IMG/VR virus record: IMGVR_UViG_3300045988_131228
Coordinates: 109,272 to 173,271 of that record
Source: a virus
Reading direction: 5' to 3' (one strand)
Length of the DNA: 64,000 nt
Part shown: in pieces, positions 1 to 64,000 of the stretch
Layout: each line of letters opens with the position of its first letter
Position numbering within the stretch: position 1 is the first letter of the stretch
Translations under genes and position numbers: made by a program
The notes under the pieces: generated by a model
Seen by the model: the letters and a program-made list of their open reading frames with translations, nothing else
Told to the model about the DNA's origin: nothing
Database searches by the model: none

Positions 1-1081
1 CACATAAATCAATGGCTTCTGGACTACCATATTTAATTCCCAGTTTAATAAGCAAATCGGCAAGACCAAAGATTCCAAGTCCAATCTGTCTCCAATCATA
101 TACAGATTCTCTTTGTTCTTTTAATGGATGGAGTGGAAGTCCTTCATCTAATACTTCATTTAATGCAATAACAGACGATTTGACACAATGCTTAAAACTC
201 TCAAAATCAAATCCTGTATCACATGCAAATTCAGCTAGGTTAATGCTACCAAGAAGGCATGAACCTCCCGCTGGCAAAGGTTCTTCTGCGCATGGATTTG
301 TTCCTGCATATTCAAACTCATCATCACAACTAAGTAGATTCCAATTATTGATTCTGTCCCAGAAAAGCATTCCAGGTTCAGCATAATCCCAGTTCATTTC
401 ACACATTTTATGAAACATTTCATATGCATCAATTTCTTTAGTGATGGTTTCTCCTGTTTCTAACCTAGTAAATGATAGAGTAAATGGAGTTTTATTCTTT
501 ACCGCAGCCATAAACTTGTCTGTAATTCTAATAGAGATATTAGCTTTTGTGACTCTATCAAGATCTGATTTAATACCAATAAATTCTTCTAAGTCTGGAT
601 GCTCACATGAAAGACTAAGCATTAAAGCTCCTCTACGTCCCGCTTGCCCGATTAATCCAGTAACCATAGAATATAAATCCATAAACGATACAGAGCCAGT
701 TGTTTCTTTAGCGGCATTATTGACCTTTGCACCTCTTGGAGATAATTTACTAATATCAACTCCACATCCACCACCATAGCTATATGTACGAGCAAGTTTT
801 TTAGCGCAGTCAAAGATACTTTCAATATTGTCTTCTGGTTGTTCAATTACATAGCAATTACTGAGACTAATTTTACGTCCTTTATTCTCAAGACCTCTAT
901 TGGCAAGAATACGGCCACCGAATAAAAACTTTTTCTCTTTAATTAAATTAGCAATTTCTGAATTTCCACCAGATACACGATTAATCCACTCATCAAAAGT
1001 TTCATTTTCATATCTGTATTTTCTTTCCCAAATATCTTGTCCTAATTGATTCTCTGTTCCTAACCATTCCTGTACTGTCAT
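1..1081 (-). CDS. nrdJ: ribonucleotide reductase, class II (adenosylcobalamin-dependent) type, N-terminal ~360 codons; remainder lies beyond the window start
   Basis: Own minus-strand translation from ATG 1081..1079 (SD GGAG upstream): MTVQEWLGTENQLGQDIWERKYRYE..FGGRILANRG..SNCYV..YGGGCGVDISKLSPRGAKV..GSVSFMDLY..RRGALMLSLSCEHPDLEEFI..EPGMLFWDRIN..GTNPCAEEPLPAGGSCLLGSINL. Open to position 1; absent from the ORF track because it has no stop in the window. Confidence 0.8.
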   Translation of the reverse strand, partial: MTVQEWLGTENQLGQDIWERKYRYENETFDEWINRVSGGNSEIANLIKEKKFLFGGRILANRGLENKGRKISLSNCYVIEQPEDNIESIFDCAKKLARTYSYGGGCGVDISKLSPRGAKVNNAAKETTGSVSFMDLYSMVTGLIGQAGRRGALMLSLSCEHPDLEEFIGIKSDLDRVTKANISIRITDKFMAAVKNKTPFTLSFTRLETGETITKEIDAYEMFHKMCEMNWDYAEPGMLFWDRINNWNLLSCDDEFEYAGTNPCAEEPLPAGGSCLLGSINLAEFACDTGFDFESFKHCVKSSVIALNEVLDEGLPLHPLKEQRESVYDWRQIGLGIFGLADLLIKLGIKYGSPEAIDLC

Positions 1082-1233
1082 TCATTATCTCCTTTACCAA
1101 ATCTCTTATTAAATATTTTCTTCTCAATCTTCTCTCTATCTTTTGTTGAAACTGCCAAACACAAGCACATATACGCAATTACCAGTAAACACGCAATGAT
1201 AAAAGTTCCAACTCCGATAACAACTACATTCAT
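1078..1233 (-). CDS. small membrane protein (51 aa)
   Basis: Own translation (below track cutoff): MNVVVIGVGTFIIACLLVIAYMCLCLAVSTKDREKIEKKIFNKRFGKGDNE; SD GAGGGGTGG upstream; its TGA overlaps the nrdJ ATG (ATGA). Confidence 0.45.
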   Translation of the reverse strand: MNVVVIGVGTFIIACLLVIAYMCLCLAVSTKDREKIEKKIFNKRFGKGDNE

Positions 1234-1247
1234 AATAACCACCCCTC

Positions 1248-1388
1248 TCACATATCTTTGATCTTAATTTTAAGTGCTTCTAATTCTTTATATTTATCAG
1301 TATCATATCTGGTATAATCTTTGATAATCATATGAGTTTGTTCATTGCAAATAAGTTCTATAAGTAATTTCTTCTCGTTTTCGGTCAT
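1248..1388 (-). CDS. hypothetical small protein (46 aa)
   Basis: Own translation: MTENEKKLLIELICNEQTHMIIKDYTRYDTDKYKELEALKIKIKDM; SD AAAGGAAG 8 nt upstream. Confidence 0.4.
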   Translation of the reverse strand: MTENEKKLLIELICNEQTHMIIKDYTRYDTDKYKELEALKIKIKDM

Positions 1389-1457
1389 TTTCTTATCTTC
1401 CTTTACTATTTTTCTCGTATATATTTATTTTCTCTTTTTTCGTGTTATAATATCCGT

Positions 1458-1585
1458 AGTGGAGATATTTATATAAATTGTTAATAGTCATAATTAGAAT
1501 GTTTTCTGAAAATAGTAATATCAGATTTATATTTAGCACATTATCTTTATCTACAAGATGTAACCTATCAACCAATATCTCCACT
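1458..1585. repeat. 12-bp inverted repeat AGTGGAGATATT / AATATCTCCACT flanking a 104-bp AT-rich spacer
   Basis: Arms at 1458..1469 and 1574..1585 read directly; lies in the ~200-bp non-coding gap between 1587..1784 and the small genes. Confidence 0.6.
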
Positions 1586-1586
1586 C

Positions 1587-1784
1587 TTATGAACAAATTC
1601 TTTTGATTTCACCGTTGCCACCATCTTTACATTTCAAAACAAGATGTGTGCATAATGAGTCAGCACAGTTTGGTTTGTGTGCAATCATATCAATTACATA
1701 TTCTCTATTCTCAACTTCAACAGTAATGAAATTATCCCCAATGCGTTTTAATTCCCGTACTAGCTCTCCGCTACTAATAATCAC
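1587..1784 (-). CDS. hypothetical phage protein (65 aa)
   Basis: ORF track; start overlaps the stop of 1781..2371 by 4 nt (ATGA coupling). Confidence 0.5.
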   Translation of the reverse strand: MIISSGELVRELKRIGDNFITVEVENREYVIDMIAHKPNCADSLCTHLVLKCKDGGNGEIKRICS

Positions 1785-2371
1785 TTCTCCAAAGTCACCT
1801 CTTTCCCAATTCCTAGCAGATATTGTCTAATTTCAGCCCAATTCTGTAATCTTTTACCTGTCCAATCTTTATTCCAACTATATGTTCTACCAAAACAAAT
1901 ATTTTCTTTTGCATTGGAAGTTGCAAGATTTTTTGTACTATCATCAATGAATAATCCGTCACTCATATCAATGTGTGACTTATCGGAATGTTCTTTGAGA
2001 TTTACGCCAATAAATTCTATATTTGGAAATCTTTTCTTAATCCATTCCTCTTTTTGTTTAAGATTAGGTGAATATCCATGTGACACAATTTTAATAGAAT
2101 AGTATTCAAATAGTTCATTGATTGCACGTTCAGCCCAAGGCATAAAATGTAATCTCTCAAAGAATCTTGGCTGATTAAAGTACAAATCAATATATCCAGG
2201 TGGAGCACAATTACATTCTTCAAATCCCCAAGTATCAACAGTCCACCAATTTACATAATGGAATTTCTTGTAATATTGAAAATCTTCATTATATAAATCA
2301 ACAATCGCATCTATGGTGGCGACTAACGTTCCATCAAAATCAACATATAATGTTTTAATATCATTTCTCAT
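1781..2371 (-). CDS. HAD-superfamily 5'(3')-deoxyribonucleotidase-like phosphatase
   Basis: N-terminal DxDxT motif (YVDFDGTLV) and C-terminal FIDDS motif; size and context (dNTP metabolism cluster) fit the NT5C-type family. Confidence 0.65.
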   Translation of the reverse strand: MRNDIKTLYVDFDGTLVATIDAIVDLYNEDFQYYKKFHYVNWWTVDTWGFEECNCAPPGYIDLYFNQPRFFERLHFMPWAERAINELFEYYSIKIVSHGYSPNLKQKEEWIKKRFPNIEFIGVNLKEHSDKSHIDMSDGLFIDDSTKNLATSNAKENICFGRTYSWNKDWTGKRLQNWAEIRQYLLGIGKEVTLEK

Positions 2372-2942
2372 CTGTGATACCTCGTTTTGCTCTGTCTTTA
2401 TTGATTACACGTACCATTTTCGCAACAGATTCTTCCAGACTTCTATCATTCAATACAAAGTAATCAATAAGATTGGATTTCTCAAAGTTGGAAAATTCTG
2501 CACTTTCCTTGATGTAATTAGCTTGCCAAGCGTCATAATCTCCACGTTTTCTTGCTCTTTGTCGTAAATCATTGTATGGAACATTCACCATAATGGTTAC
2601 TAATTCAATATCCATATCTTTTGTTTTAAGTTTTAATTCGTAATATCCTGTGGGATTGATAATGTAGAAGTCATTATCTAAGAGTTGTTGTTTTGTTGCG
2701 AAATTGCAATATCCTACTCTATCAGTATAGGCAATCATATCATTACGATATTTCTCTATTTCATCTGGTAAAATTAATATATGGTCTGAATTTTCTTTTG
2801 TTTCACCTTGTCGTAGATATTGTCTAGTTGAATATGAGCGCAAGATATTCATATTCAATTGCTTTGCAGCTTCTTTTGTCACAGTTGATTTGCCTGATCC
2901 TGTTCTTCCTAATACACAATATACTGTATGTATAATAATCAC
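2361..2942 (-). CDS. P-loop nucleoside/nucleotide (dNMP-type) kinase
   Basis: Walker A GRTGSGKST near the N-terminus, ~190 aa, between the nucleotidase and ThyX. Confidence 0.55.
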   Translation of the reverse strand: MIIIHTVYCVLGRTGSGKSTVTKEAAKQLNMNILRSYSTRQYLRQGETKENSDHILILPDEIEKYRNDMIAYTDRVGYCNFATKQQLLDNDFYIINPTGYYELKLKTKDMDIELVTIMVNVPYNDLRQRARKRGDYDAWQANYIKESAEFSNFEKSNLIDYFVLNDRSLEESVAKMVRVINKDRAKRGITDEK

Positions 2943-3613
2943 GCTTCCTTTCTTGGCTTACGACCGCAAGATTTAGTCTCATCACAATATCCAGTTAATT
3001 CACATTTGGGTTTAAACATATTATCAACAATCCACGCCCATTCATCTGAATATTCTCTTAAAACATTTTCAATAGTGGAAAATAATTCTCTAAATTCCCA
3101 ATATGCTCTTGTACATTTTCTTACATGACTCATATCAATGAGATTACGAAGATTTCTTTTTTCAACAATTTTCGTTGTCATTCCTAATGGAAGCAAATTC
3201 GCAAGATCTTCTCTTGGAATACCTAAGTCATTTAATTCTGACAATGCTTTTCTAATGTTTTTCACAGCTTGATTATATGTAATTGTTGCATCTCCATTTG
3301 ATTTAATAGATTTAGGAACGATAATATCAAAGTCATTGTAATTGATATATCTTGTAGACGCTTGTAACCAAGGGGATAATCCACCTACATGTCTTTCGTA
3401 TTCTCTCATTACTCTTGCACTAAATCCATCAATAACCATATGAACATCAGGAAATTCAAATGTACGTCCATGACCAGATTTAATACAGTCAACACCACGT
3501 TTATAGTTTTTTTCAGCGTTTGTCACATCTGCTCCCCAACAAATACCTGCTCTATTACCAATAAGTGTAATTGGTGTTTTAGTTGTTTCTGACAAAATTG
3601 TAATTGTTCCCAT
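2939..3613 (-). CDS. thyX: flavin-dependent thymidylate synthase
   Basis: ThyX-type signature ERHVGGLSPWLQASTRY (RHxxxxS..S.RY), ~224 aa. Confidence 0.8.
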   Translation of the reverse strand: MGTITILSETTKTPITLIGNRAGICWGADVTNAEKNYKRGVDCIKSGHGRTFEFPDVHMVIDGFSARVMREYERHVGGLSPWLQASTRYINYNDFDIIVPKSIKSNGDATITYNQAVKNIRKALSELNDLGIPREDLANLLPLGMTTKIVEKRNLRNLIDMSHVRKCTRAYWEFRELFSTIENVLREYSDEWAWIVDNMFKPKCELTGYCDETKSCGRKPRKEA

Positions 3614-3616
3614 TCT

Positions 3617-3859
3617 TTATTCCTCCACAATCCATAATCTAATATCTTCTTTGAATTGATTACATAATTTTTCATCATCCGATAAGAAATTTACAACACA
3701 CGCTTTATTAAGACTTGTGCTTAGAATCCCCATAATAGATTTGGCATCAATCGTGTACCTAGAATATACATAGTCGATATCCACATCTTTATATTCTCCA
3801 CATTTTGCTACAAACAATCCTGCGTCATTGATTGTGTTTAATTTGACTTTGCACTTCAT
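3617..3859 (-). CDS. HPr/Crh-like domain protein lacking the His15 site
   Basis: DAKSIMGILS matches the HPr Ser46 region (B. subtilis NLKSIMGVMS); 80 aa; no GIHARPA His15 motif. Confidence 0.55.
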   Translation of the reverse strand: MKCKVKLNTINDAGLFVAKCGEYKDVDIDYVYSRYTIDAKSIMGILSTSLNKACVVNFLSDDEKLCNQFKEDIRLWIVEE

Positions 3860-3886
3860 TTTATAAAATCCTTTCTTATTATAATG

Positions 3887-5860
3887 TTAATTTAATAGTT
3901 GCATAAATTGTTCTTCATTGATAATTTGCACTCCCAATGATTTTGCTTTCTTGTTCTTACTGGAAGAAGATTCAATATCATTATTAATCAACGCAAATGT
4001 CTTAGCCGATACAGAACCAGATACTTTACCGCCATTTGATTCAATAATAGATTTCAGTTCATCTCTATTACTGTATTTCTCTAATGATCCTGTAATAACG
4101 AATGTTTTTCCTTGTAAGGTATTTTGAGCATTATTAGACTCACTAGGAATTTTAAATGTAAATTCTTTACTCAATTCAAAAACTTTATTCATGTGTGTTA
4201 TGGCAAATTTTTGAATATTATTACTTGCAACTACACCGATACCATCTACTTTAAGATTCCAAAAATATCCATATCCACAAGAGAAACAATGATAAAATTC
4301 ATCAAAGTTATATTTAAAATGTTTAGCAATATCTTTACTTGCACTTTTGCCAATCATGGGTACGGAAAGTGCATAAATAAATCTGTTAAGTGTAGTTTCT
4401 TTGCTCTTTTCAATAGATTCTAACAACTTATCTACTGATTTTTTACCAAATCCATCAAGACCATACATTTTCCCTTTATAATCGGATAGATGATAAATAC
4501 TCTTAATGGAATCTAACCATTCAAGAGAAATAAATTTCTCAAGTGTAGCTTCTGACAATCCGTCAATATTCAGTGCATTCCTACTTACTGCATGAACAAG
4601 TTTACCTAATAATTTACCTTGACAATCATCATTCATACACATGAGAACTTCTGAATCATTTTCTTTTACAATTTTAGTTTCTCCACCACAAATAGGACAT
4701 TTATCTGGAATTGTAAAATTATTAGATTTATCAATACTATCATGTACTTTGGGGATAACTTTATTTGAGCGATATACTCTGATTCTGTCACCGATACCAA
4801 GAGATAATTTCTTGATATAAGAAATGTTATGTAATGTAGCTCTGGTAGTAATTGCACCATCTAAATCAATAGGTTCAAATATTGCTACTGGGTTAATCAA
4901 TCCTGTCTTAGAAGTATTCCATTCAATATCTTTTAGTACAGTTTCATATAATTGATCTTCATATTTATATGCAATGGAATGTCTAAAGAATTTATCAGTC
5001 TTGCCTAATGATTCTCCATAATCGTAATCATCATATGTCATTACTGCACCGTCATATGGAATATTGTTCTCATCAGCAACATCTTTAATTGTATCTAATA
5101 CAGTTTGGGTATTTTCGCATCCTATATATGGAATCATTGGAACTCTTTCAAATCCACACTTTTCTGCATTTAGCAAATCTTCATAAACAGATTTATGTTC
5201 AAATCCTTTAATAACACGCCAAGCAATAAATCTCATATTTCTTTGTGCAGCTTCGTTACTATCTAATAAAAGTAATGAGCCAGATACTAGATTTCTTGGA
5301 TGTTTATATTTTTTATCTGTATCTTTAATGTTTTCATTAATTTTATTGAATGTGTCCCATCCAATAATCGTTTCTCCATCAACAATTAACTCATCATAAT
5401 ATGGGATTTTCTTTGGAATATTTTTGATTGTTAATACATTTTGGAGAACATCTGTACCTTCATAACCATTACCTCTAGTAACAGCACTTACTAATTCTCC
5501 ATGAATATACTTTAATGTCGTACTAAGACCATCACATTTCACAGATACAATACACTGTTTATTTCCTGCAAATTGTTTCAAATCGTTAATAGATTTTGTC
5601 TTGTCGAGCGATAACATCAAATGATCAAGTTTAACTTCATTCAATTTATCTGATACGGTATATCCAACGTTTTGAGTAGGACTGTTTGGAAAGATGATGT
5701 TTTCTTGATTTTCCAACATCTGTAATTCTTCATATTTTTTATCCCAGTCATAATCAGACATAATTGGTGTACTTGTGTAATATGCAATAGAAGCATTATT
5801 TAGTTCTTCAATCAAACTTTTCATCTTTTCAATACGTTCATATCTACTTTTTATTCCCAT
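3887..5860 (-). CDS. ligA: NAD-dependent DNA ligase
   Basis: 657 aa; adenylation KxDG (VKCDGLS), Zn finger CPICGG..C..C, HhH region, C-terminal BRCT (GKTFVITGSL). Confidence 0.95.
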   Translation of the reverse strand: MGIKSRYERIEKMKSLIEELNNASIAYYTSTPIMSDYDWDKKYEELQMLENQENIIFPNSPTQNVGYTVSDKLNEVKLDHLMLSLDKTKSINDLKQFAGNKQCIVSVKCDGLSTTLKYIHGELVSAVTRGNGYEGTDVLQNVLTIKNIPKKIPYYDELIVDGETIIGWDTFNKINENIKDTDKKYKHPRNLVSGSLLLLDSNEAAQRNMRFIAWRVIKGFEHKSVYEDLLNAEKCGFERVPMIPYIGCENTQTVLDTIKDVADENNIPYDGAVMTYDDYDYGESLGKTDKFFRHSIAYKYEDQLYETVLKDIEWNTSKTGLINPVAIFEPIDLDGAITTRATLHNISYIKKLSLGIGDRIRVYRSNKVIPKVHDSIDKSNNFTIPDKCPICGGETKIVKENDSEVLMCMNDDCQGKLLGKLVHAVSRNALNIDGLSEATLEKFISLEWLDSIKSIYHLSDYKGKMYGLDGFGKKSVDKLLESIEKSKETTLNRFIYALSVPMIGKSASKDIAKHFKYNFDEFYHCFSCGYGYFWNLKVDGIGVVASNNIQKFAITHMNKVFELSKEFTFKIPSESNNAQNTLQGKTFVITGSLEKYSNRDELKSIIESNGGKVSGSVSAKTFALINNDIESSSSKNKKAKSLGVQIINEEQFMQLLN

Positions 5861-6087
5861 ACGTTATAACTCCTTATTCCAATGTCAACAATTCGTGTAA
5901 ATGGGTTCTCATCTTTCTTACATTTGATGACACCTATAAATACAACATCGTTACTTGTATCATATTTCTTTTTATGTTCCATGAGATAATCCCATGCTTG
6001 TTGCATAGTGGTGAATTTATCTCCCATCCATCCGCTATTATCACCATATTTCACACAAGGAACATATTTATAATTCTTCTTACTCAT
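5851..6087 (-). CDS. hypothetical phage protein (78 aa)
   Basis: ORF track; fits the minus-strand gene array; no domain recognised. Confidence 0.55.
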   Translation of the reverse strand: MSKKNYKYVPCVKYGDNSGWMGDKFTTMQQAWDYLMEHKKKYDTSNDVVFIGVIKCKKDENPFTRIVDIGIRSYNVWE

Positions 6088-6314
6088 TTATTCTCCTTAT
6101 AATATGGACTTTTCTTTGCATATTCTTTCAGATACTTTAACATCTCTGATTCTTCTGGAAAGAATGGATTTCGTTTATGCTCAAGTGCAACATAATTTAG
6201 AAAGTTTATCATCAACTGACCAAATCGTAAGTCCGGATAACATTGCATCCATACTCTTTCTAACTCTTTAGTAAATTCTGGTATTCTATTCTTGTCTCTC
6301 ATTTTGACCTCCAT
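6084..6314 (-). CDS. hypothetical phage protein (72-76 aa)
   Basis: ORF track; a more likely start is ATG 6302, because GGAGG lies 5 nt upstream of it. Confidence 0.55.
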   Translation of the reverse strand: MEVKMRDKNRIPEFTKELERVWMQCYPDLRFGQLMINFLNYVALEHKRNPFFPEESEMLKYLKEYAKKSPYYKENK

Positions 6315-6326
6315 GAAACAGCTCTT

Positions 6327-6494
6327 TCATACATATATAAATTCTGCTAATGCATTATAATATCCAGCTAATACTCCTATCACCTGAATAGCTGTAATAA
6401 TGACTAATAGTGCAAAGAAATGTAATCTCTTTATATTGATTTTTAAGCAAAATACGCTCAATATCGCCCAACAAATAAGATTTATAACGTTCAA
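6327..6494 (-). CDS. possible small two-helix membrane protein (55 aa, TTG start)
   Basis: Own translation: NVINLICWAILSVFCLKINIKRLHFFALLVIITAIQVIGVLAGYYNALAEFIYV; no SD seen; an overlapping 51-codon ATG frame is the alternative. Confidence 0.3.
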   Translation of the reverse strand: MNVINLICWAILSVFCLKINIKRLHFFALLVIITAIQVIGVLAGYYNALAEFIYV

Positions 6495-6517
6495 AAATAG
6501 TTAAATTCATATTTTTC

Positions 6518-6820
6518 TTATTTAATATCTCCATTCATTTTTGCTTTAAATAACGCTTTTAAATAATCTTGTGGGTTGTCCTTTGCTGCTTGGAATCCTA
6601 CTTTTTGTCTTTTAATATCATCAAGTACGATTTTATATTTAGGACTATTACTTACTTCTTCTCTATATTTCTGCACTTCTTCACGGGTTACTATCTCTTT
6701 ATCAACTAAAATTCTCAATACAACTTGTACATCAATTGCTGTTTTAAGAATAGTTTCTTGTACTTGCAATTCGTGCAGAGCTTCTTCTGGTTTATAAAAC
6801 TTATCATTACTTACTGGCAT
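6518..6820 (-). CDS. hypothetical phage protein (100 aa)
   Basis: ORF track; fits the array; no domain recognised. Confidence 0.55.
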   Translation of the reverse strand: MPVSNDKFYKPEEALHELQVQETILKTAIDVQVVLRILVDKEIVTREEVQKYREEVSNSPKYKIVLDDIKRQKVGFQAAKDNPQDYLKALFKAKMNGDIK

Positions 6821-7425
6821 TTAATATCTTCCTTTCCAATAATTTCTGCTAATGTTCTCGGTGTATAATCCATGTAATTTATCATACAACCAACATTTTT
6901 AGCAATACATTTGATATTATGTTTCTCATTCAGCGATTCTATAAAGTCTTGAAAGATGGTTTCTTCATTTGAATTATGAACGTGACCATATAACTGAATG
7001 CTCCATACCTTATATTCTTCTCCATCTCTTCTATAATGATGTTGATGATTCCAGAAAGCTAATGGATAGTGTGAAAGAACTACATTATATTCTTTACCAT
7101 TGATATTATCTTTTACTTCCTTATAATCACAAACTTCTACAAATAGTTGCTTATATCTTTGGTCTTTCACTCTATCGTGATTGCCAACGATTAAATGTTT
7201 GTTACCTTTCAGTTTGCTTACAAATGAGATTACATCTTCATTCTCTTTCCACGCTAAATCACCAAGGATATAAACATGATCAGCATTAGTAATTACATTA
7301 TTCCAATTTGCTTTAATCGTTTTGTGCATTTCTTCAAGTGTTTTAAATGGTCTATTATCAAAATTAGAACCTTCATCTGTTACATTCTTATGGAATAAAT
7401 GCACATCTGAGATATAGTAATTCAT
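6811..7425 (-). CDS. calcineurin-like metallophosphoesterase
   Basis: Motifs DVH (ISDVHLFH), GD (ILGDLAW), GNHD (VGNHDR), GHVH. Confidence 0.8.
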   Translation of the reverse strand: MNYYISDVHLFHKNVTDEGSNFDNRPFKTLEEMHKTIKANWNNVITNADHVYILGDLAWKENEDVISFVSKLKGNKHLIVGNHDRVKDQRYKQLFVEVCDYKEVKDNINGKEYNVVLSHYPLAFWNHQHHYRRDGEEYKVWSIQLYGHVHNSNEETIFQDFIESLNEKHNIKCIAKNVGCMINYMDYTPRTLAEIIGKEDIKCQ

Positions 7426-7733
7426 TATTCATCATTCACTTTCTTAAATTTATAAATAGAATTTTCTGTTTCGACATTTATACAAGTAATTTCTCCATTC
7501 TTATCTTTAATATATTCAAAAGACTTTACAAAACTTGTTCTTAATACTAAGTATCTCATTGGTGTACCATCGGAATCTCTTACATATTTAATAATTAATG
7601 GAAAGCCAATTAAAATATCATTAATATCAAGGCTGATAATTCTTCCAATCCGCATAGGGTATCTATCGTCCTGCCTATCTAACCCTTTTAATGTTCCTTT
7701 ACTATGTTTGATGCTTGCAATTTTGTATAACAT
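7425..7733 (-). CDS. hypothetical phage protein (102 aa)
   Basis: ORF track; fits the array. Confidence 0.55.
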   Translation of the reverse strand: MLYKIASIKHSKGTLKGLDRQDDRYPMRIGRIISLDINDILIGFPLIIKYVRDSDGTPMRYLVLRTSFVKSFEYIKDKNGEITCINVETENSIYKFKKVNDE

Positions 7734-7735
7734 AT

Positions 7736-8125
7736 TTATTCTCCCATATCATGAAATTCTCTACCGTTAAGAATATTAATGAGTGCATTTTTATCTCTTT
7801 CTAATGCAAGTGAATATGAACACTTTGCAATAGAATCAGATTGAGATAATGGTTCTCTTTCTAATTCTTCATCAATTTTCTTATCAAGAAATTCTACAAA
7901 TCTCCACAAACGCTCTTCAATTGAAGAAACTAAGTTGCCATGAATGTCACCATTTGTATCAATCTGTACATCAGAAACACTCAGTTTATTAAAGTTAGTT
8001 ACTTCTTTCTTACTTAACCATTTAATCCATTTGTTGCATTTCTTACAATACAGTCCTGTCTGTGTGCCACTTTCTTTTGTGTAAAATTCTTCACAACCAC
8101 ATTTATTACATTTTTCTGGAATAAT
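7736..8125 (-). CDS. zinc-ribbon protein (129 aa) with apparent ATT start codon
   Basis: Own translation: (I)IPEKCNKCGCEEFYTKESGTQTGLYCKKCNKWIKWLSKKEV...REFHDMGE. The 130-codon frame opens after an in-frame TGA at 8134..8132. SD GAGGTG (8138..8133) lies 7 nt before ATT 8125..8123. There is no ATG/GTG until far downstream, and the first TTG is 57 codons from the end. Confidence 0.5.
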   Translation of the reverse strand: MIPEKCNKCGCEEFYTKESGTQTGLYCKKCNKWIKWLSKKEVTNFNKLSVSDVQIDTNGDIHGNLVSSIEERLWRFVEFLDKKIDEELEREPLSQSDSIAKCSYSLALERDKNALINILNGREFHDMGE

Positions 8126-8149
8126 AGTTGTTCACCTCTTTTCTTACAT

Positions 8150-8195
8150 ACTATATATAGTATTTATTTTAATTTAATACACTATATATAGTATT
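8150..8195. promoter_or_regulatory. two copies of ACTATATATAGTATT (palindromic core ACTATATATAGT), 31 bp apart
   Basis: Copies at 8150..8164 and 8181..8195, in the 98-bp gap upstream of the ATT-start gene. Confidence 0.6.
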
Positions 8196-8223
8196 GTTTC
8201 TGACATGAAATTCTGCTTTCATT

Positions 8224-8439
8224 TTATTTCCATATTCCTGATTTTAATTTTTCTTGCGCTTCATCTTTATCCAAAATATAGATATCTCTTTCACAAGCGT
8301 TACATACACCATAAACATCTTTTCCATCATATTCATAATGATAAACATTTGATCCACAACCACATGGATTCTTCTCATGTGGAACATAGTAACTATGAAT
8401 GGTTTTAGGTGCATCTTTATAATATTGTTTTGTTCTCAT
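8224..8439 (-). CDS. Cys-rich small protein (71 aa)
   Basis: ORF track; CGCGS..CNAC pattern. Confidence 0.55.
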   Translation of the reverse strand: MRTKQYYKDAPKTIHSYYVPHEKNPCGCGSNVYHYEYDGKDVYGVCNACERDIYILDKDEAQEKLKSGIWK

Positions 8440-8651
8440 ATGATATCCTCCATATCGTAATTCTCTCTTATGTAATCACATAAATCATTCATAACTGAAA
8501 TAATATGTTCATCATCTTTTAATACAGGATGAATATTACACATACATGAGCCATTTGCCCCATATTTTTTGAATTTCTGCATATTAAATGTGATCCATAG
8601 GAGAGGTGTTTTTGTAAGATTCTTTGTTAGTAGTCGTGTTATGATTTTCAT
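8436..8651 (-). CDS. hypothetical phage protein (71 aa)
   Basis: ORF track; 4-nt overlap with the downstream gene. Confidence 0.5.
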   Translation of the reverse strand: MKIITRLLTKNLTKTPLLWITFNMQKFKKYGANGSCMCNIHPVLKDDEHIISVMNDLCDYIRENYDMEDII

Positions 8652-8659
8652 TTAGTCAT

Positions 8660-9199
8660 CTACTTTAATATTTTTGAATCTAAACAATTCTTACATAATT
8701 CATAAATTATCCTGCCCATATATTCTCTTTTAATAAAATAAATGTGCATTTTATTACGATTTTGCCATGTCAATAAGGTTCTTAAAAAAGATGTTGGATT
8801 TAGTTTTGATTTATAATTTTCTGTAAAAATGTCTTCTATATTATCATTCTCTATCAGAAGATAATTTTTCTCTACATTAATCATGCGATTAAACTCTTTG
8901 AAGATCCTATCATCATCTTTCGATACGTTTGCGATATTCCCAGCTAACTCACTTACAGAATTTTTTCTTTCAATACATAATTCATCACTAAAATATGTGT
9001 CAATTGAGAAGCCCAATTCCGGGCAACTCTCAATCATTAATCCATAATCACCTGTTTTCAATGCTTTTGATTTCCACCGAATTTTATTTCGGTCAAACCA
9101 TTCTGTAACACTTTTATTATTCTGTTCCCTAGAATCAACCAAAATTATCATATGTGATAATAATTCTTTATATTTTTTATCTGTATAATATTGTTTCAT
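8660..9199 (-). CDS. ERCC4 (XPF/Mus81)-type nuclease, probable junction resolvase
   Basis: VDSREQ, GDY and ERK (CIERKNSVSELAGNI) motifs in the canonical order. Confidence 0.65.
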   Translation of the reverse strand: MKQYYTDKKYKELLSHMIILVDSREQNNKSVTEWFDRNKIRWKSKALKTGDYGLMIESCPELGFSIDTYFSDELCIERKNSVSELAGNIANVSKDDDRIFKEFNRMINVEKNYLLIENDNIEDIFTENYKSKLNPTSFLRTLLTWQNRNKMHIYFIKREYMGRIIYELCKNCLDSKILK

Positions 9200-9207
9200 T
9201 TAAACTC

Positions 9208-12200
9208 CTAACAAATTTGGTATTCAGTAACCCACCATTCTTGTTCATCTATCTTTTGCCATTGTCCATCAATCTTTTTCTTTTTTGGTTCTTTATGTTG
9301 ATTTGTAACTTTTACAATATCTCCACGTTTAATAGGATTTTGTTTGAAAATTTTCTTACTAATTTTTACTGGAATTGTATTTCCATTGGCAAGAGCATAA
9401 AGTTTTACCTTTGGAGAATAATCAACATTTAAGTCTTCTACAAAGCAATAACCTGCATATTTTTTATCGACTATATCCATATAACCCAAAACTTCGTATC
9501 TTGATAATAACTTCTCTTTTAAAGAAACTTTTTCGTCAAAATTTCCAGCTAATTCATCTATAATAGCCTTTGAATCAATTCTCATAAAAGTCTTCACTGT
9601 TTCTGAACCACAATGCTTTCTAAGAACATCAAAATCAATTCCAAATTCAAACGCTTTATCTTTTTTAAATTGTGATAGATATTTCTTATTCTTATAAAAT
9701 TTCATGAAAACATCAAAATAGTTTAGAAGATATTTAATATCACCATAGTCTGAAAAATAATCAATATTAATAAGATCTTTTATTCTGCTATCGGCAATGC
9801 CATTTGTTTTAAGACATACAAATAAATCAGATAAGTTAGAATAACTGCCTTTACCTAGCTCATATAATGTATTTGCAATTGCTGTTGAGAAATTTTTAAT
9901 AGACGATAGAGATGGATTTATACATCCATTATTCTTATCAATGGAAAATTTTCGGTTATCTAATCCAAATTTATATGATCCAACTCGTATTTTTGCATAT
10001 TCAAACATTTCTTTTTTATATGCGGAAACTTTATCCTTATCACCTTTATCTGAATAATGTTGCATCATTACGGCATAAAATTCATATGGGTAATGAGCTT
10101 TACAATATGCTCCATATACAGAGTCGAAACCGTAGCTCAAAGCATGAGAGGCATTGAAAGAATATTTTGATGCGGCTTCTATGATCTCCCAAGTCTTTTC
10201 AAAACCATTTTCACTACCAACATTTTTAACCCATCCTTTAAGCAACTTAGCCTTTAATTCTGCTAATTCTTTTTCCTTAAATTTCTTTTTACTTATTTTC
10301 TTGATAATAGCATATGTCTCTGTTTGTTCAATTCCAAGCCATCCAAGATAAGTCATAATAGATTCCTGGTACATCATATAGTGAAAAGAATCTTTTAAAA
10401 GGTTATCTAGCTCTGTAACACCTGTTGTATATGGTAGTCTATTTAAAAAATTATTAAGCTGTGTTTTAAATCCTGGTCTTAAAGCAGCAACTAAAGATGT
10501 TAATTCCATCATATTTTGTGGTTTATATTTTTTGCAACATTGCACACCAAATGAAGATTCACACTGATTAATTCCAAGAGTATAACCACTAGAATATACG
10601 TCCCATGTTTTTTCATCGTCCTCTATAAGTTTTGTCATTTCTGGAACTGTAGGAGTTTTAATCCCAGCTTCTTTGAAAATATTATTGATTGTAAGCCAAA
10701 TATCTACTTTTAGTAAATCATTCTTAACAAACTTATAGTTTTCTGCAACCATTCCATCAATAACAGTGGTTATTACTTCTTTTTTTGTCGCTTCGGATTT
10801 ACACCTAATTAAACCCACTTCTCGCTTAATATCTCCATCATAAATCAAATAGCCACATGGGGCTTGAGATTTTGAATTGATAATTCCTCTATATTTTTTG
10901 CTTTCATCTATATAACTTTTATATTTTTTATCTACAAAGGTATACAAGTCAATAGAATCTTTCATATCATCTTCTGCATTCTTTAAAGCTTTTTCATATT
11001 CTTTAATCTGACTTGTAATTTCATTAGAAATTTCAAAATCTAATCCTTGAGATTTTGCATATAACTTGAATGCTGATGATACCTGTAACGGCTTATATGA
11101 TATCATTGGATATGCATGACCTTCACCCATTACCTTAATTTGTGCATCCGCAAAAATCTCAGGAGTACCTAAATTCAAGTCTAAATCCGGTAAACTTTTT
11201 GTTTTTAAAATTCTCGTTTTTGAAATAAATCTATCTGGATATAACTTTACAGGTGAAATAAATCTATCAATGTTACTGAAACCTAATAATGAATTAACAT
11301 AATAAGATACTCCACTTCCTCTTCCTGTTTTTGTAATTATTCCCCCATTCTCAACGCCAGTTTTAACAAGCTCATAATCTATGAGGAAATAATCAGCCAT
11401 TTTTGTATCAATAATTGCATTTAATTCATACTCAATTCCATCTTTATATTCTTTAAATCTCTCTGGTGATACAGTATTTTTAATTTCATTCCATTTTGAA
11501 TACACCAAATTATGTAATGTTGTATCTCTCCATTCTTGTGATTTATCTCCTACCCATTCACCATTAAAAAGATAATTTTTAGGAAGCTTTATGTTTTTAT
11601 TTAAAACAATATCGTCAAAATCTAAAAGAATATCTGTATTTTTAATACATTCATCAATTTGTTCATTGGTTAAAATACCTTGTTTTTTTAATCTTCTACG
11701 AGCTTCTTGCTCATCAGGATAATCCATATACCATCCTTGTTCATCTTCATCATATGCGATACCTCTTGCTTCTAAATAATTATCTCTTTCCTTATATTGA
11801 TCTGGATATATATAATGACTATCACAACCAAGGATTAATTTGATTCCAAATTCATCATGCAAATCAATTATTCTTTTATTTATTTTCTTTTGAATATCAG
11901 TATTATGATACTGAATCTCCAAAAAGAAATTATCTTTAAAATGTCTATATAATTTTTCTGTAATCTCATCAATATCGTTGTAAGCCCAATATTTCAAACA
12001 AGCAGTTGTTACCATGATATTTTCAGGTTTTACATTTAATAAAAGATTGATGTCAATTCTTGGTTGTCCATAAAACCCATCTATACTTGCAACAGAAAGA
12101 ATTTCATTAATATCTCTACGTCCCTCTTCATTTTTAGCTAATAAAATTATATGGCAATTAGTTCTGTCTTTGACAAATTCATTCGGAATTTCTTTGCCTG

Positions 12201-12516
12201 TTTTTTTATCTATTTTGGGATATTCCGCTAATCTGTCTTTTACCCAATATGCTTCTGCTCCAAACACAAATTTAAGTTTCTTCTTTTCAAACTGTTCTTG
12301 TGTTAATAATCCAGATTCTACATCTTTTAAAAGCTTATCATTATGCTTTTGAACCAATTCGTATGGGACGTAATAATTTCCTTGATAGCCATGTTCTACG
12401 CTTGATATTACATTTTGCCCTAATTCTACTGCTCTTTGTATATATTCCTCATATGATGCAGCACAATCAGTAATTAAAACATTACTATAAGATGTGTGTT
12501 TATGATAATTTTGCAT
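9208..12516 (-). CDS. dnaE: DNA polymerase III alpha-type replicative polymerase
   Basis: 1102 aa; N-terminal PHP (HKHTSYSN..SVEHG), GRGSGVSYYVNSLLGFSNID fingers/palm signature, C-terminal OB-like region. Confidence 0.9.
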   Translation of the reverse strand: MQNYHKHTSYSNVLITDCAASYEEYIQRAVELGQNVISSVEHGYQGNYYVPYELVQKHNDKLLKDVESGLLTQEQFEKKKLKFVFGAEAYWVKDRLAEYPKIDKKTGKEIPNEFVKDRTNCHIILLAKNEEGRRDINEILSVASIDGFYGQPRIDINLLLNVKPENIMVTTACLKYWAYNDIDEITEKLYRHFKDNFFLEIQYHNTDIQKKINKRIIDLHDEFGIKLILGCDSHYIYPDQYKERDNYLEARGIAYDEDEQGWYMDYPDEQEARRRLKKQGILTNEQIDECIKNTDILLDFDDIVLNKNIKLPKNYLFNGEWVGDKSQEWRDTTLHNLVYSKWNEIKNTVSPERFKEYKDGIEYELNAIIDTKMADYFLIDYELVKTGVENGGIITKTGRGSGVSYYVNSLLGFSNIDRFISPVKLYPDRFISKTRILKTKSLPDLDLNLGTPEIFADAQIKVMGEGHAYPMISYKPLQVSSAFKLYAKSQGLDFEISNEITSQIKEYEKALKNAEDDMKDSIDLYTFVDKKYKSYIDESKKYRGIINSKSQAPCGYLIYDGDIKREVGLIRCKSEATKKEVITTVIDGMVAENYKFVKNDLLKVDIWLTINNIFKEAGIKTPTVPEMTKLIEDDEKTWDVYSSGYTLGINQCESSFGVQCCKKYKPQNMMELTSLVAALRPGFKTQLNNFLNRLPYTTGVTELDNLLKDSFHYMMYQESIMTYLGWLGIEQTETYAIIKKISKKKFKEKELAELKAKLLKGWVKNVGSENGFEKTWEIIEAASKYSFNASHALSYGFDSVYGAYCKAHYPYEFYAVMMQHYSDKGDKDKVSAYKKEMFEYAKIRVGSYKFGLDNRKFSIDKNNGCINPSLSSIKNFSTAIANTLYELGKGSYSNLSDLFVCLKTNGIADSRIKDLINIDYFSDYGDIKYLLNYFDVFMKFYKNKKYLSQFKKDKAFEFGIDFDVLRKHCGSETVKTFMRIDSKAIIDELAGNFDEKVSLKEKLLSRYEVLGYMDIVDKKYAGYCFVEDLNVDYSPKVKLYALANGNTIPVKISKKIFKQNPIKRGDIVKVTNQHKEPKKKKIDGQWQKIDEQEWWVTEYQIC

Positions 12517-12524
12517 AGTATCTC

Positions 12525-13382
12525 CTACTCATATGTGTCCGTTTCTGGGTTATATTGTCTATTATCTTCTTGTTGTTTTTTACCAGTAGGTTTTGGCTTA
12601 TATTCGCAAGCATGATTACGTTGACCGCACAAATAATGGCAATAATAATAATCTGGATTTGGATTCCATTCGCTTTCTTTTTCAATGAGACTAAGCGTAT
12701 CTTTCGCCCATTGAATAGCTTCGTCATATTCTTCCTTAACCCAAGGAATCTCTATCCATTTTTGATCTTTGAACATATTCCATTTCAGTTTTGATACTGA
12801 ACCATATTTTTTTATCACTGGGATTGAATATAAATAGAGTTGTCGTTTAAATTCTAAAAAATGTTGTTGATCAGATTTGCTAATTTTACCGTTTTTTAAA
12901 ATTTTTAAACTTGCCGATTTATGATCTATAATAATAATCTCATTCGTTTTTTTATCTTTAACAAGTAAATCTATATATCCTATAAAATCCTTGCCATTAA
13001 TAGTAAATTCAACTTTTTCTTCGACACCAAGAATCTCATAATTCTCCAAATCTAAATCAATATTATCGAAATAATCAATACCTTTATCATAATAAGACTG
13101 CCTAATGTCTACGAATTTATTTGGTGGAGCATTATGAGGAACGTCTTGATTAAAATGTTCCTCATAATATTCATTTAATTCAAATAATGAAAGTTCCCCT
13201 TTCTCATACTTTTCAAGGATTTTATGAACAAGTGAACCATATTCACCAAAAAATCCATTTTCAGATTTATTACATTCGAGATAATGTAATTTCCATTCAT
13301 ACGGGCAATTATAATATGAGTTTAATCTTGAAAATGACCATTGCATTGTTCCAAGCAAAAAATCCAGTTCTTCATCCATCAT
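12525..13382 (-). CDS. PD-(D/E)XK exonuclease, Cas4/RecB-like with Fe-S cysteines
   Basis: N-terminal CPYEW plus C-terminal CHYLCGQRNHAC cysteines; GYIDLLV..IIIIDHKS nuclease core. Confidence 0.75.
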   Translation of the reverse strand: MMDEELDFLLGTMQWSFSRLNSYYNCPYEWKLHYLECNKSENGFFGEYGSLVHKILEKYEKGELSLFELNEYYEEHFNQDVPHNAPPNKFVDIRQSYYDKGIDYFDNIDLDLENYEILGVEEKVEFTINGKDFIGYIDLLVKDKKTNEIIIIDHKSASLKILKNGKISKSDQQHFLEFKRQLYLYSIPVIKKYGSVSKLKWNMFKDQKWIEIPWVKEEYDEAIQWAKDTLSLIEKESEWNPNPDYYYCHYLCGQRNHACEYKPKPTGKKQQEDNRQYNPETDTYE

Positions 13383-13396
13383 AATAATAAGTCTCC

Positions 13397-15313
13397 TTAA
13401 TGGTCTGGAAATGTATTATCTACAGACCTATCTATATATGGTAATTTATCTGTGTATATGTCACTATCCCAAGCAAATTGAGCATCATATTCTTCATAGT
13501 CCGTATAAAATCTTCGAGAAGTTAAGTCATACCATAAACCCATTTGGAAATCTGCTTTTCCTAATAATCTATCTTTGATCACCGTAAGTACTACATCAAA
13601 GTTATACCATTTTGATTTTGCATCAGCTTTTTCTTTTTTGGAAACTCGTCTTAGACCTATTGATCTCATAGCAAGATTAATAATATTAGAAGTTCCAGAT
13701 ATGTCGTACATTTCAATGTCAGAATTTGTATCTTGTGTTTTTCTTGGATGAGCAATCAAAACTACTGCTACATTAAATTTTGCAGCAAACTTAATCAAAG
13801 AATTAATCAAATTTGTTTGAGCCGTATTTTTATCACTCTCTGCACAATTCAGGTCAATCATCATAAGGTTATCAAGCACAATTAATTTACATCCAAACTT
13901 TCTTACACATTCTTCTGCGGATTTTAAAACTGAATCAACATCATTAGGTTCATCATCTCTATAGATAAACAATTTTTTGTTGTAATACGTTTGCATCTTT
14001 TTTTGAATAGATTGAGGTACTATGTAATATTTTCGATTGTCTCTACTTGTTTTTTCAACCATATTTCTTCTACCTGCTATAATTGTATTGAACCAATTAG
14101 CAGACATTCTTTCAGGCATTTCTTTTGAAAACAAAAATACAGGGTTACCATCATCTATTGTTCTTGCAATTGTCTGATCTATAATTGAAGTTTTTCCACT
14201 ACCAGGTCTTCCAGATAGAACAGTTAATGTTCCATAGAAAATTTTCAATAATTCTTCATCCAATGGTTTGATTCCTGTCTTAACTCCATCCATTTGAGAA
14301 ATATCAAGTTCCTCAATTTCAGAATAATCAACAACACTTTTTACTGGAACATCTTTTGCATCTGAAATGAGATTCATCACAAAATTTTTCCCACCTATTT
14401 GTAAGCAATCATTAATATCTTTTATTGGAACTTTTTTACCATTCTCTTTTTCAAAATATTCTGGTGCTGTTATATATTTTGTTCTCCATGTTCCTAAACG
14501 GTAAATACACTCTTTCCTCATTTTAATACCTGCTTCATCATTGTCAGACCAGATAATAATTGAATCAAAATTGTTTAACCAATCCCAATTTTCTTCAATC
14601 CAATGAAGATTTCCTGCACCAAGAGGAACACTTACAGTGTTAATATATCCTGCCTCAATAGCACTTGCACAATCCGTTTCCCCTTCTGTAATCAATAATG
14701 GTTTTGATGTATTGACTCTATTCATGTTGAATAATAAAGCTGATGTATCAGAGTCTTTTTGGCACCATGTTTTCGGTTGCCCCGAATGTTTTTCTATTGT
14801 TCTTGCAGGTCTATATTTGACCATTGTTAGAACATCATTTGTGTCATAGAAATTAAATACTCCATTTCCATGTAAGTCTTCTCTGATGTCAAGATAATCA
14901 ATTACATTTTTTGAAATTCCTCGTTTGCCCCAATATTCAAGGACATTTGTTTTACCATTTAACGGTTCTTCGTGTGGATATCTATAGTTTCTTCTAGTTT
15001 TTACATCTTTTTCTCCAAAGCTATATTCAACATTTGCTTTATCAAATAAATATTTTGCCGCTTCTAAAAATGTATTTCCTTTTTCCATTAAAACATCAAT
15101 GATATCAACTGTTTTATTACACCCGAAACAATGGAAAGTATAATTCTTTTTATTGTAAATAAAGCTTGCAGTATCTTCATTATGATATGGACAACATGCC
15201 TTTAAATTTTTTTCATCAAAATTATCCAGTTCAAGCAATTCTGCTATTAAAAAAGCGTTTTTGTCACCTAGCTTTTCTTTCGCTTTTTCAATGTCTTTTT
15301 TATCAATTAGCAT
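13397..15313 (-). CDS. bifunctional DNA primase / DnaB-like helicase
   Basis: CHC2 Zn finger (CPYHNEDTASF..CFGC), Toprim (TEGETDCAS..SDNDEAG), Walker A GRPGSGKT. Confidence 0.85.
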   Translation of the reverse strand: MLIDKKDIEKAKEKLGDKNAFLIAELLELDNFDEKNLKACCPYHNEDTASFIYNKKNYTFHCFGCNKTVDIIDVLMEKGNTFLEAAKYLFDKANVEYSFGEKDVKTRRNYRYPHEEPLNGKTNVLEYWGKRGISKNVIDYLDIREDLHGNGVFNFYDTNDVLTMVKYRPARTIEKHSGQPKTWCQKDSDTSALLFNMNRVNTSKPLLITEGETDCASAIEAGYINTVSVPLGAGNLHWIEENWDWLNNFDSIIIWSDNDEAGIKMRKECIYRLGTWRTKYITAPEYFEKENGKKVPIKDINDCLQIGGKNFVMNLISDAKDVPVKSVVDYSEIEELDISQMDGVKTGIKPLDEELLKIFYGTLTVLSGRPGSGKTSIIDQTIARTIDDGNPVFLFSKEMPERMSANWFNTIIAGRRNMVEKTSRDNRKYYIVPQSIQKKMQTYYNKKLFIYRDDEPNDVDSVLKSAEECVRKFGCKLIVLDNLMMIDLNCAESDKNTAQTNLINSLIKFAAKFNVAVVLIAHPRKTQDTNSDIEMYDISGTSNIINLAMRSIGLRRVSKKEKADAKSKWYNFDVVLTVIKDRLLGKADFQMGLWYDLTSRRFYTDYEEYDAQFAWDSDIYTDKLPYIDRSVDNTFPDH

Positions 15314-15324
15314 CTGCTCACCAC

Positions 15325-15681
15325 CTATACTTTAAATTCTTGCTCATAAAATAACTTTCTGATGCCATACAAAACTTGCACTGGCTTTTGAGAATAATAC
15401 AATTTTGACGACTCAATATTTTTCCTAATGTATTCTATAGGGACTCTATTTTTAAAAACCATTGTGTTTATTGCTCTATAAGCAATAGGATATTTTGTCT
15501 TATCTTCTATATAGCTCATGTATGTATTGACACAATCAGTAATCTCTTGTTTCATACCTGCACAATCCCAATGATAATGTTTCCTATTAATAACCACGGA
15601 TTCAGAGTCTTTAATTCTGTCCCCGTGGTGTAAACAATATTTATATGCGCAGATATATTCTTTTTCTTTTTTACCTGCCAT
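15325..15681 (-). CDS. hypothetical protein with N-terminal Cys/His cluster (118 aa)
   Basis: ORF track; CAYKYCLHHG..HYHWDC. Confidence 0.5.
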   Translation of the reverse strand: MAGKKEKEYICAYKYCLHHGDRIKDSESVVINRKHYHWDCAGMKQEITDCVNTYMSYIEDKTKYPIAYRAINTMVFKNRVPIEYIRKNIESSKLYYSQKPVQVLYGIRKLFYEQEFKV

Positions 15682-15692
15682 ATCTACCTCTT

Positions 15693-16121
15693 TTAGTTAA
15701 ATGGAAGTTCTTCCTCAATACCATCTGGAATACTCATGAATTTATCACTTCCAGGAGCAGGTGTTTTATTAACATTACTTGTAGAGTTTTCAGAAGAATT
15801 TTTGCTTTCTGCAAATTCTACCTGTTCTACAATGACATCAGTTGTATAAACTTTAATTCCATCTTTGTTTGTATAACTTCCAGTTTGAATACGTCCTTCT
15901 ACAACAAACTTCGTACCCTGATGTCCATATTTTTCAATAAATTCTGCGGTTTTCCCAAAAGCCACACAGCTAATGAAATCGGCAGTCTGTTCATCACCTT
16001 GTCTTTTGAACCTTCGATCTACAGCCAGAGTAAATCTCGCAACTGCGGATGAATTTTCTCCCTGTGTATATCTTACTTCTGCATCTCTTGTCATTCTTCC
16101 CATTAACATTACTTTATTCAT
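15693..16121 (-). CDS. ssb: single-stranded DNA-binding protein
   Basis: MNKVMLMGRMTRDAEVRYT OB-fold N-terminus and acidic tail ..EEELPFN. Confidence 0.9.
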   Translation of the reverse strand: MNKVMLMGRMTRDAEVRYTQGENSSAVARFTLAVDRRFKRQGDEQTADFISCVAFGKTAEFIEKYGHQGTKFVVEGRIQTGSYTNKDGIKVYTTDVIVEQVEFAESKNSSENSTSNVNKTPAPGSDKFMSIPDGIEEELPFN

Positions 16122-16139
16122 TATATTTTCCTCCTATAA

Positions 16140-17087
16140 TTACGCCTGTACTGGTTTGATTTCTTTTACTTTTGCTAAACATTCTTTTGCTGCTTCTAAA
16201 TCTTTAATTGCATTTGGGTTGCCACTTGGAACATATTCTTTCAGAGCATTCATTAATTCTGCATTTTTTGTGCCACCAAGTTTCGTGCAAAAAGAGATAA
16301 TTTCTTTTTTGATGGAAATAATATCATCTTCTACATTTTGAGCTGTAGATGCTGTAAATTTAGGTCTTGTTGGTTCAATATCCGATGTATTAGCCCACTT
16401 GATAATTTTCTGTCCATGAGATTCTGTAAGTAATGTTGCATTATCATTCTCAAAAATATGAGTATTATCTTTCTGAGGTTCAGCCATATGAGTTTTCTGA
16501 TCTACTGTAAACGTACAAGTAAATTCGTATTCAAACCCATCTCTCTGTTTCGCTCCTACCCCAAGTTTTTTAACACTTGTTTTACCTCTATCATCTTTTT
16601 CAATTTCGTACTGATCTTTTCCTCGCATAGTTGCGATTAAATGAATTGGACTTGTGGCAAGTTTATTGATAAATGCATCGTGTCTTGGAGTTACTTTCGC
16701 CCATGCTTGATATGTCCCACCAGCTTTTTGCTGTAATTCAAGACAACCGCCTTTACCATCCCATTCAGGGGATGTGCTGTCCATAATTAAGATGTCATAT
16801 TTTTCTTCGACTGCAAAATCAATTACATCAGAAAACTGTTCTGGATTAAAAGGTTCTACAAGATCAACAATGTCATAATCAAATTCATTTGCATAGTATC
16901 TACCTCTTGCGCCCTCTGTATTAGCAAGTAAAATTCTACAAGGTTTTCCAGTGATTTTTTCGAGTTCTTCACGCATTCCAGTGGCTAATCTTAATGCAGA
17001 ATATGTTTTCCCACCACCTGACGGAGCCATAAGTGCCACCTTTGTATAAATTTTTTCTCTTACTGCTTTTTGTACTTTAAAAGCCAT
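16140..17087 (-). CDS. RecA-fold ATPase, AAA_24/Sak4-like recombination protein
   Basis: Walker A APSGGGKT near the N-terminus, Walker B ILIMDS; adjacent to ssb. Confidence 0.65.
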   Translation of the reverse strand: MAFKVQKAVREKIYTKVALMAPSGGGKTYSALRLATGMREELEKITGKPCRILLANTEGARGRYYANEFDYDIVDLVEPFNPEQFSDVIDFAVEEKYDILIMDSTSPEWDGKGGCLELQQKAGGTYQAWAKVTPRHDAFINKLATSPIHLIATMRGKDQYEIEKDDRGKTSVKKLGVGAKQRDGFEYEFTCTFTVDQKTHMAEPQKDNTHIFENDNATLLTESHGQKIIKWANTSDIEPTRPKFTASTAQNVEDDIISIKKEIISFCTKLGGTKNAELMNALKEYVPSGNPNAIKDLEAAKECLAKVKEIKPVQA

Positions 17088-17150
17088 AGTCTTAAATCCT
17101 CCTGTGATTTTTATTCTTTGTTTTTAATATGTAATAACATTTATGTGAAC

Positions 17151-17208
17151 ACACTCATATTTGAGTGTAGTAACATGGAATTAAATCTATGATAAAATTC
17201 TATGTCAA
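17151..17208 (-). promoter_or_regulatory. sigma-A-type promoter (TTGACA-17-TTTAAT) followed by the palindrome ACACTCA-TATT-TGAGTGT
   Basis: -35 at 17208..17203 and -10 at 17185..17180 (minus strand); 18-bp palindrome 17151..17168; lies in the 244-bp gap heading the replication operon. Confidence 0.45.
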
Positions 17209-17331
17209 CAGTGATTTATGGGTATAAAATCCCAAGGGTATGCTGCTAACCACCCATTTTTTTATTTCTCTATTCAGTTTCAATTTATTTGGAAAATTCG
17301 ATTCGATTGAATCTATAAGATTTATTTCTCT

Positions 17332-17604
17332 TTATTTTTTAACTGGTAAAATTGAAATAATGTATCGTCCTGGAAGTATTAATAACTCACCATCTTCTGT
17401 TTGAAAATGGAACTGTTCAAACAATCCCATAATATTTATTAATTTTACATTTCTATATCTTTTATAAAACATTATGTCTCTTGTTGAATTAATAAAATTA
17501 TGATTAAACTTAACATCATCTCGACATCCAGTGCATTCTACATTATAATTCCTGTCAATCATTTGACAAATCGTTTCATTCCATTTTTTATAATTGTCAT
17601 TCAT
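17332..17604 (-). CDS. hypothetical phage protein (90 aa)
   Basis: ORF track; SD GGAG upstream. Confidence 0.55.
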   Translation of the reverse strand: MNDNYKKWNETICQMIDRNYNVECTGCRDDVKFNHNFINSTRDIMFYKRYRNVKLINIMGLFEQFHFQTEDGELLILPGRYIISILPVKK

Positions 17605-17633
17605 ATTTTATATTCTCCGATGAAATTTGGATT

Positions 17634-17945
17634 TTAATTTTCTTCCTGTCTACCTGACCAATCACATTGAGTACATAACTCATCAAGTTCATTCATATGT
17701 TTTTCAAGATATTCCATAATATCTTTAACAATATTAATGTCGCAAATACCAATTACTCCCTTTTGCTTTTCATTATCAATATATATTCCGTCTGAACAAT
17801 CATATTTTATTGGAATATCAAAGACCTCATCAAAGCTTCCTTCACTAAGCGATACTGTAATTCCATTTGGTTCAACTACAACTTTAAAATTATGTGATTT
17901 GTCATATTTCATAATTTTAACAATGTCTTCTACTACATTAATCAT
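17634..17945 (-). CDS. hypothetical acidic protein (103 aa)
   Basis: ORF track. Confidence 0.55.
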   Translation of the reverse strand: MINVVEDIVKIMKYDKSHNFKVVVEPNGITVSLSEGSFDEVFDIPIKYDCSDGIYIDNEKQKGVIGICDINIVKDIMEYLEKHMNELDELCTQCDWSGRQEEN

Positions 17946-18313
17946 TTATTCTCCTTTTCATCATCCTCATTCACAATCTTGTCAATCTGATCTGTAATAT
18001 AATCAACTACATTCTTACCAGTTTTGCCAATTGTTTGAATATTATCTGGTGTAATTTCATTTGCTACCATCATTGTATATATTGTTTCAGTGCTTGGAGT
18101 AATAACTAAAACAACTGCACTGATAATAGATGTTATTACGCATTTTTTCATAAAATTTTTATGAGTTAATACAGATCCATATTCTATGTCACCCTCAATG
18201 AATGCTATAAATATCGCAATTATGCAACATACTAAAATACATCCAGCAAGAATTTTCAAAGAATCTACTCTACTAGCGAAATAAATCACCAAAGGGCTAA
18301 TAATCGGTTTCAT
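17942..18313 (-). CDS. membrane protein (123 aa, ~3 hydrophobic helices)
   Basis: ORF track; hydrophobic stretches ILAGCILVCCIIAIFIAFI and CVITSIISAVVLVITP. Confidence 0.6.
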   Translation of the reverse strand: MKPIISPLVIYFASRVDSLKILAGCILVCCIIAIFIAFIEGDIEYGSVLTHKNFMKKCVITSIISAVVLVITPSTETIYTMMVANEITPDNIQTIGKTGKNVVDYITDQIDKIVNEDDEKENK

Positions 18314-18350
18314 TTTCTCACATCCTATCTATCTGAAACGAAAGTTTTAT

Positions 18351-19010
18351 TTATAAATTCTCTAACTTTTTTAACTCTTTCTGAGCATTTTCAATAGTTT
18401 CTTTAAGATCTCTAATCTTATATTCTCTTTCTGCTAGAAGTTTCTTTTCATTTTCTTCTTTATCATTCGCATAAAATTTATCTTCAAACTCCCAATAATC
18501 ATGTTCATCTCCACTCCATGAGTGATTCGATACAAGAAAACTTTTTCTAACTTCGACACTTGGAGCTTCCCAATCACATCCATGTCCACAACAATGTTTA
18601 TCTTCTCTATAATCTGGATCACCAAGACTACATTGACAATCTCCCCAATTACGTTCATCGTAACTGAATGTAATTTCATATCTAAAATCTGATTCTTCTG
18701 CACATTTCCAATTATTATTTTCAGTTTCATTGTAAAGAAATACATTTACCTTACAGATACAATAATTATCATCTCCAATTACAATATCATAATTATCACA
18801 ATCTCTTAAATCAGAACAAAATTTATTACAACATTCATAATTATTCGTTAAATCTTGCCATAGCACAGATACCAAAAACGGGATATCCAGCTTTTTACCA
18901 TTTGGTTCTTTATATGTATTCTCGTATTTCAATACATCAATCAACTGTTCTATGAAATTTTGAATTGTAATATTGACACTATGCTTCATATGTATTCGTT
19001 CTCCTTTCAA
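18351..19010 (-). CDS. Cys/His-rich protein with C-terminal coiled coil (219 aa)
   Basis: ORF track. Confidence 0.55.
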   Translation of the reverse strand: MKGERIHMKHSVNITIQNFIEQLIDVLKYENTYKEPNGKKLDIPFLVSVLWQDLTNNYECCNKFCSDLRDCDNYDIVIGDDNYCICKVNVFLYNETENNNWKCAEESDFRYEITFSYDERNWGDCQCSLGDPDYREDKHCCGHGCDWEAPSVEVRKSFLVSNHSWSGDEHDYWEFEDKFYANDKEENEKKLLAEREYKIRDLKETIENAQKELKKLENL

Positions 19011-19237
19011 TATCCTCTCATCTCAAATAGTTCTTCTTCATATGAGATACACTCATATCTTTTACAATTGTCCACTGTACATTGAAATTCTCCGCACCAA
19101 GGACTTCCATCTCCCATATGATCATATGGACAATGATAATCTTTTCTGCAATATTCACAGTTTGTATATTTCTCACATGCCATTTTATTTATTCTCCACT
19201 TTATTACATAACATAACTGAGTTATCATTACTTGCAA
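19007..19237 (-). CDS. Cys-rich small protein (76 aa)
   Basis: ORF track. Confidence 0.5.
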   Translation of the reverse strand: MQVMITQLCYVIKWRINKMACEKYTNCEYCRKDYHCPYDHMGDGSPWCGEFQCTVDNCKRYECISYEEELFEMRGY

Positions 19238-19502
19238 ATCCTCTATATGTTATTTCTTTGTTGTTTAATTTTGCTTTCTGACAAGCGAATTGAGCATTTA
19301 AAATTTCATTTTTAGATAAATATTCACTATTAATCTTAGAAATAATTTCCTCAACTTCTTTTCTATGCTTACATACGTCAGATTTAACACATGAAAAACA
19401 TGGAATGTCGTATGACACACTTTCCATATGTAAATATCCTGTAGTTATTGTATTTTTCATTATTCTAATTTCTCCTTTATGATAATTTATTTGTAAGAAC
19501 AT
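19185..19502 (-). CDS. hypothetical protein; probable true start ATG 19460 (91 aa)
   Basis: ORF track; SD AAAGGAG precedes the internal ATG (MKNTITTGY..). Confidence 0.5.
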   Translation of the reverse strand: MFLQINYHKGEIRIMKNTITTGYLHMESVSYDIPCFSCVKSDVCKHRKEVEEIISKINSEYLSKNEILNAQFACQKAKLNNKEITYRGFASNDNSVMLCNKVENK

Positions 19503-19599
19503 TTAATGCTTTTACAAATTCCAGCTTTAACTCTCTGATTACATCTAATGGATTAATCTCAACAGGTTTTTCAATTTTACCAGTTACTTTAATGTTCAT
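19477..19599 (-). CDS. hypothetical small protein (40 aa)
   Basis: Own translation: MNIKVTGKIEKPVEINPLDVIRELKLEFVKALNVLTNKLS; SD GGAG 9 nt upstream. Confidence 0.4.
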   Translation of the reverse strand: MNIKVTGKIEKPVEINPLDVIRELKLEFVKALNVLTNKLS

Positions 19600-19614
19600 T
19601 TATTTATTCTCCAT

Positions 19615-19881
19615 CTACCAAGAAATTATCAATGTCTCACTCTTCTCTGATGTGTCAAAACATGAGACATGATAATTTTTGTCAATACATAAAATTCCAA
19701 TTAAATCATTTAATAAAGGAATTAGATGAAAGTTTTCACACACAGTATCATTAATTGAATTTTTGCCATTTGTTGAAGCTTCGATGATTTCTTTATTTAT
19801 ATTATTAAGATGTTTTTTTAATGTGTCTTCATACCTTACGGCGTTTTTCACTAATTCTCCATCTGTTTCTGCATTAATCAT
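19615..19881 (-). CDS. hypothetical phage protein (88 aa)
   Basis: ORF track. Confidence 0.55.
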   Translation of the reverse strand: MINAETDGELVKNAVRYEDTLKKHLNNINKEIIEASTNGKNSINDTVCENFHLIPLLNDLIGILCIDKNYHVSCFDTSEKSETLIISW

Positions 19882-19886
19882 AAATC

Positions 19887-20231
19887 TTATTCTCCTAATA
19901 TTTTCTTCACATCTAACACATCAATCTTCTGGTAATGATATTCATTTGGTGATTCGATATAATTTTTATTCAATTTATCATTTACATCATTTACACAAAA
20001 TACTGTGCATCTACTACCATGACCATCACTATTGAAATGAATTTCTGCGTTATCGCAAGTTTCTTTACCTGTTTCAAACCAATCTTTTCGACACTCAAAG
20101 CACTTCATAGATAATTTATATTTCTCATTCATTTTATCAACAAAATATTTTGCTGATTCTTCATCATATGTAATTCCATCTATTACTTCTCCATAAGAAT
20201 GAGTGATTAGGTATACATTGTCATTATCCAT
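19887..20231 (-). CDS. hypothetical phage protein (114 aa)
   Basis: ORF track. Confidence 0.55.
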   Translation of the reverse strand: MDNDNVYLITHSYGEVIDGITYDEESAKYFVDKMNEKYKLSMKCFECRKDWFETGKETCDNAEIHFNSDGHGSRCTVFCVNDVNDKLNKNYIESPNEYHYQKIDVLDVKKILGE

Positions 20232-20415
20232 TTTTACTTTCTCCTATTAATGATTTTGCTAATTTATCCCAATCAGAAATGTATTCTTCTTTTGATAATT
20301 CCCTTAATACTTCTCCCATTGGTAAATGTGATATACCGGATTCTCTCGCTGCTTCAATTGCTGTTTTACTGTTAGTAATTAATTCTACAAATTTTGCAAT
20401 TTTAATATCTTTCAT
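20224..20415 (-). CDS. hypothetical small protein (63 aa), possibly helix-turn-helix
   Basis: ORF track; the helix-turn-helix call is a weak impression only. Confidence 0.45.
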   Translation of the reverse strand: MKDIKIAKFVELITNSKTAIEAARESGISHLPMGEVLRELSKEEYISDWDKLAKSLIGESKNG

Positions 20416-20834
20416 AACTTATCACCATCCTTTACAAATTCAAATTCTCCATTTGTATATGAATGTAACTTCCACCCTTTTACAATTTCAAATCTATGAA
20501 CATAATTTGGATGTCCATGTTTCTTTAGCATCTTTTTATTAATTCTCTTCTTTTTATGCCATTTACATGGAATAAGTTTTGAAACTTTAATATCATATTT
20601 ATCAGGAATCTTAAATTTATCAATACTAAAAGCTTTATATATCTTTTGATAATCAGCAAGTTCAGATACATCAATGCAAAATGAACCATCATATTTATCC
20701 AATCGTGATGTATATTTTGTATTATATTCATACCTCAAATCACCATCTTGAATATTATTAATTTGCATAATCGGTTTATCACCATTCATTAAATACATTT
20801 CATTAATTTCTTTATTCAAAATTTCTTTATTCAA
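20412..20834 (-). CDS. hypothetical phage protein (140 aa, TTG start)
   Basis: ORF track; SD GGAG 8 nt before the TTG. Confidence 0.55.
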   Translation of the reverse strand: MNKEILNKEINEMYLMNGDKPIMQINNIQDGDLRYEYNTKYTSRLDKYDGSFCIDVSELADYQKIYKAFSIDKFKIPDKYDIKVSKLIPCKWHKKKRINKKMLKKHGHPNYVHRFEIVKGWKLHSYTNGEFEFVKDGDKL

Positions 20835-20878
20835 TTTTATTTCTCCTATGAAATTCAGAATTTATTTACTCTTATCTT

Positions 20879-21076
20879 TTAATTCTCCTTATGATATTCT
20901 TTATCTAACCAATGAATACAATTTTCAATCGCAGCATCATAATTTTCAAAAATGTATCCACTTGGACTATACCAATAAGCAATTTCACCAACATAAATCT
21001 TTTTTACTAAATATGGTGAAAGTTCTTCAAGTGACATTGCTCTAAATCTATCTATATTCCTCATAATCCACCTCAC
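20879..21076 (-). CDS. hypothetical phage protein (65 aa)
   Basis: ORF track. Confidence 0.5.
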   Translation of the reverse strand: MRWIMRNIDRFRAMSLEELSPYLVKKIYVGEIAYWYSPSGYIFENYDAAIENCIHWLDKEYHKEN

Positions 21077-21861
21077 ATATTAGTTTCTATACCATGCCAT
21101 TTCTTATGTCTCTCCCAGTCTCGCCATTCGAGATTACCAAAATGGATTCTTAATTCTATATTCTCTATATCGTCCTGTGATAATATCCAATCACGATACT
21201 GTCTTACTTCACTATCCGTCAAATCATAAATGTTCTTATAATAACCTAACACCTTGTCAATCTGTTCAATAGACCAATCATAATCAGATAAAGCAGCTTG
21301 ACGTTTATATTCCGCAATATGTTCATCTACTTCGTTCTGTGCTTCATCATATGTGCGATATACTTTTGAGCAGGTTACAGTTGTATGATTTGGAGTCCTA
21401 TTGATTCCCCAATCTTGCGGATACCCCTTATGTATTCTCCAACCATCTTTTGTGATTTCTGATTCAATAGATCCATGAAAAATATTAGAACGTTTCACTA
21501 GGAATCCTTTATCATATGCTTCTTTTAATGTTTCTGGTTTATTGATATCCAGTTTGAAATTAATTTCTTCATCGGTTAAATCATCACTTTTAATTTCAAA
21601 TAGCTTCGTATCATAACTCCAATTCTTAGGAAGCTTGTGAAATCTCTGTTCTGTTTCAAACTCGTCAATTGGAACGCCTTTTACATAATCAGAATAGATT
21701 CTTCTACGTTCTCTTGGTGCAAGATAATCAATATAAACATCAAATTTATACTGCTCATCTACCATTCCATAATGAACTGAATACTTATGTCCATACTGAT
21801 GACACCAAAATACAATTTCGCCACTTTCAAATCTCTTATCCTTTGGTGGTATATTTGCCAT
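21073..21861 (-). CDS. hypothetical phage protein (262 aa)
   Basis: ORF track; SD AAAGGGGA upstream. Confidence 0.6.
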   Translation of the reverse strand: MANIPPKDKRFESGEIVFWCHQYGHKYSVHYGMVDEQYKFDVYIDYLAPRERRRIYSDYVKGVPIDEFETEQRFHKLPKNWSYDTKLFEIKSDDLTDEEINFKLDINKPETLKEAYDKGFLVKRSNIFHGSIESEITKDGWRIHKGYPQDWGINRTPNHTTVTCSKVYRTYDEAQNEVDEHIAEYKRQAALSDYDWSIEQIDKVLGYYKNIYDLTDSEVRQYRDWILSQDDIENIELRIHFGNLEWRDWERHKKWHGIETNM

Positions 21862-21891
21862 AATTATTCCCCTTTCCTATTTATTTTTGAA

Positions 21892-21958
21892 TGTGTAGGT
21901 AAGGAATTGAACCCTACCATTCTATATTTCTTCATATAGAATCACACCATGTCTACAC
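21892..21958 (-). other. tRNA-like structured element (acceptor-like stem, 8-bp hairpin, T-arm-like hairpin); not a canonical tRNA
   Basis: Minus strand: GTGTAGA-CATGGTGTGA-TTCTATAT GAAGAA ATATAGAA-TG-GTAGGG TTCAATT CCTTAC-CTACAC-A. T-loop-like TTCAATT; no D arm; 6-nt loop. Confidence 0.4.
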
Positions 21959-21961
21959 TAT

Positions 21962-22720
21962 TTATTTCTCTGTTGCATCGACAACTGCATTCATACTATT
22001 ATCATATGAATATTCTCCAAAATATTTTTGTTCTGCTGCTTTTCTTATTTTAATTGCGTTATTAACATCCGAAAATAATCCCAAGTGTATTTTTTGTTTA
22101 TCAACCTTTATTTCCGCAACCCATTTATTTCGTAAATTGTGATACCATACACCAGTTATTCCTGATGAATTATGCTTTTTTAATTTTGTATTCATAACAT
22201 TTTGTTCTTGAGTACATTTTCTAAGAACGGCTTTTCTATTATCTAAAAGATTATGTTTTATATGATCTGCAACTTCGTTTGTATCTGTCACATTCATAAT
22301 ACATCTATGCAAATATAAGATTTTATTACCTTTTAAACGGGTAAACACATATCCATTATTACTTTTCAACCAACAATAATTTTTAATTTTATCATAATCT
22401 TCTAAATCAAAATAAAATTCTTCATTAGTATTGGAAGTCCATCCTATGCCATATTCACCAGAAAGATCATACTGATTATATTTTTTATGAATTTTACTCC
22501 TAACCTCTTTCGCTAAACATCCACATGATTTAGTAGAACCGTTTTTTAAATTTTCTCCTATTACAACAATCATCGTTTGATTTTCACAATTACATTGACA
22601 CAACCACTGGACTCGTTTTCTTCCATTTTCTTGAACTTTATCTTCTACTCTTTTAATTACAGTTAAACGACCAAATTGTTGTCCAGTTAAATCTCTAAGT
22701 TTTGATATATTTATCACCAC
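21962..22720 (-). CDS. HNH homing endonuclease with AP2 DNA-binding domain
   Basis: HNH_3-type ADHIKHNLLDNRK..QEQN and AP2 (SGITGVWY..KWVAEIKVDKQKIHLGLF). Confidence 0.85.
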   Translation of the reverse strand: MVINISKLRDLTGQQFGRLTVIKRVEDKVQENGRKRVQWLCQCNCENQTMIVVIGENLKNGSTKSCGCLAKEVRSKIHKKYNQYDLSGEYGIGWTSNTNEEFYFDLEDYDKIKNYCWLKSNNGYVFTRLKGNKILYLHRCIMNVTDTNEVADHIKHNLLDNRKAVLRKCTQEQNVMNTKLKKHNSSGITGVWYHNLRNKWVAEIKVDKQKIHLGLFSDVNNAIKIRKAAEQKYFGEYSYDNSMNAVVDATEK

Positions 22721-22736
22721 CTTTCCAACATGTACA

Positions 22737-23039
22737 TCACTTATTCATTGTCAAAATCTTCTCAAAAATATCATAAGTCGCTACAAATTTTGAAGCCAAT
22801 ACATCTGGTGATTCTATTGATTCTATTCTCTTTAATGTATTCCTCATTCTGTATGCAAGTTCTTTTATATTATTCAATAAGCGTTCCATTTCAGAAATAT
22901 CTCTTGTAACTAACGCTCCAATAAAAGCATTTTGTAACAACATCATATCTTCATTTAATACATTCAGATTGTAATTTGTAAGTAGTTCACAATTGTCCAA
23001 CTTTTTCGCAAGAATTTGAAAATCTTCGTTTATACTCAT
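22737..23039 (-). CDS. hypothetical phage protein (100 aa)
   Basis: ORF track. Confidence 0.55.
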   Translation of the reverse strand: MSINEDFQILAKKLDNCELLTNYNLNVLNEDMMLLQNAFIGALVTRDISEMERLLNNIKELAYRMRNTLKRIESIESPDVLASKFVATYDIFEKILTMNK

Positions 23040-23071
23040 AATGTTCTCACTTTCTCTATGAAATCAGAGTT

Positions 23072-23620
23072 TTAATTAGTCCTATAATCTTCTTTCTCAA
23101 ACTCAATTTCACCTGATTCATAATCTTTTGACACTATAACATAGTATTCTTTATCTTCATCGAATTTGTACATATGTACCATACTGTTACCAGAACCCAT
23201 AAAATAGGAATATTCTTCTGGGTTTTCTCTAAAATATTCAATTCCTTGCTGAATCCATTTATTAATTTCTTCATCTGAAATTTCAATAGCTTTAAACTCT
23301 TTGCTTGATACAGTAAAATGAGTCGGATATTTTACATTTGACGCACAAATATCAATAGCATCATCTTCAAATTCTTCAACATCCATCTCATAATTGCAAC
23401 ATGGACAGGTTACATATGGCAATCCTAGATATCCTATATGAGTATCTTCTCTTGATACTTCAAGAATAGATCCGCAATTTCCACATTTTATTTTTACTTT
23501 TTCTACTCTGAGTTTAGTTTGCTCTGGTAGTTGATGCGGATTCCTGGGTTGATTTTTATAATTATTTTGAATTACTTTCATTGTTTTCCTCCATTTACTC
23601 CATAACCTAAAATAAAACAA
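23072..23620 (-). CDS. zinc-ribbon protein; probable true start ATG 23581 (169 aa)
   Basis: ORF track; CGNCGS..CPCC; GGAGG 6 nt before the internal ATG, which overlaps the upstream stop (ATGA). Confidence 0.55.
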   Translation of the reverse strand: MFYFRLWSKWRKTMKVIQNNYKNQPRNPHQLPEQTKLRVEKVKIKCGNCGSILEVSREDTHIGYLGLPYVTCPCCNYEMDVEEFEDDAIDICASNVKYPTHFTVSSKEFKAIEISDEEINKWIQQGIEYFRENPEEYSYFMGSGNSMVHMYKFDEDKEYYVIVSKDYESGEIEFEKEDYRTN

Positions 23621-24195
23621 TCATCAATTAATCTCTCATTAATGTATTTTCCGCAAGACAATCGAAATAATTGATCTCCATATGGCTCTTTAACAGGATA
23701 TATCTCATGATACCATCCATTAATTTTGTTTCTGATAATAATATCAGGATAATCTTGTAAATACATTCGTCCAATCCATTCTGGTAAACAACTATTCCAA
23801 GGATATACCGTTACAAATTTAATTTTTGCTTCGTTAAGCCATTGTCTGATTCTAATGTCGCTATCCACAAAAACAACGTCTACTTTACCTATATTCTCTT
23901 TTATATATTGAATAAAATTATTTGGGAAATTTGGATTATCAACACTAATAATTTGTTGTTTGAATTGATTTAGATGTGCTTCTGTAGACATAAGATGCAG
24001 GCTTGATTCCCACCATTGACGTTCTTTTTCAATTTCTTCTTCATTTGGTAATCGCTTTATTGTCTTAAAATCATAAATATTTACATCCAATATATTATAA
24101 TCTTTGATGTGTTCACTTGCATATGTTTTACCGCAACAAGTATAAGCACTAATAATTAACGTATTCTTCATACTGATTCTCCTATATAAACCCAT
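23578..24195 (-). CDS. P-loop NTPase/kinase-like protein
   Basis: Walker-A-like SAYTCCGKTY close to the probable start (MKNTLIIS..). Confidence 0.45.
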   Translation of the reverse strand: MGLYRRISMKNTLIISAYTCCGKTYASEHIKDYNILDVNIYDFKTIKRLPNEEEIEKERQWWESSLHLMSTEAHLNQFKQQIISVDNPNFPNNFIQYIKENIGKVDVVFVDSDIRIRQWLNEAKIKFVTVYPWNSCLPEWIGRMYLQDYPDIIIRNKINGWYHEIYPVKEPYGDQLFRLSCGKYINERLIDDCFILGYGVNGGKQ

Positions 24196-24767
24196 TTTAA
24201 TTTCTCATGAATATTTATATTATCAATCGGAAAATAAATCACACATGGGTATTTGTCTGGTATATTAGCAAATTCTCCACCACGATCATAATATTCTCTA
24301 ATTGTTTCTAAAACTTCTCCTGTATCATCATCTACATTTGGGCTAAATCCGAAATATTTTTCGCAATATTCAGGATTACCAAAATATTGTTGAACCATTT
24401 CTATGAAGTTAATCATTTCATTTTTATCATGAATGATATTGAGATATTCTATTGGATTATATGCGTCACAATTAGCAACATAATGTGTGGGAAATGTGAT
24501 ATTCGATTGAATATTTTCAAGATTTGTTCTCATAGAGCATATGTTGAACGGATGATTTAATTCACAATATTTGCATTTATAGCAGTCATGTTCAAATTCA
24601 TTATGATTATGTACACCTGTGTCTACAAACTTGACACAACTATCATTATAACCAGGAATACAACGATGATCTAATCTAAATGAACCATCATCATTTCTAA
24701 TTATATCTTTATATTTGTTAAGCAGGAATTTTATATTCTGCTTTTCAGTTGATGTTGGATATATCAT
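24168..24767 (-). CDS. Cys/His-rich hypothetical protein (199 aa)
   Basis: ORF track. Confidence 0.55.
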   Translation of the reverse strand: MIYPTSTEKQNIKFLLNKYKDIIRNDDGSFRLDHRCIPGYNDSCVKFVDTGVHNHNEFEHDCYKCKYCELNHPFNICSMRTNLENIQSNITFPTHYVANCDAYNPIEYLNIIHDKNEMINFIEMVQQYFGNPEYCEKYFGFSPNVDDDTGEVLETIREYYDRGGEFANIPDKYPCVIYFPIDNINIHEKLKWVYIGESV

Positions 24768-24803
24768 ATATTATGGCTTTTCTCCTTTCATGAAATGAAA
24801 ATT

Positions 24804-25136
24804 TCAGACTAATTTACGTTCTCTTAATTCTGTCCATTTCTTAAAATCATCAATTGTAAATTCTTCTGACTTAATATCATCACGTAATAATACAGTATAA
24901 TGAGGTACATCTTCGTTTAAATTCTGGTCAAGGAAGTCATTAATCACAGCAAATGAATTATAAATGCCTAATTTATATGCTTTCTTCTCAGATTCAGTCA
25001 TACCAGTACAAACATTTACCTCTGTATCTCCTAATACTTTCTTATATGTATTAATACTTTCTACTATCATCATGACTTCATTTTCTTTTGTATTTGTCCT
25101 ATTCGATTTCATGTAATGTATCCTCCAACTTCTCAA
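24804..25136 (-). CDS. hypothetical protein; probable start ATG 25112
   Basis: ORF track; GGAGG 9 nt before the internal ATG. Confidence 0.5.
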   Translation of the reverse strand: MRSWRIHYMKSNRTNTKENEVMMIVESINTYKKVLGDTEVNVCTGMTESEKKAYKLGIYNSFAVINDFLDQNLNEDVPHYTVLLRDDIKSEEFTIDDFKKWTELRERKLV

Positions 25137-25374
25137 TTTCTTCTCTCAACTCATCATTCTGCAAATCAAGAGCATTATTTTCATTTTGCAAATCTTCGTT
25201 TTCTTTTTCTAAATCATAAACTTTATCTAACAATTCCTGATATTCTTCATCGCTATGTATCGGTGTTAGCTTCTCAATCTCATCCGCCAAATCCGAATTG
25301 TAATAACTTCTTACAAGACAAGCAGCATCTTGAAGATTATTAACTTCTTCCCAATTACCTTCAATCAGAATCAT
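25099..25374 (-). CDS. acidic coiled-coil protein (91 aa)
   Basis: ORF track. Confidence 0.5.
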   Translation of the reverse strand: MILIEGNWEEVNNLQDAACLVRSYYNSDLADEIEKLTPIHSDEEYQELLDKVYDLEKENEDLQNENNALDLQNDELREEIEKLEDTLHEIE

Positions 25375-25613
25375 TTCATTTCTCCTTTAGATGACATATA
25401 AATAAACTGATTTTTAAATTCTTTGACCTCATCGGATGTTTTAAAAAATGGCTGTAAAATTTCATTTATTTCCTCTTCATGTTCAATACACCAATTGTCA
25501 AATGAATCATCTATAATTTTTAATTCTGCTCGTTGACCTCTCATACACCATTCACTCCACAATATCACATCGTTCAAATTCAATTGAATATTTTGGAATG
25601 TAATTGATACCAT
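25371..25613 (-). CDS. hypothetical protein (probably starts at the internal ATG just after the upstream stop)
   Basis: ORF track. Confidence 0.5.
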   Translation of the reverse strand: MVSITFQNIQLNLNDVILWSEWCMRGQRAELKIIDDSFDNWCIEHEEEINEILQPFFKTSDEVKEFKNQFIYMSSKGEMK

Positions 25614-25923
25614 AAGATTTCATATAATCTTCAATAGCATGTACACAATTTCTTCCAAACTTTTCTGCATTATTTCCATCCATAATTGCATGATATAGTA
25701 ATTCTTCATAGTTTCTAATATGTTTATAATTTTTGTAACTATAATCAGGGACTAAAGTAAAACTTCTTTTTTCTGGTGGAATCCACATTTGAAACCCCTC
25801 TATATGTTGGAACGTAGGTTTCCCATTAATCGTAAATTCATTTTTTTCGTTCATAAAATATTTTGTCTGAGAATTACCATAAAAACATAAAGATACTTTA
25901 ATCCCACGTTTTATATAATTCAT
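25552..25923 (-). CDS. hypothetical phage protein (123 aa)
   Basis: ORF track. Confidence 0.55.
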   Translation of the reverse strand: MNYIKRGIKVSLCFYGNSQTKYFMNEKNEFTINGKPTFQHIEGFQMWIPPEKRSFTLVPDYSYKNYKHIRNYEELLYHAIMDGNNAEKFGRNCVHAIEDYMKSYGINYIPKYSIEFERCDIVE

Positions 25924-25926
25924 ATA

Positions 25927-26100
25927 TCACTTCTCCATTTCATTAAGCAATTTCTCACAACGTTTAATATGGTATCTTAGTTTTCTATTTCTTTCGCTAT
26001 CTGTACGACCGTGACTACAACATTGATTAAATCCAAGAATATCTTCTGCTAATTCCTTTGAATATTCTACAAATTGCTTTGTAACTTTAACATTATTCAT
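25927..26100 (-). CDS. hypothetical small protein (57 aa)
   Basis: Own translation: MNNVKVTKQFVEYSKELAEDILGFNQCCSHGRTDSERNRKLRYHIKRCEKLLNEMEK; SD GAGGTG 8 nt upstream. Confidence 0.5.
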   Translation of the reverse strand: MNNVKVTKQFVEYSKELAEDILGFNQCCSHGRTDSERNRKLRYHIKRCEKLLNEMEK

Positions 26101-26198
26101 TCATTTATCACCTCATATGTGTCTTTTAAGGCATATTTTGGTCAAAAATACACCTCAAAAGACGTAATTTTTATGATGAAAGGGAACTTTCATCTGAT

Positions 26199-26423
26199 CT
26201 AAATTTCTCCCTTTACTCCACAATTATCAGCAATAGTCCAATCATCACATGCCATATTTTCAATAGTATATGTAATATCCTCTGAATCTCTGATATTGAT
26301 AACTCTACCATCATGACAATACATCATGACTTCATTACCATCCAGTTCCCACCAACCTGTCCAATGTTTCCTCTTGATCTTATGCCCTCTTTTAAGTGAA
26401 AATAATGCGCTTGCAAAATTCAT
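26199..26423 (-). CDS. DUF2829-family protein (family of the Thoeris anti-defence protein Tad2)
   Basis: N-terminus MNFASALFSLKRGHKIKRKHWTGW matches the F..AL..LK.G.K..R..W signature I associate with DUF2829. Confidence 0.5.
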   Translation of the reverse strand: MNFASALFSLKRGHKIKRKHWTGWWELDGNEVMMYCHDGRVINIRDSEDITYTIENMACDDWTIADNCGVKGEI

Positions 26424-26426
26424 AGT

Positions 26427-26681
26427 TTACCTCCCAATTTTTGCTAAAAGTTTTAACAATAGTTTCTGATACCAGTACAAATGTAAATCATGTCCCATCA
26501 GCTCAAGAAACTCTTCTGGATGCTTCTGATAATATAAAATTCGATTCTTGTCTATTTCTTTACTACTAGGTTGTGTTGTAGTTTCCCATTCTTCAAATTT
26601 AATTCTTGTTGGATAACTACGTTTACTATCTTTTGATTCTATATTCTCTAATTTACTTCCATTTTTGAATTTAATTTCTAT
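26427..26681 (-). CDS. hypothetical protein (84 aa) with apparent ATA start codon
   Basis: Own translation: (I)EIKFKNGSKLENIESKDSKRSYPTRIKFEEWETTTQPSSKEIDKNRILYYQKHPEEFLELMGHDLHLYWYQKLLLKLLAKIGR. SD GAGGTG (26694..26689) lies 7 nt before ATA 26681..26679. In-frame TGA at 26690..26688. The only in-frame ATG is 19 codons from the end. Confidence 0.5.
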   Translation of the reverse strand: MEIKFKNGSKLENIESKDSKRSYPTRIKFEEWETTTQPSSKEIDKNRILYYQKHPEEFLELMGHDLHLYWYQKLLLKLLAKIGR

Positions 26682-26693
26682 CGTAAATCACCT

Positions 26694-27095
26694 CTAAATC
26701 TTTTCTAAACATACGGCGCAATCAACTTTTTGTGAAATTCCATTGAACGCTAATTTATCATTTACTTTATTAATATACCAAGCATAAGGGCTAATACCTT
26801 CGTTCATTTTTTCTGCTAATTTATCTGCTTTTTCCTGGTGCTCATATGCTATATTGCCATATTTAAGTTTCTCTGAATCCCATACAGTATTCCCTATCTT
26901 TGTTTTAAATGTTAAATATGATTCATACTCTTTAATATATTCTCTAACTACCGAAAGCATTTTAGGGATATTTTCTTCTAGCACAGAATCTCCAATGAAC
27001 TCTTTCGGATATAAGATTACAATTTTATCATCCCATGGACAATCAACACTTAACACTGGTTGTATGCAATAATTATTATCATCAAATAATCTCAT
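26694..27095 (-). CDS. hypothetical phage protein (133 aa)
   Basis: ORF track. Confidence 0.55.
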   Translation of the reverse strand: MRLFDDNNYCIQPVLSVDCPWDDKIVILYPKEFIGDSVLEENIPKMLSVVREYIKEYESYLTFKTKIGNTVWDSEKLKYGNIAYEHQEKADKLAEKMNEGISPYAWYINKVNDKLAFNGISQKVDCAVCLEKI

Positions 27096-27108
27096 TATTT
27101 ATTCCTTT

Positions 27109-27378
27109 TTATTCATCTACTATTTCAAACTCTTCTTTAAATTGTGTATCTGTATATCTCGTCCGTGTTCCTTCGTCCCAGTCAAAAACATACCAATCAT
27201 TATAAAAATAATAATGTATTCCATAACCTAATTTTTCAATTGCACAACGTATATCATCATCATATTTAATAAAAATATTTTTTCCATTAAGACAAGGTTC
27301 TAACGTCCGTAAAATTTCATCTCTATTTTCTTTTGTAAACTGCACACACTCAAATTGTTCTTTTCTTACACATTTCAT
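27109..27378 (-). CDS. hypothetical phage protein (89 aa)
   Basis: ORF track. Confidence 0.55.
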   Translation of the reverse strand: MKCVRKEQFECVQFTKENRDEILRTLEPCLNGKNIFIKYDDDIRCAIEKLGYGIHYYFYNDWYVFDWDEGTRTRYTDTQFKEEFEIVDE

Positions 27379-27516
27379 TGTTATCCCTTTCTTTCTCCTT
27401 CATCTGTTTGCAAAATTCTCTATATCTTCTTGTATATTCATAAGATTCTCCAAATATATTATTCACACCTTGAAAAAATAATTTCATCTTTAATTTTTGC
27501 CTATTTTCATGCCATT

Positions 27517-27759
27517 TTAGAGCATTTCTGGATGTTCATTAAACATTTTTAAGAACTTCTTCTCATCATCTTTGTCTGTACACCACAATTCTAATTCTTC
27601 CCCATGATCTCCTACCAGAGCTGCGACTGCTACATATTGCGTTAGTGCAGATTTGAGATTATATTTATCACCATATACAGATGTTAATGTTACTTCTCCT
27701 TTGCATCCGTTTACTACTTCTAAAAATGTTTCTACGTTTTTAATGTTTTTGATTTTCAT
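27517..27759 (-). CDS. hypothetical protein, possible second HPr-like paralogue
   Basis: YNLKSALTQ and C-terminal ..DDEKKF loosely parallel TIDAKSIMG and ..DDEKLCNQF of 3617..3859; weak. Confidence 0.3.
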   Translation of the reverse strand: MKIKNIKNVETFLEVVNGCKGEVTLTSVYGDKYNLKSALTQYVAVAALVGDHGEELELWCTDKDDEKKFLKMFNEHPEML

Positions 27760-27763
27760 TTAT

Positions 27764-28324
27764 TTATCCTCTTCTTTCTTTAATAGATTTCAATGGTCTA
27801 TCATATTCGTGCAATTGTTCTATAATTAAATCTTTTGGTAATAAATCTTTACAAAAATATGCTGTTGCAAACGGGCTTCCTTTAACCACTGAGTTCATGT
27901 GTTTTTTATCATGATAACAAACTCTTGAATCAAAGCTTAAAATTTGTATACCTTGTTTAAAATATTGGAATCTACTTTTACCCTGTAAGGAATTTAGCGG
28001 AAGAAGTACCGCAAAAGGTTTGTAAAATGAATATAGTCTATTCAAGACTTTATCTTTTATAGAAAATGGTGGGTTAGATACGATAATATCCCACTGATCA
28101 GGCTCATATTCAAAGAAATTTTGATTATCTTTTAATGAGCTTCTAATTACTGTATATCCACATTCTTTTAAACGAATGTAAAATGCAGACCATTCTTCAT
28201 CAAACGGACACCAAATGACTTTATCCTTCGGTAAATATTTCATAATGTGATCTACTATATAAAAAGGTGAATAAAGTTCATTATTTTCTTTATCTGATGT
28301 TAAATAACCAATATTTAATGCCAT
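27764..28324 (-). CDS. N6-adenine DNA methyltransferase (NPPF motif)
   Basis: Catalytic motif IV IIVSNPPFS; 186 aa. Confidence 0.65.
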   Translation of the reverse strand: MALNIGYLTSDKENNELYSPFYIVDHIMKYLPKDKVIWCPFDEEWSAFYIRLKECGYTVIRSSLKDNQNFFEYEPDQWDIIVSNPPFSIKDKVLNRLYSFYKPFAVLLPLNSLQGKSRFQYFKQGIQILSFDSRVCYHDKKHMNSVVKGSPFATAYFCKDLLPKDLIIEQLHEYDRPLKSIKERRG

Positions 28325-28539
28325 ATTTGTCCCTAAAGTGCCGCGCAGCTTACCTCATGAGACTATGTTTTCCTTTCTTCTATCAATTGTTTCTTTCATG
28401 TGATATATTAAATCACTAATATTTATGCGGTTTCAGCGTCCCAAAACCACATGATATTATGTATTCTAGTTATGTTATCTCTTTCAGAAGTCAGTAAAAT
28501 CAAGGATTTTCAAAACTACGATGAAAGAAATATTTTATG

Positions 28540-28797
28540 TTACTTTTTGTCTTTATATCTTGTGTAAGCATCACTTACGATTTTATTAAAATATAAACGT
28601 TGTTCTATTTCTCTATAAATGCTTTGCGTAATATGATTCTCGGTTTTCTTTACCATATAATCTTCCACTGTTTTAAAATTATTCAACAATTTTTCTTTGT
28701 CTGATAATTTGTTATTCTGTTTCTTCTTTCTCTTCATGTTTAACCTATAGCATCTCCGCAACTTTCTTTGCAAAAATATCCTTGATATTCTTATCAA
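28540..28797 (-). CDS. basic hypothetical protein; probable start at internal ATG 28737
   Basis: ORF track; the listed start overlaps the upstream gene by 53 nt. Confidence 0.45.
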   Translation of the reverse strand: MIRISRIFLQRKLRRCYRLNMKRKKKQNNKLSDKEKLLNNFKTVEDYMVKKTENHITQSIYREIEQRLYFNKIVSDAYTRYKDKK

Positions 28798-29056
28798 TTA
28801 CATCACAAATAACTTTCTCTGTTGCTTCTTTTACATACGTTTCTAATGTTTTATCTTTAATTTTTCGATTTGGATTCCATTTATCCGCTGATACTAATGC
28901 TCCAATTCTTTTAGTTACAATCTTTTCAATTTCATCATCAAGATTCCCTACAATTACATCTTCAATGTACTTATCCATTGCAAGTTTAACTTTTTGATCA
29001 AGTTCTTCACTATCAACTTGCAGATTTAAAATTAATTTTGGTTCTGATTTCTTCAT
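28745..29056 (-). CDS. hypothetical phage protein (103 aa)
   Basis: ORF track. Confidence 0.55.
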   Translation of the reverse strand: MKKSEPKLILNLQVDSEELDQKVKLAMDKYIEDVIVGNLDDEIEKIVTKRIGALVSADKWNPNRKIKDKTLETYVKEATEKVICDVIDKNIKDIFAKKVAEML

Positions 29057-29070
29057 ATTTTAATCCTTTC

Positions 29071-29340
29071 TTATTCCTCAGTAATGCAAGTGTTTGTTAC
29101 TTTTTTATATACATCCTCATATAATTCTTGCTTATCACCGTTGTATGTATATTCAGCATAAATGCCATCACCAGAAACCGTAGTAGAAGCAAGACATTTA
29201 TAGTTTTGTAGAGTCTTACATGACCAAACAATAAATACATCATTCAAATCAACTTCATCTTCTGGATAATTTTCATAATACCATTCTACTAATTTCTTTA
29301 AACATACTTTCTGAAAGTGATTCATTCCTGTAATAATCAT
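29071..29340 (-). CDS. hypothetical phage protein (89 aa)
   Basis: ORF track. Confidence 0.55.
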   Translation of the reverse strand: MIITGMNHFQKVCLKKLVEWYYENYPEDEVDLNDVFIVWSCKTLQNYKCLASTTVSGDGIYAEYTYNGDKQELYEDVYKKVTNTCITEE

Positions 29341-29346
29341 AATTCT

Positions 29347-29778
29347 TTAATCCTCCACTGGTTCATATTTTTTAAATAATTCACCCATTGTTAAATGATT
29401 GAATTTTGCTATATCCATTGCACAAGCCACAACATTATGTGGTGTAGAAGCTCCAATAAATTCACATAGATACTCTGATAATAATTGATATTTAATATCT
29501 TTTGATATTTCTTCATTCCAAGGTTTTCTAATCCATCCAATCATTTTCTGATTATTGATTATTACTTCTCCTTTATAAAGTGAATATAATACACTACCGT
29601 TACTACTTCTCCACCAAGCATCTTCACCTGCGCATTTCACAAATTTTTCTTCTGACATATCTGAAATCATATCAAATATTTCATCATCCATTAACCAAAC
29701 TTCATATCTATTACTTTTGTATGTACATACTGTTCCATATTCTTTTGGATAATCCAGTACAAAAAAAGAATTGCTCAA
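29347..29778 (-). CDS. hypothetical protein; the listed TTG start has no SD, and the N-terminus may be encoded from ATG 29803 across a T7 run (+1 shift)
   Basis: ORF track plus own reading of 29761..29810; see finding. Confidence 0.5.
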   Translation of the reverse strand: MSNSFFVLDYPKEYGTVCTYKSNRYEVWLMDDEIFDMISDMSEEKFVKCAGEDAWWRSSNGSVLYSLYKGEVIINNQKMIGWIRKPWNEEISKDIKYQLLSEYLCEFIGASTPHNVVACAMDIAKFNHLTMGELFKKYEPVED

Positions 29779-29807
29779 GGTTATTACCTAAAATCTCTTT
29801 CATTTTC

Positions 29808-30161
29808 TCACCACCCTAAATACCGAAACCATTTTGCAAATAATGTCAATCCTTCTTGAATCTTATCATTCAGTTCATTGTATTTATCCATCCAATCGGA
29901 ATCCTTAAAATTTATAGACGCATATATCTCATAATCATTAGCAACTTGCTCGAATGACCAAATCATTTTATCCAATAGAGCATCCCATTTCTCAGGTGTA
30001 TTCGCTTCGCCATATCCAGGATAAGCAATGGTTAATTTCTTATACATCTTTAATCTTGGGAGAACATATTTTGCAATATTACAATCCAGATCCCATGTTT
30101 CTTTTGGATTGACATATAGTCCTTGCTTCTTTAACCGCTTTTTATGTACTCTTTTATTCAT
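29808..30161 (-). CDS. hypothetical phage protein (117 aa)
   Basis: ORF track. Confidence 0.55.
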   Translation of the reverse strand: MNKRVHKKRLKKQGLYVNPKETWDLDCNIAKYVLPRLKMYKKLTIAYPGYGEANTPEKWDALLDKMIWSFEQVANDYEIYASINFKDSDWMDKYNELNDKIQEGLTLFAKWFRYLGW

Positions 30162-30174
30162 AAAACATCACTCA

Positions 30175-30564
30175 TCATAATATTCCAATTAAAATCCACC
30201 ATGTAAAAATAATTTGAATAACGTGGATTATCTGATCTTGAATTAAATTAATTTTCTTTTCATTAGCTTTCAGATTGTCTACAAACATATGTATCATTAA
30301 ATTAACAATTAACAATACAGGTTTCCATATTCCACCAGTTACCATAAGAGCAATCGTTGGTGATAACATAATCATAAATGACCAACTAAAGCTATGCATA
30401 AACAACGCTACGAGGTAATCATATTTATATAATTTCTCTGGTGCGTTATTTTCCCACCATGTTTTTTTCTTTGCAGATGCTAACCATCCTTGCAAATAAT
30501 AATCATCTACAACATGACAGAAAATCATTGTAAATAAGATAAATATTTTATATGCAATATTCAT
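30175..30564 (-). CDS. integral membrane protein, DUF3307-like
   Basis: N-terminal HVVDDYYLQ motif and 3-4 hydrophobic helices. Confidence 0.5.
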   Translation of the reverse strand: MNIAYKIFILFTMIFCHVVDDYYLQGWLASAKKKTWWENNAPEKLYKYDYLVALFMHSFSWSFMIMLSPTIALMVTGGIWKPVLLIVNLMIHMFVDNLKANEKKINLIQDQIIHVIQIIFTWWILIGIL

Positions 30565-30573
30565 AAAACACCT

Positions 30574-31335
30574 CTAAAATCCTGTTTGTTTTCCAATAAA
30601 ATTAATTGGTTCATCTGTTACTTTATTTATTCCATGTCCAATTACTTCAAGATAATATTCTTCTTTGCTTTCATCTTGTCTAATAACGAATTGAACTGTT
30701 CCATAGAAATCTCTGATTATAGTTGCTGTAAAAGATTCTTTTAAATCACAATCGTAATCTGGATTATATTTCAACACTTCATCAAGTGATATAACAGATA
30801 CCAAACCTGCATCTGCACAAAATCTTCCGATAGGTTCTTTTGTATCTGAATTAAATGTAGTGCAACTCCAATCACCATATAACGTATCACATGTCATATA
30901 ATGATTTATTCCTAATTTCTCCATATCATATCCGTAACAACAGGTACTCCAATCATCTTTTTTATCTTCTCGTATGATATAACATGGATCAGTAATCAAA
31001 ATATCTCCATTAAAAATCATCGGATCACTATCTAAATATTCATGTAGAATCTTCTTTTTAGTGTACTGATTAAATAATTTTTCAACACCTGATGACCTTA
31101 TTAAATCTAAATAATGTTCACATTCTTCATAATCATATCCACGTTTTGCACATTTATTAAGAATTGCCATCCTCAATAAAGTATCTGGTGTGCTATGATA
31201 TTTCGACTCAAGGTCATACATAATACAATCAAAATCTTTGTCAGAAATTTTAAATTCTTCTTTTAAAAGTCTTACAATTTCTGGTTTTACACTCTTACAC
31301 TCTTTTATTCTCTCTGCGTACCATATTTTATCCAT
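30574..31335 (-). CDS. hypothetical phage protein (253 aa)
   Basis: ORF track. Confidence 0.6.
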   Translation of the reverse strand: MDKIWYAERIKECKSVKPEIVRLLKEEFKISDKDFDCIMYDLESKYHSTPDTLLRMAILNKCAKRGYDYEECEHYLDLIRSSGVEKLFNQYTKKKILHEYLDSDPMIFNGDILITDPCYIIREDKKDDWSTCCYGYDMEKLGINHYMTCDTLYGDWSCTTFNSDTKEPIGRFCADAGLVSVISLDEVLKYNPDYDCDLKESFTATIIRDFYGTVQFVIRQDESKEEYYLEVIGHGINKVTDEPINFIGKQTGF

Positions 31336-31368
31336 CTATTTACTCCATGAAATCGAGATTTTATCGGA

Positions 31369-31551
31369 TTAAACTACATCATCTACTTCCAGGTCTGTTG
31401 TTTCGATAGTAATTTTAATAGTTGACTTGTCTATTGCTTCACTGTTTGTTATTCTACTATACGATACAGTAACAAGATCTGATTCAGTATTAAATCTTTC
31501 AGCTACAACACTTACAATATCTTTCTCATTTAATTCGTAAATTGTTCTCAT
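31369..31551 (-). CDS. hypothetical small protein (60 aa)
   Basis: ORF track. Confidence 0.5.
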   Translation of the reverse strand: MRTIYELNEKDIVSVVAERFNTESDLVTVSYSRITNSEAIDKSTIKITIETTDLEVDDVV

Positions 31552-31832
31552 AAACTACAATCCTCCAATGCTTTAATTACTCTTTGTGTTTGTTTCTCTA
31601 ATTCAACTTCTGCTTTTGCCTTGATATATTCTTCTACTAAATCAACATTTACTTCAATATCTATTACATCATTTTCATACGGTTCACCAGTTAATTCTTC
31701 TCCATATGTAATTTCTTCAAATGGAATAACGTAATATTCACCTGTTTCACCATCTGTGCAGCTAAATGTCAATTCAGTGTTTTCATCATAACCGATTTCT
31801 TTTAATTTTCTTATAAGTTCTGCAACTCTCAT
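31548..31832 (-). CDS. acidic hypothetical protein (94 aa)
   Basis: ORF track. Confidence 0.55.
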   Translation of the reverse strand: MRVAELIRKLKEIGYDENTELTFSCTDGETGEYYVIPFEEITYGEELTGEPYENDVIDIEVNVDLVEEYIKAKAEVELEKQTQRVIKALEDCSL

Positions 31833-32128
31833 TCACCAATTCCTCTCTCTTTACATAATTTTCTCAATGATTCTTCTGTGTATAATCTCCCTGTATCTTG
31901 TAACCATGTTACAAATTCATTCTTATCTTGAAAACAATGAGAACATCCATGATATATGTAGTGATGCTCCCAAAAATCATCCAAATAGCTACAACTATAC
32001 ATTGGTTCTCTTACAAATTCTTTCTTACATTTTTCACATTTGTACCAGAATAATAAAGGTTTTATCTTCTTTACAGTAATAGAATCCATATGTATTTTTA
32101 TAAATCTTTCTTTTGGATCACGTTTCAT
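31829..32128 (-). CDS. Cys/His-rich hypothetical protein (99 aa)
   Basis: ORF track; CEKC..CSHC. Confidence 0.55.
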   Translation of the reverse strand: MKRDPKERFIKIHMDSITVKKIKPLLFWYKCEKCKKEFVREPMYSCSYLDDFWEHHYIYHGCSHCFQDKNEFVTWLQDTGRLYTEESLRKLCKERGIGE

Positions 32129-32430
32129 TTATCATCACCATCTTTCTTTATACCTATATTCGCTATTTTATAAATGAATTTTGTGAATATTTTATTACTC
32201 TTTCGTTTCTTATGTCTTTCTCGAAAAATGCCAAATGCGAAAAGAAAAAATGAAAATCCTCCCATAAGAATTAGACTTATAACATAATGCGCTCCTCCTT
32301 TAAAATAATTCTCATCATATGGTTTCCCTCTCATATCGCGTACACACACAAGCATCACCGATAATAATCCTATAAGTAACCATATGCCTACAATTATGAT
32401 GCACTTTTTGCCTTCAAACATTATTTTCAC
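32125..32430 (-). CDS. membrane protein (about 100 aa)
   Basis: ORF track; two hydrophobic helices. Confidence 0.55.
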   Translation of the reverse strand: MKIMFEGKKCIIIVGIWLLIGLLSVMLVCVRDMRGKPYDENYFKGGAHYVISLILMGGFSFFLFAFGIFRERHKKRKSNKIFTKFIYKIANIGIKKDGDDK

Positions 32431-32459
32431 ATCCTCTCTGAAACGTTTGTTTCATGTAT

Positions 32460-33077
32460 TTACATATCATCCAAACTATCTAAAAATTGTTTCATCCATA
32501 GATTCTTTTCTTCTACTCTCCTTAATTCTTCTTGCCAATTTTTATATGCTCTTTTCAATTTTTCATCTGCATAGTCTTTTAAATTATCAATGTATTTCCT
32601 AACCGTATCATCAGAAGTATCTAATTCTTTATTTATGTCTTCTTCACACCATTCATATAAAGATGTATTCAACGACATATCAATTTGTTCTAAACAAAAT
32701 TTCTTTAGATTTTCATGTTCTGGTGTTGGTGGAATCCATTTTTCAACTTCTTTTCGTACTTTTAAATACCTTTTATCTTCATCTTTATATTTTTCAAGTA
32801 TTTTTTCTGCCATGCCCTTATTATCATTATACTTAGATATTATATCTTCTTTTACCTCTTCAAGAGTCATGCTATATGCTTTTTCTCTTGACACTAAAGA
32901 ATCTTTGTATGCTTTTTCATAATAAGGATGTGGCTCAAAATGATTTGGTGTTGGAACATCTAAAGATTCATCTTTTAAGTCAACGGCAATTCCAAATGCT
33001 CTTGTACATAGTTTCAAAAACTCTTTACCAGATGTTATTTTCCCATCCTTAATATAAGACGTATATCCTGTTGGCAT
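32460..33077 (-). CDS. hypothetical phage protein (205 aa)
   Basis: ORF track. Confidence 0.6.
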   Translation of the reverse strand: MPTGYTSYIKDGKITSGKEFLKLCTRAFGIAVDLKDESLDVPTPNHFEPHPYYEKAYKDSLVSREKAYSMTLEEVKEDIISKYNDNKGMAEKILEKYKDEDKRYLKVRKEVEKWIPPTPEHENLKKFCLEQIDMSLNTSLYEWCEEDINKELDTSDDTVRKYIDNLKDYADEKLKRAYKNWQEELRRVEEKNLWMKQFLDSLDDM

Positions 33078-33469
33078 TATTTATCCTCACTTTCCAATTC
33101 TTTAATGCTAAACCAATCAATATTAAAATAACCTTGTACTCTATACATATAAACCACTACTGGATATTCATTCTCTTTTGGTTTATTTTGAATTTCGTAT
33201 TTATCAATCAATGGATTATTAATCTCATGTTCATCCGAGTACTTATCATTAGGATCTTCTAATACATATGGAACTTCAAACGTGTCCATCCAAGAACTCA
33301 CACTATCAAATAATGAGTCTTCTGTTTGGAATTGCTCACCGCCAAATATGGCATCTTCACCTTTCCATTGATACATTTCTTTTGCAAAGTTAAGATAATC
33401 TTCATAGTTAGTGCATAAACTCCACCATGTATTAGTGAATCTTTTAGATTTGTGTACTATTACTATCAC
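33077..33469 (-). CDS. hypothetical protein (130 aa by listed GTG)
   Basis: ORF track; the listed GTG is part of the SD GAGGTG, and ATA 6 nt downstream (33460) is a possible true start. Confidence 0.5.
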   Translation of the reverse strand: MIVIVHKSKRFTNTWWSLCTNYEDYLNFAKEMYQWKGEDAIFGGEQFQTEDSLFDSVSSWMDTFEVPYVLEDPNDKYSDEHEINNPLIDKYEIQNKPKENEYPVVVYMYRVQGYFNIDWFSIKELESEDK

Positions 33470-33520
33470 CTCTATTTAGTTGTATTTTATGGAATCTTGA
33501 GCAGAAATGCTCTTAGAAAA

Positions 33521-34105
33521 TTACATATTATCTAAAGCTTCAACAAATTCGCTACCACAATCACAAAATGTATAAATCATAGATTTCATAAGTCCCCAAG
33601 ACATTCCTGAGTGACCTTGATTCTTCATTACTTCAATACCTGCGACAATAGAATTATCCTTAACAGTTTTAATAATATCTAAACATTGACCTAACTCCAT
33701 TCCTTCGTACAGATCACCTAATCTAATAGGTACGCATCTATCCCATTCGTCCCATTTGTCTTGTGATAAAACTTTATGTCCTTCTTTAATCCAATATTTT
33801 GTTAGTTCTGGAATTTTCTTTTTATGTTCTTCTTCTCTTCTGATTAAATCTTGTCTCATTTTTTCTTGTTCATCTTTAAATTCTTTAAATGTTTTACCAA
33901 TACATTCAACATACGCTTCATCTACTGTCATATCAGATGTTAATTTGTGACCATTAAATTCTCCAAAATATTTTTTACCAGTAGATTCTGCCTTACTATG
34001 CAGTAATTTAACTGAATCTTTAATGGATAATCCACAATCAAAGTCAATTTTAATATAATCCATATATTCATTCCTCTCTTTCCACAGATGAAAGTTTACT
34101 TTCAT
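33521..34105 (-). CDS. hypothetical protein; probable start ATG 34063
   Basis: ORF track; SD GAGAGGA precedes the internal ATG (MDYIKIDF..). Confidence 0.55.
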   Translation of the reverse strand: MKVNFHLWKERNEYMDYIKIDFDCGLSIKDSVKLLHSKAESTGKKYFGEFNGHKLTSDMTVDEAYVECIGKTFKEFKDEQEKMRQDLIRREEEHKKKIPELTKYWIKEGHKVLSQDKWDEWDRCVPIRLGDLYEGMELGQCLDIIKTVKDNSIVAGIEVMKNQGHSGMSWGLMKSMIYTFCDCGSEFVEALDNM

Positions 34106-34109
34106 CTGT
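34084..34109. repeat. best copy of the TGAAA-N6-TTTCA junction element: 11-bp arms ACAGATGAAAG / CTTTCATCTGT, loop TTTA
   Basis: Read directly from line 34081. Confidence 0.8.
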
Positions 34110-34368
34110 TAATTTTTGGTTGCCCTGTAATTTCTCTCAAACAATCATTCCAACCTTTAACATTTCCATTAAATATTTCTCCACAATTTTTCTTACTAGG
34201 TAATTCTTTCAATGGACACCACTCTGGACGACTATTATTTTCTTCTACATTGCTACATATTTCTCTTTTATTGTAATAACAAGATATTGAACCATCCATA
34301 TCCAAAACACACAAATTACAGTCAAGACATTTTTCTGGTGTATCTATTACCAATACCGATTTTCGCAT
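34102..34368 (-). CDS. Cys-rich small protein (88 aa)
   Basis: ORF track; CLDCNLC..C..C..WCPL. Confidence 0.55.
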   Translation of the reverse strand: MRKSVLVIDTPEKCLDCNLCVLDMDGSISCYYNKREICSNVEENNSRPEWCPLKELPSKKNCGEIFNGNVKGWNDCLREITGQPKINR

Positions 34369-34607
34369 TTAAGCACCTCTTCTTTTAGTTCCTGCACTAC
34401 AATATTTGTATCAATCATGTTGCATGTGTTATTGATTTCAAGTCTTTCTCTAATTCGTTCCACAAACTTATCAATAATTCCATTTTTGATTTTTTCATCA
34501 TGATTTCGCATCCATCCACTACCTTGTAAGAAAGAAACGCAGATTTCATTATTCAGTTTCATTCGCTTCACCTTTCTACACATACCACGCCCAAATCGGA
34601 TTAACAT
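34347..34607 (-). CDS. hypothetical phage protein (86 aa)
   Basis: ORF track. Confidence 0.5.
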   Translation of the reverse strand: MLIRFGRGMCRKVKRMKLNNEICVSFLQGSGWMRNHDEKIKNGIIDKFVERIRERLEINNTCNMIDTNIVVQELKEEVLKCENRYW

Positions 34608-34851
34608 TCATTTTTGGTGCGTTGCATTTTTTCCTAATTCTTTTATGCTTTTTAGCATTTTTCTCGATATAGCCGCCTCGTATTTTAATTCCTCTTTTTA
34701 TATCCCTGTAGGCTTCCATTATTGGACTGTATGCCTGTTCAACAAGATATCCGCATCTTTCACACGATCCGTGGCGTTCAACTATTCCAAAATAGTACTC
34801 TGAGAAACTAATATATTCATAATCATTTGATCCGCAAATAGGACAGTTCAT
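34576..34851 (-). CDS. zinc-ribbon protein (91 aa)
   Basis: CPICGS..CERCG. Confidence 0.55.
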   Translation of the reverse strand: MNCPICGSNDYEYISFSEYYFGIVERHGSCERCGYLVEQAYSPIMEAYRDIKRGIKIRGGYIEKNAKKHKRIRKKCNAPKMNVNPIWAWYV

Positions 34852-35105
34852 TCAGCTCCACCACCTTTTACAATATCAATGGCTCTATCAATTGTATTTG
34901 CAATATTTTTGTAAGCACAGTCTTTATCGGCATCACCCGTATTTGCGATTGTTAAAAAGTATCTCATTTTTAATTCTTTTAACTGCTCTACAACCTTGTC
35001 TACATCAAAAGCTGTCGACTGTTCATCAATTACTGCACCTATTGCAAGATCTATATCTGAAATACCAAGTGAATCAATTGTTTTATCAGCATCTATTAAT
35101 CTCAT
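34848..35105 (-). CDS. hypothetical phage protein (85 aa)
   Basis: ORF track. Confidence 0.55.
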   Translation of the reverse strand: MRLIDADKTIDSLGISDIDLAIGAVIDEQSTAFDVDKVVEQLKELKMRYFLTIANTGDADKDCAYKNIANTIDRAIDIVKGGGAE

Positions 35106-35185
35106 TTTTTATTTCTCCCAATCAATATACATCCACTAAGTAACATCATAAACAACAATTCTACAATTACTGTAAATCCATCCAT

Positions 35186-35365
35186 TTATTCTTCTCCATA
35201 CATACAAATTTCACACATATATTTACATTTCCCACAATGAGAATCATACCATTTGTTAAATTCATCTGTTTTTATTTCATGTGTAATATTTGTTTTTAGC
35301 CAATATTCATCATACTTGAATCCGCATATATCATGCATGTCCATATTATATAAATTCTTATTCAT
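35186..35365 (-). CDS. Cys-rich small protein (59 aa)
   Basis: Own translation: MNKNLYNMDMHDICGFKYDEYWLKTNITHEIKTDEFNKWYDSHCGKCKYMCEICMYGEE. Confidence 0.45.
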   Translation of the reverse strand: MNKNLYNMDMHDICGFKYDEYWLKTNITHEIKTDEFNKWYDSHCGKCKYMCEICMYGEE

Positions 35366-35382
35366 ATTTTTACCTTATCTAA

Positions 35383-35601
35383 TTACCTTGTTTCTTCTAA
35401 ACCTAATTCTCTTTGCTTCTCTGCAATTCTTAATGGAATATATAATTTATGATACTCTTTCCTACATACATCACAATCACCATATCCATGTCCCCAACAC
35501 CAATCACAGAACTTATCAAATTGCTTCTTTAATGCATCAGAAGAATCTGTATTTGCAAATCCTTCCCAGATGATTTCTGTTACAAAACTTATGTCACTCA
35601 C
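35383..35601 (-). CDS. Cys-rich small protein (72 aa)
   Basis: ORF track; CDWCWGHGYGDCDVC. Confidence 0.5.
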   Translation of the reverse strand: MSDISFVTEIIWEGFANTDSSDALKKQFDKFCDWCWGHGYGDCDVCRKEYHKLYIPLRIAEKQRELGLEETR

Positions 35602-35628
35602 CCTTTCTTCACAAATGAAAGACGCATT

Positions 35629-35811
35629 TTATCCACGAAATATACCTATTCCATCGACACATTTACTACAATGATTGTTTGTACATGGTCTTAATCCTGC
35701 TTGATACAATAAACATTCGGAACATGCAGAAGGTACAAAGCCAATTCTTTCAGCTTTTGATCTCACTTCTTTCATTGTATTTCTATTTCTTGCCTTGACT
35801 GTTTCACTCAT
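35629..35811 (-). CDS. Cys-rich 60-aa peptide directly downstream of the radical SAM gene
   Basis: ORF track; basic N-terminal half, then ..SACSECLLYQAGLRPCTNNHCSKCVDG.. (5 Cys). Confidence 0.5.
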   Translation of the reverse strand: MSETVKARNRNTMKEVRSKAERIGFVPSACSECLLYQAGLRPCTNNHCSKCVDGIGIFRG

Positions 35812-35821
35812 ATTGTTCTTT

Positions 35822-36775
35822 TCAACTCTTAATCACTTTCATATTTTTATTCCAACTACCTGAAATCGTACCGTCTGGATGAATAATAAATTCTCTACAA
35901 ACATGATCATCTTCTATTTTCTCAACTTCACTTAACATTTTCATATTTGAATAACTAAAAGTAATTAATGTATCTTTGTATTTCCATATTTCATATACAT
36001 AGTAATCTTGAATTGTTTGTTCTACTAACTCAAAATGATTATATGCATATTCAAGAATCTCATTGTATAACTTCTCTTTATCGTCATATTTAATACCACT
36101 ATGATCGCTCAACTTCATAAGTTTTCTAAAAGATAAATCATCTGCAAACGAATATGCATCTATCATTTCTAATACATCTTCAATTGTATTTGCATCACAT
36201 AATACACATTGCAATCTCATTTTTGTTTCAACTAATTTGCCTTTAATACATTTTAAATCAAATAAGGAAGGCATATATGTATTAAAAATTTCATTATTTC
36301 TCTTATCAGAAATTGCATGACGACTAATATCTACAAAATCAAACAATCCATCAATTTTATCAAGATTATCTTCTAAATATTTACCATTTGTATTCATTGT
36401 AAGAAATTTAATATTATGATTTCTTAATACATCACATAATTTATCAAATTCCTTAAACAACAATGGCTCGCCACCTGTAACGGAAACTGAATATAAAATG
36501 CCAGCATTTTCCATCTCAGTTAACATTTCATCAACTTGTTTTACGAAATACTCTGCATTTTCGCAACGTTCAGCATTCTGCTCTACGCAGAAAAAACATT
36601 TTGCATTACACACATCAGTTAATTTTAGATGTAAATGCCATAGCCACTCGTTTCTTTCTACTAAAACTTTATTACCGAATAAATTTACTTCTATTTTATC
36701 ATCATAGGTTATTGGCAACTTTTCAACATTACACTTATGAATATAATCTTTTATATCTTTAATTTGCACAAACAT
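35822..36775 (-). CDS. radical SAM enzyme (MoaA/PqqE-like core, no SPASM Cys cluster seen)
   Basis: CxxxCxxC (CNAKCFFC) and GGEPLL (VTGGEPLLF) motifs; 317 aa. Confidence 0.8.
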   Translation of the reverse strand: MFVQIKDIKDYIHKCNVEKLPITYDDKIEVNLFGNKVLVERNEWLWHLHLKLTDVCNAKCFFCVEQNAERCENAEYFVKQVDEMLTEMENAGILYSVSVTGGEPLLFKEFDKLCDVLRNHNIKFLTMNTNGKYLEDNLDKIDGLFDFVDISRHAISDKRNNEIFNTYMPSLFDLKCIKGKLVETKMRLQCVLCDANTIEDVLEMIDAYSFADDLSFRKLMKLSDHSGIKYDDKEKLYNEILEYAYNHFELVEQTIQDYYVYEIWKYKDTLITFSYSNMKMLSEVEKIEDDHVCREFIIHPDGTISGSWNKNMKVIKS

Positions 36776-36810
36776 AAATATCTCTCCAATTCTTTCAATA
36801 AAAACACATT

Positions 36811-37323
36811 TTATTTATTAATAAGTAATTCTTTTGGACAATAAATAATTCTCTTTCCTGCTTTTTGAGCTTTACGAATGGTAGACCAAACACCGCCAGA
36901 CTTATTACCATCCCAAATTGCTAGTAAGACATCACACTTATCAACTATGTATTGATCTCTTACGTTATCACAGCCTTTATAAAATTTATCTGATAATTCA
37001 ACCCATTCAGTTGCTTTTAGCTTTAAAAATTTATAATATTTATGTGATGAGTTATAATCTTTACAAGGAAGAATACAGTGTAATTTAATGCTATTTATGT
37101 AATGCATTGACACTCCTGCAATCGCAAATGCAATATCACTCCCAGAAGCCATTCCTGTATATAAATCAAGTGGTTCATTATTATCTGCACAAGTCTTTAT
37201 AAATTTACTCAATTCATCTATAATCCAAAACTGAATTGGAGTCCATTTTTCATCTGTTTCATCTTCTGGTAAACCTAATCTTTGATTTCTGTGTCCTGTT
37301 ATTCCAACTTTCATTTTACGCAC
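36811..37323 (-). CDS. SLOG-superfamily protein, YpsA/DUF1273-like; probable start ATG 37314
   Basis: MKVGITGHR.., GMASGSD, and C-terminal IWDG..SGGVW..I..A..GK..I pattern; SD GAGAGGTG before ATG 37314. Confidence 0.5.
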   Translation of the reverse strand: MRKMKVGITGHRNQRLGLPEDETDEKWTPIQFWIIDELSKFIKTCADNNEPLDLYTGMASGSDIAFAIAGVSMHYINSIKLHCILPCKDYNSSHKYYKFLKLKATEWVELSDKFYKGCDNVRDQYIVDKCDVLLAIWDGNKSGGVWSTIRKAQKAGKRIIYCPKELLINK

Positions 37324-37359
37324 CTCTCATTTTTTGTCCTTGAAACTGCCGTTTTAACT

Positions 37360-37632
37360 TTAATGTCCAATCATTTCTTTAGTAATTTCTTTATATTTTG
37401 CTTTATAACCATACTCCCATTTTGAATTTAAAATTGTAAGAACAGAATTTTCTACATTATTAGAAAATCCAATTAAACAGTTTGCGTATCCATACTCCCT
37501 ATCTTTATCGAAATCATAAGGATTTGAAATTTTTACCGTTCTAATTTCTTTCAACTTTTTAATACACGCATTATGACTATATGGTGATGATGGTATGTCA
37601 ACCAAATAATACTTTCTATTTCTTCGATCCAT
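37360..37632 (-). CDS. hypothetical phage protein (90 aa)
   Basis: ORF track. Confidence 0.55.
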   Translation of the reverse strand: MDRRNRKYYLVDIPSSPYSHNACIKKLKEIRTVKISNPYDFDKDREYGYANCLIGFSNNVENSVLTILNSKWEYGYKAKYKEITKEMIGH

Positions 37633-38014
37633 CGTTTTTCATTTCCTCCAACTTCTTCTCAGCTTCTTCTTTTGTAGCAAATACAAACGTTCCCCAAGGT
37701 TTACACATGTCAACAGTAAAACGATCCGCAAGAATAGTTGCATTCTTACCTGTCATACTTGTATAGATACAATATACAATCGTACCGATAGGTACTGGTA
37801 ATCTCAACAGTAATTCATGTTCTTCTGCTTCTTTATAAAATTTTAATTCTTCCAACCACTTTACAAGTTGCATATGTTCTTCCGCACATTTTATACAATT
37901 AGTCTTTATATCATTGTCTACAGAATCAATTGATTCAAAATCTGCACCTTTATAATTCTTTTCTGCTACTTCTTTTGCATGATCAATAGCTTCTTCAAGT
38001 GTTAATTCTCCCAT
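37616..38014 (-). CDS. hypothetical protein (132 aa), paralogue of 62342..62698
   Basis: Shared C-terminal pattern E..LLL+LP..+G..V....F.T+EEA.KKL.E. Confidence 0.55.
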   Translation of the reverse strand: MGELTLEEAIDHAKEVAEKNYKGADFESIDSVDNDIKTNCIKCAEEHMQLVKWLEELKFYKEAEEHELLLRLPVPIGTIVYCIYTSMTGKNATILADRFTVDMCKPWGTFVFATKEEAEKKLEEMKNDGSKK

Positions 38015-38566
38015 TTACTTCACCTTTTTCAGTTTCTCCACCGCCAACTTTAAAGACTCAACAAACTCATCATTTAATGTTGCGTGATCTGGATTATGGA
38101 TAAACTCTTCAAGTGTGTCAATTGCTTTTTCTTCTGTAAGCACTGTAAAATTTCCTGATTTTGCAATTTCAAGTATTTTGTCTATATTTTCTTTCCAAGC
38201 GGATATATAGCAAAGACTGCTACTGCATTTAGTATTCCTCATATACAATACACATTCTTGACACTTACGTGCATTGCATGAACTATCTAATTTTGAATAC
38301 CACTCAATAAACTTTCTTGCTGTCATTTCTTTTGTTCCGAGAAGTTCTGATGCTTCGTAGAAAGTATAGCCCAAAGAAATTCTACTTCTTCTATAAACAA
38401 TATTATCTGATGAGAATTTTAAAATATCTGGAAATGTGTATTGTTCAAATGGTTCACAATCATCTTTTTTATACCAGTGAAATCCCTGCTTTTCAGCTTC
38501 ATTTAAAATATATTCATATTCTCTTCGTGTTTTGACCAAAACACATGTGTTCATTAAATTAACCAT
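38015..38566 (-). CDS. hypothetical phage protein (183 aa)
   Basis: ORF track. Confidence 0.6.
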   Translation of the reverse strand: MVNLMNTCVLVKTRREYEYILNEAEKQGFHWYKKDDCEPFEQYTFPDILKFSSDNIVYRRSRISLGYTFYEASELLGTKEMTARKFIEWYSKLDSSCNARKCQECVLYMRNTKCSSSLCYISAWKENIDKILEIAKSGNFTVLTEEKAIDTLEEFIHNPDHATLNDEFVESLKLAVEKLKKVK

Positions 38567-38578
38567 CTACTCTACCTC

Positions 38579-38800
38579 CTAAAAAGACATATCTTCTAAA
38601 TGCTCATAAATTTTATGCGGAATAAAACAAATTGCCATAAATACAAATCTTAATATTACTATTGGAATCTCTGCAAACAGACACAATATGAACCAAATAC
38701 ATACCAGTTTACTTCTTCTCCACCACTCCAAAGGTTTTCTTGAAATTTTTCCGTCCGTATTTCGTAATGCTTCAAAAGCAATTTTGCTTATTGCAATCAT
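38579..38800 (-). CDS. small membrane protein (73 aa)
   Basis: ORF track; hydrophobic core LVCIWFILCLFAEIPIVILRFVFMAICFI. Confidence 0.5.
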   Translation of the reverse strand: MIAISKIAFEALRNTDGKISRKPLEWWRRSKLVCIWFILCLFAEIPIVILRFVFMAICFIPHKIYEHLEDMSF

Positions 38801-39142
38801 CTACTCTACCTCTTCAAATTCTATCTTCTTACCAATGTATTTCTTCTTAATAACCTCATTTACATTGTTTGGATATGTTTTAATCACATAATCAATATCT
38901 ATAACTACATCAATAATATAATCATCATTATCCGTTACAATATCTCCTAATGTCCCACCAGGAACTCTAATAGCGTAACAATGTTCTTTCTTGTCAGAAT
39001 CGGTTGCATATATATAATGCCTATATTTACATCCTTCATATGATTCTCGTTTATTTAGTCCAGATAAAATATCCAATTCCTTTGTTAGCTCACAATAATA
39101 TTCATCTCTACAGCATCCTTCGTATTTTCTTTTTAAAATCAT
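38801..39142 (-). CDS. hypothetical phage protein (113 aa)
   Basis: ORF track. Confidence 0.55.
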   Translation of the reverse strand: MILKRKYEGCCRDEYYCELTKELDILSGLNKRESYEGCKYRHYIYATDSDKKEHCYAIRVPGGTLGDIVTDNDDYIIDVVIDIDYVIKTYPNNVNEVIKKKYIGKKIEFEEVE

Positions 39143-39145
39143 ATT

Positions 39146-39445
39146 TTATCCCTCTTTAAACTTTTCTATTTTATCTTCTATTTCTGCAATTTCATCTTCC
39201 CAAAATTCAATTAATTTCTCTTCAATCTGTATTTTTGCATCTTCGATACTTTCAGCCATTAAATCATCATCTTCTACATTCATTTCTCTTGACACATAAT
39301 TATAACATTCTGGAATTTTATTATCTTGTGCTACAATGGCAAGAATATTATCATCGTTTTCATCTTCATCAAATGGTATAAAATACAATGCATAGCATAA
39401 TTTCCCATATTTATTGTTATCAATATTCTTCCAATATTTACTCAT
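39146..39445 (-). CDS. acidic hypothetical protein (99 aa)
   Basis: ORF track. Confidence 0.55.
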   Translation of the reverse strand: MSKYWKNIDNNKYGKLCYALYFIPFDEDENDDNILAIVAQDNKIPECYNYVSREMNVEDDDLMAESIEDAKIQIEEKLIEFWEDEIAEIEDKIEKFKEG

Positions 39446-39544
39446 ATCTTCTCCTTTTATGTATACGCTATATAGTACATTCCATCAATCAATATGCTAT
39501 ATATGGTGTTGTTATTGTCATGAAACCAGCGTTTAATTTTTTAA

Positions 39545-40138
39545 CTATTCATATTTTTCTTTTACACTATCGGCTTCTTTAATAGTAAGATTTCTTACTG
39601 CATTAAACTGATCTTTATATGATAAATCATCAAATTCATATACTGTCATATTTTTTAATTCTTCTAAAGAATATAATTTACTTTCAATTATATTTTCATC
39701 ACTGATAATACACGCAAGACTAATCTCATTTTCATCTTTGTAAAATTCATGATTCTCAAACCATGTCGCATTATTATTCACACTATCATATAATCTTTGT
39801 CTGAACTCAGAAATTTGACACATATATTCTGCTAAAATGCTATATGATTTTGCTGATCCAATTGATGTGTCACCGTAACTCTCTTTAAAAATCGCATCGT
39901 CTTTTAAAATATCTGAAACATAAATATATCTCCCATTACTTCTCTTTAATACTTCTTCTGTTTCTTTATCTGAAATATATCCTTTACCAAGCATCCAGAA
40001 CAATAATGGTGTCCCATTTACAATACGTTCATTGTAATCAATGTAATCTTCTCCAGCTTCTTCCATAAATCTATGGAATACACAATAACATAAGAATGGA
40101 TCTTTTAGTTCGTCTGGTGATTTAATAATATAACTCAT
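39545..40138 (-). CDS. hypothetical phage protein (197 aa)
   Basis: ORF track; SD AAAGGAGG. Confidence 0.6.
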   Translation of the reverse strand: MSYIIKSPDELKDPFLCYCVFHRFMEEAGEDYIDYNERIVNGTPLLFWMLGKGYISDKETEEVLKRSNGRYIYVSDILKDDAIFKESYGDTSIGSAKSYSILAEYMCQISEFRQRLYDSVNNNATWFENHEFYKDENEISLACIISDENIIESKLYSLEELKNMTVYEFDDLSYKDQFNAVRNLTIKEADSVKEKYE

Positions 40139-40182
40139 AAATTATTCCTCCTTTGAAACTCGTGTTTCATCTAATACCTCTA

Positions 40183-40258
40183 TACAATATGCACAAAAAT
40201 TCGTTTGAAATGCAACGAGAAATCAATATATTCCAATTCTTGTTTTGTGCATATTGTA
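40183..40258. repeat. perfect 16-bp inverted repeat TACAATATGCACAAAA / TTTTGTGCATATTGTA separated by 44 bp
   Basis: Arms 40183..40198 and 40243..40258, in a 299-bp stretch without a credible ORF. Confidence 0.8.
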
Positions 40259-40437
40259 CACTTTATATCTAATATTGTTTTATCAATCTTTTAATAGCTG
40301 CGTTTCCCACTTTTCAGATAATTCTTCCAATGATTCAATTGAATTTAGTTTATCTTATCAATATTAAATCCACTACTTTCCAGAACATAATCCTTTTGTT
40401 TTAGAAAATCTTCGTAATTCATTCAATCTCCTTTTCA

Positions 40438-40809
40438 TTATTTATTATATTTTTCTATAAAATCTAATTCTCCATTAGACTTTAATTTTTCATATTCTTT
40501 CATCCACTGACGAGCAGTATATCTATTGTTATTTATATTCTTCCATAAGTTTTCATCAAACGGTTTATCACATTCACAAATAAGTACGTGTTGACAAAAC
40601 AGAAATATCTGACGGGAATATTCGGCAGAATAGCCACGAAGTTTAGAATTTGAAATGTATGCTGAGTCATATAGATAACTGTCGGCTAAAATAGAATCAT
40701 ACATTTCAGTCTTTACATTCCAATAACAACAAACTTTATAATACAAATCATTCATTTTATATGGTGGATGTAAGTATATCTGACTTCTCCATTCATAATG
40801 ATCTAACAT
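40438..40809 (-). CDS. hypothetical phage protein (123 aa)
   Basis: ORF track. Confidence 0.55.
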   Translation of the reverse strand: MLDHYEWRSQIYLHPPYKMNDLYYKVCCYWNVKTEMYDSILADSYLYDSAYISNSKLRGYSAEYSRQIFLFCQHVLICECDKPFDENLWKNINNNRYTARQWMKEYEKLKSNGELDFIEKYNK

Positions 40810-41039
40810 ATATCACCGTGTCCTCTTACAGACTCAATTTTTAAAATTACAGGTCTATATTTATTTTTGCCTTTTCTTTTGTCTGTAATTTCTTGTAATT
40901 TATCAAACAAAATTGGAAGTCCATATTCTGTATACCAAACATCACTATATTGTTTTACCTTTCCTACATAGCCATCTTTATCGACCGCTAAAGTGTAATA
41001 ATCTACTTTCCACATATGATTTCTCCTACCAAAGATCAT
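40803..41039 (-). CDS. hypothetical phage protein (78 aa)
   Basis: ORF track. Confidence 0.5.
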   Translation of the reverse strand: MIFGRRNHMWKVDYYTLAVDKDGYVGKVKQYSDVWYTEYGLPILFDKLQEITDKRKGKNKYRPVILKIESVRGHGDIC

Positions 41040-41250
41040 CCTTATCGTTTGCGTTCATCATCTGATCCAGTCTTTTCCCTATATTCTTAGATGCTATATC
41101 ACGTATGAATAAATCAATTCTATTACAACAATCATCACATAAATGTAATTGTACTGATTTGAATTTGCCATTTGAATGCATCATTGGAATATAATATCTT
41201 TCTAAATACTTCGATTCTTTTCCACATAAATCACAGATATATTTAATCAT
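41026..41250 (-). CDS. zinc-ribbon protein (74 aa)
   Basis: CDLCG..CDDCC. Confidence 0.55.
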   Translation of the reverse strand: MIKYICDLCGKESKYLERYYIPMMHSNGKFKSVQLHLCDDCCNRIDLFIRDIASKNIGKRLDQMMNANDKDDLW

Positions 41251-41273
41251 ATATTATTTCTCCTTAAAATATT

Positions 41274-41708
41274 TTAAATATAATCTTGTATTGTTCTTCT
41301 CAGTTCAGAAATTTTATATTCAAATATTCTAATTTGCTTCTGAATCTTATCTATTCTATCGTTTTCATATTTTACTTTATCTTCCATAATACCTTTCGCA
41401 AATCCTCGTTTAGTCAATTTATAAGCGAAAAAATCTTTATCAATTTGATTATAAACAATAGTTTTGTTGCTCTTACTTTTAATGTAATCTCTTGATACAT
41501 ATTCAGTTCCATAGCAAGCATTTTTATACTCTAAATCATATTTTCCATTTTGATTTAGAGTTCTCTCGTACAATTCTTGTCGATCAGGTTCTCCACTTTC
41601 GCCAGTTCCATGCAATAAATAATGTTTTCCATCATAATCAAAAAGAATAGACCAATCTCTCACTTTCGTTATCTTTAATAACGAAACATCTTGAATATTA
41701 ATCATCAA
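41274..41708 (-). CDS. hypothetical phage protein (about 143 aa)
   Basis: ORF track. Confidence 0.55.
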   Translation of the reverse strand: MMINIQDVSLLKITKVRDWSILFDYDGKHYLLHGTGESGEPDRQELYERTLNQNGKYDLEYKNACYGTEYVSRDYIKSKSNKTIVYNQIDKDFFAYKLTKRGFAKGIMEDKVKYENDRIDKIQKQIRIFEYKISELRRTIQDYI

Positions 41709-41738
41709 ATCACCTTCTAAAATGAAATAAATTTTTCA

Positions 41739-41891
41739 TCATGTAAAAAACATTACAAAAATAGTTACTATTAAAGAAATACTCATTATACTAATAACAT
41801 CTATATTTCTTTTACATATCATTCCAGTTATAGAACTTGCTGTACATACAATCCACATAACAATTAACAAAATTGTTGTACCTGTAATCAT
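41739..41891 (-). CDS. small two-helix membrane protein (50 aa)
   Basis: Own translation: MITGTTILLIVMWIVCTASSITGMICKRNIDVISIMSISLIVTIFVMFFT; ATG overlaps the upstream TGA (ATGA). Confidence 0.5.
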   Translation of the reverse strand: MITGTTILLIVMWIVCTASSITGMICKRNIDVISIMSISLIVTIFVMFFT

Positions 41892-42241
41892 TCCTTCTCC
41901 TTCACAATCTTTACAGAATAACCAAGAGCTTTTTCAATATCTTCTAATGTCATTTCTTTTGGCTTTTGTTCATGCTCTATAATATTATTTAATAGCCATA
42001 AATCATTTTTGAATAATCCCGAAATCGTACATTCACCAGTTAAGCCATCTTGTTCAATATTTACTTTATCTATTGCATCATCCATATCACCAATTACAAT
42101 GTTTGTAGCATAAATATATGAATCTCCAACATCTAATTTGATATCTAATAGAAACAGTTTATCTGATTTTTTAAGTTTCATATCTACGATTTTAACTAAT
42201 CTCATTCCAAATTCCTCTTTTAAAATTTTTGTGTTTGTCAT
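41888..42241 (-). CDS. hypothetical phage protein (117 aa)
   Basis: ORF track. Confidence 0.55.
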   Translation of the reverse strand: MTNTKILKEEFGMRLVKIVDMKLKKSDKLFLLDIKLDVGDSYIYATNIVIGDMDDAIDKVNIEQDGLTGECTISGLFKNDLWLLNNIIEHEQKPKEMTLEDIEKALGYSVKIVKEKE

Positions 42242-42250
42242 AATGTCTCC

Positions 42251-42403
42251 TTATATAAAAGCATCTGTAATAACATCTGGAAGATTTTTTAAAAGTTTAT
42301 CAACTCTATTTTCATTCTTCTTTCTTACACGTTTTCTCTTATGATACATTGATAAACTACTACATTTAACAAATTGCTTACTCAATTTCGGTTCTTTACT
42401 CAT
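42251..42403 (-). CDS. basic small protein (50 aa)
   Basis: Own translation: MSKEPKLSKQFVKCSSLSMYHKRKRVRKKNENRVDKLLKNLPDVITDAFI; SD AAAGGAA. Confidence 0.45.
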   Translation of the reverse strand: MSKEPKLSKQFVKCSSLSMYHKRKRVRKKNENRVDKLLKNLPDVITDAFI

Positions 42404-42413
42404 ATATTTCCTT

Positions 42414-42866
42414 TCAACCAAACGTAATTACTCCACCTGGATATTCTCTGAAAAATTGTGATACTCGTTCTAATTGTTTATCCGTCAATTTAAAATATCT
42501 TTTTCGTAAAAATCTTCTCAAATCTCTACGACTTCTAATAATTCTTCGTGGATAATTAGAAATCCTAAATGTGTCATGGTATTCAAGAACATCAGTATAT
42601 AATTTTGAGCATTTTCCAATTTCCTTATATGTCTTATCTATGCCTGAACCATATCCTAATTGCCACCAATAAAATCCATATACACAAGGAATATTTTCAT
42701 TATATGATTTCATAAGAAGATCATATAAATTCTTATCATATAATCCAATTTCAATATTCTTTTTAGAATCACCTGTTAAATAATATATTTCCTTTGGTGC
42801 GTTTTCTTTCATTTTCTCAAATTCTTTGTCTGTAATTGGTCTACTAAACCAAGTATGACATCCCAT
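42414..42866 (-). CDS. hypothetical phage protein (150 aa)
   Basis: ORF track. Confidence 0.55.
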   Translation of the reverse strand: MGCHTWFSRPITDKEFEKMKENAPKEIYYLTGDSKKNIEIGLYDKNLYDLLMKSYNENIPCVYGFYWWQLGYGSGIDKTYKEIGKCSKLYTDVLEYHDTFRISNYPRRIIRSRRDLRRFLRKRYFKLTDKQLERVSQFFREYPGGVITFG

Positions 42867-42880
42867 ATTTAATTCCCCTC

Positions 42881-43072
42881 TTAATCATGATTTTCTTTAC
42901 TCAACTCTTGTTTATATCTTCTGTTTCTCCTTTTATTTTTAATACTTTGTTGTTCTTTTAAAAGTTTACATCCATTGCAATTATTTCTATTTTTACAGAA
43001 CCAACAATTATCAGTTTCTAAGAACCACCAGTAAGGCGGAGACGGACGATGTTTTCTTTTTGCTTTGCCTAT
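42881..43072 (-). CDS. basic Cys-rich protein (63 aa) with apparent ATA start codon
   Basis: Own translation: (I)GKAKRKHRPSPPYWWFLETDNCWFCKNRNNCNGCKLLKEQQSIKNKRRNRRYKQELSKENHD. SD GGTGGTGA (43086..43079) lies 6 nt before ATA 43072..43070. In-frame TGA inside the SD; no ATG/GTG/TTG in the frame. Confidence 0.5.
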   Translation of the reverse strand: MGKAKRKHRPSPPYWWFLETDNCWFCKNRNNCNGCKLLKEQQSIKNKRRNRRYKQELSKENHD

Positions 43073-43116
43073 TGAGAATCACCACCTTTGATACAATGAA
43101 AGATTTCTTTCAACTG

Positions 43117-43551
43117 TTAATTATCGCAAATTATGTATCTATATCCCATATTCTTACTACATAATTCAATCATATACGAATCTAAAGTATCAAATTTTAT
43201 CAAACATCTTGTTCTATCATCAAAAAAGAATTTTTCTCCAAATGTATCAAGTCCAGAACTTTCGTTAATTATTTTAATAAAATCAGATATCTCGTATATA
43301 CAAACATTAAATCCAACAACACTAGCAATTTCTTCCTCTGATAGAAGATCTTCGTTTTTTACACAATCCAAATATTCGTCTACTTCTCTACAAAAATTTT
43401 TATATAACGATTTAATATCTTTCCCACTATATATACAATTTTCAGGAACTTTTTCAATATATCCCATTAATCTATTTGTTCTTGTTTCTAATTCAATAGT
43501 TCCTGTTAAACCTTTATATGATTTTAATTTTCCTAAAAATACTGTTTTCAT
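43117..43551 (-). CDS. hypothetical phage protein (144 aa)
   Basis: ORF track. Confidence 0.55.
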   Translation of the reverse strand: MKTVFLGKLKSYKGLTGTIELETRTNRLMGYIEKVPENCIYSGKDIKSLYKNFCREVDEYLDCVKNEDLLSEEEIASVVGFNVCIYEISDFIKIINESSGLDTFGEKFFFDDRTRCLIKFDTLDSYMIELCSKNMGYRYIICDN

Positions 43552-43565
43552 GAAATCAACCTTTC

Positions 43566-43742
43566 ATCTCATCAGATCCCCTACTTACACTCCAAAATTG
43601 TAAGAAATTATATTGAAAACATTCAGCAGAAAAGTCTGAATAACTCTGCAACTTATCTGGTTTGGCTTGCGCCTTGTAGCAATGACTACGTTTAGGGCAG
43701 TCACTACTACAGCACATTGTAATATCAGGCATTTTTATTACT
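43566..43742 (-). CDS. Cys-rich small protein (58 aa)
   Basis: Own translation: MPDITMCCSSDCPKRSHCYKAQAKPDKLQSYSDFSAECFQYNFLQFWSVSRGSDEMKG. Confidence 0.45.
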
Positions 43743-43860
43743 GTCTTTCTTCTTACGTTTCACAGAATCAGCTTTAATTTTAAGATGCTCATTCTCAATT
43801 TTTCTCATCATTCCTCTGGATTTTCCTGTCTGCTTGCATGTAATTCCCATGGTGTTTTCT
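43735..43860 (-). CDS. basic small protein (41 aa)
   Basis: Own translation: MGITCKQTGKSRGMMRKIENEHLKIKADSVKRKKKDSNKNA; SD AAAGGAG. Confidence 0.4.
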
Positions 43861-43883
43861 CCTTTATTCTTTTCTTCTATATT

Positions 43884-44840
43884 TTATTTCTTCATAAAAC
43901 TAAATATCCAAGCTATCATATCAACAGTCCAACCATTACCAATAGCTTCAAATCTTCTTGTCTTTGGCATTTTTACAATGTTTCCATCTTCGTTCAACCC
44001 AAACTCCGTATATCCATCTGGTAATGTTTGAAGTCTTTCTATCTCAACAGGACAAGTTTTCTTATATGTTTCTCCACCTAACCAAACGTTGAATTTAGTT
44101 TCAGTTCTACATCTTGGAACTGTTGGTGCTTTATTATCAAGAAAATACATCCTATCTTGCTGAGAAAAATGTCCTTTTCCGCTTAAATCATACTTTATGT
44201 AATTCTCACATTTAATCAATGTGTTTCTGATACGATCATCAAAATGTTTAATCAGTTCAGAATCATCTACAATCACATCCTTTACTAAAATTCCTTTATC
44301 TTCTGGTTCTCCTTTTATTGGAATATTCGTCCAATATAATCTCTTGCGCCTCTGAGCTGAAACTAATTGGCTGTCTAAAAGCACAGGTTCAACACCAAGT
44401 TCTTTTGTGATAGCATCACGTATAGAATCTGCAATGCCATAATTGTTCTCATATAGAAAATATTTTGGTTTCGATTCATGTAACGCTCTTACATATTGCA
44501 TAAACAATTTCCAACCATCTCCACCATGCACGACTTCTCTTTTATGTTTTGCAGTTTTAGAACACTTTGCTGCTGAAAATTCAGTACAGGGACTACCACC
44601 AATTAACAAATCAATACCATCATATTTACTAAAATCTTCATCAAAAACATCACCACATTGATAAATTGATGGATAATTATATCTACTTATCTTAATTGCA
44701 TTCTGTTCAATCTCATAAGCATAGTAATCTTTAACCTTAAATCCAGATCTATCCAATGCAATTCTGCCACATGATATACCATCAAATAGACTTAATACTC
44801 TTAATCCATTCTCCGATGAATTATTATTTTTATCGGATAG
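43884..44840 (-). CDS. DNA (cytosine-5)-methyltransferase; reading frame open from 44840 but no canonical start precedes motif I
   Basis: Motif I LSLFDGISCG (own translation of 44757..44840, upstream of the track's TTG at 44756). Also motif IV GGSPCTEFS, QRRKR, and motif X AIGNGWTV. Confidence 0.85.
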   Translation of the reverse strand, partial: LSDKNNNSSENGLRVLSLFDGISCGRIALDRSGFKVKDYYAYEIEQNAIKISRYNYPSIYQCGDVFDEDFSKYDGIDLLIGGSPCTEFSAAKCSKTAKHKREVVHGGDGWKLFMQYVRALHESKPKYFLYENNYGIADSIRDAITKELGVEPVLLDSQLVSAQRRKRLYWTNIPIKGEPEDKGILVKDVIVDDSELIKHFDDRIRNTLIKCENYIKYDLSGKGHFSQQDRMYFLDNKAPTVPRCRTETKFNVWLGGETYKKTCPVEIERLQTLPDGYTEFGLNEDGNIVKMPKTRRFEAIGNGWTVDMIAWIFSFMKK

Positions 44841-45025
44841 TCATGAATGTCCGATTTATGCAGCATTACAAAGTTTATAGAAAGGAATTTAGGTAACTCC
44901 TAGGATAAAGTAGTTGTACAACTCCCTATAAAATAAGGGAATTTGAGTCATTTAGTTGAAAATAATATTTCTTTGTTCTTGGAAATAATTTGGGTGATCA
45001 CCCATAGAAATTTACTCGATATGTA

Positions 45026-45181
45026 TTAATCATCCCAATAATCATAATCAGGATTCATAGGGCATTCAGGACATCTACAAACTAATTCTCCATATTCGTC
45101 CATATAATAATCATCACCATAACCACTACATTCATAACAGTAATCATATGGATCTTCTTCGTAATCGTCTAAATCATTCAT
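45026..45181 (-). CDS. acidic Cys-rich mini-protein (51 aa)
   Basis: Own translation: MNDLDDYEEDPYDYCYECSGYGDDYYMDEYGELVCRCPECPMNPDYDYWDD. Confidence 0.45.
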   Translation of the reverse strand: MNDLDDYEEDPYDYCYECSGYGDDYYMDEYGELVCRCPECPMNPDYDYWDD

Positions 45182-45650
45182 CTTTCACCTCTAGTTTCTT
45201 TAAATCCTCAATACTCCAAGGTTCTTCATCTTCCCATTTGATAAAGTCAAACATATTACCAAATAGATTATTAGAAATATAATAATAGTCACACATTGAC
45301 ATATTTTCGATACGCCAACCATCATATTCTTTAATTGGTAGTGAATCAATAGCATATAATACACCATTATTATCTCTTACAATGTACTTCCATTTAGCCA
45401 AAATCAAATCAAAGAACATTTTCTCTTTTGATGTAATTGTATACTTAGGTTTCTTTACATATTCTGATTCTGACCATTCATATCGTTTAATTCTACAAGT
45501 TTTTTCAGAATCTTTAGGACTTTTAAATATACACTTCTTACAACTAATCTGACTACAATAGGTAATTTTGCTTGACTTTGTAACTGCAAATTCTAAACCT
45601 TTACACGCAACATCTAAAATTTCTTTAGCAAATTTTTCTCTATTCTTCAT
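45174..45650 (-). CDS. hypothetical phage protein (158 aa)
   Basis: ORF track. Confidence 0.55.
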   Translation of the reverse strand: MKNREKFAKEILDVACKGLEFAVTKSSKITYCSQISCKKCIFKSPKDSEKTCRIKRYEWSESEYVKKPKYTITSKEKMFFDLILAKWKYIVRDNNGVLYAIDSLPIKEYDGWRIENMSMCDYYYISNNLFGNMFDFIKWEDEEPWSIEDLKKLEVKDE

Positions 45651-45671
45651 TTAAACCTCCAATATACTTTA

Positions 45672-45926
45672 TTACATACGTATTTTGCTCACATTTTCAT
45701 CTTTTGGCATTCTAAACGTAATATATTCAGAATCCCTTTTACAATAAGTTTTTTCAATTACATCTAAAACTTTTAACGCATTTTCTTCATTATATGCTCC
45801 CAATACTACTGAACTATTAGCATATGTAATTTCAATATTGTTTATATGCGAATTGATTCTTTTAATTGAAATTGTTTTTCCTGCAATATCTACTAATTTT
45901 GTTCTATCTTGACTTCTGATTAACAT
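45672..45926 (-). CDS. hypothetical phage protein (84 aa)
   Basis: ORF track; SD AAAGGAG. Confidence 0.55.
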   Translation of the reverse strand: MLIRSQDRTKLVDIAGKTISIKRINSHINNIEITYANSSVVLGAYNEENALKVLDVIEKTYCKRDSEYITFRMPKDENVSKIRM

Positions 45927-45957
45927 ATTTTCTCCTTTGAAATGCCAATTTCTTCTG

Positions 45958-46143
45958 CTAGCTCAATTTCTTACCACACATAGGGCAATAATTAATTTTA
46001 ACAACCAATCCATTTGAATCATATCCATGAATATCATATCCGTATGCAATAAGTTTTCTAGGATATTGAATTGCTATACCATAATCATTAGTTTTACCTA
46101 TTATAAGTGGAACACCTTTATCACAATATTTACATTTATTCAT
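45958..46143 (-). CDS. zinc-ribbon protein (61 aa)
   Basis: CKYC..CPMCG. Confidence 0.55.
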   Translation of the reverse strand: MNKCKYCDKGVPLIIGKTNDYGIAIQYPRKLIAYGYDIHGYDSNGLVVKINYCPMCGKKLS

Positions 46144-46158
46144 TTTTTTTATTTTCCA

Positions 46159-46458
46159 TTATTCAATACTTACTTTCTTTCCAGAATACATTTTCATCCG
46201 CTTCATCTTTTTAAGAAATAGTTTCATTTCGTATCCTGTAAGTCCTACACAAGTATTTCCAATTCCTTTATCATCTCCTAAATCTGGATCATAAGACTGC
46301 AAAATATGTCTACCAGATTTTTTGTGTAAAATGTCGACTTTTTGTGTAAAATTATATTTCTTATCTTTTCTTTCATAGCTACATCCATATTTATCTTCTT
46401 CAACTTTTGTAAATCCAATCTCTGCTATTTTCTCATCTACTGTTTTAAATAATTTCAT
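46159..46458 (-). CDS. hypothetical protein (99 aa), paralogue of 63103..63405
   Basis: Shared EIGF.K..Y.Y.R...KVDI..K...VGLT..EMKLFL.KM pattern. Confidence 0.55.
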   Translation of the reverse strand: MKLFKTVDEKIAEIGFTKVEEDKYGCSYERKDKKYNFTQKVDILHKKSGRHILQSYDPDLGDDKGIGNTCVGLTGYEMKLFLKKMKRMKMYSGKKVSIE

Positions 46459-46493
46459 TTTGTGTCCTCCATATTTTAATTTTTATCATGATG

Positions 46494-46880
46494 TTACTTT
46501 TTAAATCCAGAACTATACTCAAAATCATCATCATTGAATACAATAACTTCTTTATCACTCATACCACAAAATTCCATTTCATATTCTCTGATATAATTAT
46601 CCATAGATTTCTGATGCATCTCTCCGAAAAATGGATATGGAAATGTACTCACTTCATGGTTTTTGACTTTATTGTAATCAATTCCTTTTGACACACTGAT
46701 ATGTTTATCAAATGCTTCTTCGTTAATTCTTACCCAGTCTATAATTGAGTTCATATTGAATGTATAAGCTGTTTCAGATCCTCTAGTATACGAAACAAAA
46801 TCAATTACAAAATCTGTCCAGGGGTATTTCTTGCTTCTGAATATCATTCCTGTTTTATATTTCTCTTTATACTTTTTCAT
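46494..46880 (-). CDS. hypothetical phage protein (128 aa)
   Basis: ORF track. Confidence 0.55.
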   Translation of the reverse strand: MKKYKEKYKTGMIFRSKKYPWTDFVIDFVSYTRGSETAYTFNMNSIIDWVRINEEAFDKHISVSKGIDYNKVKNHEVSTFPYPFFGEMHQKSMDNYIREYEMEFCGMSDKEVIVFNDDDFEYSSGFKK

Positions 46881-47533
46881 TTACTCCTCTCATATTTCAT
46901 TCTTCTCTCTACTTCTTTATCATTTTCCTCATCATTAAAATACTTGTAAGCTAACATCATAGGATAATCAGAATCTTTAGCTCTTGGATATAACATATAT
47001 TCACACCAATTAACTTCTCCATCATCCCTAACCCAACTTGTCCCTTCGAATAAATTCAAGAAAACATTCTGATATGAATATTTTTCATTCTGCACAAAAT
47101 AATCTTTGATGATTGTAGACTTATTATATCCACTGATTTTTACAAGAATATTATCAATCATGACTCTTTTGCCTAATCGTACAAGCCATTTAATAAACTC
47201 TCTGTATGTTTCATCAAATTCTCTATCTCTCAAAGCAGCATCTACAACTAAGATGTATTCATCTTGTGTACGCAACATTCCTCTACTTCTTGTTCTCTCA
47301 CCATACCAATCAGTTAAATTATTAGTTCTTTCACCAAATTCATCACAAGAACAGGAACTATTATGTCCATTCTTTTGAATTACATATACATCCATATCTT
47401 TCTCTGAACCAGAAACTATCGGTAAATGTGCCAGGACGGTATCAAGAATATACCTTTTCTGAGCTTGTGTGCATCCTATGGGAGATACTGTTATTGTTCC
47501 TGTTATGTAAGTCCAATATGACATTATAATCAC
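46877..47533 (-). CDS. hypothetical phage protein (218 aa)
   Basis: ORF track. Confidence 0.6.
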   Translation of the reverse strand: MIIMSYWTYITGTITVSPIGCTQAQKRYILDTVLAHLPIVSGSEKDMDVYVIQKNGHNSSCSCDEFGERTNNLTDWYGERTRSRGMLRTQDEYILVVDAALRDREFDETYREFIKWLVRLGKRVMIDNILVKISGYNKSTIIKDYFVQNEKYSYQNVFLNLFEGTSWVRDDGEVNWCEYMLYPRAKDSDYPMMLAYKYFNDEENDKEVERRMKYERSK

Positions 47534-47715
47534 TCACTTTCGTTATTATCTTCTGGTTGATTGAAGTAAATTCTGTCGATAATCTCATAAACTTCATCAA
47601 CATCAAATGTTTCTACTTCTGGAAAATATTTTCCGTTACAAATTCCACCGTGATAACGACTTGCATTATTATTCAACCTGTCTATTAATTCATTTCTAAA
47701 TTCAACTGTTGTCAC
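47530..47715 (-). CDS. hypothetical small protein (61 aa, GTG start)
   Basis: ORF track; AGGAGG 9 nt before the GTG. Confidence 0.55.
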   Translation of the reverse strand: MTTVEFRNELIDRLNNNASRYHGGICNGKYFPEVETFDVDEVYEIIDRIYFNQPEDNNESE

Positions 47716-47752
47716 TTTATCGCACCTCCTGAAAGCAATATTTCATATGTCG

Positions 47753-47926
47753 CTATATTCTCTGTTTTAATAATTTTGCCGTACTCTCAATTCTTTCAAG
47801 TAATGCCTTGTTATATTCATCAGGGATATGTCCTTTTAATAATCCTAATACACAAAATTTAATATCTCCTAATTCTTCCATAATTGTCATCTGGTTTTCT
47901 AAAATTTCTCTAAATGCTGAGTTCAT
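47753..47926 (-). CDS. hypothetical small protein (57 aa)
   Basis: Own translation: MNSAFREILENQMTIMEELGDIKFCVLGLLKGHIPDEYNKALLERIESTAKLLKQRI; SD AAAGGA. Confidence 0.45.
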   Translation of the reverse strand: MNSAFREILENQMTIMEELGDIKFCVLGLLKGHIPDEYNKALLERIESTAKLLKQRI

Positions 47927-48056
47927 AAAATAATCCTTTCTATAAATTTAATATTAATTTTTAATTATCCATTTTGGAAATATCGACTTGAACAAGTCAT
48001 AGAAACATGATATGATTTTCTACATAGATCACTGGTCTTGATCTATTCCAATAACT

Positions 48057-48386
48057 CTACTGATTGTCCACAACGTCAGTAGAGTTTTCTTTATGTACAG
48101 CAAAGCTATTTATATATTCTCTAAATTCTTCAAAATCTTCTTTAGAAAATATAGCCGATGCGTAGTAATAATCTTGATTGAATAAGATTGCAAAGATTTT
48201 TCGGAACTTTCTTCCTAATGTCCTAAAGAATCCGTTATCTTGATCACGATAAAAGCTACCATTCGTATATGTCATATACATATAATCTTCAAAATCTTTA
48301 TCAATCTTAAAGTGGATTCCATCATCACATCCACATCTACAAGTTAAAATCAACTCTTTACCATCTTCTGTTCTTAATACCGCCAC
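48057..48386 (-). CDS. hypothetical phage protein (109 aa, GTG start)
   Basis: ORF track; AGGAGG 8 nt before the GTG. Confidence 0.55.
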   Translation of the reverse strand: MAVLRTEDGKELILTCRCGCDDGIHFKIDKDFEDYMYMTYTNGSFYRDQDNGFFRTLGRKFRKIFAILFNQDYYYASAIFSKEDFEEFREYINSFAVHKENSTDVVDNQ

Positions 48387-48540
48387 CGCTATATCCTCCT
48401 AAATCTTCAATATTTAATTTTTGTCCTGTTAAAACTTTCCAAACATAATTCTGAATACGTTTTTCAATATGTTCTTTTAATTCTTTCTCTTTATCCATCA
48501 ATAATCTCCCAAATATCCTGTGATAACTTCTATCATCCAC
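48358..48540 (-). CDS. hypothetical small protein (probably starts at internal ATG 48498)
   Basis: ORF track. Confidence 0.45.
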   Translation of the reverse strand: MDDRSYHRIFGRLLMDKEKELKEHIEKRIQNYVWKVLTGQKLNIEDLGGYSGGGIKNRRW

Positions 48541-48758
48541 AATAATTCATACCATACAATAGGTGCAAAAAAGCATTTTAAAAGCGAAATTGCTAATAAT
48601 TTGACCGAAAATGCCCCTGCTGCAATGGAAAATAATAGATGAAAGACGGGTTTCATGAACAAAAATCCCCATGAAATTATCACGTTTGCTACCATCCCAC
48701 CCAGAAAAACAATCCAACCTAACTTCCTACGAAATTTATGTATCTTTTCTTTATTCAT
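48498..48758 (-). CDS. membrane protein (86 aa)
   Basis: ORF track; 2-3 hydrophobic helices. Confidence 0.55.
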   Translation of the reverse strand: MNKEKIHKFRRKLGWIVFLGGMVANVIISWGFLFMKPVFHLLFSIAAGAFSVKLLAISLLKCFFAPIVWYELLWMIEVITGYLGDY

Positions 48759-49345
48759 TACTCTCCAATCAGCTCCTTATATACTTTTAATTTCTCAGCT
48801 AACTCAGGATTATCATTTGCATACATCTCATATCGCTTTGTCTGATCCATTTCTGTAATCATTTTATCCATCTGTTTCTTAATCTTATCTGCTTCTTTCT
48901 TACATTCTGCTTTCTCTTTGCGTTCTTCCATACGTTTATCATATGCTGATGTATCAACTTTGCAGATAACTTCTGCGGTAATACTTGCATTACATTCCTC
49001 TGGTGTAAGAATTTCCTCAATTGTAAGGATATCTTTGTTTGAGCCACTTACTACAATTTTGTCTCCTGCTTTATATACTTTTCCATCATCATAAATTGCG
49101 TATGAATATTTCTTTCCGTAGCATCCTTCTTTTGTTACTGCGACCGCCTTATATCCTTCTAATTTCGCCATATCATTATCCTCACTTTCAATTATTACAA
49201 CATCTTTTTTATATAGGTAAAGAATTATCCCATTGTCAAATTCAATCTGTACAATATCTGCATTTTCTTTAACAATTATCCCCTCTTTATAAAACATGCC
49301 ATAAACATTACCAATGTATTTAACCCTAAGTCCTACACAACTCAA
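48758..49345 (-). CDS. hypothetical phage protein (195 aa) with C-terminal coiled coil
   Basis: ORF track. Confidence 0.55.
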   Translation of the reverse strand: MSCVGLRVKYIGNVYGMFYKEGIIVKENADIVQIEFDNGIILYLYKKDVVIIESEDNDMAKLEGYKAVAVTKEGCYGKKYSYAIYDDGKVYKAGDKIVVSGSNKDILTIEEILTPEECNASITAEVICKVDTSAYDKRMEERKEKAECKKEADKIKKQMDKMITEMDQTKRYEMYANDNPELAEKLKVYKELIGE

Positions 49346-50145
49346 TTATTTACACCTTCTTTCAATCTCAACAATAATTTTACGTGGGTGTTGTCGTGAA
49401 TATCGACATCGAAATCTTGTTTGATTTTACTAGATGTAAATGGTAAGATATAATCTTCAAAATATATAATTTCATATTTATATGTAGGAATTTTACTAAG
49501 TAATTGTTCAAGAGTAATTGGAAAATAGTTTTCTCTCACTTCTCTATCCCAATTATCTTTATATCTATATTTCATGAGATAATGAATCAAATTCCTGTTA
49601 TCTCGTAAACTTCCCCATATTGATTCATAATCCATTATCTGTAATTCGTCTGCTCCCCTGATTACTTTTGTATAATCATTAATATCGCTCTGCCTATTGA
49701 CTGATCTACTTACACAAAAATCTCTGATAGCTATGTATCCATAATCATATCCAAAAACATTATTCCAAAACTTATCAATTCCATTAATATTTGAATAAGA
49801 ATATACTTCATGAATCACGCTTGATAAATTTAATAATGTTTTATTTGGGTTATTTTCTTTCAAAGATTCTTTTAAATCACTTACATATTGAATGTTTTCT
49901 AGTTCATGAGGTGTCCTTGTTCCCGCAAGAGAAATCATAGCCTTGCTATTATCATATCCTATATATTGTAAATCTGGCATTTCACTATTCATTTCTCTAA
50001 TTAATGTGCCATCAGCACATCCAAAATCAACAACAGTGTTAATCTTCTCAATTTTACTCATCCAAAATAGTTTATCTGCGCTTGATTTCCCCATTCCTGA
50101 TGTATAAGAATCATAATTCCTAATAATTTCTTCCACTATTTGCAC
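49342..50145 (-). CDS. class I SAM-dependent methyltransferase (substrate unknown)
   Basis: Motif I VVDFGCADGTL; the start is either GTG 50145 or GTG 50136. Confidence 0.6.
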   Translation of the reverse strand: MQIVEEIIRNYDSYTSGMGKSSADKLFWMSKIEKINTVVDFGCADGTLIREMNSEMPDLQYIGYDNSKAMISLAGTRTPHELENIQYVSDLKESLKENNPNKTLLNLSSVIHEVYSYSNINGIDKFWNNVFGYDYGYIAIRDFCVSRSVNRQSDINDYTKVIRGADELQIMDYESIWGSLRDNRNLIHYLMKYRYKDNWDREVRENYFPITLEQLLSKIPTYKYEIIYFEDYILPFTSSKIKQDFDVDIHDNTHVKLLLRLKEGVNN

Positions 50146-50312
50146 CTCTTTTCTTCTGCTAATTTAAGCCATCTCAACAATTTTTCTTCTTCTCGCAACA
50201 TTTCAGAATACATTTTGATAATCTGATCCTGTTCCTTATAAAACTGTCGTACATATCGAGGAAAATTATATCCAAACAACCACATAATTATTTTTTTCTT
50301 AATCCATGTCAT
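50136..50312 (-). CDS. hypothetical small protein (58 aa)
   Basis: Own translation: MTWIKKKIIMWLFGYNFPRYVRQFYKEQDQIIKMYSEMLREEEKLLRWLKLAEEKRCK. Confidence 0.45.
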   Translation of the reverse strand: MTWIKKKIIMWLFGYNFPRYVRQFYKEQDQIIKMYSEMLREEEKLLRWLKLAEEKRCK

Positions 50313-50318
50313 AATTTA

Positions 50319-50639
50319 TCACCCACTATAATTTTCCCCGTAAATTGCGATTTCTGGTTTACCATTTTCATCTAATACATAATATGGCGTAATGCCACTA
50401 TCAACATCACCATTTAAGAGAACATATACAATTTTAGTTTCTGTATCATAAAGAAAAAATTCATCAATTAACATGTCACACATAGGATCTCTAAATCTTA
50501 TTTTTTTAATCTCAACAAACTGACCAAATATATGATATTTATTTCCTTCTTTAGTAATTGTTCCATTATCGCCACATCCAGTAAACGAAAGTGCTAATCC
50601 AGATACAAGCAATCCAATTAATAGTTTCTTAACTTTCAT
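50319..50639 (-). CDS. lipoprotein (106 aa)
   Basis: Signal peptide plus lipobox MKVKKLLIGLLVSGLALSFTGC. Confidence 0.7.
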   Translation of the reverse strand: MKVKKLLIGLLVSGLALSFTGCGDNGTITKEGNKYHIFGQFVEIKKIRFRDPMCDMLIDEFFLYDTETKIVYVLLNGDVDSGITPYYVLDENGKPEIAIYGENYSG

Positions 50640-50875
50640 TTAATCACCATCCTTTTCTTTAGTTCATTCAGTAAATCATCATTAGAAAGTTGCTCTACAA
50701 TTTCCTCTTTAAAACAGGTTTCAACTGTATAACACAATTCCCCATCTTGGTCTGTATATACATCGCTTATCCATGATGTTCTTTTCGATGGCACTTGAAA
50801 AATTGTTAGTTCACTATCTTTTGCCTGTAATAACACAATCACTTCATTTCTATCACTCTTTATTTTAATTTTCAT
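50636..50875 (-). CDS. hypothetical phage protein (79 aa)
   Basis: ORF track. Confidence 0.55.
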   Translation of the reverse strand: MKIKIKSDRNEVIVLLQAKDSELTIFQVPSKRTSWISDVYTDQDGELCYTVETCFKEEIVEQLSNDDLLNELKKRMVIK

Positions 50876-50922
50876 ACGATTACCTCCTTAAAAATTCTAT
50901 CACCATATCATTTTTGATTATT

Positions 50923-51156
50923 CTATTCATGTACTCTCTCTTCTATTTTTAATAGATCGTATTTTTCATGAATATCATTTAAAAATTCATTAAATATTAA
51001 ATCAACTGCACATCCAAAACCTTCACAAAAATCATTATTAATTTCTTCTGTAAAATATTCATCATATTCATTTTTCAGCATATATTTTTTAATGAGTCGT
51101 TTTGATTGTTTTGGCTTACCATAGACATATCTCGGTATGTGATTCATAGTATTCAA
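50923..51156 (-). CDS. hypothetical phage protein (74-77 aa)
   Basis: ORF track (TTG); ATG three codons in is an alternative start. Confidence 0.5.
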   Translation of the reverse strand: MNTMNHIPRYVYGKPKQSKRLIKKYMLKNEYDEYFTEEINNDFCEGFGCAVDLIFNEFLNDIHEKYDLLKIEERVHE

Positions 51157-51535
51157 AATATAATTATGAATATAATCTAATTTATAAAATTCATTTTCAA
51201 ATTCCTTACTTATTGTATCTCACTTCTTTTCTTTGAAACTCAAGTTTTAATAAAACAAGTCTTTCATCTACGTTTTTAAATTTATCACACTGACTCTCTT
51301 TCATTTCTTCTCCATGAAAACCCAATTGTAAATAACATTTATTAAGTATATTGCAGGTATCATAATCAACATAATATTATAAATCAATTCTATCATTCTT
51401 AATTACTCCTAAAACTCACATTTTATCTATGTTTTTGATATATTTTTAAAACTTTCAAATTTCATATGACAATACGTTTCAAGTTTTGTAGCTATGTCAA
51501 ATTAAATAGTTATCGTGTATATTACATAGCTTTTA

Positions 51536-51575
51536 GTGAGTGCTTAACCTCACCTTTCAGGTGCAAAATCACCTG
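51536..51575 (-). promoter_or_regulatory. three mutually exclusive short hairpins in a ~190-nt non-coding leader
   Basis: CAGGTG/CACCTG (51558..51575), CACCT/AGGTG (51551..51563) and GTGAG/CTCAC (51536..51553) share arms. Confidence 0.4.
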
Positions 51576-51610
51576 TACATTTCTGCAATGACGTGAATGA
51601 AACCACGCTT

Positions 51611-51802
51611 TTATCCTGTCTCCTCAAATATATTTCCAATCTGGTGACCAATCATCTTTCTATCCTTTATCTTCTTACATTTCGTGCATCGACATTTACC
51701 AATCACAACTTCTAACCCACTATAATTATACTTTAAATGTCGTGGCTTTTCGATTAATACCCAGTTATGATTACACATTAGTTGATCCATCCTTACTATC
51801 AT
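51611..51802 (-). CDS. zinc-ribbon small protein (63 aa)
   Basis: CNHNW..CRCTKC. Confidence 0.5.
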   Translation of the reverse strand: MIVRMDQLMCNHNWVLIEKPRHLKYNYSGLEVVIGKCRCTKCKKIKDRKMIGHQIGNIFEETG

Positions 51803-52358
51803 ATTTTAATAATTCTCCATTCCTATAAATCTTCTGTGAGCATACTTTTTTAATACATAAACTGGTATCAAAATTAGATTTTAATTCCACTTTAGTTACA
51901 ACAACAGGTGCAACTCCAAATCTTGTACCACAATAGATTACATCACCTTTTTGTAACATAAGACTCATATATCCCCATGCTTGCGGTAATCTCCAAACGT
52001 ATTCTTTATTGTCTTTACTATTAGGATGTTTTCCGTATACATAAGCAGTTGGTTTTTCCTTGTATGTAACAACGTGTTTAGGTGAAATCAATCGTCCATA
52101 CTTTTTACGTTGCTTATCAGTATAAGTATGTTTTCTTAATGTCAAACGTTTTACATTACCATATTCCACATCATGATTTTTCAATACTAAATACATTATA
52201 TAACCATCTACTAAAACATTCTTCTCATCTACTACTATGTACCTATCCTGATTTCCTGTTTTGTTATAGTAATTTTCACATTTATTATATTTATATGTAT
52301 TTGGAATACTGCTTTCAAAATCCGCAGAAATTTTAATTTCTGAAAGTCTCATGTTCAT
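51771..52358 (-). CDS. hypothetical protein with possible ParB/Srx-like N-terminal domain
   Basis: LSEIKISADF..YIVVDEKNVLVDGYIMYLVLK resembles the ParB N-domain layout but lacks the GxxR/HR residues. Confidence 0.35.
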   Translation of the reverse strand: MNMRLSEIKISADFESSIPNTYKYNKCENYYNKTGNQDRYIVVDEKNVLVDGYIMYLVLKNHDVEYGNVKRLTLRKHTYTDKQRKKYGRLISPKHVVTYKEKPTAYVYGKHPNSKDNKEYVWRLPQAWGYMSLMLQKGDVIYCGTRFGVAPVVVTKVELKSNFDTSLCIKKVCSQKIYRNGELLKYDSKDGSTNV

Positions 52359-52373
52359 ATGTAATCTCCCTTA

Positions 52374-52820
52374 TTAATCTACTTTCTCTTTAAAATTGAT
52401 AAATCCTTCTTCTGCACAAATTCCGTCATGTGCTTTCCAATAGTAATCTTCATAGAATTTACATCTATTAAAATTACAATGTTCACATTTATGACACGAC
52501 CTCAATTGTAGCCCCTGTGTTTCGTTTATATGTGATAATGCAATATCTTTAAATCGTGTAACTGATTCTGTTGCCGTTTCCAATAACGCATCGGAATACA
52601 TTTTTGTTATTTTCTTCTCTATTTTCTCAAATGCACTATTGATTGTTTCGGTATAATCTTCTGGATAAAACAGATAATAGTCATATGCACGTAAATCTGA
52701 TGCTATTCTGTCCACAATCAAATCTCCAATACGTTTCTTAATATCTTCAACATTATTTTCTCCAAGAAGATAATCGAGTTCTGATAAGTTTTTCTTTACT
52801 TCATTTACTGTATCTTTCAT
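52374..52820 (-). CDS. helical protein with C-terminal Cys cluster (148 aa)
   Basis: CHKCEHCNFNRC..C. Confidence 0.5.
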   Translation of the reverse strand: MKDTVNEVKKNLSELDYLLGENNVEDIKKRIGDLIVDRIASDLRAYDYYLFYPEDYTETINSAFEKIEKKITKMYSDALLETATESVTRFKDIALSHINETQGLQLRSCHKCEHCNFNRCKFYEDYYWKAHDGICAEEGFINFKEKVD

Positions 52821-55090
52821 TATGCAACTGCTCCTTTATTAAAAGTAATCAAATCGTTTCTCATATTGAGATAGTTCTTTTTTTGATCAATATCATATGT
52901 ATCAACTCTTTTAAAATAATTCTCAAACCATTCTTCGTAATTTTCATCCTGCATATACGCATATGCGATAACTGCAATTAAAGATTTTCTGTTTACATCA
53001 TCAAGTAACTTAGACTGTACATCTTTTGTAATGGTATTTAAGTCGTCTTCATAATAAGAAACATCAATGTCTGTTACGTTCTTATCAACACATTCTTTCA
53101 CAAAATCTAATGTATCGTTATCTACTACTTCTCCTTCAACGTGTTCAATTTCTACATTTCCAATTGCTGAATACTCTGTTACTTCTGCAATAATTGGTTT
53201 CTCAGGTGATTCTTCAACTACTTCTGTGTCAAATAAATCATTTTCAACTGTTTCTGGTTCTGATTCTTCTGTGATTTCCTCAACAGAATCTTCGATATGT
53301 AAGTATTCTTTCATCAGAGTAAGCAAATGATTGAATCTTTTTGTTACGGAAGAACGATCCTTTGTTCCTTTCTGCCCATTTAAACAATCGTATGTAATGC
53401 CATCAATTTCTTTATTATGTAATGTCTCTTTAAATTCCTGAATAAATCCATTAAATTTATCATCTTCAATGTCATATTCTAAAAATTTATCAAATAAAGC
53501 AAACCATAAAAATGAATTTTTATTATTAAAAATATCTGATGTATCACCTCTTAACACATTAAATAACTTCTCCAATGTCAAATAAAAATCAATAAATACT
53601 GATTCATTTGCATTTTCAGTTAAGTAAGCACACATTTTACCAAAATCTTTATCAAAATGGCTAAGATATTTAGATGTCATTATTGCTTCAATAATAATTC
53701 TTCTAAGTGATCCATTCTTAATATTCGTATTTGAATAACTTGACTTATCACAATCAACTTTAAAGAAGTCCATCTTTAAAATCTTATCTACATATTCAGC
53801 ATAGGATTCTTCTAATCCTAGCCATCCTGACTGAGAAACGTTCATTGGTCTACATCTGTTGAATCGTGCAATATCATAAGCAATATCTTTCTTTGTACAA
53901 TTCAAATTGAGCATTACAGGAACTTGATAATCTCTAAATTTGTCTTGTAATTCTTCTGGCAACTGAGAAAATTTCTTTCCACGAATATCAAACGTTTTAC
54001 TTTCAGGTATTGGAAATCCATCTTCATTCAAAATCACATTTCCATCTTCATCTGTTTTGTCGCTCTGATATTCAATCATATATCTCTGTACATTTTTGGA
54101 AATTGCAAATCCATCTTCCAGATAATCTTTTAAATTTGTAGAACGCTGTTTTCCATCAATTAACCAATGCATTATAATTCCAGCTTTAATTTCTTCTGAA
54201 ATTACAATCTGTAAAAGTGAATTACCTTGTAAAATATCAGAAATTAATTCACTTTTTGTAAGTAAACTCCATTGTCCAGAAGTTCTTTGCAACGGATGGT
54301 TGTCTCTTAATCTGTGCTGCCTTAACTGTTTACTAAGAGATTCTATTGAATAACTGGTAGACTTCGTTCTTTCTGATGTTGTTGTTTTTGTTTCCATTGG
54401 TAATTCCTCCTCAATATTTGCATTCTCACATTCTTCCGTTTTTAGAAGTTGTCTTTTTTCATACTCTTTCATATCAGAAAGATATGTATTATATTCTTTG
54501 TCCGAAAGCTTTAATATGCTTTTGATCTCCGTAGAATTACATCCTTGCATTATTAAATCTGCAATTTTGCGCTCTATACACCCAAGAGAAGCAATATATT
54601 TGACTACATTTTCTCCAAGATTTAATAGTTCTCCTGCATCAATACTGCTTTCTATATCAAAATCAGAAGGAATTATATCAATCACCTTTGTTTTTCCATC
54701 GTCAGACATGAGATTATCTAATGATGTTGGATAAATATATTCCTTAATTTCCTTTCCATCTTCTATCTTTGTTACGATTTTACAACGCTTTTGTCTGTTT
54801 TTTCTTGTAATATGCATCTTAACTTTTCTGGAAATTGCAAAATATATAAATCCATTGAATTTATCTTTATCAAAATCTTCAATTCCTTTATCTAATTGAC
54901 TTTTGATATATTTTGTAATCTCTAAATTTGCTATAGAATAACATTCATCCCTGTCAATATCGGTGATACCACCAAACTGTTTTAGAATTTTATCTACAAC
55001 ATTATGTAATTTCTTTGCTGATTCTTCTGGTTTATCCTCATTTACTTTATAATAAGATTCCAGAATGTCTTTGTAGTGCATTCGTATCAC
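52820..55090 (-). CDS. fusion protein: sigma-70-like N-terminal region + DUF262 (ParB-fold, GmrSD N-domain type) + acidic/helical C-terminal region
   Basis: Residues ~50-100 resemble sigma region 2 (FNGFIYFAISRKVKMHITRKNRQKR). ~165-215 resemble a region-4 HTH (IERKIADLIMQGCNSTEIKSILKLSDKEY). DUF262 signatures: HPLQR..W, ISDILQG, LIDGKQRST. No HNH/DUF1524 motif seen. Confidence 0.55.
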   Translation of the reverse strand: MIRMHYKDILESYYKVNEDKPEESAKKLHNVVDKILKQFGGITDIDRDECYSIANLEITKYIKSQLDKGIEDFDKDKFNGFIYFAISRKVKMHITRKNRQKRCKIVTKIEDGKEIKEYIYPTSLDNLMSDDGKTKVIDIIPSDFDIESSIDAGELLNLGENVVKYIASLGCIERKIADLIMQGCNSTEIKSILKLSDKEYNTYLSDMKEYEKRQLLKTEECENANIEEELPMETKTTTSERTKSTSYSIESLSKQLRQHRLRDNHPLQRTSGQWSLLTKSELISDILQGNSLLQIVISEEIKAGIIMHWLIDGKQRSTNLKDYLEDGFAISKNVQRYMIEYQSDKTDEDGNVILNEDGFPIPESKTFDIRGKKFSQLPEELQDKFRDYQVPVMLNLNCTKKDIAYDIARFNRCRPMNVSQSGWLGLEESYAEYVDKILKMDFFKVDCDKSSYSNTNIKNGSLRRIIIEAIMTSKYLSHFDKDFGKMCAYLTENANESVFIDFYLTLEKLFNVLRGDTSDIFNNKNSFLWFALFDKFLEYDIEDDKFNGFIQEFKETLHNKEIDGITYDCLNGQKGTKDRSSVTKRFNHLLTLMKEYLHIEDSVEEITEESEPETVENDLFDTEVVEESPEKPIIAEVTEYSAIGNVEIEHVEGEVVDNDTLDFVKECVDKNVTDIDVSYYEDDLNTITKDVQSKLLDDVNRKSLIAVIAYAYMQDENYEEWFENYFKRVDTYDIDQKKNYLNMRNDLITFNKGAVA

Positions 55091-55127
55091 CGATCCTCTC
55101 TGTTGATATGCTGTAATTATGTAATAA

Positions 55128-55859
55128 TTATTTTTTCTCTTTCGTTACGCCTTTCGCATAATCTTCGAGATATTCTTTAGACAAACGTCTGTATTTATAT
55201 TTAGAATTTGCAATCTTATCGATCACTTTCATGTATTTCCTGTTTTTAAATCTCTCTATATGGTATTGGAAAAGTTTTGCACAATTCCTATTTCTTTTAC
55301 ATATAGCACGTTGACGTTCATAATATTGCAATAAGTAACTAATTCTACTCATTGGCACTGTTCCCAATTTTGTTTCTTCATCTCGGATAAAATGTCTTAC
55401 GTCAAGAATTTTCAGATCATATTCTTTAATAAGATATTCCATATTCTCAATGTATTTCTCTCTATCAGAAATACAATCAATTACCATCTTAAAGAAATTG
55501 CCGATTCCTATATCATTCATAGAAAGTTCTTTCTCTAAAGCAGTTTCTCCATGATATGTATAAGGATTATCATACTTTGGATTTCGCTGATAATCTTCAT
55601 AGTAATCGTCAAGTTCCGCTAAGATACCGTTAATATCTTCTGGTAGTTTTTCTTCTTCAATTGGTTTAGGTTGAGCAGCGATTTCAGAGACTAGCTGAAC
55701 ATTAAAGTGAAATTTTCTCAATGGTTTAGGAAGATTCTTGATAATGTTTTTTGCTTTATCTTCTGAAAATCTTTCTGCAAGTACCTGACCGCATGTTTGA
55801 GGACTACCATTTGAATCTAAACGGATATATTGCTTGCCGTTTGTAATTAAGCAATCCAA
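55128..55859 (-). CDS. hypothetical protein (243 aa, TTG start)
   Basis: ORF track; SD AAAGGGG 9 nt before the TTG. Confidence 0.55.
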   Translation of the reverse strand: MDCLITNGKQYIRLDSNGSPQTCGQVLAERFSEDKAKNIIKNLPKPLRKFHFNVQLVSEIAAQPKPIEEEKLPEDINGILAELDDYYEDYQRNPKYDNPYTYHGETALEKELSMNDIGIGNFFKMVIDCISDREKYIENMEYLIKEYDLKILDVRHFIRDEETKLGTVPMSRISYLLQYYERQRAICKRNRNCAKLFQYHIERFKNRKYMKVIDKIANSKYKYRRLSKEYLEDYAKGVTKEKK

Positions 55860-55907
55860 TTTACATCGCCCCTTTCATTTTTATAAACGTTATTTCTCCG
55901 TTTTGAA

Positions 55908-55981
55908 TGGAAATTGTGGGACTTGAACCCACGCCCTATAGTTTATGAGACTATTTCTCTAACCAACTGAGATAAATTTCC
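55908..55981 (-). tRNA. tRNA with CAT anticodon (elongator Met or, if lysidine-modified, Ile2)
   Basis: Hand-folded cloverleaf: GGAAATT-TA-TCTC AGTTGGTTA GAGA-A-ATAGT CTCATAA ACTAT-AGGGC-GTGGG TTCAAGT CCCAC-AATTTCC-A. 1:72 is paired and the anticodon stem has no GGG, so it is not initiator-like. CCA is not encoded. Confidence 0.85.
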
Positions 55982-56107
55982 ATAAAATACTTAAAAATGA
56001 GTACAAAAACTACGATGAAAGCCGACTTTCATTTGTAATATTTCTCTATATTTAGTTGTTTAAAATTGGAATAATCGCAGAATCGCTATGATTAATAAAG
56101 ATTTTGC

Positions 56108-56136
56108 TTGACATTTTCTACCAAGCATTCTAAACT
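56108..56136 (+). promoter_or_regulatory. plus-strand sigma-A-type promoter TTGACA-17-TAAACT
   Basis: -35 at 56108..56113; -10 at 56131..56136. Confidence 0.5.
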
Positions 56137-56142
56137 AATTAT

Positions 56143-56241
56143 AACATATTAGATTATTCCCGTAATCTTCTATGTTGTGTTGTTTGTAAGGTTCTTATCT
56201 CATATGGTGTTCCCGCACCGAGATAAGATCCTTACTTTTTT
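56143..56241 (+). ncRNA. candidate ~100-nt small RNA (promoter to intrinsic terminator)
   Basis: Bounded by the promoter at 56108..56136 and the terminator at 56186..56241; no credible ORF or SD inside. Confidence 0.35.
56186..56241 (+). terminator. strong intrinsic terminator, functional only in the plus direction
   Basis: GTAAGG-TT-CTTATCTC .. GAGATAAG-AT-CCTTAC (6+8 bp) followed by TTTTTT; the minus-strand side has no U tract after the stem. Confidence 0.7.
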
Positions 56242-56263
56242 ATTGTCTTGTGAAGATGTTTAT

Positions 56264-56315
56264 ATCATATACCAAACATTTGTTTGTGTCAATACTTTCC
56301 AGAACATTTGTTTGT
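56264..56315 (-). promoter_or_regulatory. minus-strand promoter TTGACA-17-TATGAT with two 13-bp direct repeats (AACATTTGTTTGT on plus)
   Basis: -35 at 56292..56287; -10 at 56269..56264; repeats at 56275..56287 and 56303..56315. Confidence 0.5.
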
Positions 56316-56412
56316 ATTTTTCATCTTGCAACAAAGTCTTTATTTACCAGTTCTTACAGTATTTATTTTATGCAGTAGATTTATGGAAATCTTGCGGTAA
56401 ATTTTGGTAATT

Positions 56413-56688
56413 TTAACATCGAATAAATTCGTTCTCTGGAAATAATATCGTCTTTTCTTTTCTTTTATCATGAGTTTTTAAACTAGAAGTTATAACATTT
56501 TTGTCATATAAAATAGGCGATCCAGTATTAATAACTTTAATTCCATGTTGAACACTTATTAAAATTGCATTTCCATCAGGTATTCTTTTTTCTAAATCAA
56601 ATGAAGAAAGCAATACGTTCTCTCCACCATTTTTCTTATATTCAGTTAATATTGCGATTGCTTCGTCAACAGAAATTACTTTACTCAT
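56413..56688 (-). CDS. hypothetical protein (91 aa) translationally coupled downstream of the MazF-like toxin; candidate cognate partner
   Basis: ORF track; 4-nt overlap with 56685..57074. Confidence 0.55.
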   Translation of the reverse strand: MSKVISVDEAIAILTEYKKNGGENVLLSSFDLEKRIPDGNAILISVQHGIKVINTGSPILYDKNVITSSLKTHDKRKEKTILFPENEFIRC

Positions 56689-57074
56689 TCTAATACCTCC
56701 ACCTTAATTTTCTTATTTCCAAAATGAGTGGATAAAAAACATTTTGTAGCCATTATTTGATCTTGCTCGTTATCCAGTGATCCCCATTTCGCAATAACAT
56801 CTCTCTTATCAATAGTATAAATTGACTCTCCTAAAATCATAGAATCACATTTAAGACCATTATTTTTATTAGCTTTAACTATCCAATGAGTAGGCTGATT
56901 GGTCTTTTTAATTTTTGATGTTAAGTCCATTACTACTAATGTAGGAGCATATTTATTCCCATCATCGTTCTGAATAACAATAGCTGGACGTTTCTTGCCC
57001 TGCACGTGTGAACCTGATGTAATTTCTTTTTTATTAACGAATAAAATATCATAGATATTAAATTCTTCCATCAT
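56685..57074 (-). CDS. MazF/PemK (EndoA)-family endoribonuclease toxin
   Basis: GSHVQGKKRPAIVIQNDDGNKYAPTLVVMDLTSKIKKTNQPTH..DSMILGESIYTIDK aligns closely with my recollection of B. subtilis EndoA ([56 protein letters not shown]). Confidence 0.85.
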   Translation of the reverse strand: MMEEFNIYDILFVNKKEITSGSHVQGKKRPAIVIQNDDGNKYAPTLVVMDLTSKIKKTNQPTHWIVKANKNNGLKCDSMILGESIYTIDKRDVIAKWGSLDNEQDQIMATKCFLSTHFGNKKIKVEVLE

Positions 57075-57109
57075 GTGTGTGCCGCTCCTTTCTTTATCTT
57101 ATGTACCCT

Positions 57110-57150
57110 ATTATAGCGTATAGACTATATATTGTCAAGACTATATATTG
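57110..57150 (-). promoter_or_regulatory. consensus promoter TTGACA-17-TATAAT for the toxin operon, overlapped by two AGACTATATATTG direct repeats
   Basis: -35 at 57138..57133; -10 at 57115..57110; repeats at 57122..57134 and 57138..57150. Confidence 0.65.
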
Positions 57151-57176
57151 CTAAAAATAAATATTTTTGTTATAAT
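57148..57176 (+). promoter_or_regulatory. divergent promoter TTGCTA-17-(TGT)TATAAT for the XRE gene
   Basis: -35 at 57148..57153; extended -10 at 57168..57176. Confidence 0.65.
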
Positions 57177-57204
57177 CAATTCATCAAATTTTGGAGGTAT
57201 CACA

Positions 57205-57414
57205 ATGAAAGTAATCCTCAAAGAAACCCTTGAAAAACAGGGTAAATCACAATATTGGCTTGCAAAAGAGACAGGTATAGCTCAATCTACATTGAGTAAT
57301 CTTTGTGCCAATAAAACAAGTAAAATTGATTTTCTTGTGTTAGAAAAAATCTGTAATGCTCTTGATTGTGATATTACAGACATAATTTCTGTCAAAGAAA
57401 GCGATGACAAATAG
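57205..57414 (+). CDS. XRE/Cro-CI-family helix-turn-helix regulator (69 aa)
   Basis: GGAGG 7 nt before ATG 57205; KSQYWLAKETGIAQSTLSNL HTH. The track's TTG 57148 start would include the promoter. Confidence 0.8.
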   Translation: MKVILKETLEKQGKSQYWLAKETGIAQSTLSNLCANKTSKIDFLVLEKICNALDCDITDIISVKESDDK

Positions 57415-57421
57415 TCATCGC
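57401..57421. terminator. hairpin GCGATGAC-AAATA-GTCATCGC between convergent genes
   Basis: 8-bp GC-rich stem; T-rich tract follows on the minus strand (TTTCTTT), weaker on plus. Confidence 0.5.
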
Positions 57422-57450
57422 CTACATAGTTATTATTTAAAAGCAACCTT

Positions 57451-57657
57451 TCATCTTTCGATTATGGTATGTTTTCCTTTATGTTCACAATCATTCTGAT
57501 CACATATCAAACATCTTTCTTCATATGGGTTCATTCTGGCATAATTACAATACATAGTAATATTCTCAGATTCGTTTATTCCTGGAACTAAAAATATTTT
57601 ACTCATAATCTTGTAATCCTTTCTTTGAAAGTTGGATTTCAGCATTGTATTATTCAA
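57451..57657 (-). CDS. Cys-rich small protein (68 aa or shorter)
   Basis: ORF track. Confidence 0.45.
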   Translation of the reverse strand: MNNTMLKSNFQRKDYKIMSKIFLVPGINESENITMYCNYARMNPYEERCLICDQNDCEHKGKHTIIER

Positions 57658-58042
57658 TTCTAATTTCTGTCACACTACCATGCATTTCGTCATACAACTG
57701 CGAAGCAATAGTTTCCAAATCATCAAAATAATAATCCCATAAATCACATTGGAAGCCATCTGGTGTATCATTAATATAATATGTAGTATCTAAATCTGTA
57801 TCAATTGCCACAATAATACTATCGAATCCACGTTTCTCCGCATCTACATACGCAGAAGTAACTTGCTCTAAAAACTCGTCCTGATCCATAGGTTCATCAA
57901 GTAAATCATATCCTATACTAATATTTCTATTTGCATACTCATCTGCAAATTTTTCTAAATCTCCTTCTGTTTTTACCCATTCTGGAACTGTAACAATATC
58001 TCCACCGTTTAATTCCACCCGCATTTTTATTTTCTTGACCAT
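57650..58042 (-). CDS. strongly acidic protein (130 aa)
   Basis: Roughly one residue in four is D or E by hand count. Confidence 0.55.
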   Translation of the reverse strand: MVKKIKMRVELNGGDIVTVPEWVKTEGDLEKFADEYANRNISIGYDLLDEPMDQDEFLEQVTSAYVDAEKRGFDSIIVAIDTDLDTTYYINDTPDGFQCDLWDYYFDDLETIASQLYDEMHGSVTEIRIE

Positions 58043-58068
58043 TTTTATACCTTCATGAAAGTCGAATT

Positions 58069-58224
58069 TTATTGTTCTCCAATAATAATTGGTCTATAAA
58101 TAACATCTACATTCTTTAAAAGTTCCAATGCTTCATCACACGCTTTCCAAGCATCACTTAATTTTTTATATCGTCCTAAATAAATACTGCCTTTAGGAGC
58201 ATAATTAATGTAACTCGTATACAT
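58069..58224 (-). CDS. hypothetical small protein (51 aa)
   Basis: Own translation: MYTSYINYAPKGSIYLGRYKKLSDAWKACDEALELLKNVDVIYRPIIIGEQ; SD GGAG. Confidence 0.45.
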   Translation of the reverse strand: MYTSYINYAPKGSIYLGRYKKLSDAWKACDEALELLKNVDVIYRPIIIGEQ

Positions 58225-58248
58225 ATATTCTCCATTATTTAATATATT

Positions 58249-58485
58249 TTATTTATTCTCTTTATACCATAAATCAGCAATTGCATGAGTTAATTCAATT
58301 TGTAACATCCATGTTGTATTTGATCCAAAATCTTCATTATAAGCCTTTCTAATCTTGTCTAAATCTGTATCTGAATCAAAGAATCCCATTTCCTCTACTT
58401 TAAGAAATTCTCCATACAATTTTACCAGTTCTTCTTTTGATTTAGTTTCAAAAATATTAACATGTCCCATATGTAATACCTCCAT
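58249..58485 (-). CDS. hypothetical protein; probable start ATG 58470; intact paralogue of pseudogene 62867..63064
   Basis: ORF track; GGAGG 8 nt before the internal ATG (MGHVNIFE..). Confidence 0.55.
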   Translation of the reverse strand: MEVLHMGHVNIFETKSKEELVKLYGEFLKVEEMGFFDSDTDLDKIRKAYNEDFGSNTTWMLQIELTHAIADLWYKENK

Positions 58486-58509
58486 AAAATCAGTCTTTCA
58501 TCTGCATTA

Positions 58510-58962
58510 TCAAACTATATATTCCAATAACTCATCTCTCATACCTTGTAGATACTCCAAAACATCCAATCTACCACCGTATATACAATGAATTTGAGTT
58601 AATTTCCCTTGATCGTATAACCATCTAGCAGCCGCATATCTATGCCATCCATCTACAATTACAGCTTGCGGAAGGATTTCATTATTGACACATTCATTAT
58701 CAATCTCAATATCTTTTATTTCTTCTGGATGATTGATAAAATAAATAATTCTTCCAATATGCCAATCTCTTGATCTGTGTTCTAATACAAGATGATCCAA
58801 TGTATCTCCATATGGTTCGGATATTTCAGCAATACATTCATGTATTCCAATTGATATATCGTCTAAATCAATCTTTCCACAGAAATCCCATTCCCAGTAT
58901 TCAGATGGTAGAAATTCAATGAGCCTATCAATTCTTATAATATCCCCTGTATATTCTTCCAT
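58510..58962 (-). CDS. ParB/sulfiredoxin-fold domain protein
   Basis: VIVDGWHRYAAARWL matches the DGxHRxxAA core of ParB N-terminal/Srx domains. Confidence 0.5.
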   Translation of the reverse strand: MEEYTGDIIRIDRLIEFLPSEYWEWDFCGKIDLDDISIGIHECIAEISEPYGDTLDHLVLEHRSRDWHIGRIIYFINHPEEIKDIEIDNECVNNEILPQAVIVDGWHRYAAARWLYDQGKLTQIHCIYGGRLDVLEYLQGMRDELLEYIV

Positions 58963-58971
58963 AATATACCT

Positions 58972-59124
58972 CTATTCTTTCTTCTTCAAAATCTTAGTCA
59001 CTTCACCAACACTTATACAGAATCTTTTGGCAACATCTTTCTTATCACCACTTCTATTGTAAGTGTTAATAACATCCTCGTATGTAAATTCTTTCTCTAC
59101 TGGTACATTCATAAAACTATCCAT
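58972..59124 (-). CDS. small helix-turn-helix protein (50 aa), excisionase/regulator candidate
   Basis: Own translation: MDSFMNVPVEKEFTYEDVINTYNRSGDKKDVAKRFCISVGEVTKILKKKE; SD GGAGGT. Confidence 0.45.
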   Translation of the reverse strand: MDSFMNVPVEKEFTYEDVINTYNRSGDKKDVAKRFCISVGEVTKILKKKE

Positions 59125-59185
59125 AATCTATATACCTCCAAAATCTTTCTATAATACACTTCTCTGTTGTTTTCATTAATTACTC

Positions 59186-60016
59186 CTATTCTATCATATC
59201 TGAATCATCTTGTGGACATAAATAATCTTCCGGTGTTTCTTCTTCATTCGAGAAAATACACATTCTTTCCTGGTTTTTAAATATTTCTTCATCTGTGATG
59301 CAAATATATCTTAAAGTAATACGCATATCAGCATGTCCAAAAATAGTCATAAGCTGTATAAGAGCCTGTTGTTTGTCTGGTGCAGCTAAATAATAACTAT
59401 GTCCAAAAGTCTTACGAAGTCCATGAGTACCAATAGACTGTTTAATACCTGCTTTTATTCTATTCCTCTCAACAGTTCTATACCATGTCATTTCTCCAAT
59501 ATGTTCACCTTTATTAGAAGAAAAAATATAATCAGTTAACTCAGGAGTTTCATTATGATCTTCTAACCACTTATGCCAATTCTGAATAGCCATTTTAAAA
59601 TCACTGTCATATCTTAATTTGACATATTTTCTTTTAATTACATTTCCACATCTATCTCTACGCTCTGTTTTTTCTGGAACAAACTTCTGTGACTTTTTAA
59701 TTCTCCATCCATCTTCATATACATCTTTCCATGTGAGTTTGCAAAAATCCCCACCACGTAATCCAATATTGATCGCACATATGAACATTGTAAGATTTCG
59801 CATAGCGTTCTTTTCTTTATTAACAGTAGTCGCATTATCAACATCTGTTTTAAACACATTGTATACAGATAAAATTTCATCCTTAGTATACAAACATTCC
59901 ATCTCTGTTGACTTCCCACGCCGTAATGTTTTCTGTTTTGGAAAATTGTATATCGTTGCTTTCTGTTTTTGATTGATATAACACGGCTGTTGGATTGCTA
60001 AAGCTGGCATAACCAC
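59186..60016 (-). CDS. int: tyrosine recombinase / integrase; probable start ATG 60010
   Basis: Catalytic pattern GLRGGD.., HGLRKTF, GHADMRITLRY; AGGAGG before ATG 60010. Confidence 0.9.
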   Translation of the reverse strand: MVMPALAIQQPCYINQKQKATIYNFPKQKTLRRGKSTEMECLYTKDEILSVYNVFKTDVDNATTVNKEKNAMRNLTMFICAINIGLRGGDFCKLTWKDVYEDGWRIKKSQKFVPEKTERRDRCGNVIKRKYVKLRYDSDFKMAIQNWHKWLEDHNETPELTDYIFSSNKGEHIGEMTWYRTVERNRIKAGIKQSIGTHGLRKTFGHSYYLAAPDKQQALIQLMTIFGHADMRITLRYICITDEEIFKNQERMCIFSNEEETPEDYLCPQDDSDMIE

Positions 60017-60030
60017 ACCTCCTAACTATT

Positions 60031-60423
60031 TTATTTCTTCCAATATCCATATAAACAGCAATCACCAGAATCCCATGTATCATAGAAAAATCCATTAACA
60101 CAACATACATAATGATTTGCAACCACTAAGACATATGTGCCATCATTATTCATTTTTGTGAAATGTTCTACGGTAGGACGTTTACTTCCTTTTTTATTAC
60201 TAATTCCAGTGTATTCATATCCATTCGATCTCAAGATATGTTCAAATCCTGCTTTACAATTCATTGGACATTGTACTTCTCTTGAAAGTTTATACATCAT
60301 ATCATAAGCATCCAACCATGAAAGATTTTCTGCTTTACATATTGATCTTACTGCACAATCTCCAAATTCATCTTTTGCATCTCTTTCATTCGGTTGAAAG
60401 TATTTATAATGTTTACTTGTCAT
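60031..60423 (-). CDS. hypothetical protein with possible Cys-His-Asp (papain-like) arrangement
   Basis: GDCAVRS .. ANHYVCCVNG..DTWD; impression only. Confidence 0.3.
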   Translation of the reverse strand: MTSKHYKYFQPNERDAKDEFGDCAVRSICKAENLSWLDAYDMMYKLSREVQCPMNCKAGFEHILRSNGYEYTGISNKKGSKRPTVEHFTKMNNDGTYVLVVANHYVCCVNGFFYDTWDSGDCCLYGYWKK

Positions 60424-60455
60424 TTGATTTTACTCCTTTCTCTTAACTTAATTAT

Positions 60456-60484
60456 ATTGTACACTATATGTGTACTTTTGTAAA
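60456..60484 (-). promoter_or_regulatory. promoter TTTACA-17-TACAAT for the 60423..59186 operon
   Basis: -35 at 60484..60479; -10 at 60461..60456; operator O1 lies in the spacer and -10. Confidence 0.55.
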
Positions 60485-60544
60485 TTGACATAGTACACAA
60501 AATATTTACTTTTCAATTGTATATTTTGTACACGTTTTGTGTAC
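60459..60544. promoter_or_regulatory. two 17-bp palindromic operators GTACAC-N5-GTGTAC plus one half-site
   Basis: O1 at 60459..60475 (GTACACTATATGTGTAC); O2 at 60528..60544 (GTACACGTTTTGTGTAC); half-site at 60493..60498. Confidence 0.7.
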
Positions 60545-60556
60545 TTATGGTAACTT

Positions 60557-60587
60557 ACAAAAAAAGAAGATATATTTCAATCTTCTT
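60557..60587 (-). terminator. intrinsic terminator after the repressor-like gene
   Basis: AAGAAGAT/ATCTTCTT 8-bp stem followed by T7 on the minus strand; the TGA stop is in the loop. Confidence 0.6.
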
Positions 60588-60801
60588 TTAGTACATATTC
60601 TTTTTCGCCTTTTATTATGATTTCCATACCTAAATAATTTGCAATCAGGTACATATCTTTATCTGTAAAACTATCACGAGTCATTTTATTCGTGAAACCT
60701 TGTTTACTAATACCCATTGCATTAGCTAATTCTTGCTGCGTAATCTTCTTTCCAGAGTCTTTACAATCTTCTAATATCTGTTTTATTATTTTTGCAAATA
60801 T
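60577..60801 (-). CDS. XRE-family HTH repressor-like protein (74 aa) with apparent ATA start codon
   Basis: Own translation: (I)FAKIIKQILEDCKDSGKKITQQELANAMGISKQGFTNKMTRDSFTDKDMYLIANYLGMEIIIKGEKEYVLKED. GGGAGG (60815..60810) lies 8 nt before ATA 60801..60799. In-frame TGA upstream. The first ATG would delete helix 1-2 of the HTH. Confidence 0.6.
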   Translation of the reverse strand: MFAKIIKQILEDCKDSGKKITQQELANAMGISKQGFTNKMTRDSFTDKDMYLIANYLGMEIIIKGEKEYVLKED

Positions 60802-60830
60802 TTTAACCGCCTCCCATCATATTTCTTCTT

Positions 60831-60859
60831 ATTATAAAGGAAATCTGCTCACGTAGCAA
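60831..60859 (-). promoter_or_regulatory. promoter TTGCTA-17-TATAAT for the repressor-like gene
   Basis: -35 at 60859..60854; -10 at 60836..60831. Confidence 0.6.
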
Positions 60860-60973
60860 GTAATTATTTATCCGTTTTAACCACATATCACCGCATTTAT
60901 ACGGTGATTTACGTCCGTTAACGCTGAAAAAAATTCTATAAGTACCTATAACTTTTTCCATGAAATGTCTGTT

Positions 60974-61219
60974 CTATTGTAATTTGACCAAATCATAACT
61001 ATTTACTGACATATCAATAATTTGTTGACCATCCCATTGTACATAAACAAATCCATCTGAGTAATAACGGATTCCTTTTATAACAGTTCCATCTATATAT
61101 TCTGTTGTACGATCATGTCTGTTTTTATATTTTCTTACTCGATCTCCCTTTCTTAAACACTTCCAGTCTTTATTTTCTATCAACCCTATACCCCTTTTCA
61201 TGAAAACAATTTTTATCAT
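60974..61219 (-). CDS. hypothetical protein (81 aa or shorter)
   Basis: ORF track; internal TTG with SD AAGGGG is an alternative start. Confidence 0.5.
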   Translation of the reverse strand: MIKIVFMKRGIGLIENKDWKCLRKGDRVRKYKNRHDRTTEYIDGTVIKGIRYYSDGFVYVQWDGQQIIDMSVNSYDLVKLQ

Positions 61220-61431
61220 CTTTCATAAAAACTACATGGTATCTTGCATTTTCCTGTCGATGATGCACCTTTACCACATAGTCCATCCTTCATGTATTTA
61301 CAAGCGTCTTTTATAGCACCAATATTTCGCGATCCACAATTATTACAATGATACGATTTCTCTTTTTCATCATATCGAATATCTCTGTTTCCACAATCTA
61401 AACAAATCATAATTCTCTCCCATGAAAACAA
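61216..61431 (-). CDS. zinc-ribbon protein; probable start at ATG (MICLDCGN..)
   Basis: CLDCG..CNNCG; GGGAGAG before the internal ATG. Confidence 0.55.
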   Translation of the reverse strand: MFSWERIMICLDCGNRDIRYDEKEKSYHCNNCGSRNIGAIKDACKYMKDGLCGKGASSTGKCKIPCSFYER

Positions 61432-61443
61432 TCTTTCAATTAT

Positions 61444-61722
61444 CTATATATTCTCTACGCATTTCATAAATATTTTGGTTTCCATATCAAATGGATTACA
61501 GTCATAATAAAAGAGACATTTTGTAAAATTTTCTGCACACTGTAATATAAGTGTATCAATGTCTGTTGTATCCGAATCAAACAATTCAATATCTGCTCCA
61601 AATACTTTGCAAATATGCTCTTTTTTACTTTCATCATTTGTTATAACTAATTCCCAAAATTTTCCTTCTGGATAGGTATTTAAAACAAATCCTTTTTCTT
61701 TAAGCAAATTACCGTAGTTCAT
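61444..61722 (-). CDS. hypothetical phage protein (92 aa)
   Basis: ORF track; SD GGGAGG. Confidence 0.55.
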   Translation of the reverse strand: MNYGNLLKEKGFVLNTYPEGKFWELVITNDESKKEHICKVFGADIELFDSDTTDIDTLILQCAENFTKCLFYYDCNPFDMETKIFMKCVENI

Positions 61723-61754
61723 ATTCTAACCTCCCATAAAAGCAATTTTTCAAC

Positions 61755-61901
61755 TTATTCTACAATCTGTATAATATGAACATTTTCTTTTGGATAATTC
61801 ATCTTCAAACAATCATCTTTGAATTTTCTTGCAGCGTTCAATGTCATTTCATCACTCATCTGATAACCGCCACTATGTCCTTTATATATAACTCTATACA
61901 T
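61755..61901 (-). CDS. hypothetical small protein (48 aa)
   Basis: Own translation: MYRVIYKGHSGGYQMSDEMTLNAARKFKDDCLKMNYPKENVHIIQIVE; SD AAAGGAG. Confidence 0.45.
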   Translation of the reverse strand: MYRVIYKGHSGGYQMSDEMTLNAARKFKDDCLKMNYPKENVHIIQIVE

Positions 61902-61923
61902 ATCTATCACTCCTTTAAAACCG

Positions 61924-62115
61924 TCATTTTATGTTATTCTTAATCTTTTTTAATCTCTCTTGTGTTCCACCAAATTCGTAACACTTGCATGGTTGATTAT
62001 TAACAGATACATCTTTTCCGTACTTCTTTCCGAAGCATCTACCAAGCCATTCTTTTTTTCTACATAGCTGGCAGTTATGCTTATTTTGTCCTGGTGTAAT
62101 ATGCATCATTATCAT
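61924..62115 (-). CDS. Cys-rich basic small protein (63 aa)
   Basis: ORF track. Confidence 0.5.
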   Translation of the reverse strand: MIMMHITPGQNKHNCQLCRKKEWLGRCFGKKYGKDVSVNNQPCKCYEFGGTQERLKKIKNNIK

Positions 62116-62119
62116 CCTA

Positions 62120-62287
62120 TTAATTAGCTCTCATTATTTCAAATATCTTTTCCTTCAATACAAGCTGACAAGCAATTCCGTAATCTTTCATATCGGTGAT
62201 TGAAACATGGTTGTCCTCACAGAACTTCCTATAATCTGTAACTGCCTGATTGATCTTCTGCGGATCCAGACTTCCTACATGATCCAT
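62120..62287 (-). CDS. hypothetical small protein (55 aa from ATG), locally GC-richer
   Basis: Own translation: MDHVGSLDPQKINQAVTDYRKFCEDNHVSITDMKDYGIACQLVLKEKIFEIMRAN; no SD seen; the frame is open upstream to the stop of 62342..62698. Confidence 0.35.
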   Translation of the reverse strand: MDHVGSLDPQKINQAVTDYRKFCEDNHVSITDMKDYGIACQLVLKEKIFEIMRAN

Positions 62288-62341
62288 GATTAGATTTCGG
62301 CAATAATAGACATCGTGGTATATCAGCTTACTAGATATATA

Positions 62342-62698
62342 TTATTCATTTTCTAACTCCTGCAGCTTTTTCGTTGCTTCTGCTCTTGTTAAAAATACTG
62401 TTTCTCCAAAAGATTCTTTGTAAAATATGATGCTAGATGTTGAAAATTCAATTGTTGTGCTTAAAATTTTTATTGATTTTATTTTTCTCCCGCAAATATT
62501 TTCTCCGCTGATGATAAAAACTGAATCTCCGACTTTACACGGTAGTTTTAATAATAATCCCTGTTCTTCTAAATCTTCATATTCAGCAAGCTTAGTAAGA
62601 ATTTTGTCTGCAAACGATTTTAATAATCCATCTGTGATTTCTTCCTTTGCAATGCCCGTACCATCAATATTTCTTTCTCTTTCTGTTAATCTTTCCAT
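62342..62698 (-). CDS. hypothetical protein (118 aa), paralogue of 37616..38014
   Basis: ORF track; SD GAGAGGTGG. Confidence 0.55.
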   Translation of the reverse strand: MERLTERERNIDGTGIAKEEITDGLLKSFADKILTKLAEYEDLEEQGLLLKLPCKVGDSVFIISGENICGRKIKSIKILSTTIEFSTSSIIFYKESFGETVFLTRAEATKKLQELENE

Positions 62699-62866
62699 TA
62701 TTCCACCTCTCTTACTTCCTGATATATAATTTCCATATCGAAATTACTTTCAACATCTGCGTTCGTCTTCATTACGTTTACTGATAAATTCATCAAAACT
62801 CAATATTTCTGACATGTTTATCTTCCTTTTGTTTGAAAGTTAAATTTCAAACTACTTAATACTATT

Positions 62867-63064
62867 TTAACATTCTTCATACCACATATCACAAATTGCA
62901 CGAGTTAATTCAATCTGCATCATCCATGCTGCATTACATCCAAATCGTTATTCATATAATTCTTTTATTTTACCGATCCAAACATTCCAGTTTCTTCAAC
63001 TTTTAAAAATTCAGAATACAGTTTATGTAATTCTTCTTTAGTTTTAGTTTAAAAATATTTTCAT
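62867..63064 (-). pseudogene. decayed paralogue of 58249..58485 (premature stops and at least two frameshifts)
   Basis: Three-frame reading gives MKIFLN*, TKTKEELHKLYSEFLKVEETGMFGSVK*, and WMMQIELTRAICDMWYEEC*. Intact paralogue: NIFETKSKEELVKLYGEFLKVEEMGFFDS..TWMLQIELTHAIADLWYKENK. Confidence 0.7.
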
Positions 63065-63102
63065 TATTCGTAGTAAATATACCTCTATCATTTTATTTTT
63101 CT

Positions 63103-63405
63103 TTATTTAATGTTTTCAATTTCTTCCATTTTTTCTAAAAATAATTTCATTTCATTGACGGTAAGTCCAACAACAATATTTCTATCAGAAACCGTCTGAT
63201 AAGAATATAAAACATATTCATTAGAGATTAATTTCTTTGCAATATCAACTTTATGAATATATTTAGATTCTTCATTTTCTCTAACATATTCATATAAATT
63301 TTCGTTTTTTATTTTCTTTTTAAAACCGATTTCTAATAACTTTTCATCTATATTTTTACTCAAATATTCCTTCTCCAAATATTTCTTCTGGTTCTCGTTC
63401 TTCAA
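63103..63405 (-). CDS. hypothetical protein, paralogue of 46159..46458; probable start TTG 63363
   Basis: ORF track; the listed start overlaps the upstream gene by 50 nt. Confidence 0.5.
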   Translation of the reverse strand: MKNENQKKYLEKEYLSKNIDEKLLEIGFKKKIKNENLYEYVRENEESKYIHKVDIAKKLISNEYVLYSYQTVSDRNIVVGLTVNEMKLFLEKMEEIENIK

Positions 63406-63649
63406 ATTCAGACCATCTTATTTCTTCTGTATTAAAATCACTTTCTGTACATTTATCATCATCAAACAAAGAGATTTCACCATTACTATATAAATTCCAT
63501 ACTGCTTTTGAAATATTCTCTTTGGGATCATCAAATGACGGTAAATTATCCTTGTGTTCTTCAAGCCATTGTTTTACTTTCTCTACATCTTTGTCTGAAA
63601 GATGTACTGTGTACCATGTCATTCCAATAACTTCTATGTCCATTCCCAT
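63356..63649 (-). CDS. acidic hypothetical protein (97 aa)
   Basis: ORF track. Confidence 0.55.
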   Translation of the reverse strand: MGMDIEVIGMTWYTVHLSDKDVEKVKQWLEEHKDNLPSFDDPKENISKAVWNLYSNGEISLFDDDKCTESDFNTEEIRWSEFEEREPEEIFGEGIFE

Positions 63650-63679
63650 ATGATTTACCTGCTTAATTATTTATCAATA

Positions 63680-63886
63680 TTAATACCAACCATGATTATT
63701 AAATTCCCCATTTTTATAACCTTCAATATATTTATTTAATTGTTCTTTTGACATATCTCTTATAAAATTAACAGATCTTAAAAATTGTGAAAAATTCATC
63801 TTATTTTCTTTTAAAAAATCATGTAAAGGTTTCATTTCTTCCTCATGTTTATCAAATACAACTGCCATTTTATATCGTCCTTTCAT
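63680..63886 (-). CDS. hypothetical small protein; probable start ATG 63868
   Basis: ORF track; SD AAAGGA before the internal ATG (MAVVFDK..). Confidence 0.5.
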   Translation of the reverse strand: MKGRYKMAVVFDKHEEEMKPLHDFLKENKMNFSQFLRSVNFIRDMSKEQLNKYIEGYKNGEFNNHGWY

Positions 63887-63901
63887 ATTTTATTTATGAA
63901 A

Positions 63902-64000
63902 CTATTCTTTCATCTGCTTTTTATTTCTATATGATTCCATATACCATTCCAAAAAGTCACCATATAGATGTTTTTCCGCTTCTTTTCTGGCACTTGCAGC
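63902..64000 (-). CDS. 3' end of a gene that starts beyond the window end
   Basis: Own translation: ..AASARKEAEKHLYGDFLEWYMESYRNKKQMKE stop (TAG 63904..63902). Confidence 0.4.
   Translation of the reverse strand, partial: AASARKEAEKHLYGDFLEWYMESYRNKKQMKE

Follow-up and report, generated by a model that had tools for sequence, protein, structure and literature searches.

A recurrent symmetric dyad at gene junctions of an SPbeta-like gut phage is a putative DNA site for a dimeric protein

A 64,000-nt stretch of phage DNA (the window) carries a recurrent dyad of 16-18 bp, TGAAA-N6-TTTYA, which raises the question of whether the element acts as a protein-binding site in DNA, as an RNA structure or as a boundary for recombination. 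We scanned the window for the pattern TGAAANNNNNNTTTYA on both strands, so that perfect palindromes were counted twice, and found 51 strand matches at 33 distinct loci (Table 1). Dinucleotide shuffles of the window gave 3.04 +/- 2.10 strand matches with a maximum of 10, and about 2 loci were expected. In gene (minus-strand) orientation, perfect dyads numbered 18 (0.58 expected), dyads with G2->A 11 (0.53 expected) and dyads with C15->T 4 (1.0 expected). We conclude that the copies are real and strongly non-random, which bears out the recurrence described in the initial annotation. The 27 exact copies listed there were right in 26 cases, "43561" being a slip for 43551, and the list omitted 10382, 48640, 51251, 51598, 57438 and 57626. 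Seven further "one-mismatch" copies are all present as degenerate copies with the TTTCA half intact in each, but the label fits only 39521, 44957 and 45938, which are at most one mismatch from the strict palindrome, and not the remaining four. The consensus is a-G-A-TGAAA-b-N4-v-TTTCA-T, with the core R-AAA-N6-TTT-Y. N6 was the only enriched spacing between half-sites in the window, and a spacing scan of the SPbeta early arm found 27 copies with N6 and 0-2 with each other spacing from N3 to N10. The suggested parallel with CcpA cre sites is therefore one of resemblance only, because cre sites have a 4-nt spacing whereas the phage dyad is strictly N6.

The dyads were concentrated at gene junctions and not in coding sequence, as had been claimed: 30 of the 33 were non-coding, compared with a non-coding share of 13.3% of the window (binomial P about 2e-23). 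Counted from the first base of the preceding gene's stop codon, the dyad started 0-12 nt further downstream at 20 of 29 sites; its T[GA]A was itself that stop codon at seven sites by automatic gene calls and at nine by the stop-codon table. The dyad ended 11-28 nt ahead of the next start codon at 19 of 30 sites, and about half of the copies abutted a Shine-Dalgarno (SD) sequence. Within the window, the dyad lay beside the upstream stop even where the next gene was 77-440 nt off. We confirmed the near-absence of dyads from the replication operon (8.6-17.6 kb) and the copy ahead of a tRNA, which is a tRNA-Met at 55907-55982; this copy is preceded by a perfect promoter of sigma-A type and by a hairpin that resembles a terminator. 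The match at 10382 is probably due to chance and is kept in relatives as coding sequence. The 8206 dyad heads an intergenic region of ~300 nt that also contains two ACTATATATAGT palindromes. An inverted repeat with a T-rich tail, GGCGATGAC..GTCATCGC..TTTCTTT, begins 15 nt downstream of the 57438 dyad and was taken, on visual inspection, for an intrinsic terminator.

Table 1. Dyad copies and candidate binding proteins in the window
Feature	Position	Strand	Remarks
Perfect dyad TGAAAGAGCTGTTTCA (gene orientation)	6314..6329	.	TGA = upstream stop; SD 1 nt later
Perfect dyad	8206..8221	.	4 nt past upstream stop
TAAAA..TTTCA match	10382..10397	-	within DNA polymerase ORF
Dyad TAAAATCCAAATTTCA	17621..17636	-	TAA = upstream stop codon
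Dyad TAAAA..TTTCA	18334..18349	-	orthologous site in compared relative = TGAAA
Dyad	23059..23074	-	TAA = stop codon; match in relative = dyad + few flanking bases, downstream flank different; upstream gene's match in relative ~200 nt away
Perfect dyad	24791..24806	.	TGA = stop codon; relative's homology starts at upstream edge
Perfect dyad, 8-bp arms	26177..26192	.	long hairpin next
Perfect dyad	27471..27486	.	in stretch called coding; crude gene calling, uncertain
Dyad TAAAA..TTTCA	28522..28537	-	4 nt past stop codon; relative: TTTTA
Dyad	31348..31363	-	SD 1 nt later
Perfect dyad	32439..32454	.	
Perfect dyad, 11-bp arms (here only)	34089..34104	.	TGA = stop codon
Dyad	35616..35631	-	TAA = stop codon
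Dyad	37341..37356	-	
Perfect dyad	40154..40169	.	SD 2 nt later; relative's homology starts at upstream edge
Perfect dyad	41723..41738	.	
Perfect dyad	43097..43112	.	19-nt island incl. spacer identical in relative; both flanks different
Perfect dyad	43551..43566	.	relative's homology stops after first arm
Degenerate copy AGAAA..TTTCA (gene orientation)	44957..44972	-	dominant variant in some relatives
Degenerate copy AGAAATTGGCATTTCA	45938..45953	-	SD 2 nt later
Perfect dyad	47730..47745	.	GGAGG directly adjoining
Perfect match	48640..48655	.	within predicted ORF; status uncertain
Two adjacent dyads, 51251-51266 then 51234-49	51234..51266	-	1 nt apart; relative has first copy only (51251-51266); 51234-49 heads gene cassette absent there
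Dyad	51598..51613	-	TAA = stop codon; relative's homology stops at downstream edge
Candidate binder: 756-aa protein with DGKQR motif	52820..55090	-	homologues marked GmrSD_N/DUF262
Perfect dyad	56016..56031	.	34 nt upstream of tRNA-Met
Dyad TGAAA..TTTTA	57438..57453	-	TGA = stop codon
Perfect dyad	57626..57641	.	relative matches 28 nt only: dyad + 12 downstream bases
Dyad	58056..58071	-	TAA = stop codon
Dyad TGAAA..TTTTA	58485..58500	-	SD 1 nt later
Candidate binder: tyrosine recombinase-family protein, 276 aa	59186..60016	-	catalytic residues conserved
Perfect dyad	61423..61438	.	relative matches 23 nt only: dyad + few flanking bases
Dyad TGAAA..TTTTA	61737..61752	-	
Perfect dyad	62834..62849	.	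relative's homology stops at downstream edge
Perfect dyad	63897..63912	.	

An RNA element, for instance one with a role in translation, would also explain why about half of the copies adjoin an SD sequence, and the initial annotation had inferred a stem from compensated outer spacer pairs. These pairs were not borne out: positions 6 and 11 were Watson-Crick in 13 of the 33 window sites compared with 10.0 by permutation (p = 0.16), and in 142 non-redundant copies from relatives, the larger set used for variant statistics, pairing was at chance (37 compared with 39.2 expected). Covariation was absent in five of six candidate pairs, and the TAAAA-type copies, one third of the total, have no stable fold. 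Double variants with A2 and T15 gave four matches in the window, two of them at gene junctions, which by arithmetic on the window counts is about the number that independent half-sites predict. Among the 142 copies, G2A (32) and C15T (30) were about equally frequent, and position 6 disfavours A as position 11 disfavours T. The rule that the TTTCA half faces the gene holds in the window but weakens among these copies; the genuine asymmetry is on the upstream flank, where 52% of sites have G at -2, compared with 4-18% that have C at +18. We conclude that half-site preferences are symmetric yet independent. Reverse-complement half-sites free of a pairing constraint are intelligible only if a pair of identical subunits reads duplex DNA, and the dyad looks like a double-stranded DNA site for a symmetric dimer rather than an RNA hairpin. 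The proposed 5' stem-loop and hairpin promoter find no support in the same observations.

The dyads could also mark the boundaries of exchanged gene cassettes, and many homology blocks shared with one relative do stop exactly at the motif edge. However, motif junctions broke no more often than those other junctions that have an intergenic spacer (63% compared with 58%, p = 0.39), and this role is not supported. A promoter is a further rival reading; the dyads show no association with sigma-A-type promoters.

The phage is an SPbeta-like gut phage, temperate or plasmid-type, based on a YorL-type DNA polymerase, a lysogeny-type module and, in the 176-kb genome of a relative (MT835469), a YonO-like RNA polymerase. 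The module comprises an integrase-family gene, a divergent Cro/CI-type HTH gene, a PemK toxin gene and a DUF262 protein, in an order kept in the relatives L103-L105. In MT835469, 37 of 43 copies fall in the 10-90 kb early arm and the late arm is almost empty, and in SPbeta 29 of 36 TAAAA-N6-TTTTA copies fall in the 65-134 kb early arm. Conservation in related phages, a check that the initial annotation had called for, was evident: 27 early regions of related phages carry 3-7 copies of the dyad class per 10 kb, and de novo dyad searches ranked it first in many contigs where the recombinase-like protein is just 40-66% identical. Symmetric variants also occur, TAAAA-N6-TTTTA in L103, L142, SPbeta and c-st, and AGAAA-N6-TTTCT in L156, L146 and L162. 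We conclude that the dyad class is early-arm-specific and conserved across a wide phage group that includes SPbeta. The literature examined contained no earlier description of the SPbeta dyads, which differ from the known SPBRE/MrpR operator of that phage. The earlier statement that no described element matches is correct at the sequence level, but it overlooked the kinship with SPbeta and two systems that come close in function, namely SPBRE/MrpR in that phage and the L5 and Bxb1 stoperators.

Which protein might recognize the dyad? The strong divergent promoter beside the HTH gene bears another repeat, ACTATATAT, instead of the dyad, which makes it unlikely that the Cro/CI-type protein uses the dyad as its operator. 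The 10 ChAP-seq peaks published for MrpR in SPbeta all fall at SPBRE (PMC10516654), so the dyads of that phage are not MrpR targets. Among the proteins encoded up to 10 kb to either side of the recombinase-like gene, none tracked dyad presence or absence across 33 contigs. The two candidates in Table 1 include the tyrosine recombinase-family protein, whose conserved catalytic residues suit a rival explanation in which the dyads are its recombination sites; centromere-like loading sites are another rival. Protein binding at the dyads and repression or a transcription block by that binding are inferred, as is any choice of binder among the candidates.

Of the roles listed earlier, the operator of a dimeric regulator is the one favoured, by the symmetric, independent half-site degeneracy and strict N6; the hairpin and cassette-boundary roles are not supported. 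We consider it quite possible, if somewhat short of an even chance, that the dyads are operators scattered over gene ends by which the early arm is silenced or insulated, much like the stoperators of mycobacteriophages L5 and Bxb1. Stoperators are asymmetric and strictly oriented, whereas the phage dyad is symmetric and its polarity (G at -2) is weak. Where operons start in SPbeta (aimR, yorE) and c-st, an SPBRE-type box and the promoter follow downstream of the dyad; this order, like the place beside the upstream stop in the window even where the next gene is distant, fits a block to incoming transcription and not a 5' leader element. Dispersed SPBRE sites serve MrpR/SroF in a like manner in SPbeta, where about 10 dispersed repressor sites are in use (PMC10516654). 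A symmetric, presumably dimeric, sequence-specific protein would bind the dyads as duplex DNA, with ~30 of them placed in the few non-coding bases after stop codons along a long same-strand arm of early genes. Bound dyads would then act as dispersed operators or roadblocks that silence or insulate the early arm against read-through transcription from upstream, and such roadblocks would add to the regulation exerted at the few genuine promoters, as stoperators do in L5 and Bxb1.

The dyad, a palindrome of the form TGAAA-N6-TTTCA with TGAAA-N6-TTTYA variants at gene junctions, is real, strongly non-random and conserved. TGAAA-N6-TTTYA gave 51 strand matches in the window, which correspond to 33 distinct loci, compared with 3.04 +/- 2.10 (maximum 10) in dinucleotide shuffles. 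In the minus-strand orientation, which is that of the genes, we counted 18 perfect palindromes where a second-order Markov model predicted 0.58. Under the same model, the half-site variant G2->A was found 11 times (0.53 expected) and C15->T four times (1.0 expected), and no further single substitution was enriched in this orientation of the window. Six bases was the sole enriched spacing, and no base in the centre was conserved. The initial annotation had reported 27 exact copies, and we found 26 of the 27 coordinates to be correct, the other, 43561, being a slip for 43551. Its list was incomplete, however, as six copies (10382, 48640, 51251, 51598, 57438 and 57626) had been overlooked. The seven copies that it gave as carrying one mismatch are all present, although four differ from the strict palindrome at two positions.

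We scored the placement of the dyads with a simple gene model containing 139 minus-strand genes in the window. The proposed enrichment between genes was clear, because 30 of the 33 sites are non-coding compared with 13% of the window (P about 2e-23). Twenty of 29 sites begin 0-12 nt past the first base of the upstream stop codon, and the T[GA]A of the dyad is that stop codon itself at seven sites by the gene model and at nine by the stop-codon table. The distance from the end of the dyad to the next start codon is 11-28 nt in 19 of 30 sites, with the dyad often ending 0-3 nt before the Shine-Dalgarno sequence (SD). Where the intergenic region is long, as at 8206, 26177, 28522 and 43097, the dyad stays beside the upstream stop codon and not the downstream gene. 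By eye, we also noted a long inverted repeat directly after the dyad at 26177 (approximately 26085-26130 of the window).

MT835469.1, a human-faecal phage of 176 kb that carries no annotation, is collinear with the window over its 22-87 kb stretch. Roughly half of the window aligns at ~91% identity, and the remainder has been replaced gene by gene. In many of these replacements the start point coincides exactly with the SD/ATG or the stop codon of an individual small gene, whether a dyad is present or not (for example 23581-24178, 33099-33465, 43865-44905 and 50319-50323). Encoded in the window are a NAD ligase, a PolIII-alpha-type DNA polymerase, an exonuclease, a primase-helicase, two methyltransferases and a radical-SAM protein. 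The nearest cultured relatives of the polymerase are in Clostridium botulinum phage c-st (41%) and C. difficile phage phiCD211 (38%), and c-st has genes annotated as homologues of SPbeta YorL, YorI, YorJ, YopQ and YopR. MT835469.1 itself encodes a YonO-like single-chain RNA polymerase (164851-167721, minus strand; 21% identity to SPbeta YonO, E = 6e-7), which falls in a PHROG without assigned function, and a YomM-like integrase in its late arm (155455-156495, minus strand). A host search in genome-bin contigs returned only distant relatives, in bins assigned to Blautia, Acutalibacteraceae and Peptostreptococcus.

The initial annotation had proposed checking conservation in related phages, and we found the dyad both in MT835469 and in all 27 related early regions, at 2-7 copies per 10 kb. 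Of the 43 sites in MT835469, 37 fall in its 10-90 kb early arm; the late arm, on the opposite strand, has few matches, and these are mostly degenerate and intragenic. When 5-mer dyads were searched de novo at spacings from 0 to 12, TGAAA-N6-TTTCA ranked first in the window and in many of the contigs retrieved through the recombinase described below. Some relatives lack the dyad. At the same kind of junction, contigs L103 and L142 carry TAAAA-N6-TTTTA, and L156 (at 4402, 8563 and 20249), L146 and L162 carry AGAAA-N6-TTTCT. Because the outer T and A are flipped on both sides in AGAAA-N6-TTTCT, we conclude that the outermost positions vary and that RAAA-N6-TTTY is fixed. In these AGAAA-type copies, the first three bases are not a stop codon.

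SPbeta itself carries 36 TAAAA-N6-TTTTA sites, 29 of them in its 65-134 kb early arm, compared with a Markov expectation of about one per 50 kb. In a spacing scan of this arm, N6 gave 27 copies and each of the other spacings from N3 to N10 gave 0-2. The sites (for example 86074, between yoqC and yoqD, and 86886, 87599, 95129, 113664 and 115044) are not annotated in the NC_001884 record. They are followed by a conserved N3-A-R-A, with A-R-A at +20 to +22, and they too occur at gene ends, where TAA is the stop codon after nine genes (mtbP, yorT, yorZ, yosC, yosF, yosR, yoqG, yoqS and yoqY). Phage c-st has 19 dyad sites compared with 4.3 expected. Separately, c-st contains a strand-specific repeat, ATTAAATTAAA, with 29 copies on the gene strand and two on the other (for example 3508, 20309, 29664, 30772 and 41273). 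TTGAC-type -35-like boxes follow many ATTAAATTAAA copies at a distance of 10-20 nt. Six of the copies have a dyad 7-12 nt upstream (11 nt in four), and in four of these six a TTGAC-type -35-like sequence then follows. The ATTAAATTAAA repeat may be the counterpart of SPBRE, the SPbeta operator discussed below, for the MrpR_N_CB protein CST030.

The initial annotation had cited evidence for a stem, and the dyad could be an intercistronic stem-loop in the early polycistronic mRNA, protein-bound or not, that controls processing, stability or translation of the next gene. Its distance to the next SD and start codon agrees with such a role, as do the PemK/MazF-type endoribonuclease encoded nearby and the folding energies of perfect copies that have longer arms, -5 to -14 kcal/mol (z-scores down to -6). 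We examined pairing in the 33 window sites and in a non-redundant set of 142 sites from the window, the 176-kb relative and the 27 related early regions. By permutation in both sets, complementarity was at chance for spacer pairs 6/11 and 8/9 and for outer pairs -1/17, -2/18 and -3/19. Pair 7/10 alone had excess complementarity (52 vs 34.9 in the 142 sites, p = 0.0006), which favors a stem, and this signal may come from related copies surviving de-duplication. With five of six candidate pairs at chance, base pairing is not kept by covariation, nor is it kept by wobble: G2->A, an A-C mismatch in sense RNA, occurs 32 times in the 142 sites and C15->T, a G-U wobble, 30 times, so that degeneracy is symmetric and mismatches are as common as wobbles. 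In the same set, position 6 avoids A and position 11 avoids T, a mirror preference, yet the two do not covary. Further, TAAAA-type copies, including the entire SPbeta set, fold to no stable structure (0 to -1 kcal/mol), the loop lacks conservation, and an Rfam search of the window matched only the tRNA and no RNA family for the dyad. Where one operon gives way to the next, the dyad precedes the next promoter and is therefore absent from the downstream mRNA. We consider an RNA role quite unlikely, and the stem evidence was not borne out beyond pair 7/10. It is very improbable that the dyad is a promoter specific to the phage, or an activator box for middle promoters, that fires at each junction. 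Many copies do stand at the starts of genes of one temporal class, relatives encode a YonO-type RNA polymerase, and the A-R-A of the SPbeta copies could mark a start site. However, a perfect palindrome would be an odd promoter, and transcripts starting 5-25 nt downstream would be left without the SD, because the SD begins 0-3 nt after many dyads. No element stands at a fixed distance on either side of the 142 sites, and sigma-A-type promoters are not in excess at dyad junctions (mean best score 8.3 vs 8.2, p = 0.23). For these reasons we conclude that dyads are not promoters. We also dropped a YonO promoter as a candidate: YonO serves a single late promoter in SPbeta (PMC5467207), and the late arm is almost without dyads. 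An ECF-sigma -35 box (TGAAAC) was dropped as well, since there is no -10 partner and position 6 is not C-biased.

The polarity of the dyad is mild. A at -1 and T at +17 mirror each other, and G at -2 (52%) is without a matching C at +18 (4-18%). A position-specific scan from -45 to +45 found no information at flanking positions outside -3 to +17 in the 33 or the 142 sites. Because the half-sites are reverse-complementary yet vary independently, the dyad points to duplex DNA read by two identical subunits, and of the roles offered by the initial annotation the evidence best supports its leading one, a dimer operator. This leaves a set of about 30 duplex sites that would bind a symmetric protein.

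Candidate proteins are encoded in a lysogeny-type module at 56413-60423, which has a conserved order in the window and in related contigs L103-L105: a Bro/ANT antirepressor (in the relatives), an integrase-family protein, a divergent HTH_26 gene, a PemK/MazF toxin, and then a large DUF262/GmrSD_N protein. The toxin gene is accompanied in this module by a downstream gene of about 100 aa, and the gene order recurs in contigs whose recombinase is 37-45% identical. An inverted repeat with a T-rich tail, GGCGATGAC..GTCATCGC..TTTCTTT at 57395-57425, lies directly after a dyad; by eye it resembles an intrinsic terminator, and it separates the recombinase operon from the 3' end of the HTH gene.

Coordinates of candidate binding proteins and neighboring features in the window
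Feature	Coordinates	Strand	Remarks
Tyrosine-recombinase protein	59186-60016	-	276 aa; PF00589 only
Cro/CI-type HTH gene	57148-57414	+	88-aa product; sole clear plus-strand gene of the window
Promoter TTGACA-17-TATAAT, perfect	57110-57138		Adjoins the divergent HTH gene
PemK/MazF toxin gene	56685-57074		Lysogeny-type module
756-aa protein	52820-55090	-	DGKQR motif; homologues precomputed as GmrSD_N

Across 39 aligned recombinase sequences, R87, K116, R201 and Y237 never vary and H198 and H228 almost never; we read these six residues as the probable catalytic ones. The AlphaFold model (pLDDT 83) consists of a catalytic domain and a disordered N-terminus, and its best structural matches in Foldseek are a Staphylococcus aureus integrase (3nkh), XerA, XerH-difH, Tn1549 Int and IntI4. 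MrpR/SroF was absent among the top 50 Foldseek matches. With no Pfam family other than PF00589, an hhalign probability of 0.1 and an ordinary Xer-like catalytic domain, the recombinase was rejected as an MrpR homologue. No MrpR-family protein (PF22822/PF22823) was found in the window, and tblastn with YopR gave no match in the window or the relative. The HTH protein is very divergent in a five-sequence alignment set against dyad type, and it probably has its own operator, to judge from a second repeat, ACTATATAT. This repeat, ACTATATAT(AGT), has eight matches in the window compared with 2.1 expected, at positions that include 8150-8192, 57124-57148, 43426 and 58514. Two full palindromes, TACTATATATAGT, occupy 8150-8192 within a 300-nt gap (7909-8224), and two direct ACTATATAT copies flank the -35 of the perfect promoter, where there is no dyad. 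The 756-aa protein matched no Pfam or PHROG family at the thresholds applied; inspection by eye gives it a sigma-region-4-like N-terminus beside its DGKQR motif, and related loci contain several paralogues. Phylogenetic profiling of 140 window proteins over 33 contigs with or without dyads found no protein within +/-10 kb of the recombinase gene that tracks dyad presence.

Two other readings give the dyads to proteins of this module. One, which we regard as unlikely, is that dyads are core-type sites of the catalytically intact tyrosine recombinase, with inverted arms and a 6-bp centre. Under it, a site with a unique spacer would pair with the matching site of a co-infecting relative, or occasionally with the arms of a different site, and the exchange would drive the gene-by-gene mosaicism of the early arm, as in integron- or PeSL-like cassettes. 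Consistent with this, the window encodes a PF00589 protein, the arms of 5-7 bp enclose a non-conserved centre of strictly 6 bp as in dif/lox sites, and all 33 window spacers are unique, identity being found only between orthologous sites of different genomes. In addition, of the 66 ends of homology blocks against MT835469, 13 are no more than 10 nt from a dyad, often exactly at the arm edge, compared with 1.2 at random positions, and six dyads are kept with their spacers as 19-46 nt islands whose flanks differ at the corresponding place in the relative. The excess of block ends vanished, however, against a gene-junction null over 60 related loci, and a recombination hot spot could not be demonstrated: dyad junctions break in a mean of 63% of informative comparisons, compared with 48% for all other junctions (p = 0.09) and 58% for those whose spacer measures 15 nt or more (p = 0.39). 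An SD/ATG without a dyad marks many cassette boundaries, and arm conservation of 6-7 bp is short for a recombinase. Several recombinase-bearing contigs lack dyads (L146-L155), and SPbeta has dyads without a close homologue of the recombinase. Differing spacers normally block exchange by tyrosine recombinases (Cre/lox, Xer/dif), and no two sites within the window share an identical centre. A more specific form, in which the dyads are spacer-'barcoded' sites for this conserved, catalytically intact, CB-domain-poor recombinase of the same arm, seems to us decidedly improbable. If true, exchange at a given site would be limited to the corresponding site of a co-infecting relative, SPbeta-like phages would have a site-specific means of swapping early-gene cassettes without self-deletion, and the sites would be a phage analogue of an integron. 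It is also rather improbable that dyads are loading or centromere-like sites for a ParB-clan protein, namely DUF262/GmrSD_N here and the DndB-like YopQ/SroE in SPbeta, which would organize, partition or spread over the early arm from dispersed 16-bp palindromes. Known examples are KorB (plasmid RK2), Noc, and the sopC sites scattered over phage N15. In favor of such a role, the sites are 16 bp long, in tens of copies, and confined to one chromosome domain; the nearest cultured relative, c-st, is a plasmid prophage; homologues of the 756-aa protein are marked GmrSD_N, with several paralogues in the same module; and SPbeta YopQ matches DndB (E = 7e-16). Moreover, in L104 a GmrSD_N gene directly precedes the integrase-type recombinase gene, followed by the divergent HTH gene, which is the SPbeta order of yopQ (DndB-like), yopR (MrpR) and divergent yopS (HTH_26). 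Against it, ParB-family sites are, to our knowledge, contiguous palindromes without a free 6-bp centre, and they are not usually intergenic-only. The 756-aa protein is present in 18 of 18 contigs with dyads and also in 13 of 15 without, and the window copy has no Pfam match at E <= 0.01. Nothing in the analysis ties the ParB-clan candidates, DUF262 and YopQ/SroE, to the site. They are attractive in that YopQ/SroE has been described as a second SPbeta repressor with a mechanism called unknown (bioRxiv 10.1101/2025.11.27.690993). That dyads are the DNA target of this second SPbeta-family repressor (ParB/DndB fold) is a doubtful proposal; if true, the dyads may explain what SroE/YopQ does.

A search of the literature gave no match to the dyad sequence itself; the nearest known elements are as follows. 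In Helicobacter and Campylobacter, difH is TGAAAA-N6-TTTTCA (PMC2731167). Xer core sites share with the dyad inverted arms and a 6-bp centre, difH has the inner arms TGAAAA/TTTTCA, and the window recombinase has XerH among its best matches in both sequence and structure. However, dif is a single site per chromosome with 11-bp arms, whereas the window has more than 30 sites, each with a different centre, and the GA-to-TC distance of difH differs by 2 bp from that of the dyad. The initial annotation had also suggested a cassette boundary comparable to the PeSL elements of T4-type phages. Both are recurrent short elements that border small variable early genes, and homology often breaks there. 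PeSL is an early promoter plus a stem-loop, whereas the dyad has no promoter excess and no supported stem, and breaks at dyad junctions are not significantly enriched over other junctions; this suggestion was not supported. The half-sites TGAAA/TTTCA are those of CcpA cre sites (TGWAANCGNTNWCA), as previously pointed out. The cre site has a 4-bp centre with an essential CG, in contrast to the unconserved 6-bp centre of the dyad; other spacings are not enriched, and the likeness is one of half-sites only. We also discarded a restriction or methylation target, which would not be intergenic-only, and a MazF cleavage site, which would have no reason for dyad symmetry.

Within the phage lineage itself, the comparison is with SPBRE. 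The master repressor MrpR/YopR/SroF, which has the fold of a tyrosine recombinase but lacks recombinase activity, occupies it at some ten promoter regions (PMC10516654). As a monomer, SroF recognizes an asymmetric box of 24-26 bp, and the phi3T box is 26 bp (bioRxiv 10.1101/2025.11.27.690993). From the SPbeta regions with ChAP-seq peaks, we derived the consensus cAAATACAAAwAATATGTATA. Like the dyads, SPBRE copies are repeated, dispersed intergenic elements of the early arm, and several abut the SD (yopM, yopV, yonX); the window also encodes a protein with the fold of the SPBRE-binding protein. Unlike the dyad, SPBRE is asymmetric, A/T-rich, longer (about 15-26 bp) and different in sequence, and its roughly ten copies are located at promoters, whereas dyad junctions are without a sigma-A-type excess and the window is without the MrpR family. 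SPbeta carries both SPBRE and the 29 dyads, at separate positions, with the order dyad, SPBRE, promoter at aimR and yorE. Because sequence and positions differ, we conclude that the dyad is an additional element of the SPbeta lineage. It is not mentioned in the SPbeta literature examined.

The stoperators of mycobacteriophages L5 (gp71) and Bxb1 (gp69) are 13-bp asymmetric sites in one orientation that share their sequence with the operator of the early lytic promoter, and repressor bound at many such intergenic sites stops transcription through prophage genes. The dyads resemble them in having tens of copies of a short, putatively protein-binding site along the genome, in short intergenic gaps and often touching stop or start codons, and the role we propose is the same. 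They differ in that the dyad is symmetric with weak polarity, the window sites are confined to a single arm, and the main divergent promoter carries ACTATATAT repeats and not the dyad. Taken together, a dispersed, stoperator-like operator at gene ends is our best explanation of the dyads, one that we favor tentatively, at a little under an even chance. About 30 putative duplex sites stand at gene ends along a lengthy arm in which host-type promoters are few, and on the upstream side of any promoter that follows; a bound protein would stop transcription otherwise running through prophage genes. On this reading, the dyad would belong to the dispersed operators of temperate phages, and would be new in sequence, symmetry and placement.

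The dyad provides a simple marker of early-arm gene boundaries in unannotated gut phage contigs. Its presence 29 times in SPbeta makes it directly testable in Bacillus subtilis 168. If dyads are operators, then SPbeta-like phages would have a second genome-wide control layer beside SPBRE/MrpR. This would concern large phages, temperate or plasmid-type, of Bacillus, Clostridium and the Clostridia of the human gut, including toxin carriers such as c-st.

What the first reader, a model, noticed from the sequence alone, without database searches (positions are those of the whole stretch)
35383..36775. Radical SAM enzyme followed by Cys-rich mini-proteins: RiPP-like or cofactor/nucleotide-modification cassette in a phage
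35822..36775 has the CxxxCxxC and GGEPLL motifs of the MoaA/PqqE-type radical SAM core, with no obvious C-terminal SPASM cysteine cluster. Ten nt downstream is a 60-aa peptide. Its N-terminal half is basic and leader-like, and its C-terminal core is Cys-rich (SACSECLLYQAGLRPCTNNHCSKCVDG). After that comes a 72-aa protein with CDWCWGHGYGDCDVC.

A maturase followed by a small Cys-rich peptide is the layout of sactipeptide, ranthipeptide and SCIFF-type RiPP loci. Those maturases normally carry SPASM domains, so this may be a different chemistry. The phage does not encode the usual radical SAM partners in this window: it has no NrdD/NrdG pair (its RNR is class II) and no queuosine genes.
Basis: partly seen in the sequence, partly recalled or inferred. 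Interest (0 to 1): 0.65.

Follow-up and report, generated by a model that had tools for sequence, protein, structure and literature searches.

The report
Orphan phage radical SAM gene cassette
This gut-phage gene encodes a real but uncharacterised radical SAM enzyme that moves between phages as a single-gene cassette. The cysteine-rich mini-proteins beside it are unrelated zinc-ribbon-type proteins, so this is not a peptide-natural-product locus. Its wider relatives sit in NAD+ salvage operons, which hints at nucleotide/NAD chemistry.

Summary
The enzyme (35822..36775, minus strand) is a confident single-[4Fe-4S] radical SAM protein. It has only three invariant Cys, no SPASM/twitch cluster and no RRE. 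It reaches no curated family cut-off (MoaA, viperin, NrdG, QueE).

- pep60 is absent from all 32 close IMG/VR loci that carry the enzyme (82-97% identity).
- All three loci that carry pep60 have it directly after the SLOG gene, with no such enzyme.
- The radical SAM gene is a clean ~1.0-kb single-gene insertion between SLOG and pep60.
- Across 73 loci the downstream gene takes 29 unrelated forms. Cys-rich ones are not enriched over a ~10% background of CxxC mini-proteins.

The family is compact and almost entirely phage-borne, from ~40-kb temperate to ~170-kb SPbeta-like gut phages, with no obligatory partner. Its sister clade is a pair of paralogues that lie in tandem inside NAD+ salvage operons. 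Some solo members lie beside NARP1-type, NadE or NMNAT-like genes.

Best reading: a stand-alone nucleotide-directed radical SAM enzyme, possibly tied to NAD+/ADP-ribose conflict. The substrate is unknown.

The parts
35822..36775 (-). Stand-alone single-cluster radical SAM enzyme (317 aa), the 'solo' family. Layout: N-terminal ~45-aa beta extension; core with C56/C60/C63 and GGEP at 101-104; family-specific C-terminal beta domain with QDYYVYE, FSYSNM and REFIxHPxGxxSGSW.
   Evidence: ORF and motifs. Pfam PF04055 48 bits against a 29.5 cut-off. All NCBIfam hits far below cut-off. 57 invariant positions in 44 sequences. AF2 pLDDT 94, pTM 0.90. Foldseek to MoaA, SuiB and viperin-like at TM 0.5-0.6.
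35820..36822 (-). Boundaries of the mobile single-gene cassette. It is present here but replaced by 27 bp in L037, where SLOG abuts pep60.
   Evidence: blastn of the window against L037, L038, L039, L030, L029 and L001.
36782..36787 (-). GGAGAG ribosome-binding site of the radical SAM gene, 6 nt before its ATG, so the gene has its own translation signal.
   Evidence: Sequence read directly.
36811..37314 (-). Upstream neighbour: probable YpsA-like SLOG protein. The likely start is the ATG at 37314; the ORF listing gives the GTG at 37323. It is not a conserved partner of the enzyme (2 of 32 close loci).
   Evidence: Pfam YpsA E=1.3e-5, 25.7 bits, just below the 27.7 cut-off, aligned over the full length; phrog_289. 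Co-occurrence table. Start and RBS. No PDB sequence match.
35629..35811 (-). pep60: 60-aa basic protein with CxxC-N14-CxxC (zinc-ribbon-like) plus a non-conserved fifth Cys. It is an independent module that travels with SLOG, not with the enzyme.
   Evidence: ORF. Homologues in L037-L039 lie directly after SLOG. C43 is Gly in L037. Replaced by an unrelated 81-aa gene in L030.
35383..35601 (-). pep72: 72-aa protein with a DnaJ-type CxxCxGxG...CxxC zinc-centre motif. It is unrelated to the enzyme and is found with pep59 in L030 and L038.
   Evidence: ORF. Present in 2 of 32 close loci, at +311 and +1332 nt. Present in L038 without the enzyme.
35186..35365 (-). pep59: a third CxxC mini-protein (HCGKCKYMCEIC). 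It belongs to a local cluster of five such genes between 34102 and 35811.
37341..37356 (-). Junction palindrome TAAAACGGCAGTTTCA upstream of SLOG. With its partner at 35616..35631 it brackets SLOG, the radical SAM gene and pep60.
   Evidence: Sequence read directly. Element family noted in earlier finding e1-3647085.
35616..35631 (-). Junction palindrome TAAAATGCGTCTTTCA. It overlaps the pep60 stop codon and lies just upstream of pep72.
   Evidence: Sequence read directly.

Best explanation
The gene at 35822..36775 encodes a functional, stand-alone radical SAM enzyme with one [4Fe-4S] cluster. It belongs to a compact, uncharacterised and almost exclusively phage-borne family.

Shown: the gene is a self-contained ~1-kb cassette with its own ribosome-binding site. 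It has been shuffled into the early or accessory regions of many Firmicutes gut phages. Here it is inserted between a YpsA-like SLOG gene and pep60. It has no obligatory phage-encoded partner.

Shown: it is not a peptide maturase for the adjacent Cys-rich ORFs. Those are ordinary zinc-ribbon-type mini-proteins, which are common in these phages.

Inferred: like its nearest characterised relatives (MoaA on GTP, viperin on CTP/UTP), it reductively cleaves SAM and abstracts a ribose hydrogen from a phosphorylated nucleotide supplied by the host.

Inferred from gene context: the substrate lies in NAD+/ADP-ribose metabolism. That would make the enzyme an accessory, probably counter-defence, function for a phage whose own DNA ligase needs NAD+. 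I put this sub-claim at about 0.3 on its own.
For: Enzyme identity
- CxxxCxxC, GGEP, Pfam score above cut-off, and a confident AF2 partial-TIM-barrel model.
- 57 invariant positions across sequences down to 46% identity indicate purifying selection.

Cassette behaviour and lack of a partner
- Clean boundaries against the empty site in L037.
- 29 different downstream gene types in 73 loci.
- Present in ~40-kb temperate siphophages, ~80-kb phages and ~170-kb SPbeta-like phages.
- Only 3 of ~185,000 species genomes carry a copy at 36% identity or better (36-64%).

Nucleotide substrate
- Best sequence and structure relatives are MoaA (1.5e-13) and viperin-like enzymes (4e-10), with pVip models matching at 1e-15.
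- Basic residues that bind phosphate in MoaA (K163), and from memory in viperin, are kept as invariant R187 and R217, alongside invariant R152, K51 and R294.

NAD+ link
- The family is the outgroup of two paralogues, rSAM2 and rSAM3 (support 100/99), that lie in tandem inside operons with Prs, NadD, NadE, PncA, PncB, CinA and NadK.
- 10 of 24 full-length cellular relatives have two or more core NAD genes within +-6 kb, against 0 of 56 control radical SAM loci (Fisher 1.2e-6).
- Solo members lie inside a NARP1-type PncA-Adps-[rSAM]-Namat-macro-NadE block (L009, 92% identical; Adps is 40% identical to that of SPbetaL1), directly after NadE (L041), or near NMNAT-like/isochorismatase genes (L161) or a PARP gene (L162).
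- The window's upstream neighbour is a YpsA-like SLOG. This clade is placed in the cADPR/NAD+ conflict network (PMC9503650).
- The phage encodes an NAD-dependent DNA ligase.
Against: No substrate has been shown, so everything functional rests on homology and gene context.

The NAD link is weak for the solo family itself:
- Only 7 of 70 loci, about 4 lineages, have a core NAD gene nearby.
- 80% of phage records carrying the enzyme, all of the ~80-kb group, and this phage itself encode no NAMPT/Prs/NadE-type gene.
- The Adps-Namat junction is a permissive insertion site that holds unrelated morons in L168, so L009 may be a coincidence.
- The solo family's invariant polar set (H47, H49, K51, E65, N128, Q189, Q256, D257, R294) differs from that of rSAM3, so it need not share a substrate with it.
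- NadA co-occurs with the tandem genes in 5 of 21 genomes.

RNA-repair genes (RNA ligase, RtcB, Thg1, Pnkp) recur nearby about as often as NAD genes do.

The lineages counted in the enrichment test are not phylogenetically independent.
Confidence: 0.45

Rival explanations
1. RiPP-like cassette. The enzyme would install thioether or other crosslinks in pep60 (or pep72 or pep59), acting as a SPASM-less sactipeptide/ranthipeptide-type maturase.
For: The enzyme is followed after 10 nt by a 60-aa peptide with a basic N-terminal half and a Cys-rich C-terminal half. pep60 homologues keep the N-terminal half and vary the Cys-rich half, a leader/core-like pattern. Foldseek lists SuiB, SkfB and CteB among the core matches. 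One other sub-lineage (L002-L008) also has Cys-rich genes downstream.
Against: pep60 is in 0 of 32 close loci that carry the enzyme. All three pep60-bearing loci lack this enzyme, and L037 has no radical SAM gene within +-4 kb. The enzyme is a clean insertion between SLOG and pep60. There are 29 unrelated downstream gene types, with no enrichment of Cys-rich ones against a 9.6% background (p=0.26). There are no auxiliary-cluster cysteines and no RRE, only a 45-aa beta extension. All RiPP-maturase NCBIfam scores are 24-35 bits against cut-offs of 265-650. C43 of pep60 is Gly in L037, which leaves a plain CxxC-N14-CxxC zinc-ribbon signature.
Confidence: 0.04
2. Viperin-like nucleotide dehydratase. 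The enzyme would convert an NTP to a 3'-deoxy-3',4'-didehydro chain terminator, used by the phage against host transcription or competing phages.
For: The core matches pVip models at 1e-15 and viperin-like structures at 4e-10, with TM about 0.5. It has a single cluster, as viperin does. The related tandem genes are followed by a P-loop kinase-like gene, as some pVips are.
Against: NF038283 scores 44 bits against a cut-off of 180. Only profile positions 4-165 of 257 match, so the viperin C-terminal substrate-binding part is missing and is replaced by an unrelated conserved domain. MoaA matches slightly better. No precedent was found in the searched literature for a phage using such a product.
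Confidence: 0.12
3. RNA or tRNA modification or repair enzyme, working alongside phage RNA-repair modules.
For: Thg1-like, RtcB, RNA ligase and Pnkp genes recur within a few kb in several lineages (L034-L036, L161, L162, L154). The same variable region in close relatives carries Thg1-like and weakly RlmN/Cfr-like radical SAM genes.
Against: No similarity to any RNA-modifying radical SAM family beyond the generic core. No RNA-binding domain (THUMP, PUA, TRAM or similar) was found. These modules are common in the accessory regions of large phages, and the enzyme also occurs in small phages without them.
Confidence: 0.12
4. Phage DNA base or sugar modification enzyme that protects the genome from restriction.
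For: It is located in early or replication regions, next to DNA methylases and a Lar-type anti-restriction gene in L163 and to replisome-organiser genes in L010-L032.
Against: There is no DNA-binding or base-flipping domain and no partner transferase or kinase genes. No known DNA-hypermodification pathway consists of a single radical SAM enzyme (own knowledge). The sister clade sits in NAD operons of cellular genomes.
Confidence: 0.07
5. Housekeeping-type enzyme: MoaA, QueE, or an NrdG/PflA-type activase, as some source annotations ('MoaA') imply.
For: JGI names some members MoaA. The best HMM hits are to MoaA.
Against: MoaA scores 61-64 bits against cut-offs of 284-325. NrdG scores 37 against 131, and QueE 26-31 against 206-260. 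There are no MoaA auxiliary-cluster cysteines, and MoaA K69/R71 are invariant Ser here. The genome has no MoaC, NrdD, glycyl-radical domain or QueC.
Confidence: 0.02

Closest known systems
MoaA (GTP 3',8-cyclase; PDB 1TV7/2FB3)
   Same: It is the best sequence and structure match: profile E=1.5e-13 over residues 46-248, and Foldseek TM 0.59. Both have a partial TIM barrel with CxxxCxxC, GGEP and TNG motifs. A basic residue sits at the MoaA K163 position (R187 here). Overall length is similar, and both have a C-terminal beta region closing the barrel.
   Different: There is no C-terminal auxiliary [4Fe-4S] cluster. MoaA's triphosphate-binding K69/R71 are invariant Ser96/Ser98 here, and R17 is His49. 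Scores are about 60 bits against cut-offs of 284-325. The genome has no MoaC. The C-terminal domain has its own invariant motifs.
Viperin / prokaryotic viperins (pVip)
   Same: Both are single-cluster radical SAM enzymes of about 300 aa. The core matches at 1e-15 (PADLOC pVip) and 4e-10 (PDB 7N7I). Both belong to virus-host conflict biology.
   Different: The viperin C-terminal extension, which binds the NTP, is not matched. NF038283 scores 44 bits against 180. This enzyme is encoded by the virus rather than the host.
SPASM/twitch RiPP maturases (SuiB, SkfB, CteB, SCIFF maturase)
   Same: The radical SAM core superposes at TM about 0.55-0.59. In this one genome a small Cys-rich ORF follows the enzyme.
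   Different: There is no SPASM or twitch cysteine set, no RRE, no conserved adjacent peptide, and all scores are far below cut-off.
Uncharacterised tandem radical SAM genes (rSAM1-rSAM2-rSAM3) of NAD+ salvage operons in uncultured Bacilli, Clostridia, Dojkabacteria, Bacteroidota and some phages
   Same: These are the true nearest relatives. They share full-length homology at 24-29% identity, including the N-terminal extension and the C-terminal domain signature (YY..E, E295, H299-P300, G306-S307-W308, R187, R217, S96/S98). The solo family branches just outside the rSAM2+rSAM3 pair.
   Different: The solo family is a single gene without rSAM1 or the kinase-like partner. It has its own invariant H47-x-H49-x-K51, E65, N128, Q189, Q256, D257 and R294. 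It is phage-borne and mostly not next to NAD genes. The function of the tandem genes is itself unknown, and they have no curated family.
NARP1 (Adps + Namat) phage NAD+ reconstitution pathway
   Same: One close family member (L009, 92% identical) lies between Adps-like and Namat-like genes, flanked by PncA, macro-domain and NadE genes. The proposed role in countering NAD+ depletion is analogous (bioRxiv 10.1101/2024.02.11.579819).
   Different: NARP1 is a two-enzyme, non-radical pathway. No radical SAM component is described in the NARP1/2/3 papers or in the viral NAD-ADPr survey. This phage has no Adps or Namat. The Adps-Namat junction tolerates unrelated inserts.

Membership tests
Radical SAM superfamily | CxxxCxxC cluster-binding motif | tested here: met
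   C56-NAK-C60-FF-C63, invariant in 44 sequences.
Radical SAM superfamily | Pfam PF04055 score above the gathering threshold | tested here: met
   48 bits against 29.5.
Radical SAM superfamily | GGE SAM-binding motif and partial (beta/alpha)6 TIM-barrel fold | tested here: met
   T100-GGEP is invariant. The AF2 model (pLDDT 94) matches MoaA, SuiB, viperin and PFL-AE cores at probability 1.00.
Radical SAM superfamily | Reductive SAM cleavage to 5'-deoxyadenosine | not testable with these tools
   Needs anaerobic biochemistry.
SPASM/twitch RiPP maturases (sactipeptide, ranthipeptide, SCIFF) | C-terminal auxiliary Fe-S cluster cysteines (SPASM CxxCxxxxxCxxxC or twitch) | tested here: not met
   Only C56, C60 and C63 are invariant. 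C190 is the only other near-invariant Cys.
SPASM/twitch RiPP maturases (sactipeptide, ranthipeptide, SCIFF) | RiPP recognition element (winged-helix domain of ~80-100 aa) | tested here: not met
   The N-terminal extension is only ~45 aa of beta strands in the AF2 model. No RRE Pfam hit.
SPASM/twitch RiPP maturases (sactipeptide, ranthipeptide, SCIFF) | Conserved co-located precursor peptide | tested here: not met
   pep60 is in 0 of 32 and pep72 in 2 of 32 close loci. There are 29 unrelated downstream gene types with no Cys-rich enrichment. pep60 occurs without the enzyme.
SPASM/twitch RiPP maturases (sactipeptide, ranthipeptide, SCIFF) | Curated NCBIfam score | tested here: not met
   WgkB 34.8 against 650, StsB 24 against 625, mycofactocin 33.7 against 265, ScmF 28.6 against 400.
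MoaA (GTP 3',8-cyclase) | Curated model score | tested here: not met
   TIGR02666 61 against 284; TIGR02668 63.6 against 325; NF001199 55.5 against 231.
MoaA (GTP 3',8-cyclase) | C-terminal second [4Fe-4S] cluster and GTP-binding residues R17, K69 and R71 | tested here: not met
   There are no conserved C-terminal Cys. The aligned residues are H49, S96 and S98. MoaA residue roles are from my own knowledge of the 2FB3 structure paper.
MoaA (GTP 3',8-cyclase) | Pathway partner MoaC in the same genome | tested here: not met
   No PF01967 match in the complete phage genome. The host could supply it.
Viperin / pVip | Curated model score and full-length match including the C-terminal extension | tested here: not met
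   NF038283 44 against 180. The PADLOC pVip match covers only profile positions 4-165 of 257.
NrdG / PflA glycyl-radical activases | Curated score and a glycyl-radical client enzyme | tested here: not met
   TIGR02495 37 against 131. No NrdD or Gly_radical match in the genome.
QueE (7-carboxy-7-deazaguanine synthase) | Curated score and the QueC/QueD pathway | tested here: not met
   TIGR03963 30.6 against 260; TIGR03365 26 against 206. No QueC in the genome. QueD and FolE were not searched.
NAD+-operon tandem radical SAM clade (rSAM2/rSAM3, uncharacterised) | Full-length homology including the C-terminal domain signature | tested here: met
   27% identity over about 300 aa, E=3.5e-22 to rSAM3. 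Shared invariant residues. Sister position in the tree.
NAD+-operon tandem radical SAM clade (rSAM2/rSAM3, uncharacterised) | Tandem arrangement with rSAM1 and a P-loop kinase-like gene inside an NAD salvage operon | tested here: not met
   The window has a single gene, and the phage genome has no NAD salvage genes. Only about 4 solo lineages are NAD-linked.

The most novel reading that the evidence does not exclude
The solo enzyme is a new kind of phage counter-defence enzyme and the first radical SAM component of the NAD+/ADP-ribose virus-host conflict. It would perform radical chemistry on the ribose of NAD+, ADPR, NMN or a cyclic-ADPR immune signal. The outcome could be a salvageable precursor, destruction of a signal, or an NADase-resistant or NADase-inhibiting analogue. 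Its cellular cousins (the rSAM1-3 trio plus kinase) would then represent an undescribed radical branch of NAD+ metabolism in anaerobes with reduced genomes.
Probability: 0.2. Interest if true: 0.85.

Novelty: new variant of a known kind. Interest (0 to 1): 0.42.

Why it matters
As a RiPP locus it does not matter, because that reading is wrong. Two things remain of interest.

1. It defines a compact, highly conserved, almost purely viral radical SAM family. The family has a new C-terminal domain and a distinctive invariant HxHxK strand. It is spread as a single-gene cassette through phages of human-gut Firmicutes, and no substrate or curated family is assigned to it.

2. Its only informative relatives are three tandem radical SAM genes embedded in NAD+ salvage operons of diverse anaerobes, an association that the literature searched here does not describe. 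If the family acts on NAD+/ADP-ribose-type nucleotides, it would add radical chemistry to the fast-moving field of NAD+-centred phage defence and counter-defence. It could also reveal an unknown step of NAD+ metabolism.

The case is also a useful caution. In these phages about 10% of small genes are CxxC mini-proteins, so finding a radical SAM gene next to a Cys-rich peptide is not evidence for a RiPP.

Tried and rejected
- GenBank phages: blastn and tblastn found no close relatives, only core-level hits annotated MoaA or hypothetical.
- Foldseek against PDB and BFVD returned only generic radical SAM core matches at TM 0.5-0.6. Nothing matched the C-terminal domain.
- PHROGs gave only an unnamed 'radical SAM domain' family, phrog_13987.
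- PADLOC matched pVip over the core only.
- Glycyl-radical activase, QueE and MoaA roles were rejected from scores and from the absence of NrdD, Gly_radical, QueC and MoaC in the complete genome.
- I looked for a conserved partner by clustering all flanking ORFs across 42 loci. None exists for the solo family.
- I tested whether the tandem-gene genomes lack NadA, which would suggest a de novo replacement. It is absent in 16 of 21 but present in 5, so the test is inconclusive.
- I tested genome-wide co-occurrence with NAMPT-family genes.
- I first treated L009's Adps-[rSAM]-Namat order as in-operon evidence. I then down-weighted it because L168 carries four unrelated morons at the same junction and Phass-1 has the plain operon.
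- The SLOG neighbour has no PDB match by single sequence.
- Literature searches for a radical SAM enzyme in NARP or NAD salvage contexts found nothing.
Full report
**Observation**

- The 317-aa protein (35822..36775) carries C56-NAK-C60-FF-C63 and T100-GGEPLL.
- pep60 (35629..35811) starts 10 nt after its stop.
- pep72 (35383..35601) follows, and a third Cys-rich ORF, pep59, lies at 35186..35365.

The window is the right-hand 64 kb of a complete 173,271-bp phage genome with direct terminal repeats. It has about 30% G+C, and nearly all genes are on one strand. Earlier notes relate the phage to SPbeta-like phages.

**The enzyme**

Pfam calls Radical_SAM at 48 bits against a cut-off of 29.5. Every curated NCBIfam model is far below its cut-off:

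| Model | Score (bits) | Cut-off |
|---|---|---|
| MoaA | 61-64 | 284-325 |
| Viperin | 44 | 180 |
| NrdG | 37 | 131 |
| QueE | 26-31 | 206-260 |
| RiPP maturases | 24-35 | 265-650 |

A search of 5.8 billion proteins found 164 relatives, all about 317 aa, unnamed or loosely called MoaA, down to 46% identity. In an alignment of 44 of them, 57 positions are invariant. Only three cysteines are invariant, so there is one cluster and no SPASM or twitch domain. The C-terminal third has its own motifs: QDYYVYE, FSYSNM and REFIxHPxGxxSGSW.

AlphaFold2 gives a confident model (pLDDT 94, pTM 0.90). It has a ~45-aa N-terminal beta extension, the radical SAM barrel, and a C-terminal beta domain. Foldseek finds only core-level matches at TM 0.5-0.6: MoaA, SuiB, viperin-like enzymes, SkfB and BlsE. 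A profile search of PDB sequences puts MoaA first (1.5e-13) and a viperin-like enzyme second (4e-10). PADLOC pVip models match only their first 165 of 257 positions.

In the MoaA alignment, the phosphate-binding K163 corresponds to invariant R187. K69 and R71 are invariant serines here, and R17 is H49. The roles of these MoaA residues are from my own knowledge.

**The pairing test**

In 32 IMG/VR loci encoding the enzyme at 82-97% identity:
- pep60 is found in none.
- pep72 is found in two, displaced by 311 and 1332 nt.
- The SLOG gene is found in two.

The reverse search found pep60 in three phages. In all three it lies directly after a 96-99% identical SLOG gene, with no copy of this enzyme.

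DNA alignment shows that window 36822..35820 (1003 bp, essentially just the gene and its GGAGAG ribosome-binding site) is replaced by 27 bp in L037. The pep60 module (35819..~35634) is in turn replaced by an unrelated 81-aa gene in L030. L037 has no radical SAM gene within 4 kb of pep60. There the fifth Cys of pep60 is a Gly, which leaves CxxC-N14-CxxC, a zinc-ribbon signature.

To allow for non-homologous precursors, I classified the gene immediately downstream in 73 family loci. There are 29 unrelated types. Four of the 22 small ones have two or more CxxC motifs, against 58 of 603 background small ORFs in the same loci (9.6%; Fisher p=0.26). In the window itself, 10 of 142 ORFs are such mini-proteins, and five of them cluster at 34102..35811.

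The adjacency is therefore a one-off juxtaposition. A mobile gene landed at the edge of a mini-protein cluster.

**What the small proteins are**

- pep60 is a basic protein with a zinc-ribbon-like Cys4. It has weak hits to the IS91 transposase zinc-binding domain, below cut-off.
- pep72 has a DnaJ-type CxxCxGxG...CxxC motif.
- pep59 has CxxC-x3-CxxC.

None has a family assignment. They are typical early-region phage mini-proteins, and their functions are unknown.

**Distribution**

The family is compact. About 20 clusters at 50% identity give strong full-length matches, and 39 reach E<=1e-30 among 1.84 billion representatives. It is essentially viral. Only three of ~185,000 species genomes hold a copy at 36% identity or better (36-64%).

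It occurs in ~170-kb SPbeta-like phages, ~80-kb phages and ~40-kb temperate siphophages, between the replication and packaging modules. It is always a single gene with changing neighbours. A 33-bp copy of its 3' end recurs on the far side of a 1.3-kb insertion in L001 and L029, which suggests junction-mediated cassette exchange. In the window, the SLOG gene, the radical SAM gene and pep60 lie between two copies of the phage's recurrent junction palindrome.

**The only functional lead**

Profile-based scans also recovered full-length relatives at 24-29% identity. In uncultured Bacilli, Clostridia, a Dojkabacteria genome, Bacteroidota, a Woesearchaeote and some phages, they occur as two or three tandem radical SAM genes:
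- rSAM1, about 225 aa
- rSAM2, about 321 aa
- rSAM3, about 340 aa

A P-loop kinase-like gene often follows. The tandem genes are embedded among Prs, NadD-like, NadE, PncA, PncB, CinA/PncC, NAD kinase, Nudix and ADP-ribosylglycohydrolase genes. None has a curated family.

A maximum-likelihood tree places the window's family just outside the rSAM2+rSAM3 sister pair (support 100/99). Ten of 24 full-length cellular relatives have two or more core NAD genes within 6 kb, against 0 of 56 control radical SAM loci from the same scan (Fisher 1.2e-6). The lineages are not independent, although several phyla are involved.

Within the solo family:
- L009 (92% identical) has PncA, Adps-like, [rSAM], a 113-aa gene, Namat-like, macro and NadE. 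Its Adps-like protein is 40% identical to that of Bacillus phage SPbetaL1 and 35% to FADO. Both phages were used experimentally for NARP1.
- L041 has NadE directly upstream.
- L135 and L141 have PncA and Prs-like genes 5-6 kb away.
- L161 has NMNAT-like and isochorismatase genes.
- L162 has a PARP-domain gene.

The window's own upstream neighbour is a probable YpsA-like SLOG protein. A survey of viral NAD+-ADPr systems assigns this clade to cADPR/NAD+ conflicts (PMC9503650). The phage also encodes an NAD-dependent DNA ligase.

**Caveats to that lead**

- Only 7 of 70 solo loci (about 4 lineages) have a core NAD gene nearby.
- Only 10 of 50 carrier phage records encode a NAMPT-family gene anywhere, and none of the ~80-kb group does.
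- This phage has no Prs, NAMPT, NadE, PncA or NadD homologue at all.
- The Adps-Namat junction carries four unrelated morons in L168, and Phass-1 has the plain operon, so L009 may reflect a permissive insertion site.
- RNA-repair genes recur nearby about as often as NAD genes do.
- The solo family's invariant polar residues (H47, H49, K51, E65, N128, Q189, Q256, D257, R294) differ from those of rSAM3, although the fold and C-terminal signature residues are shared.
- NadA is absent from 16 of 21 genomes with these genes but present in 5, so the clade is not a simple NadA substitute.

**Mechanism proposed**

Shown:
- It is a conserved single-cluster radical SAM enzyme.
- It is a single-gene cassette with no phage-encoded partner or client.
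- It is not coupled to the Cys-rich ORFs.

Inferred:
- It uses host reductant and SAM to generate a 5'-deoxyadenosyl radical.
- Like MoaA and viperin, it abstracts a ribose hydrogen from a phosphorylated nucleotide held by the invariant basic and polar residues that line the barrel.
- By context, the nucleotide is most plausibly from the NAD+/ADP-ribose family, and the role is accessory, probably counter-defence.

I put about 0.45 on the overall statement and about 0.3 on the NAD-specific part.

**Comparison and novelty**

It works most like MoaA and viperin. It fails the membership tests of both, and also those of the SPASM RiPP maturases, NrdG/PflA and QueE. Its real kin are the uncharacterised tandem genes of NAD operons.

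No radical SAM enzyme is mentioned in the NARP1, NARP2 or NARP3 papers or in the viral NAD-ADPr survey. A full-text search for radical SAM together with NAD salvage and nicotinamidase found nothing.

I rate it a new variant of a known kind: an orphan radical SAM subfamily with a new C-terminal domain. It is ordinary with respect to the RiPP claim. It is moderately interesting as a widespread phage enzyme with a testable NAD+ lead.

Noticed in passing
L043 2431-9786; L046 272-10970; L048 3405-12037 (also L044, L049, L051, L057): Cellular NAD+ salvage super-operons in uncultured Bacilli, Clostridia and a Dojkabacteria genome contain three tandem uncharacterised radical SAM genes (~225, ~321 and ~340 aa) plus an AAA_18 kinase-like gene. 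L043 also has a MiaB-like fourth radical SAM gene. They lie between Prs/NadD and CinA/NadK, with PncA, PncB, NadE, Nudix and ADP-ribosylglycohydrolase nearby. No curated family covers them.
   Followed up: partly
L038/L039 1709-3456; L039 5818-6705: Close relatives of this phage carry up to three other orphan radical SAM-like genes in the same variable region, directly upstream of the SLOG gene. They are 250 aa, 326 aa (weakly RlmN/Cfr-like, 44 bits) and 295 aa.
   Followed up: partly
L037 4176-5120; L038 4767-5639; L154 9862-10719; L161 8864-9667; L034 16389-16969: Thg1-like (tRNA-His guanylyltransferase family) genes recur in the accessory regions of these phages, often with RtcB, RNA ligase or Pnkp genes.
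   Followed up: no
window 3887..5860 (-): The phage encodes an NAD-dependent DNA ligase (LigA-type, with a BRCT domain), so its replication depends on the host NAD+ pool.
   Followed up: no
window 35820..35852; L001 and L029 8223-8255: The last 33 bp of the radical SAM gene recur on the far side of a 1.3-kb three-gene insertion in L001 and L029. This looks like a duplicated junction sequence used in cassette exchange.
   Followed up: no
window 37341..37356 and 35616..35631: Two copies of the phage's recurrent TAAAA-N6-TTTCA junction palindrome bracket the SLOG gene, the radical SAM gene and pep60. None lies between those three genes, and the second copy overlaps the pep60 stop codon.
   Followed up: partly
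window 34102..34368 (-): An 88-aa protein with CxxCxxC...C...WCP (ferredoxin-like spacing, 8 Cys) has relatives in 27 of 32 related loci. It has paralogous tandem copies in L038 and no family assignment. I could not tell whether it is a small Fe-S protein that could serve as an electron donor.
   Followed up: no
L168 5842-6716 (MT835544.1): A NARP1-type Adps-Namat pair is interrupted by four small unrelated genes, including an 89-aa zinc-ribbon protein. NARP1 operons in gut phages therefore tolerate moron insertion.
   Followed up: partly
L010-L032, 6974-8134: In the ~80-kb phage group the enzyme is always followed by a DUF4317 protein (386 aa, Pfam 3.5e-136) and then a replisome-organiser-like gene. 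This is a single lineage, so it is not independent evidence of linkage.
   Followed up: no
L133/L135/L141 4223-5891: In the 64%-identity group the enzyme lies directly downstream of what look, by eye, like an Avd-like four-helix-bundle gene and a reverse-transcriptase gene (a DGR-type pair).
   Followed up: no
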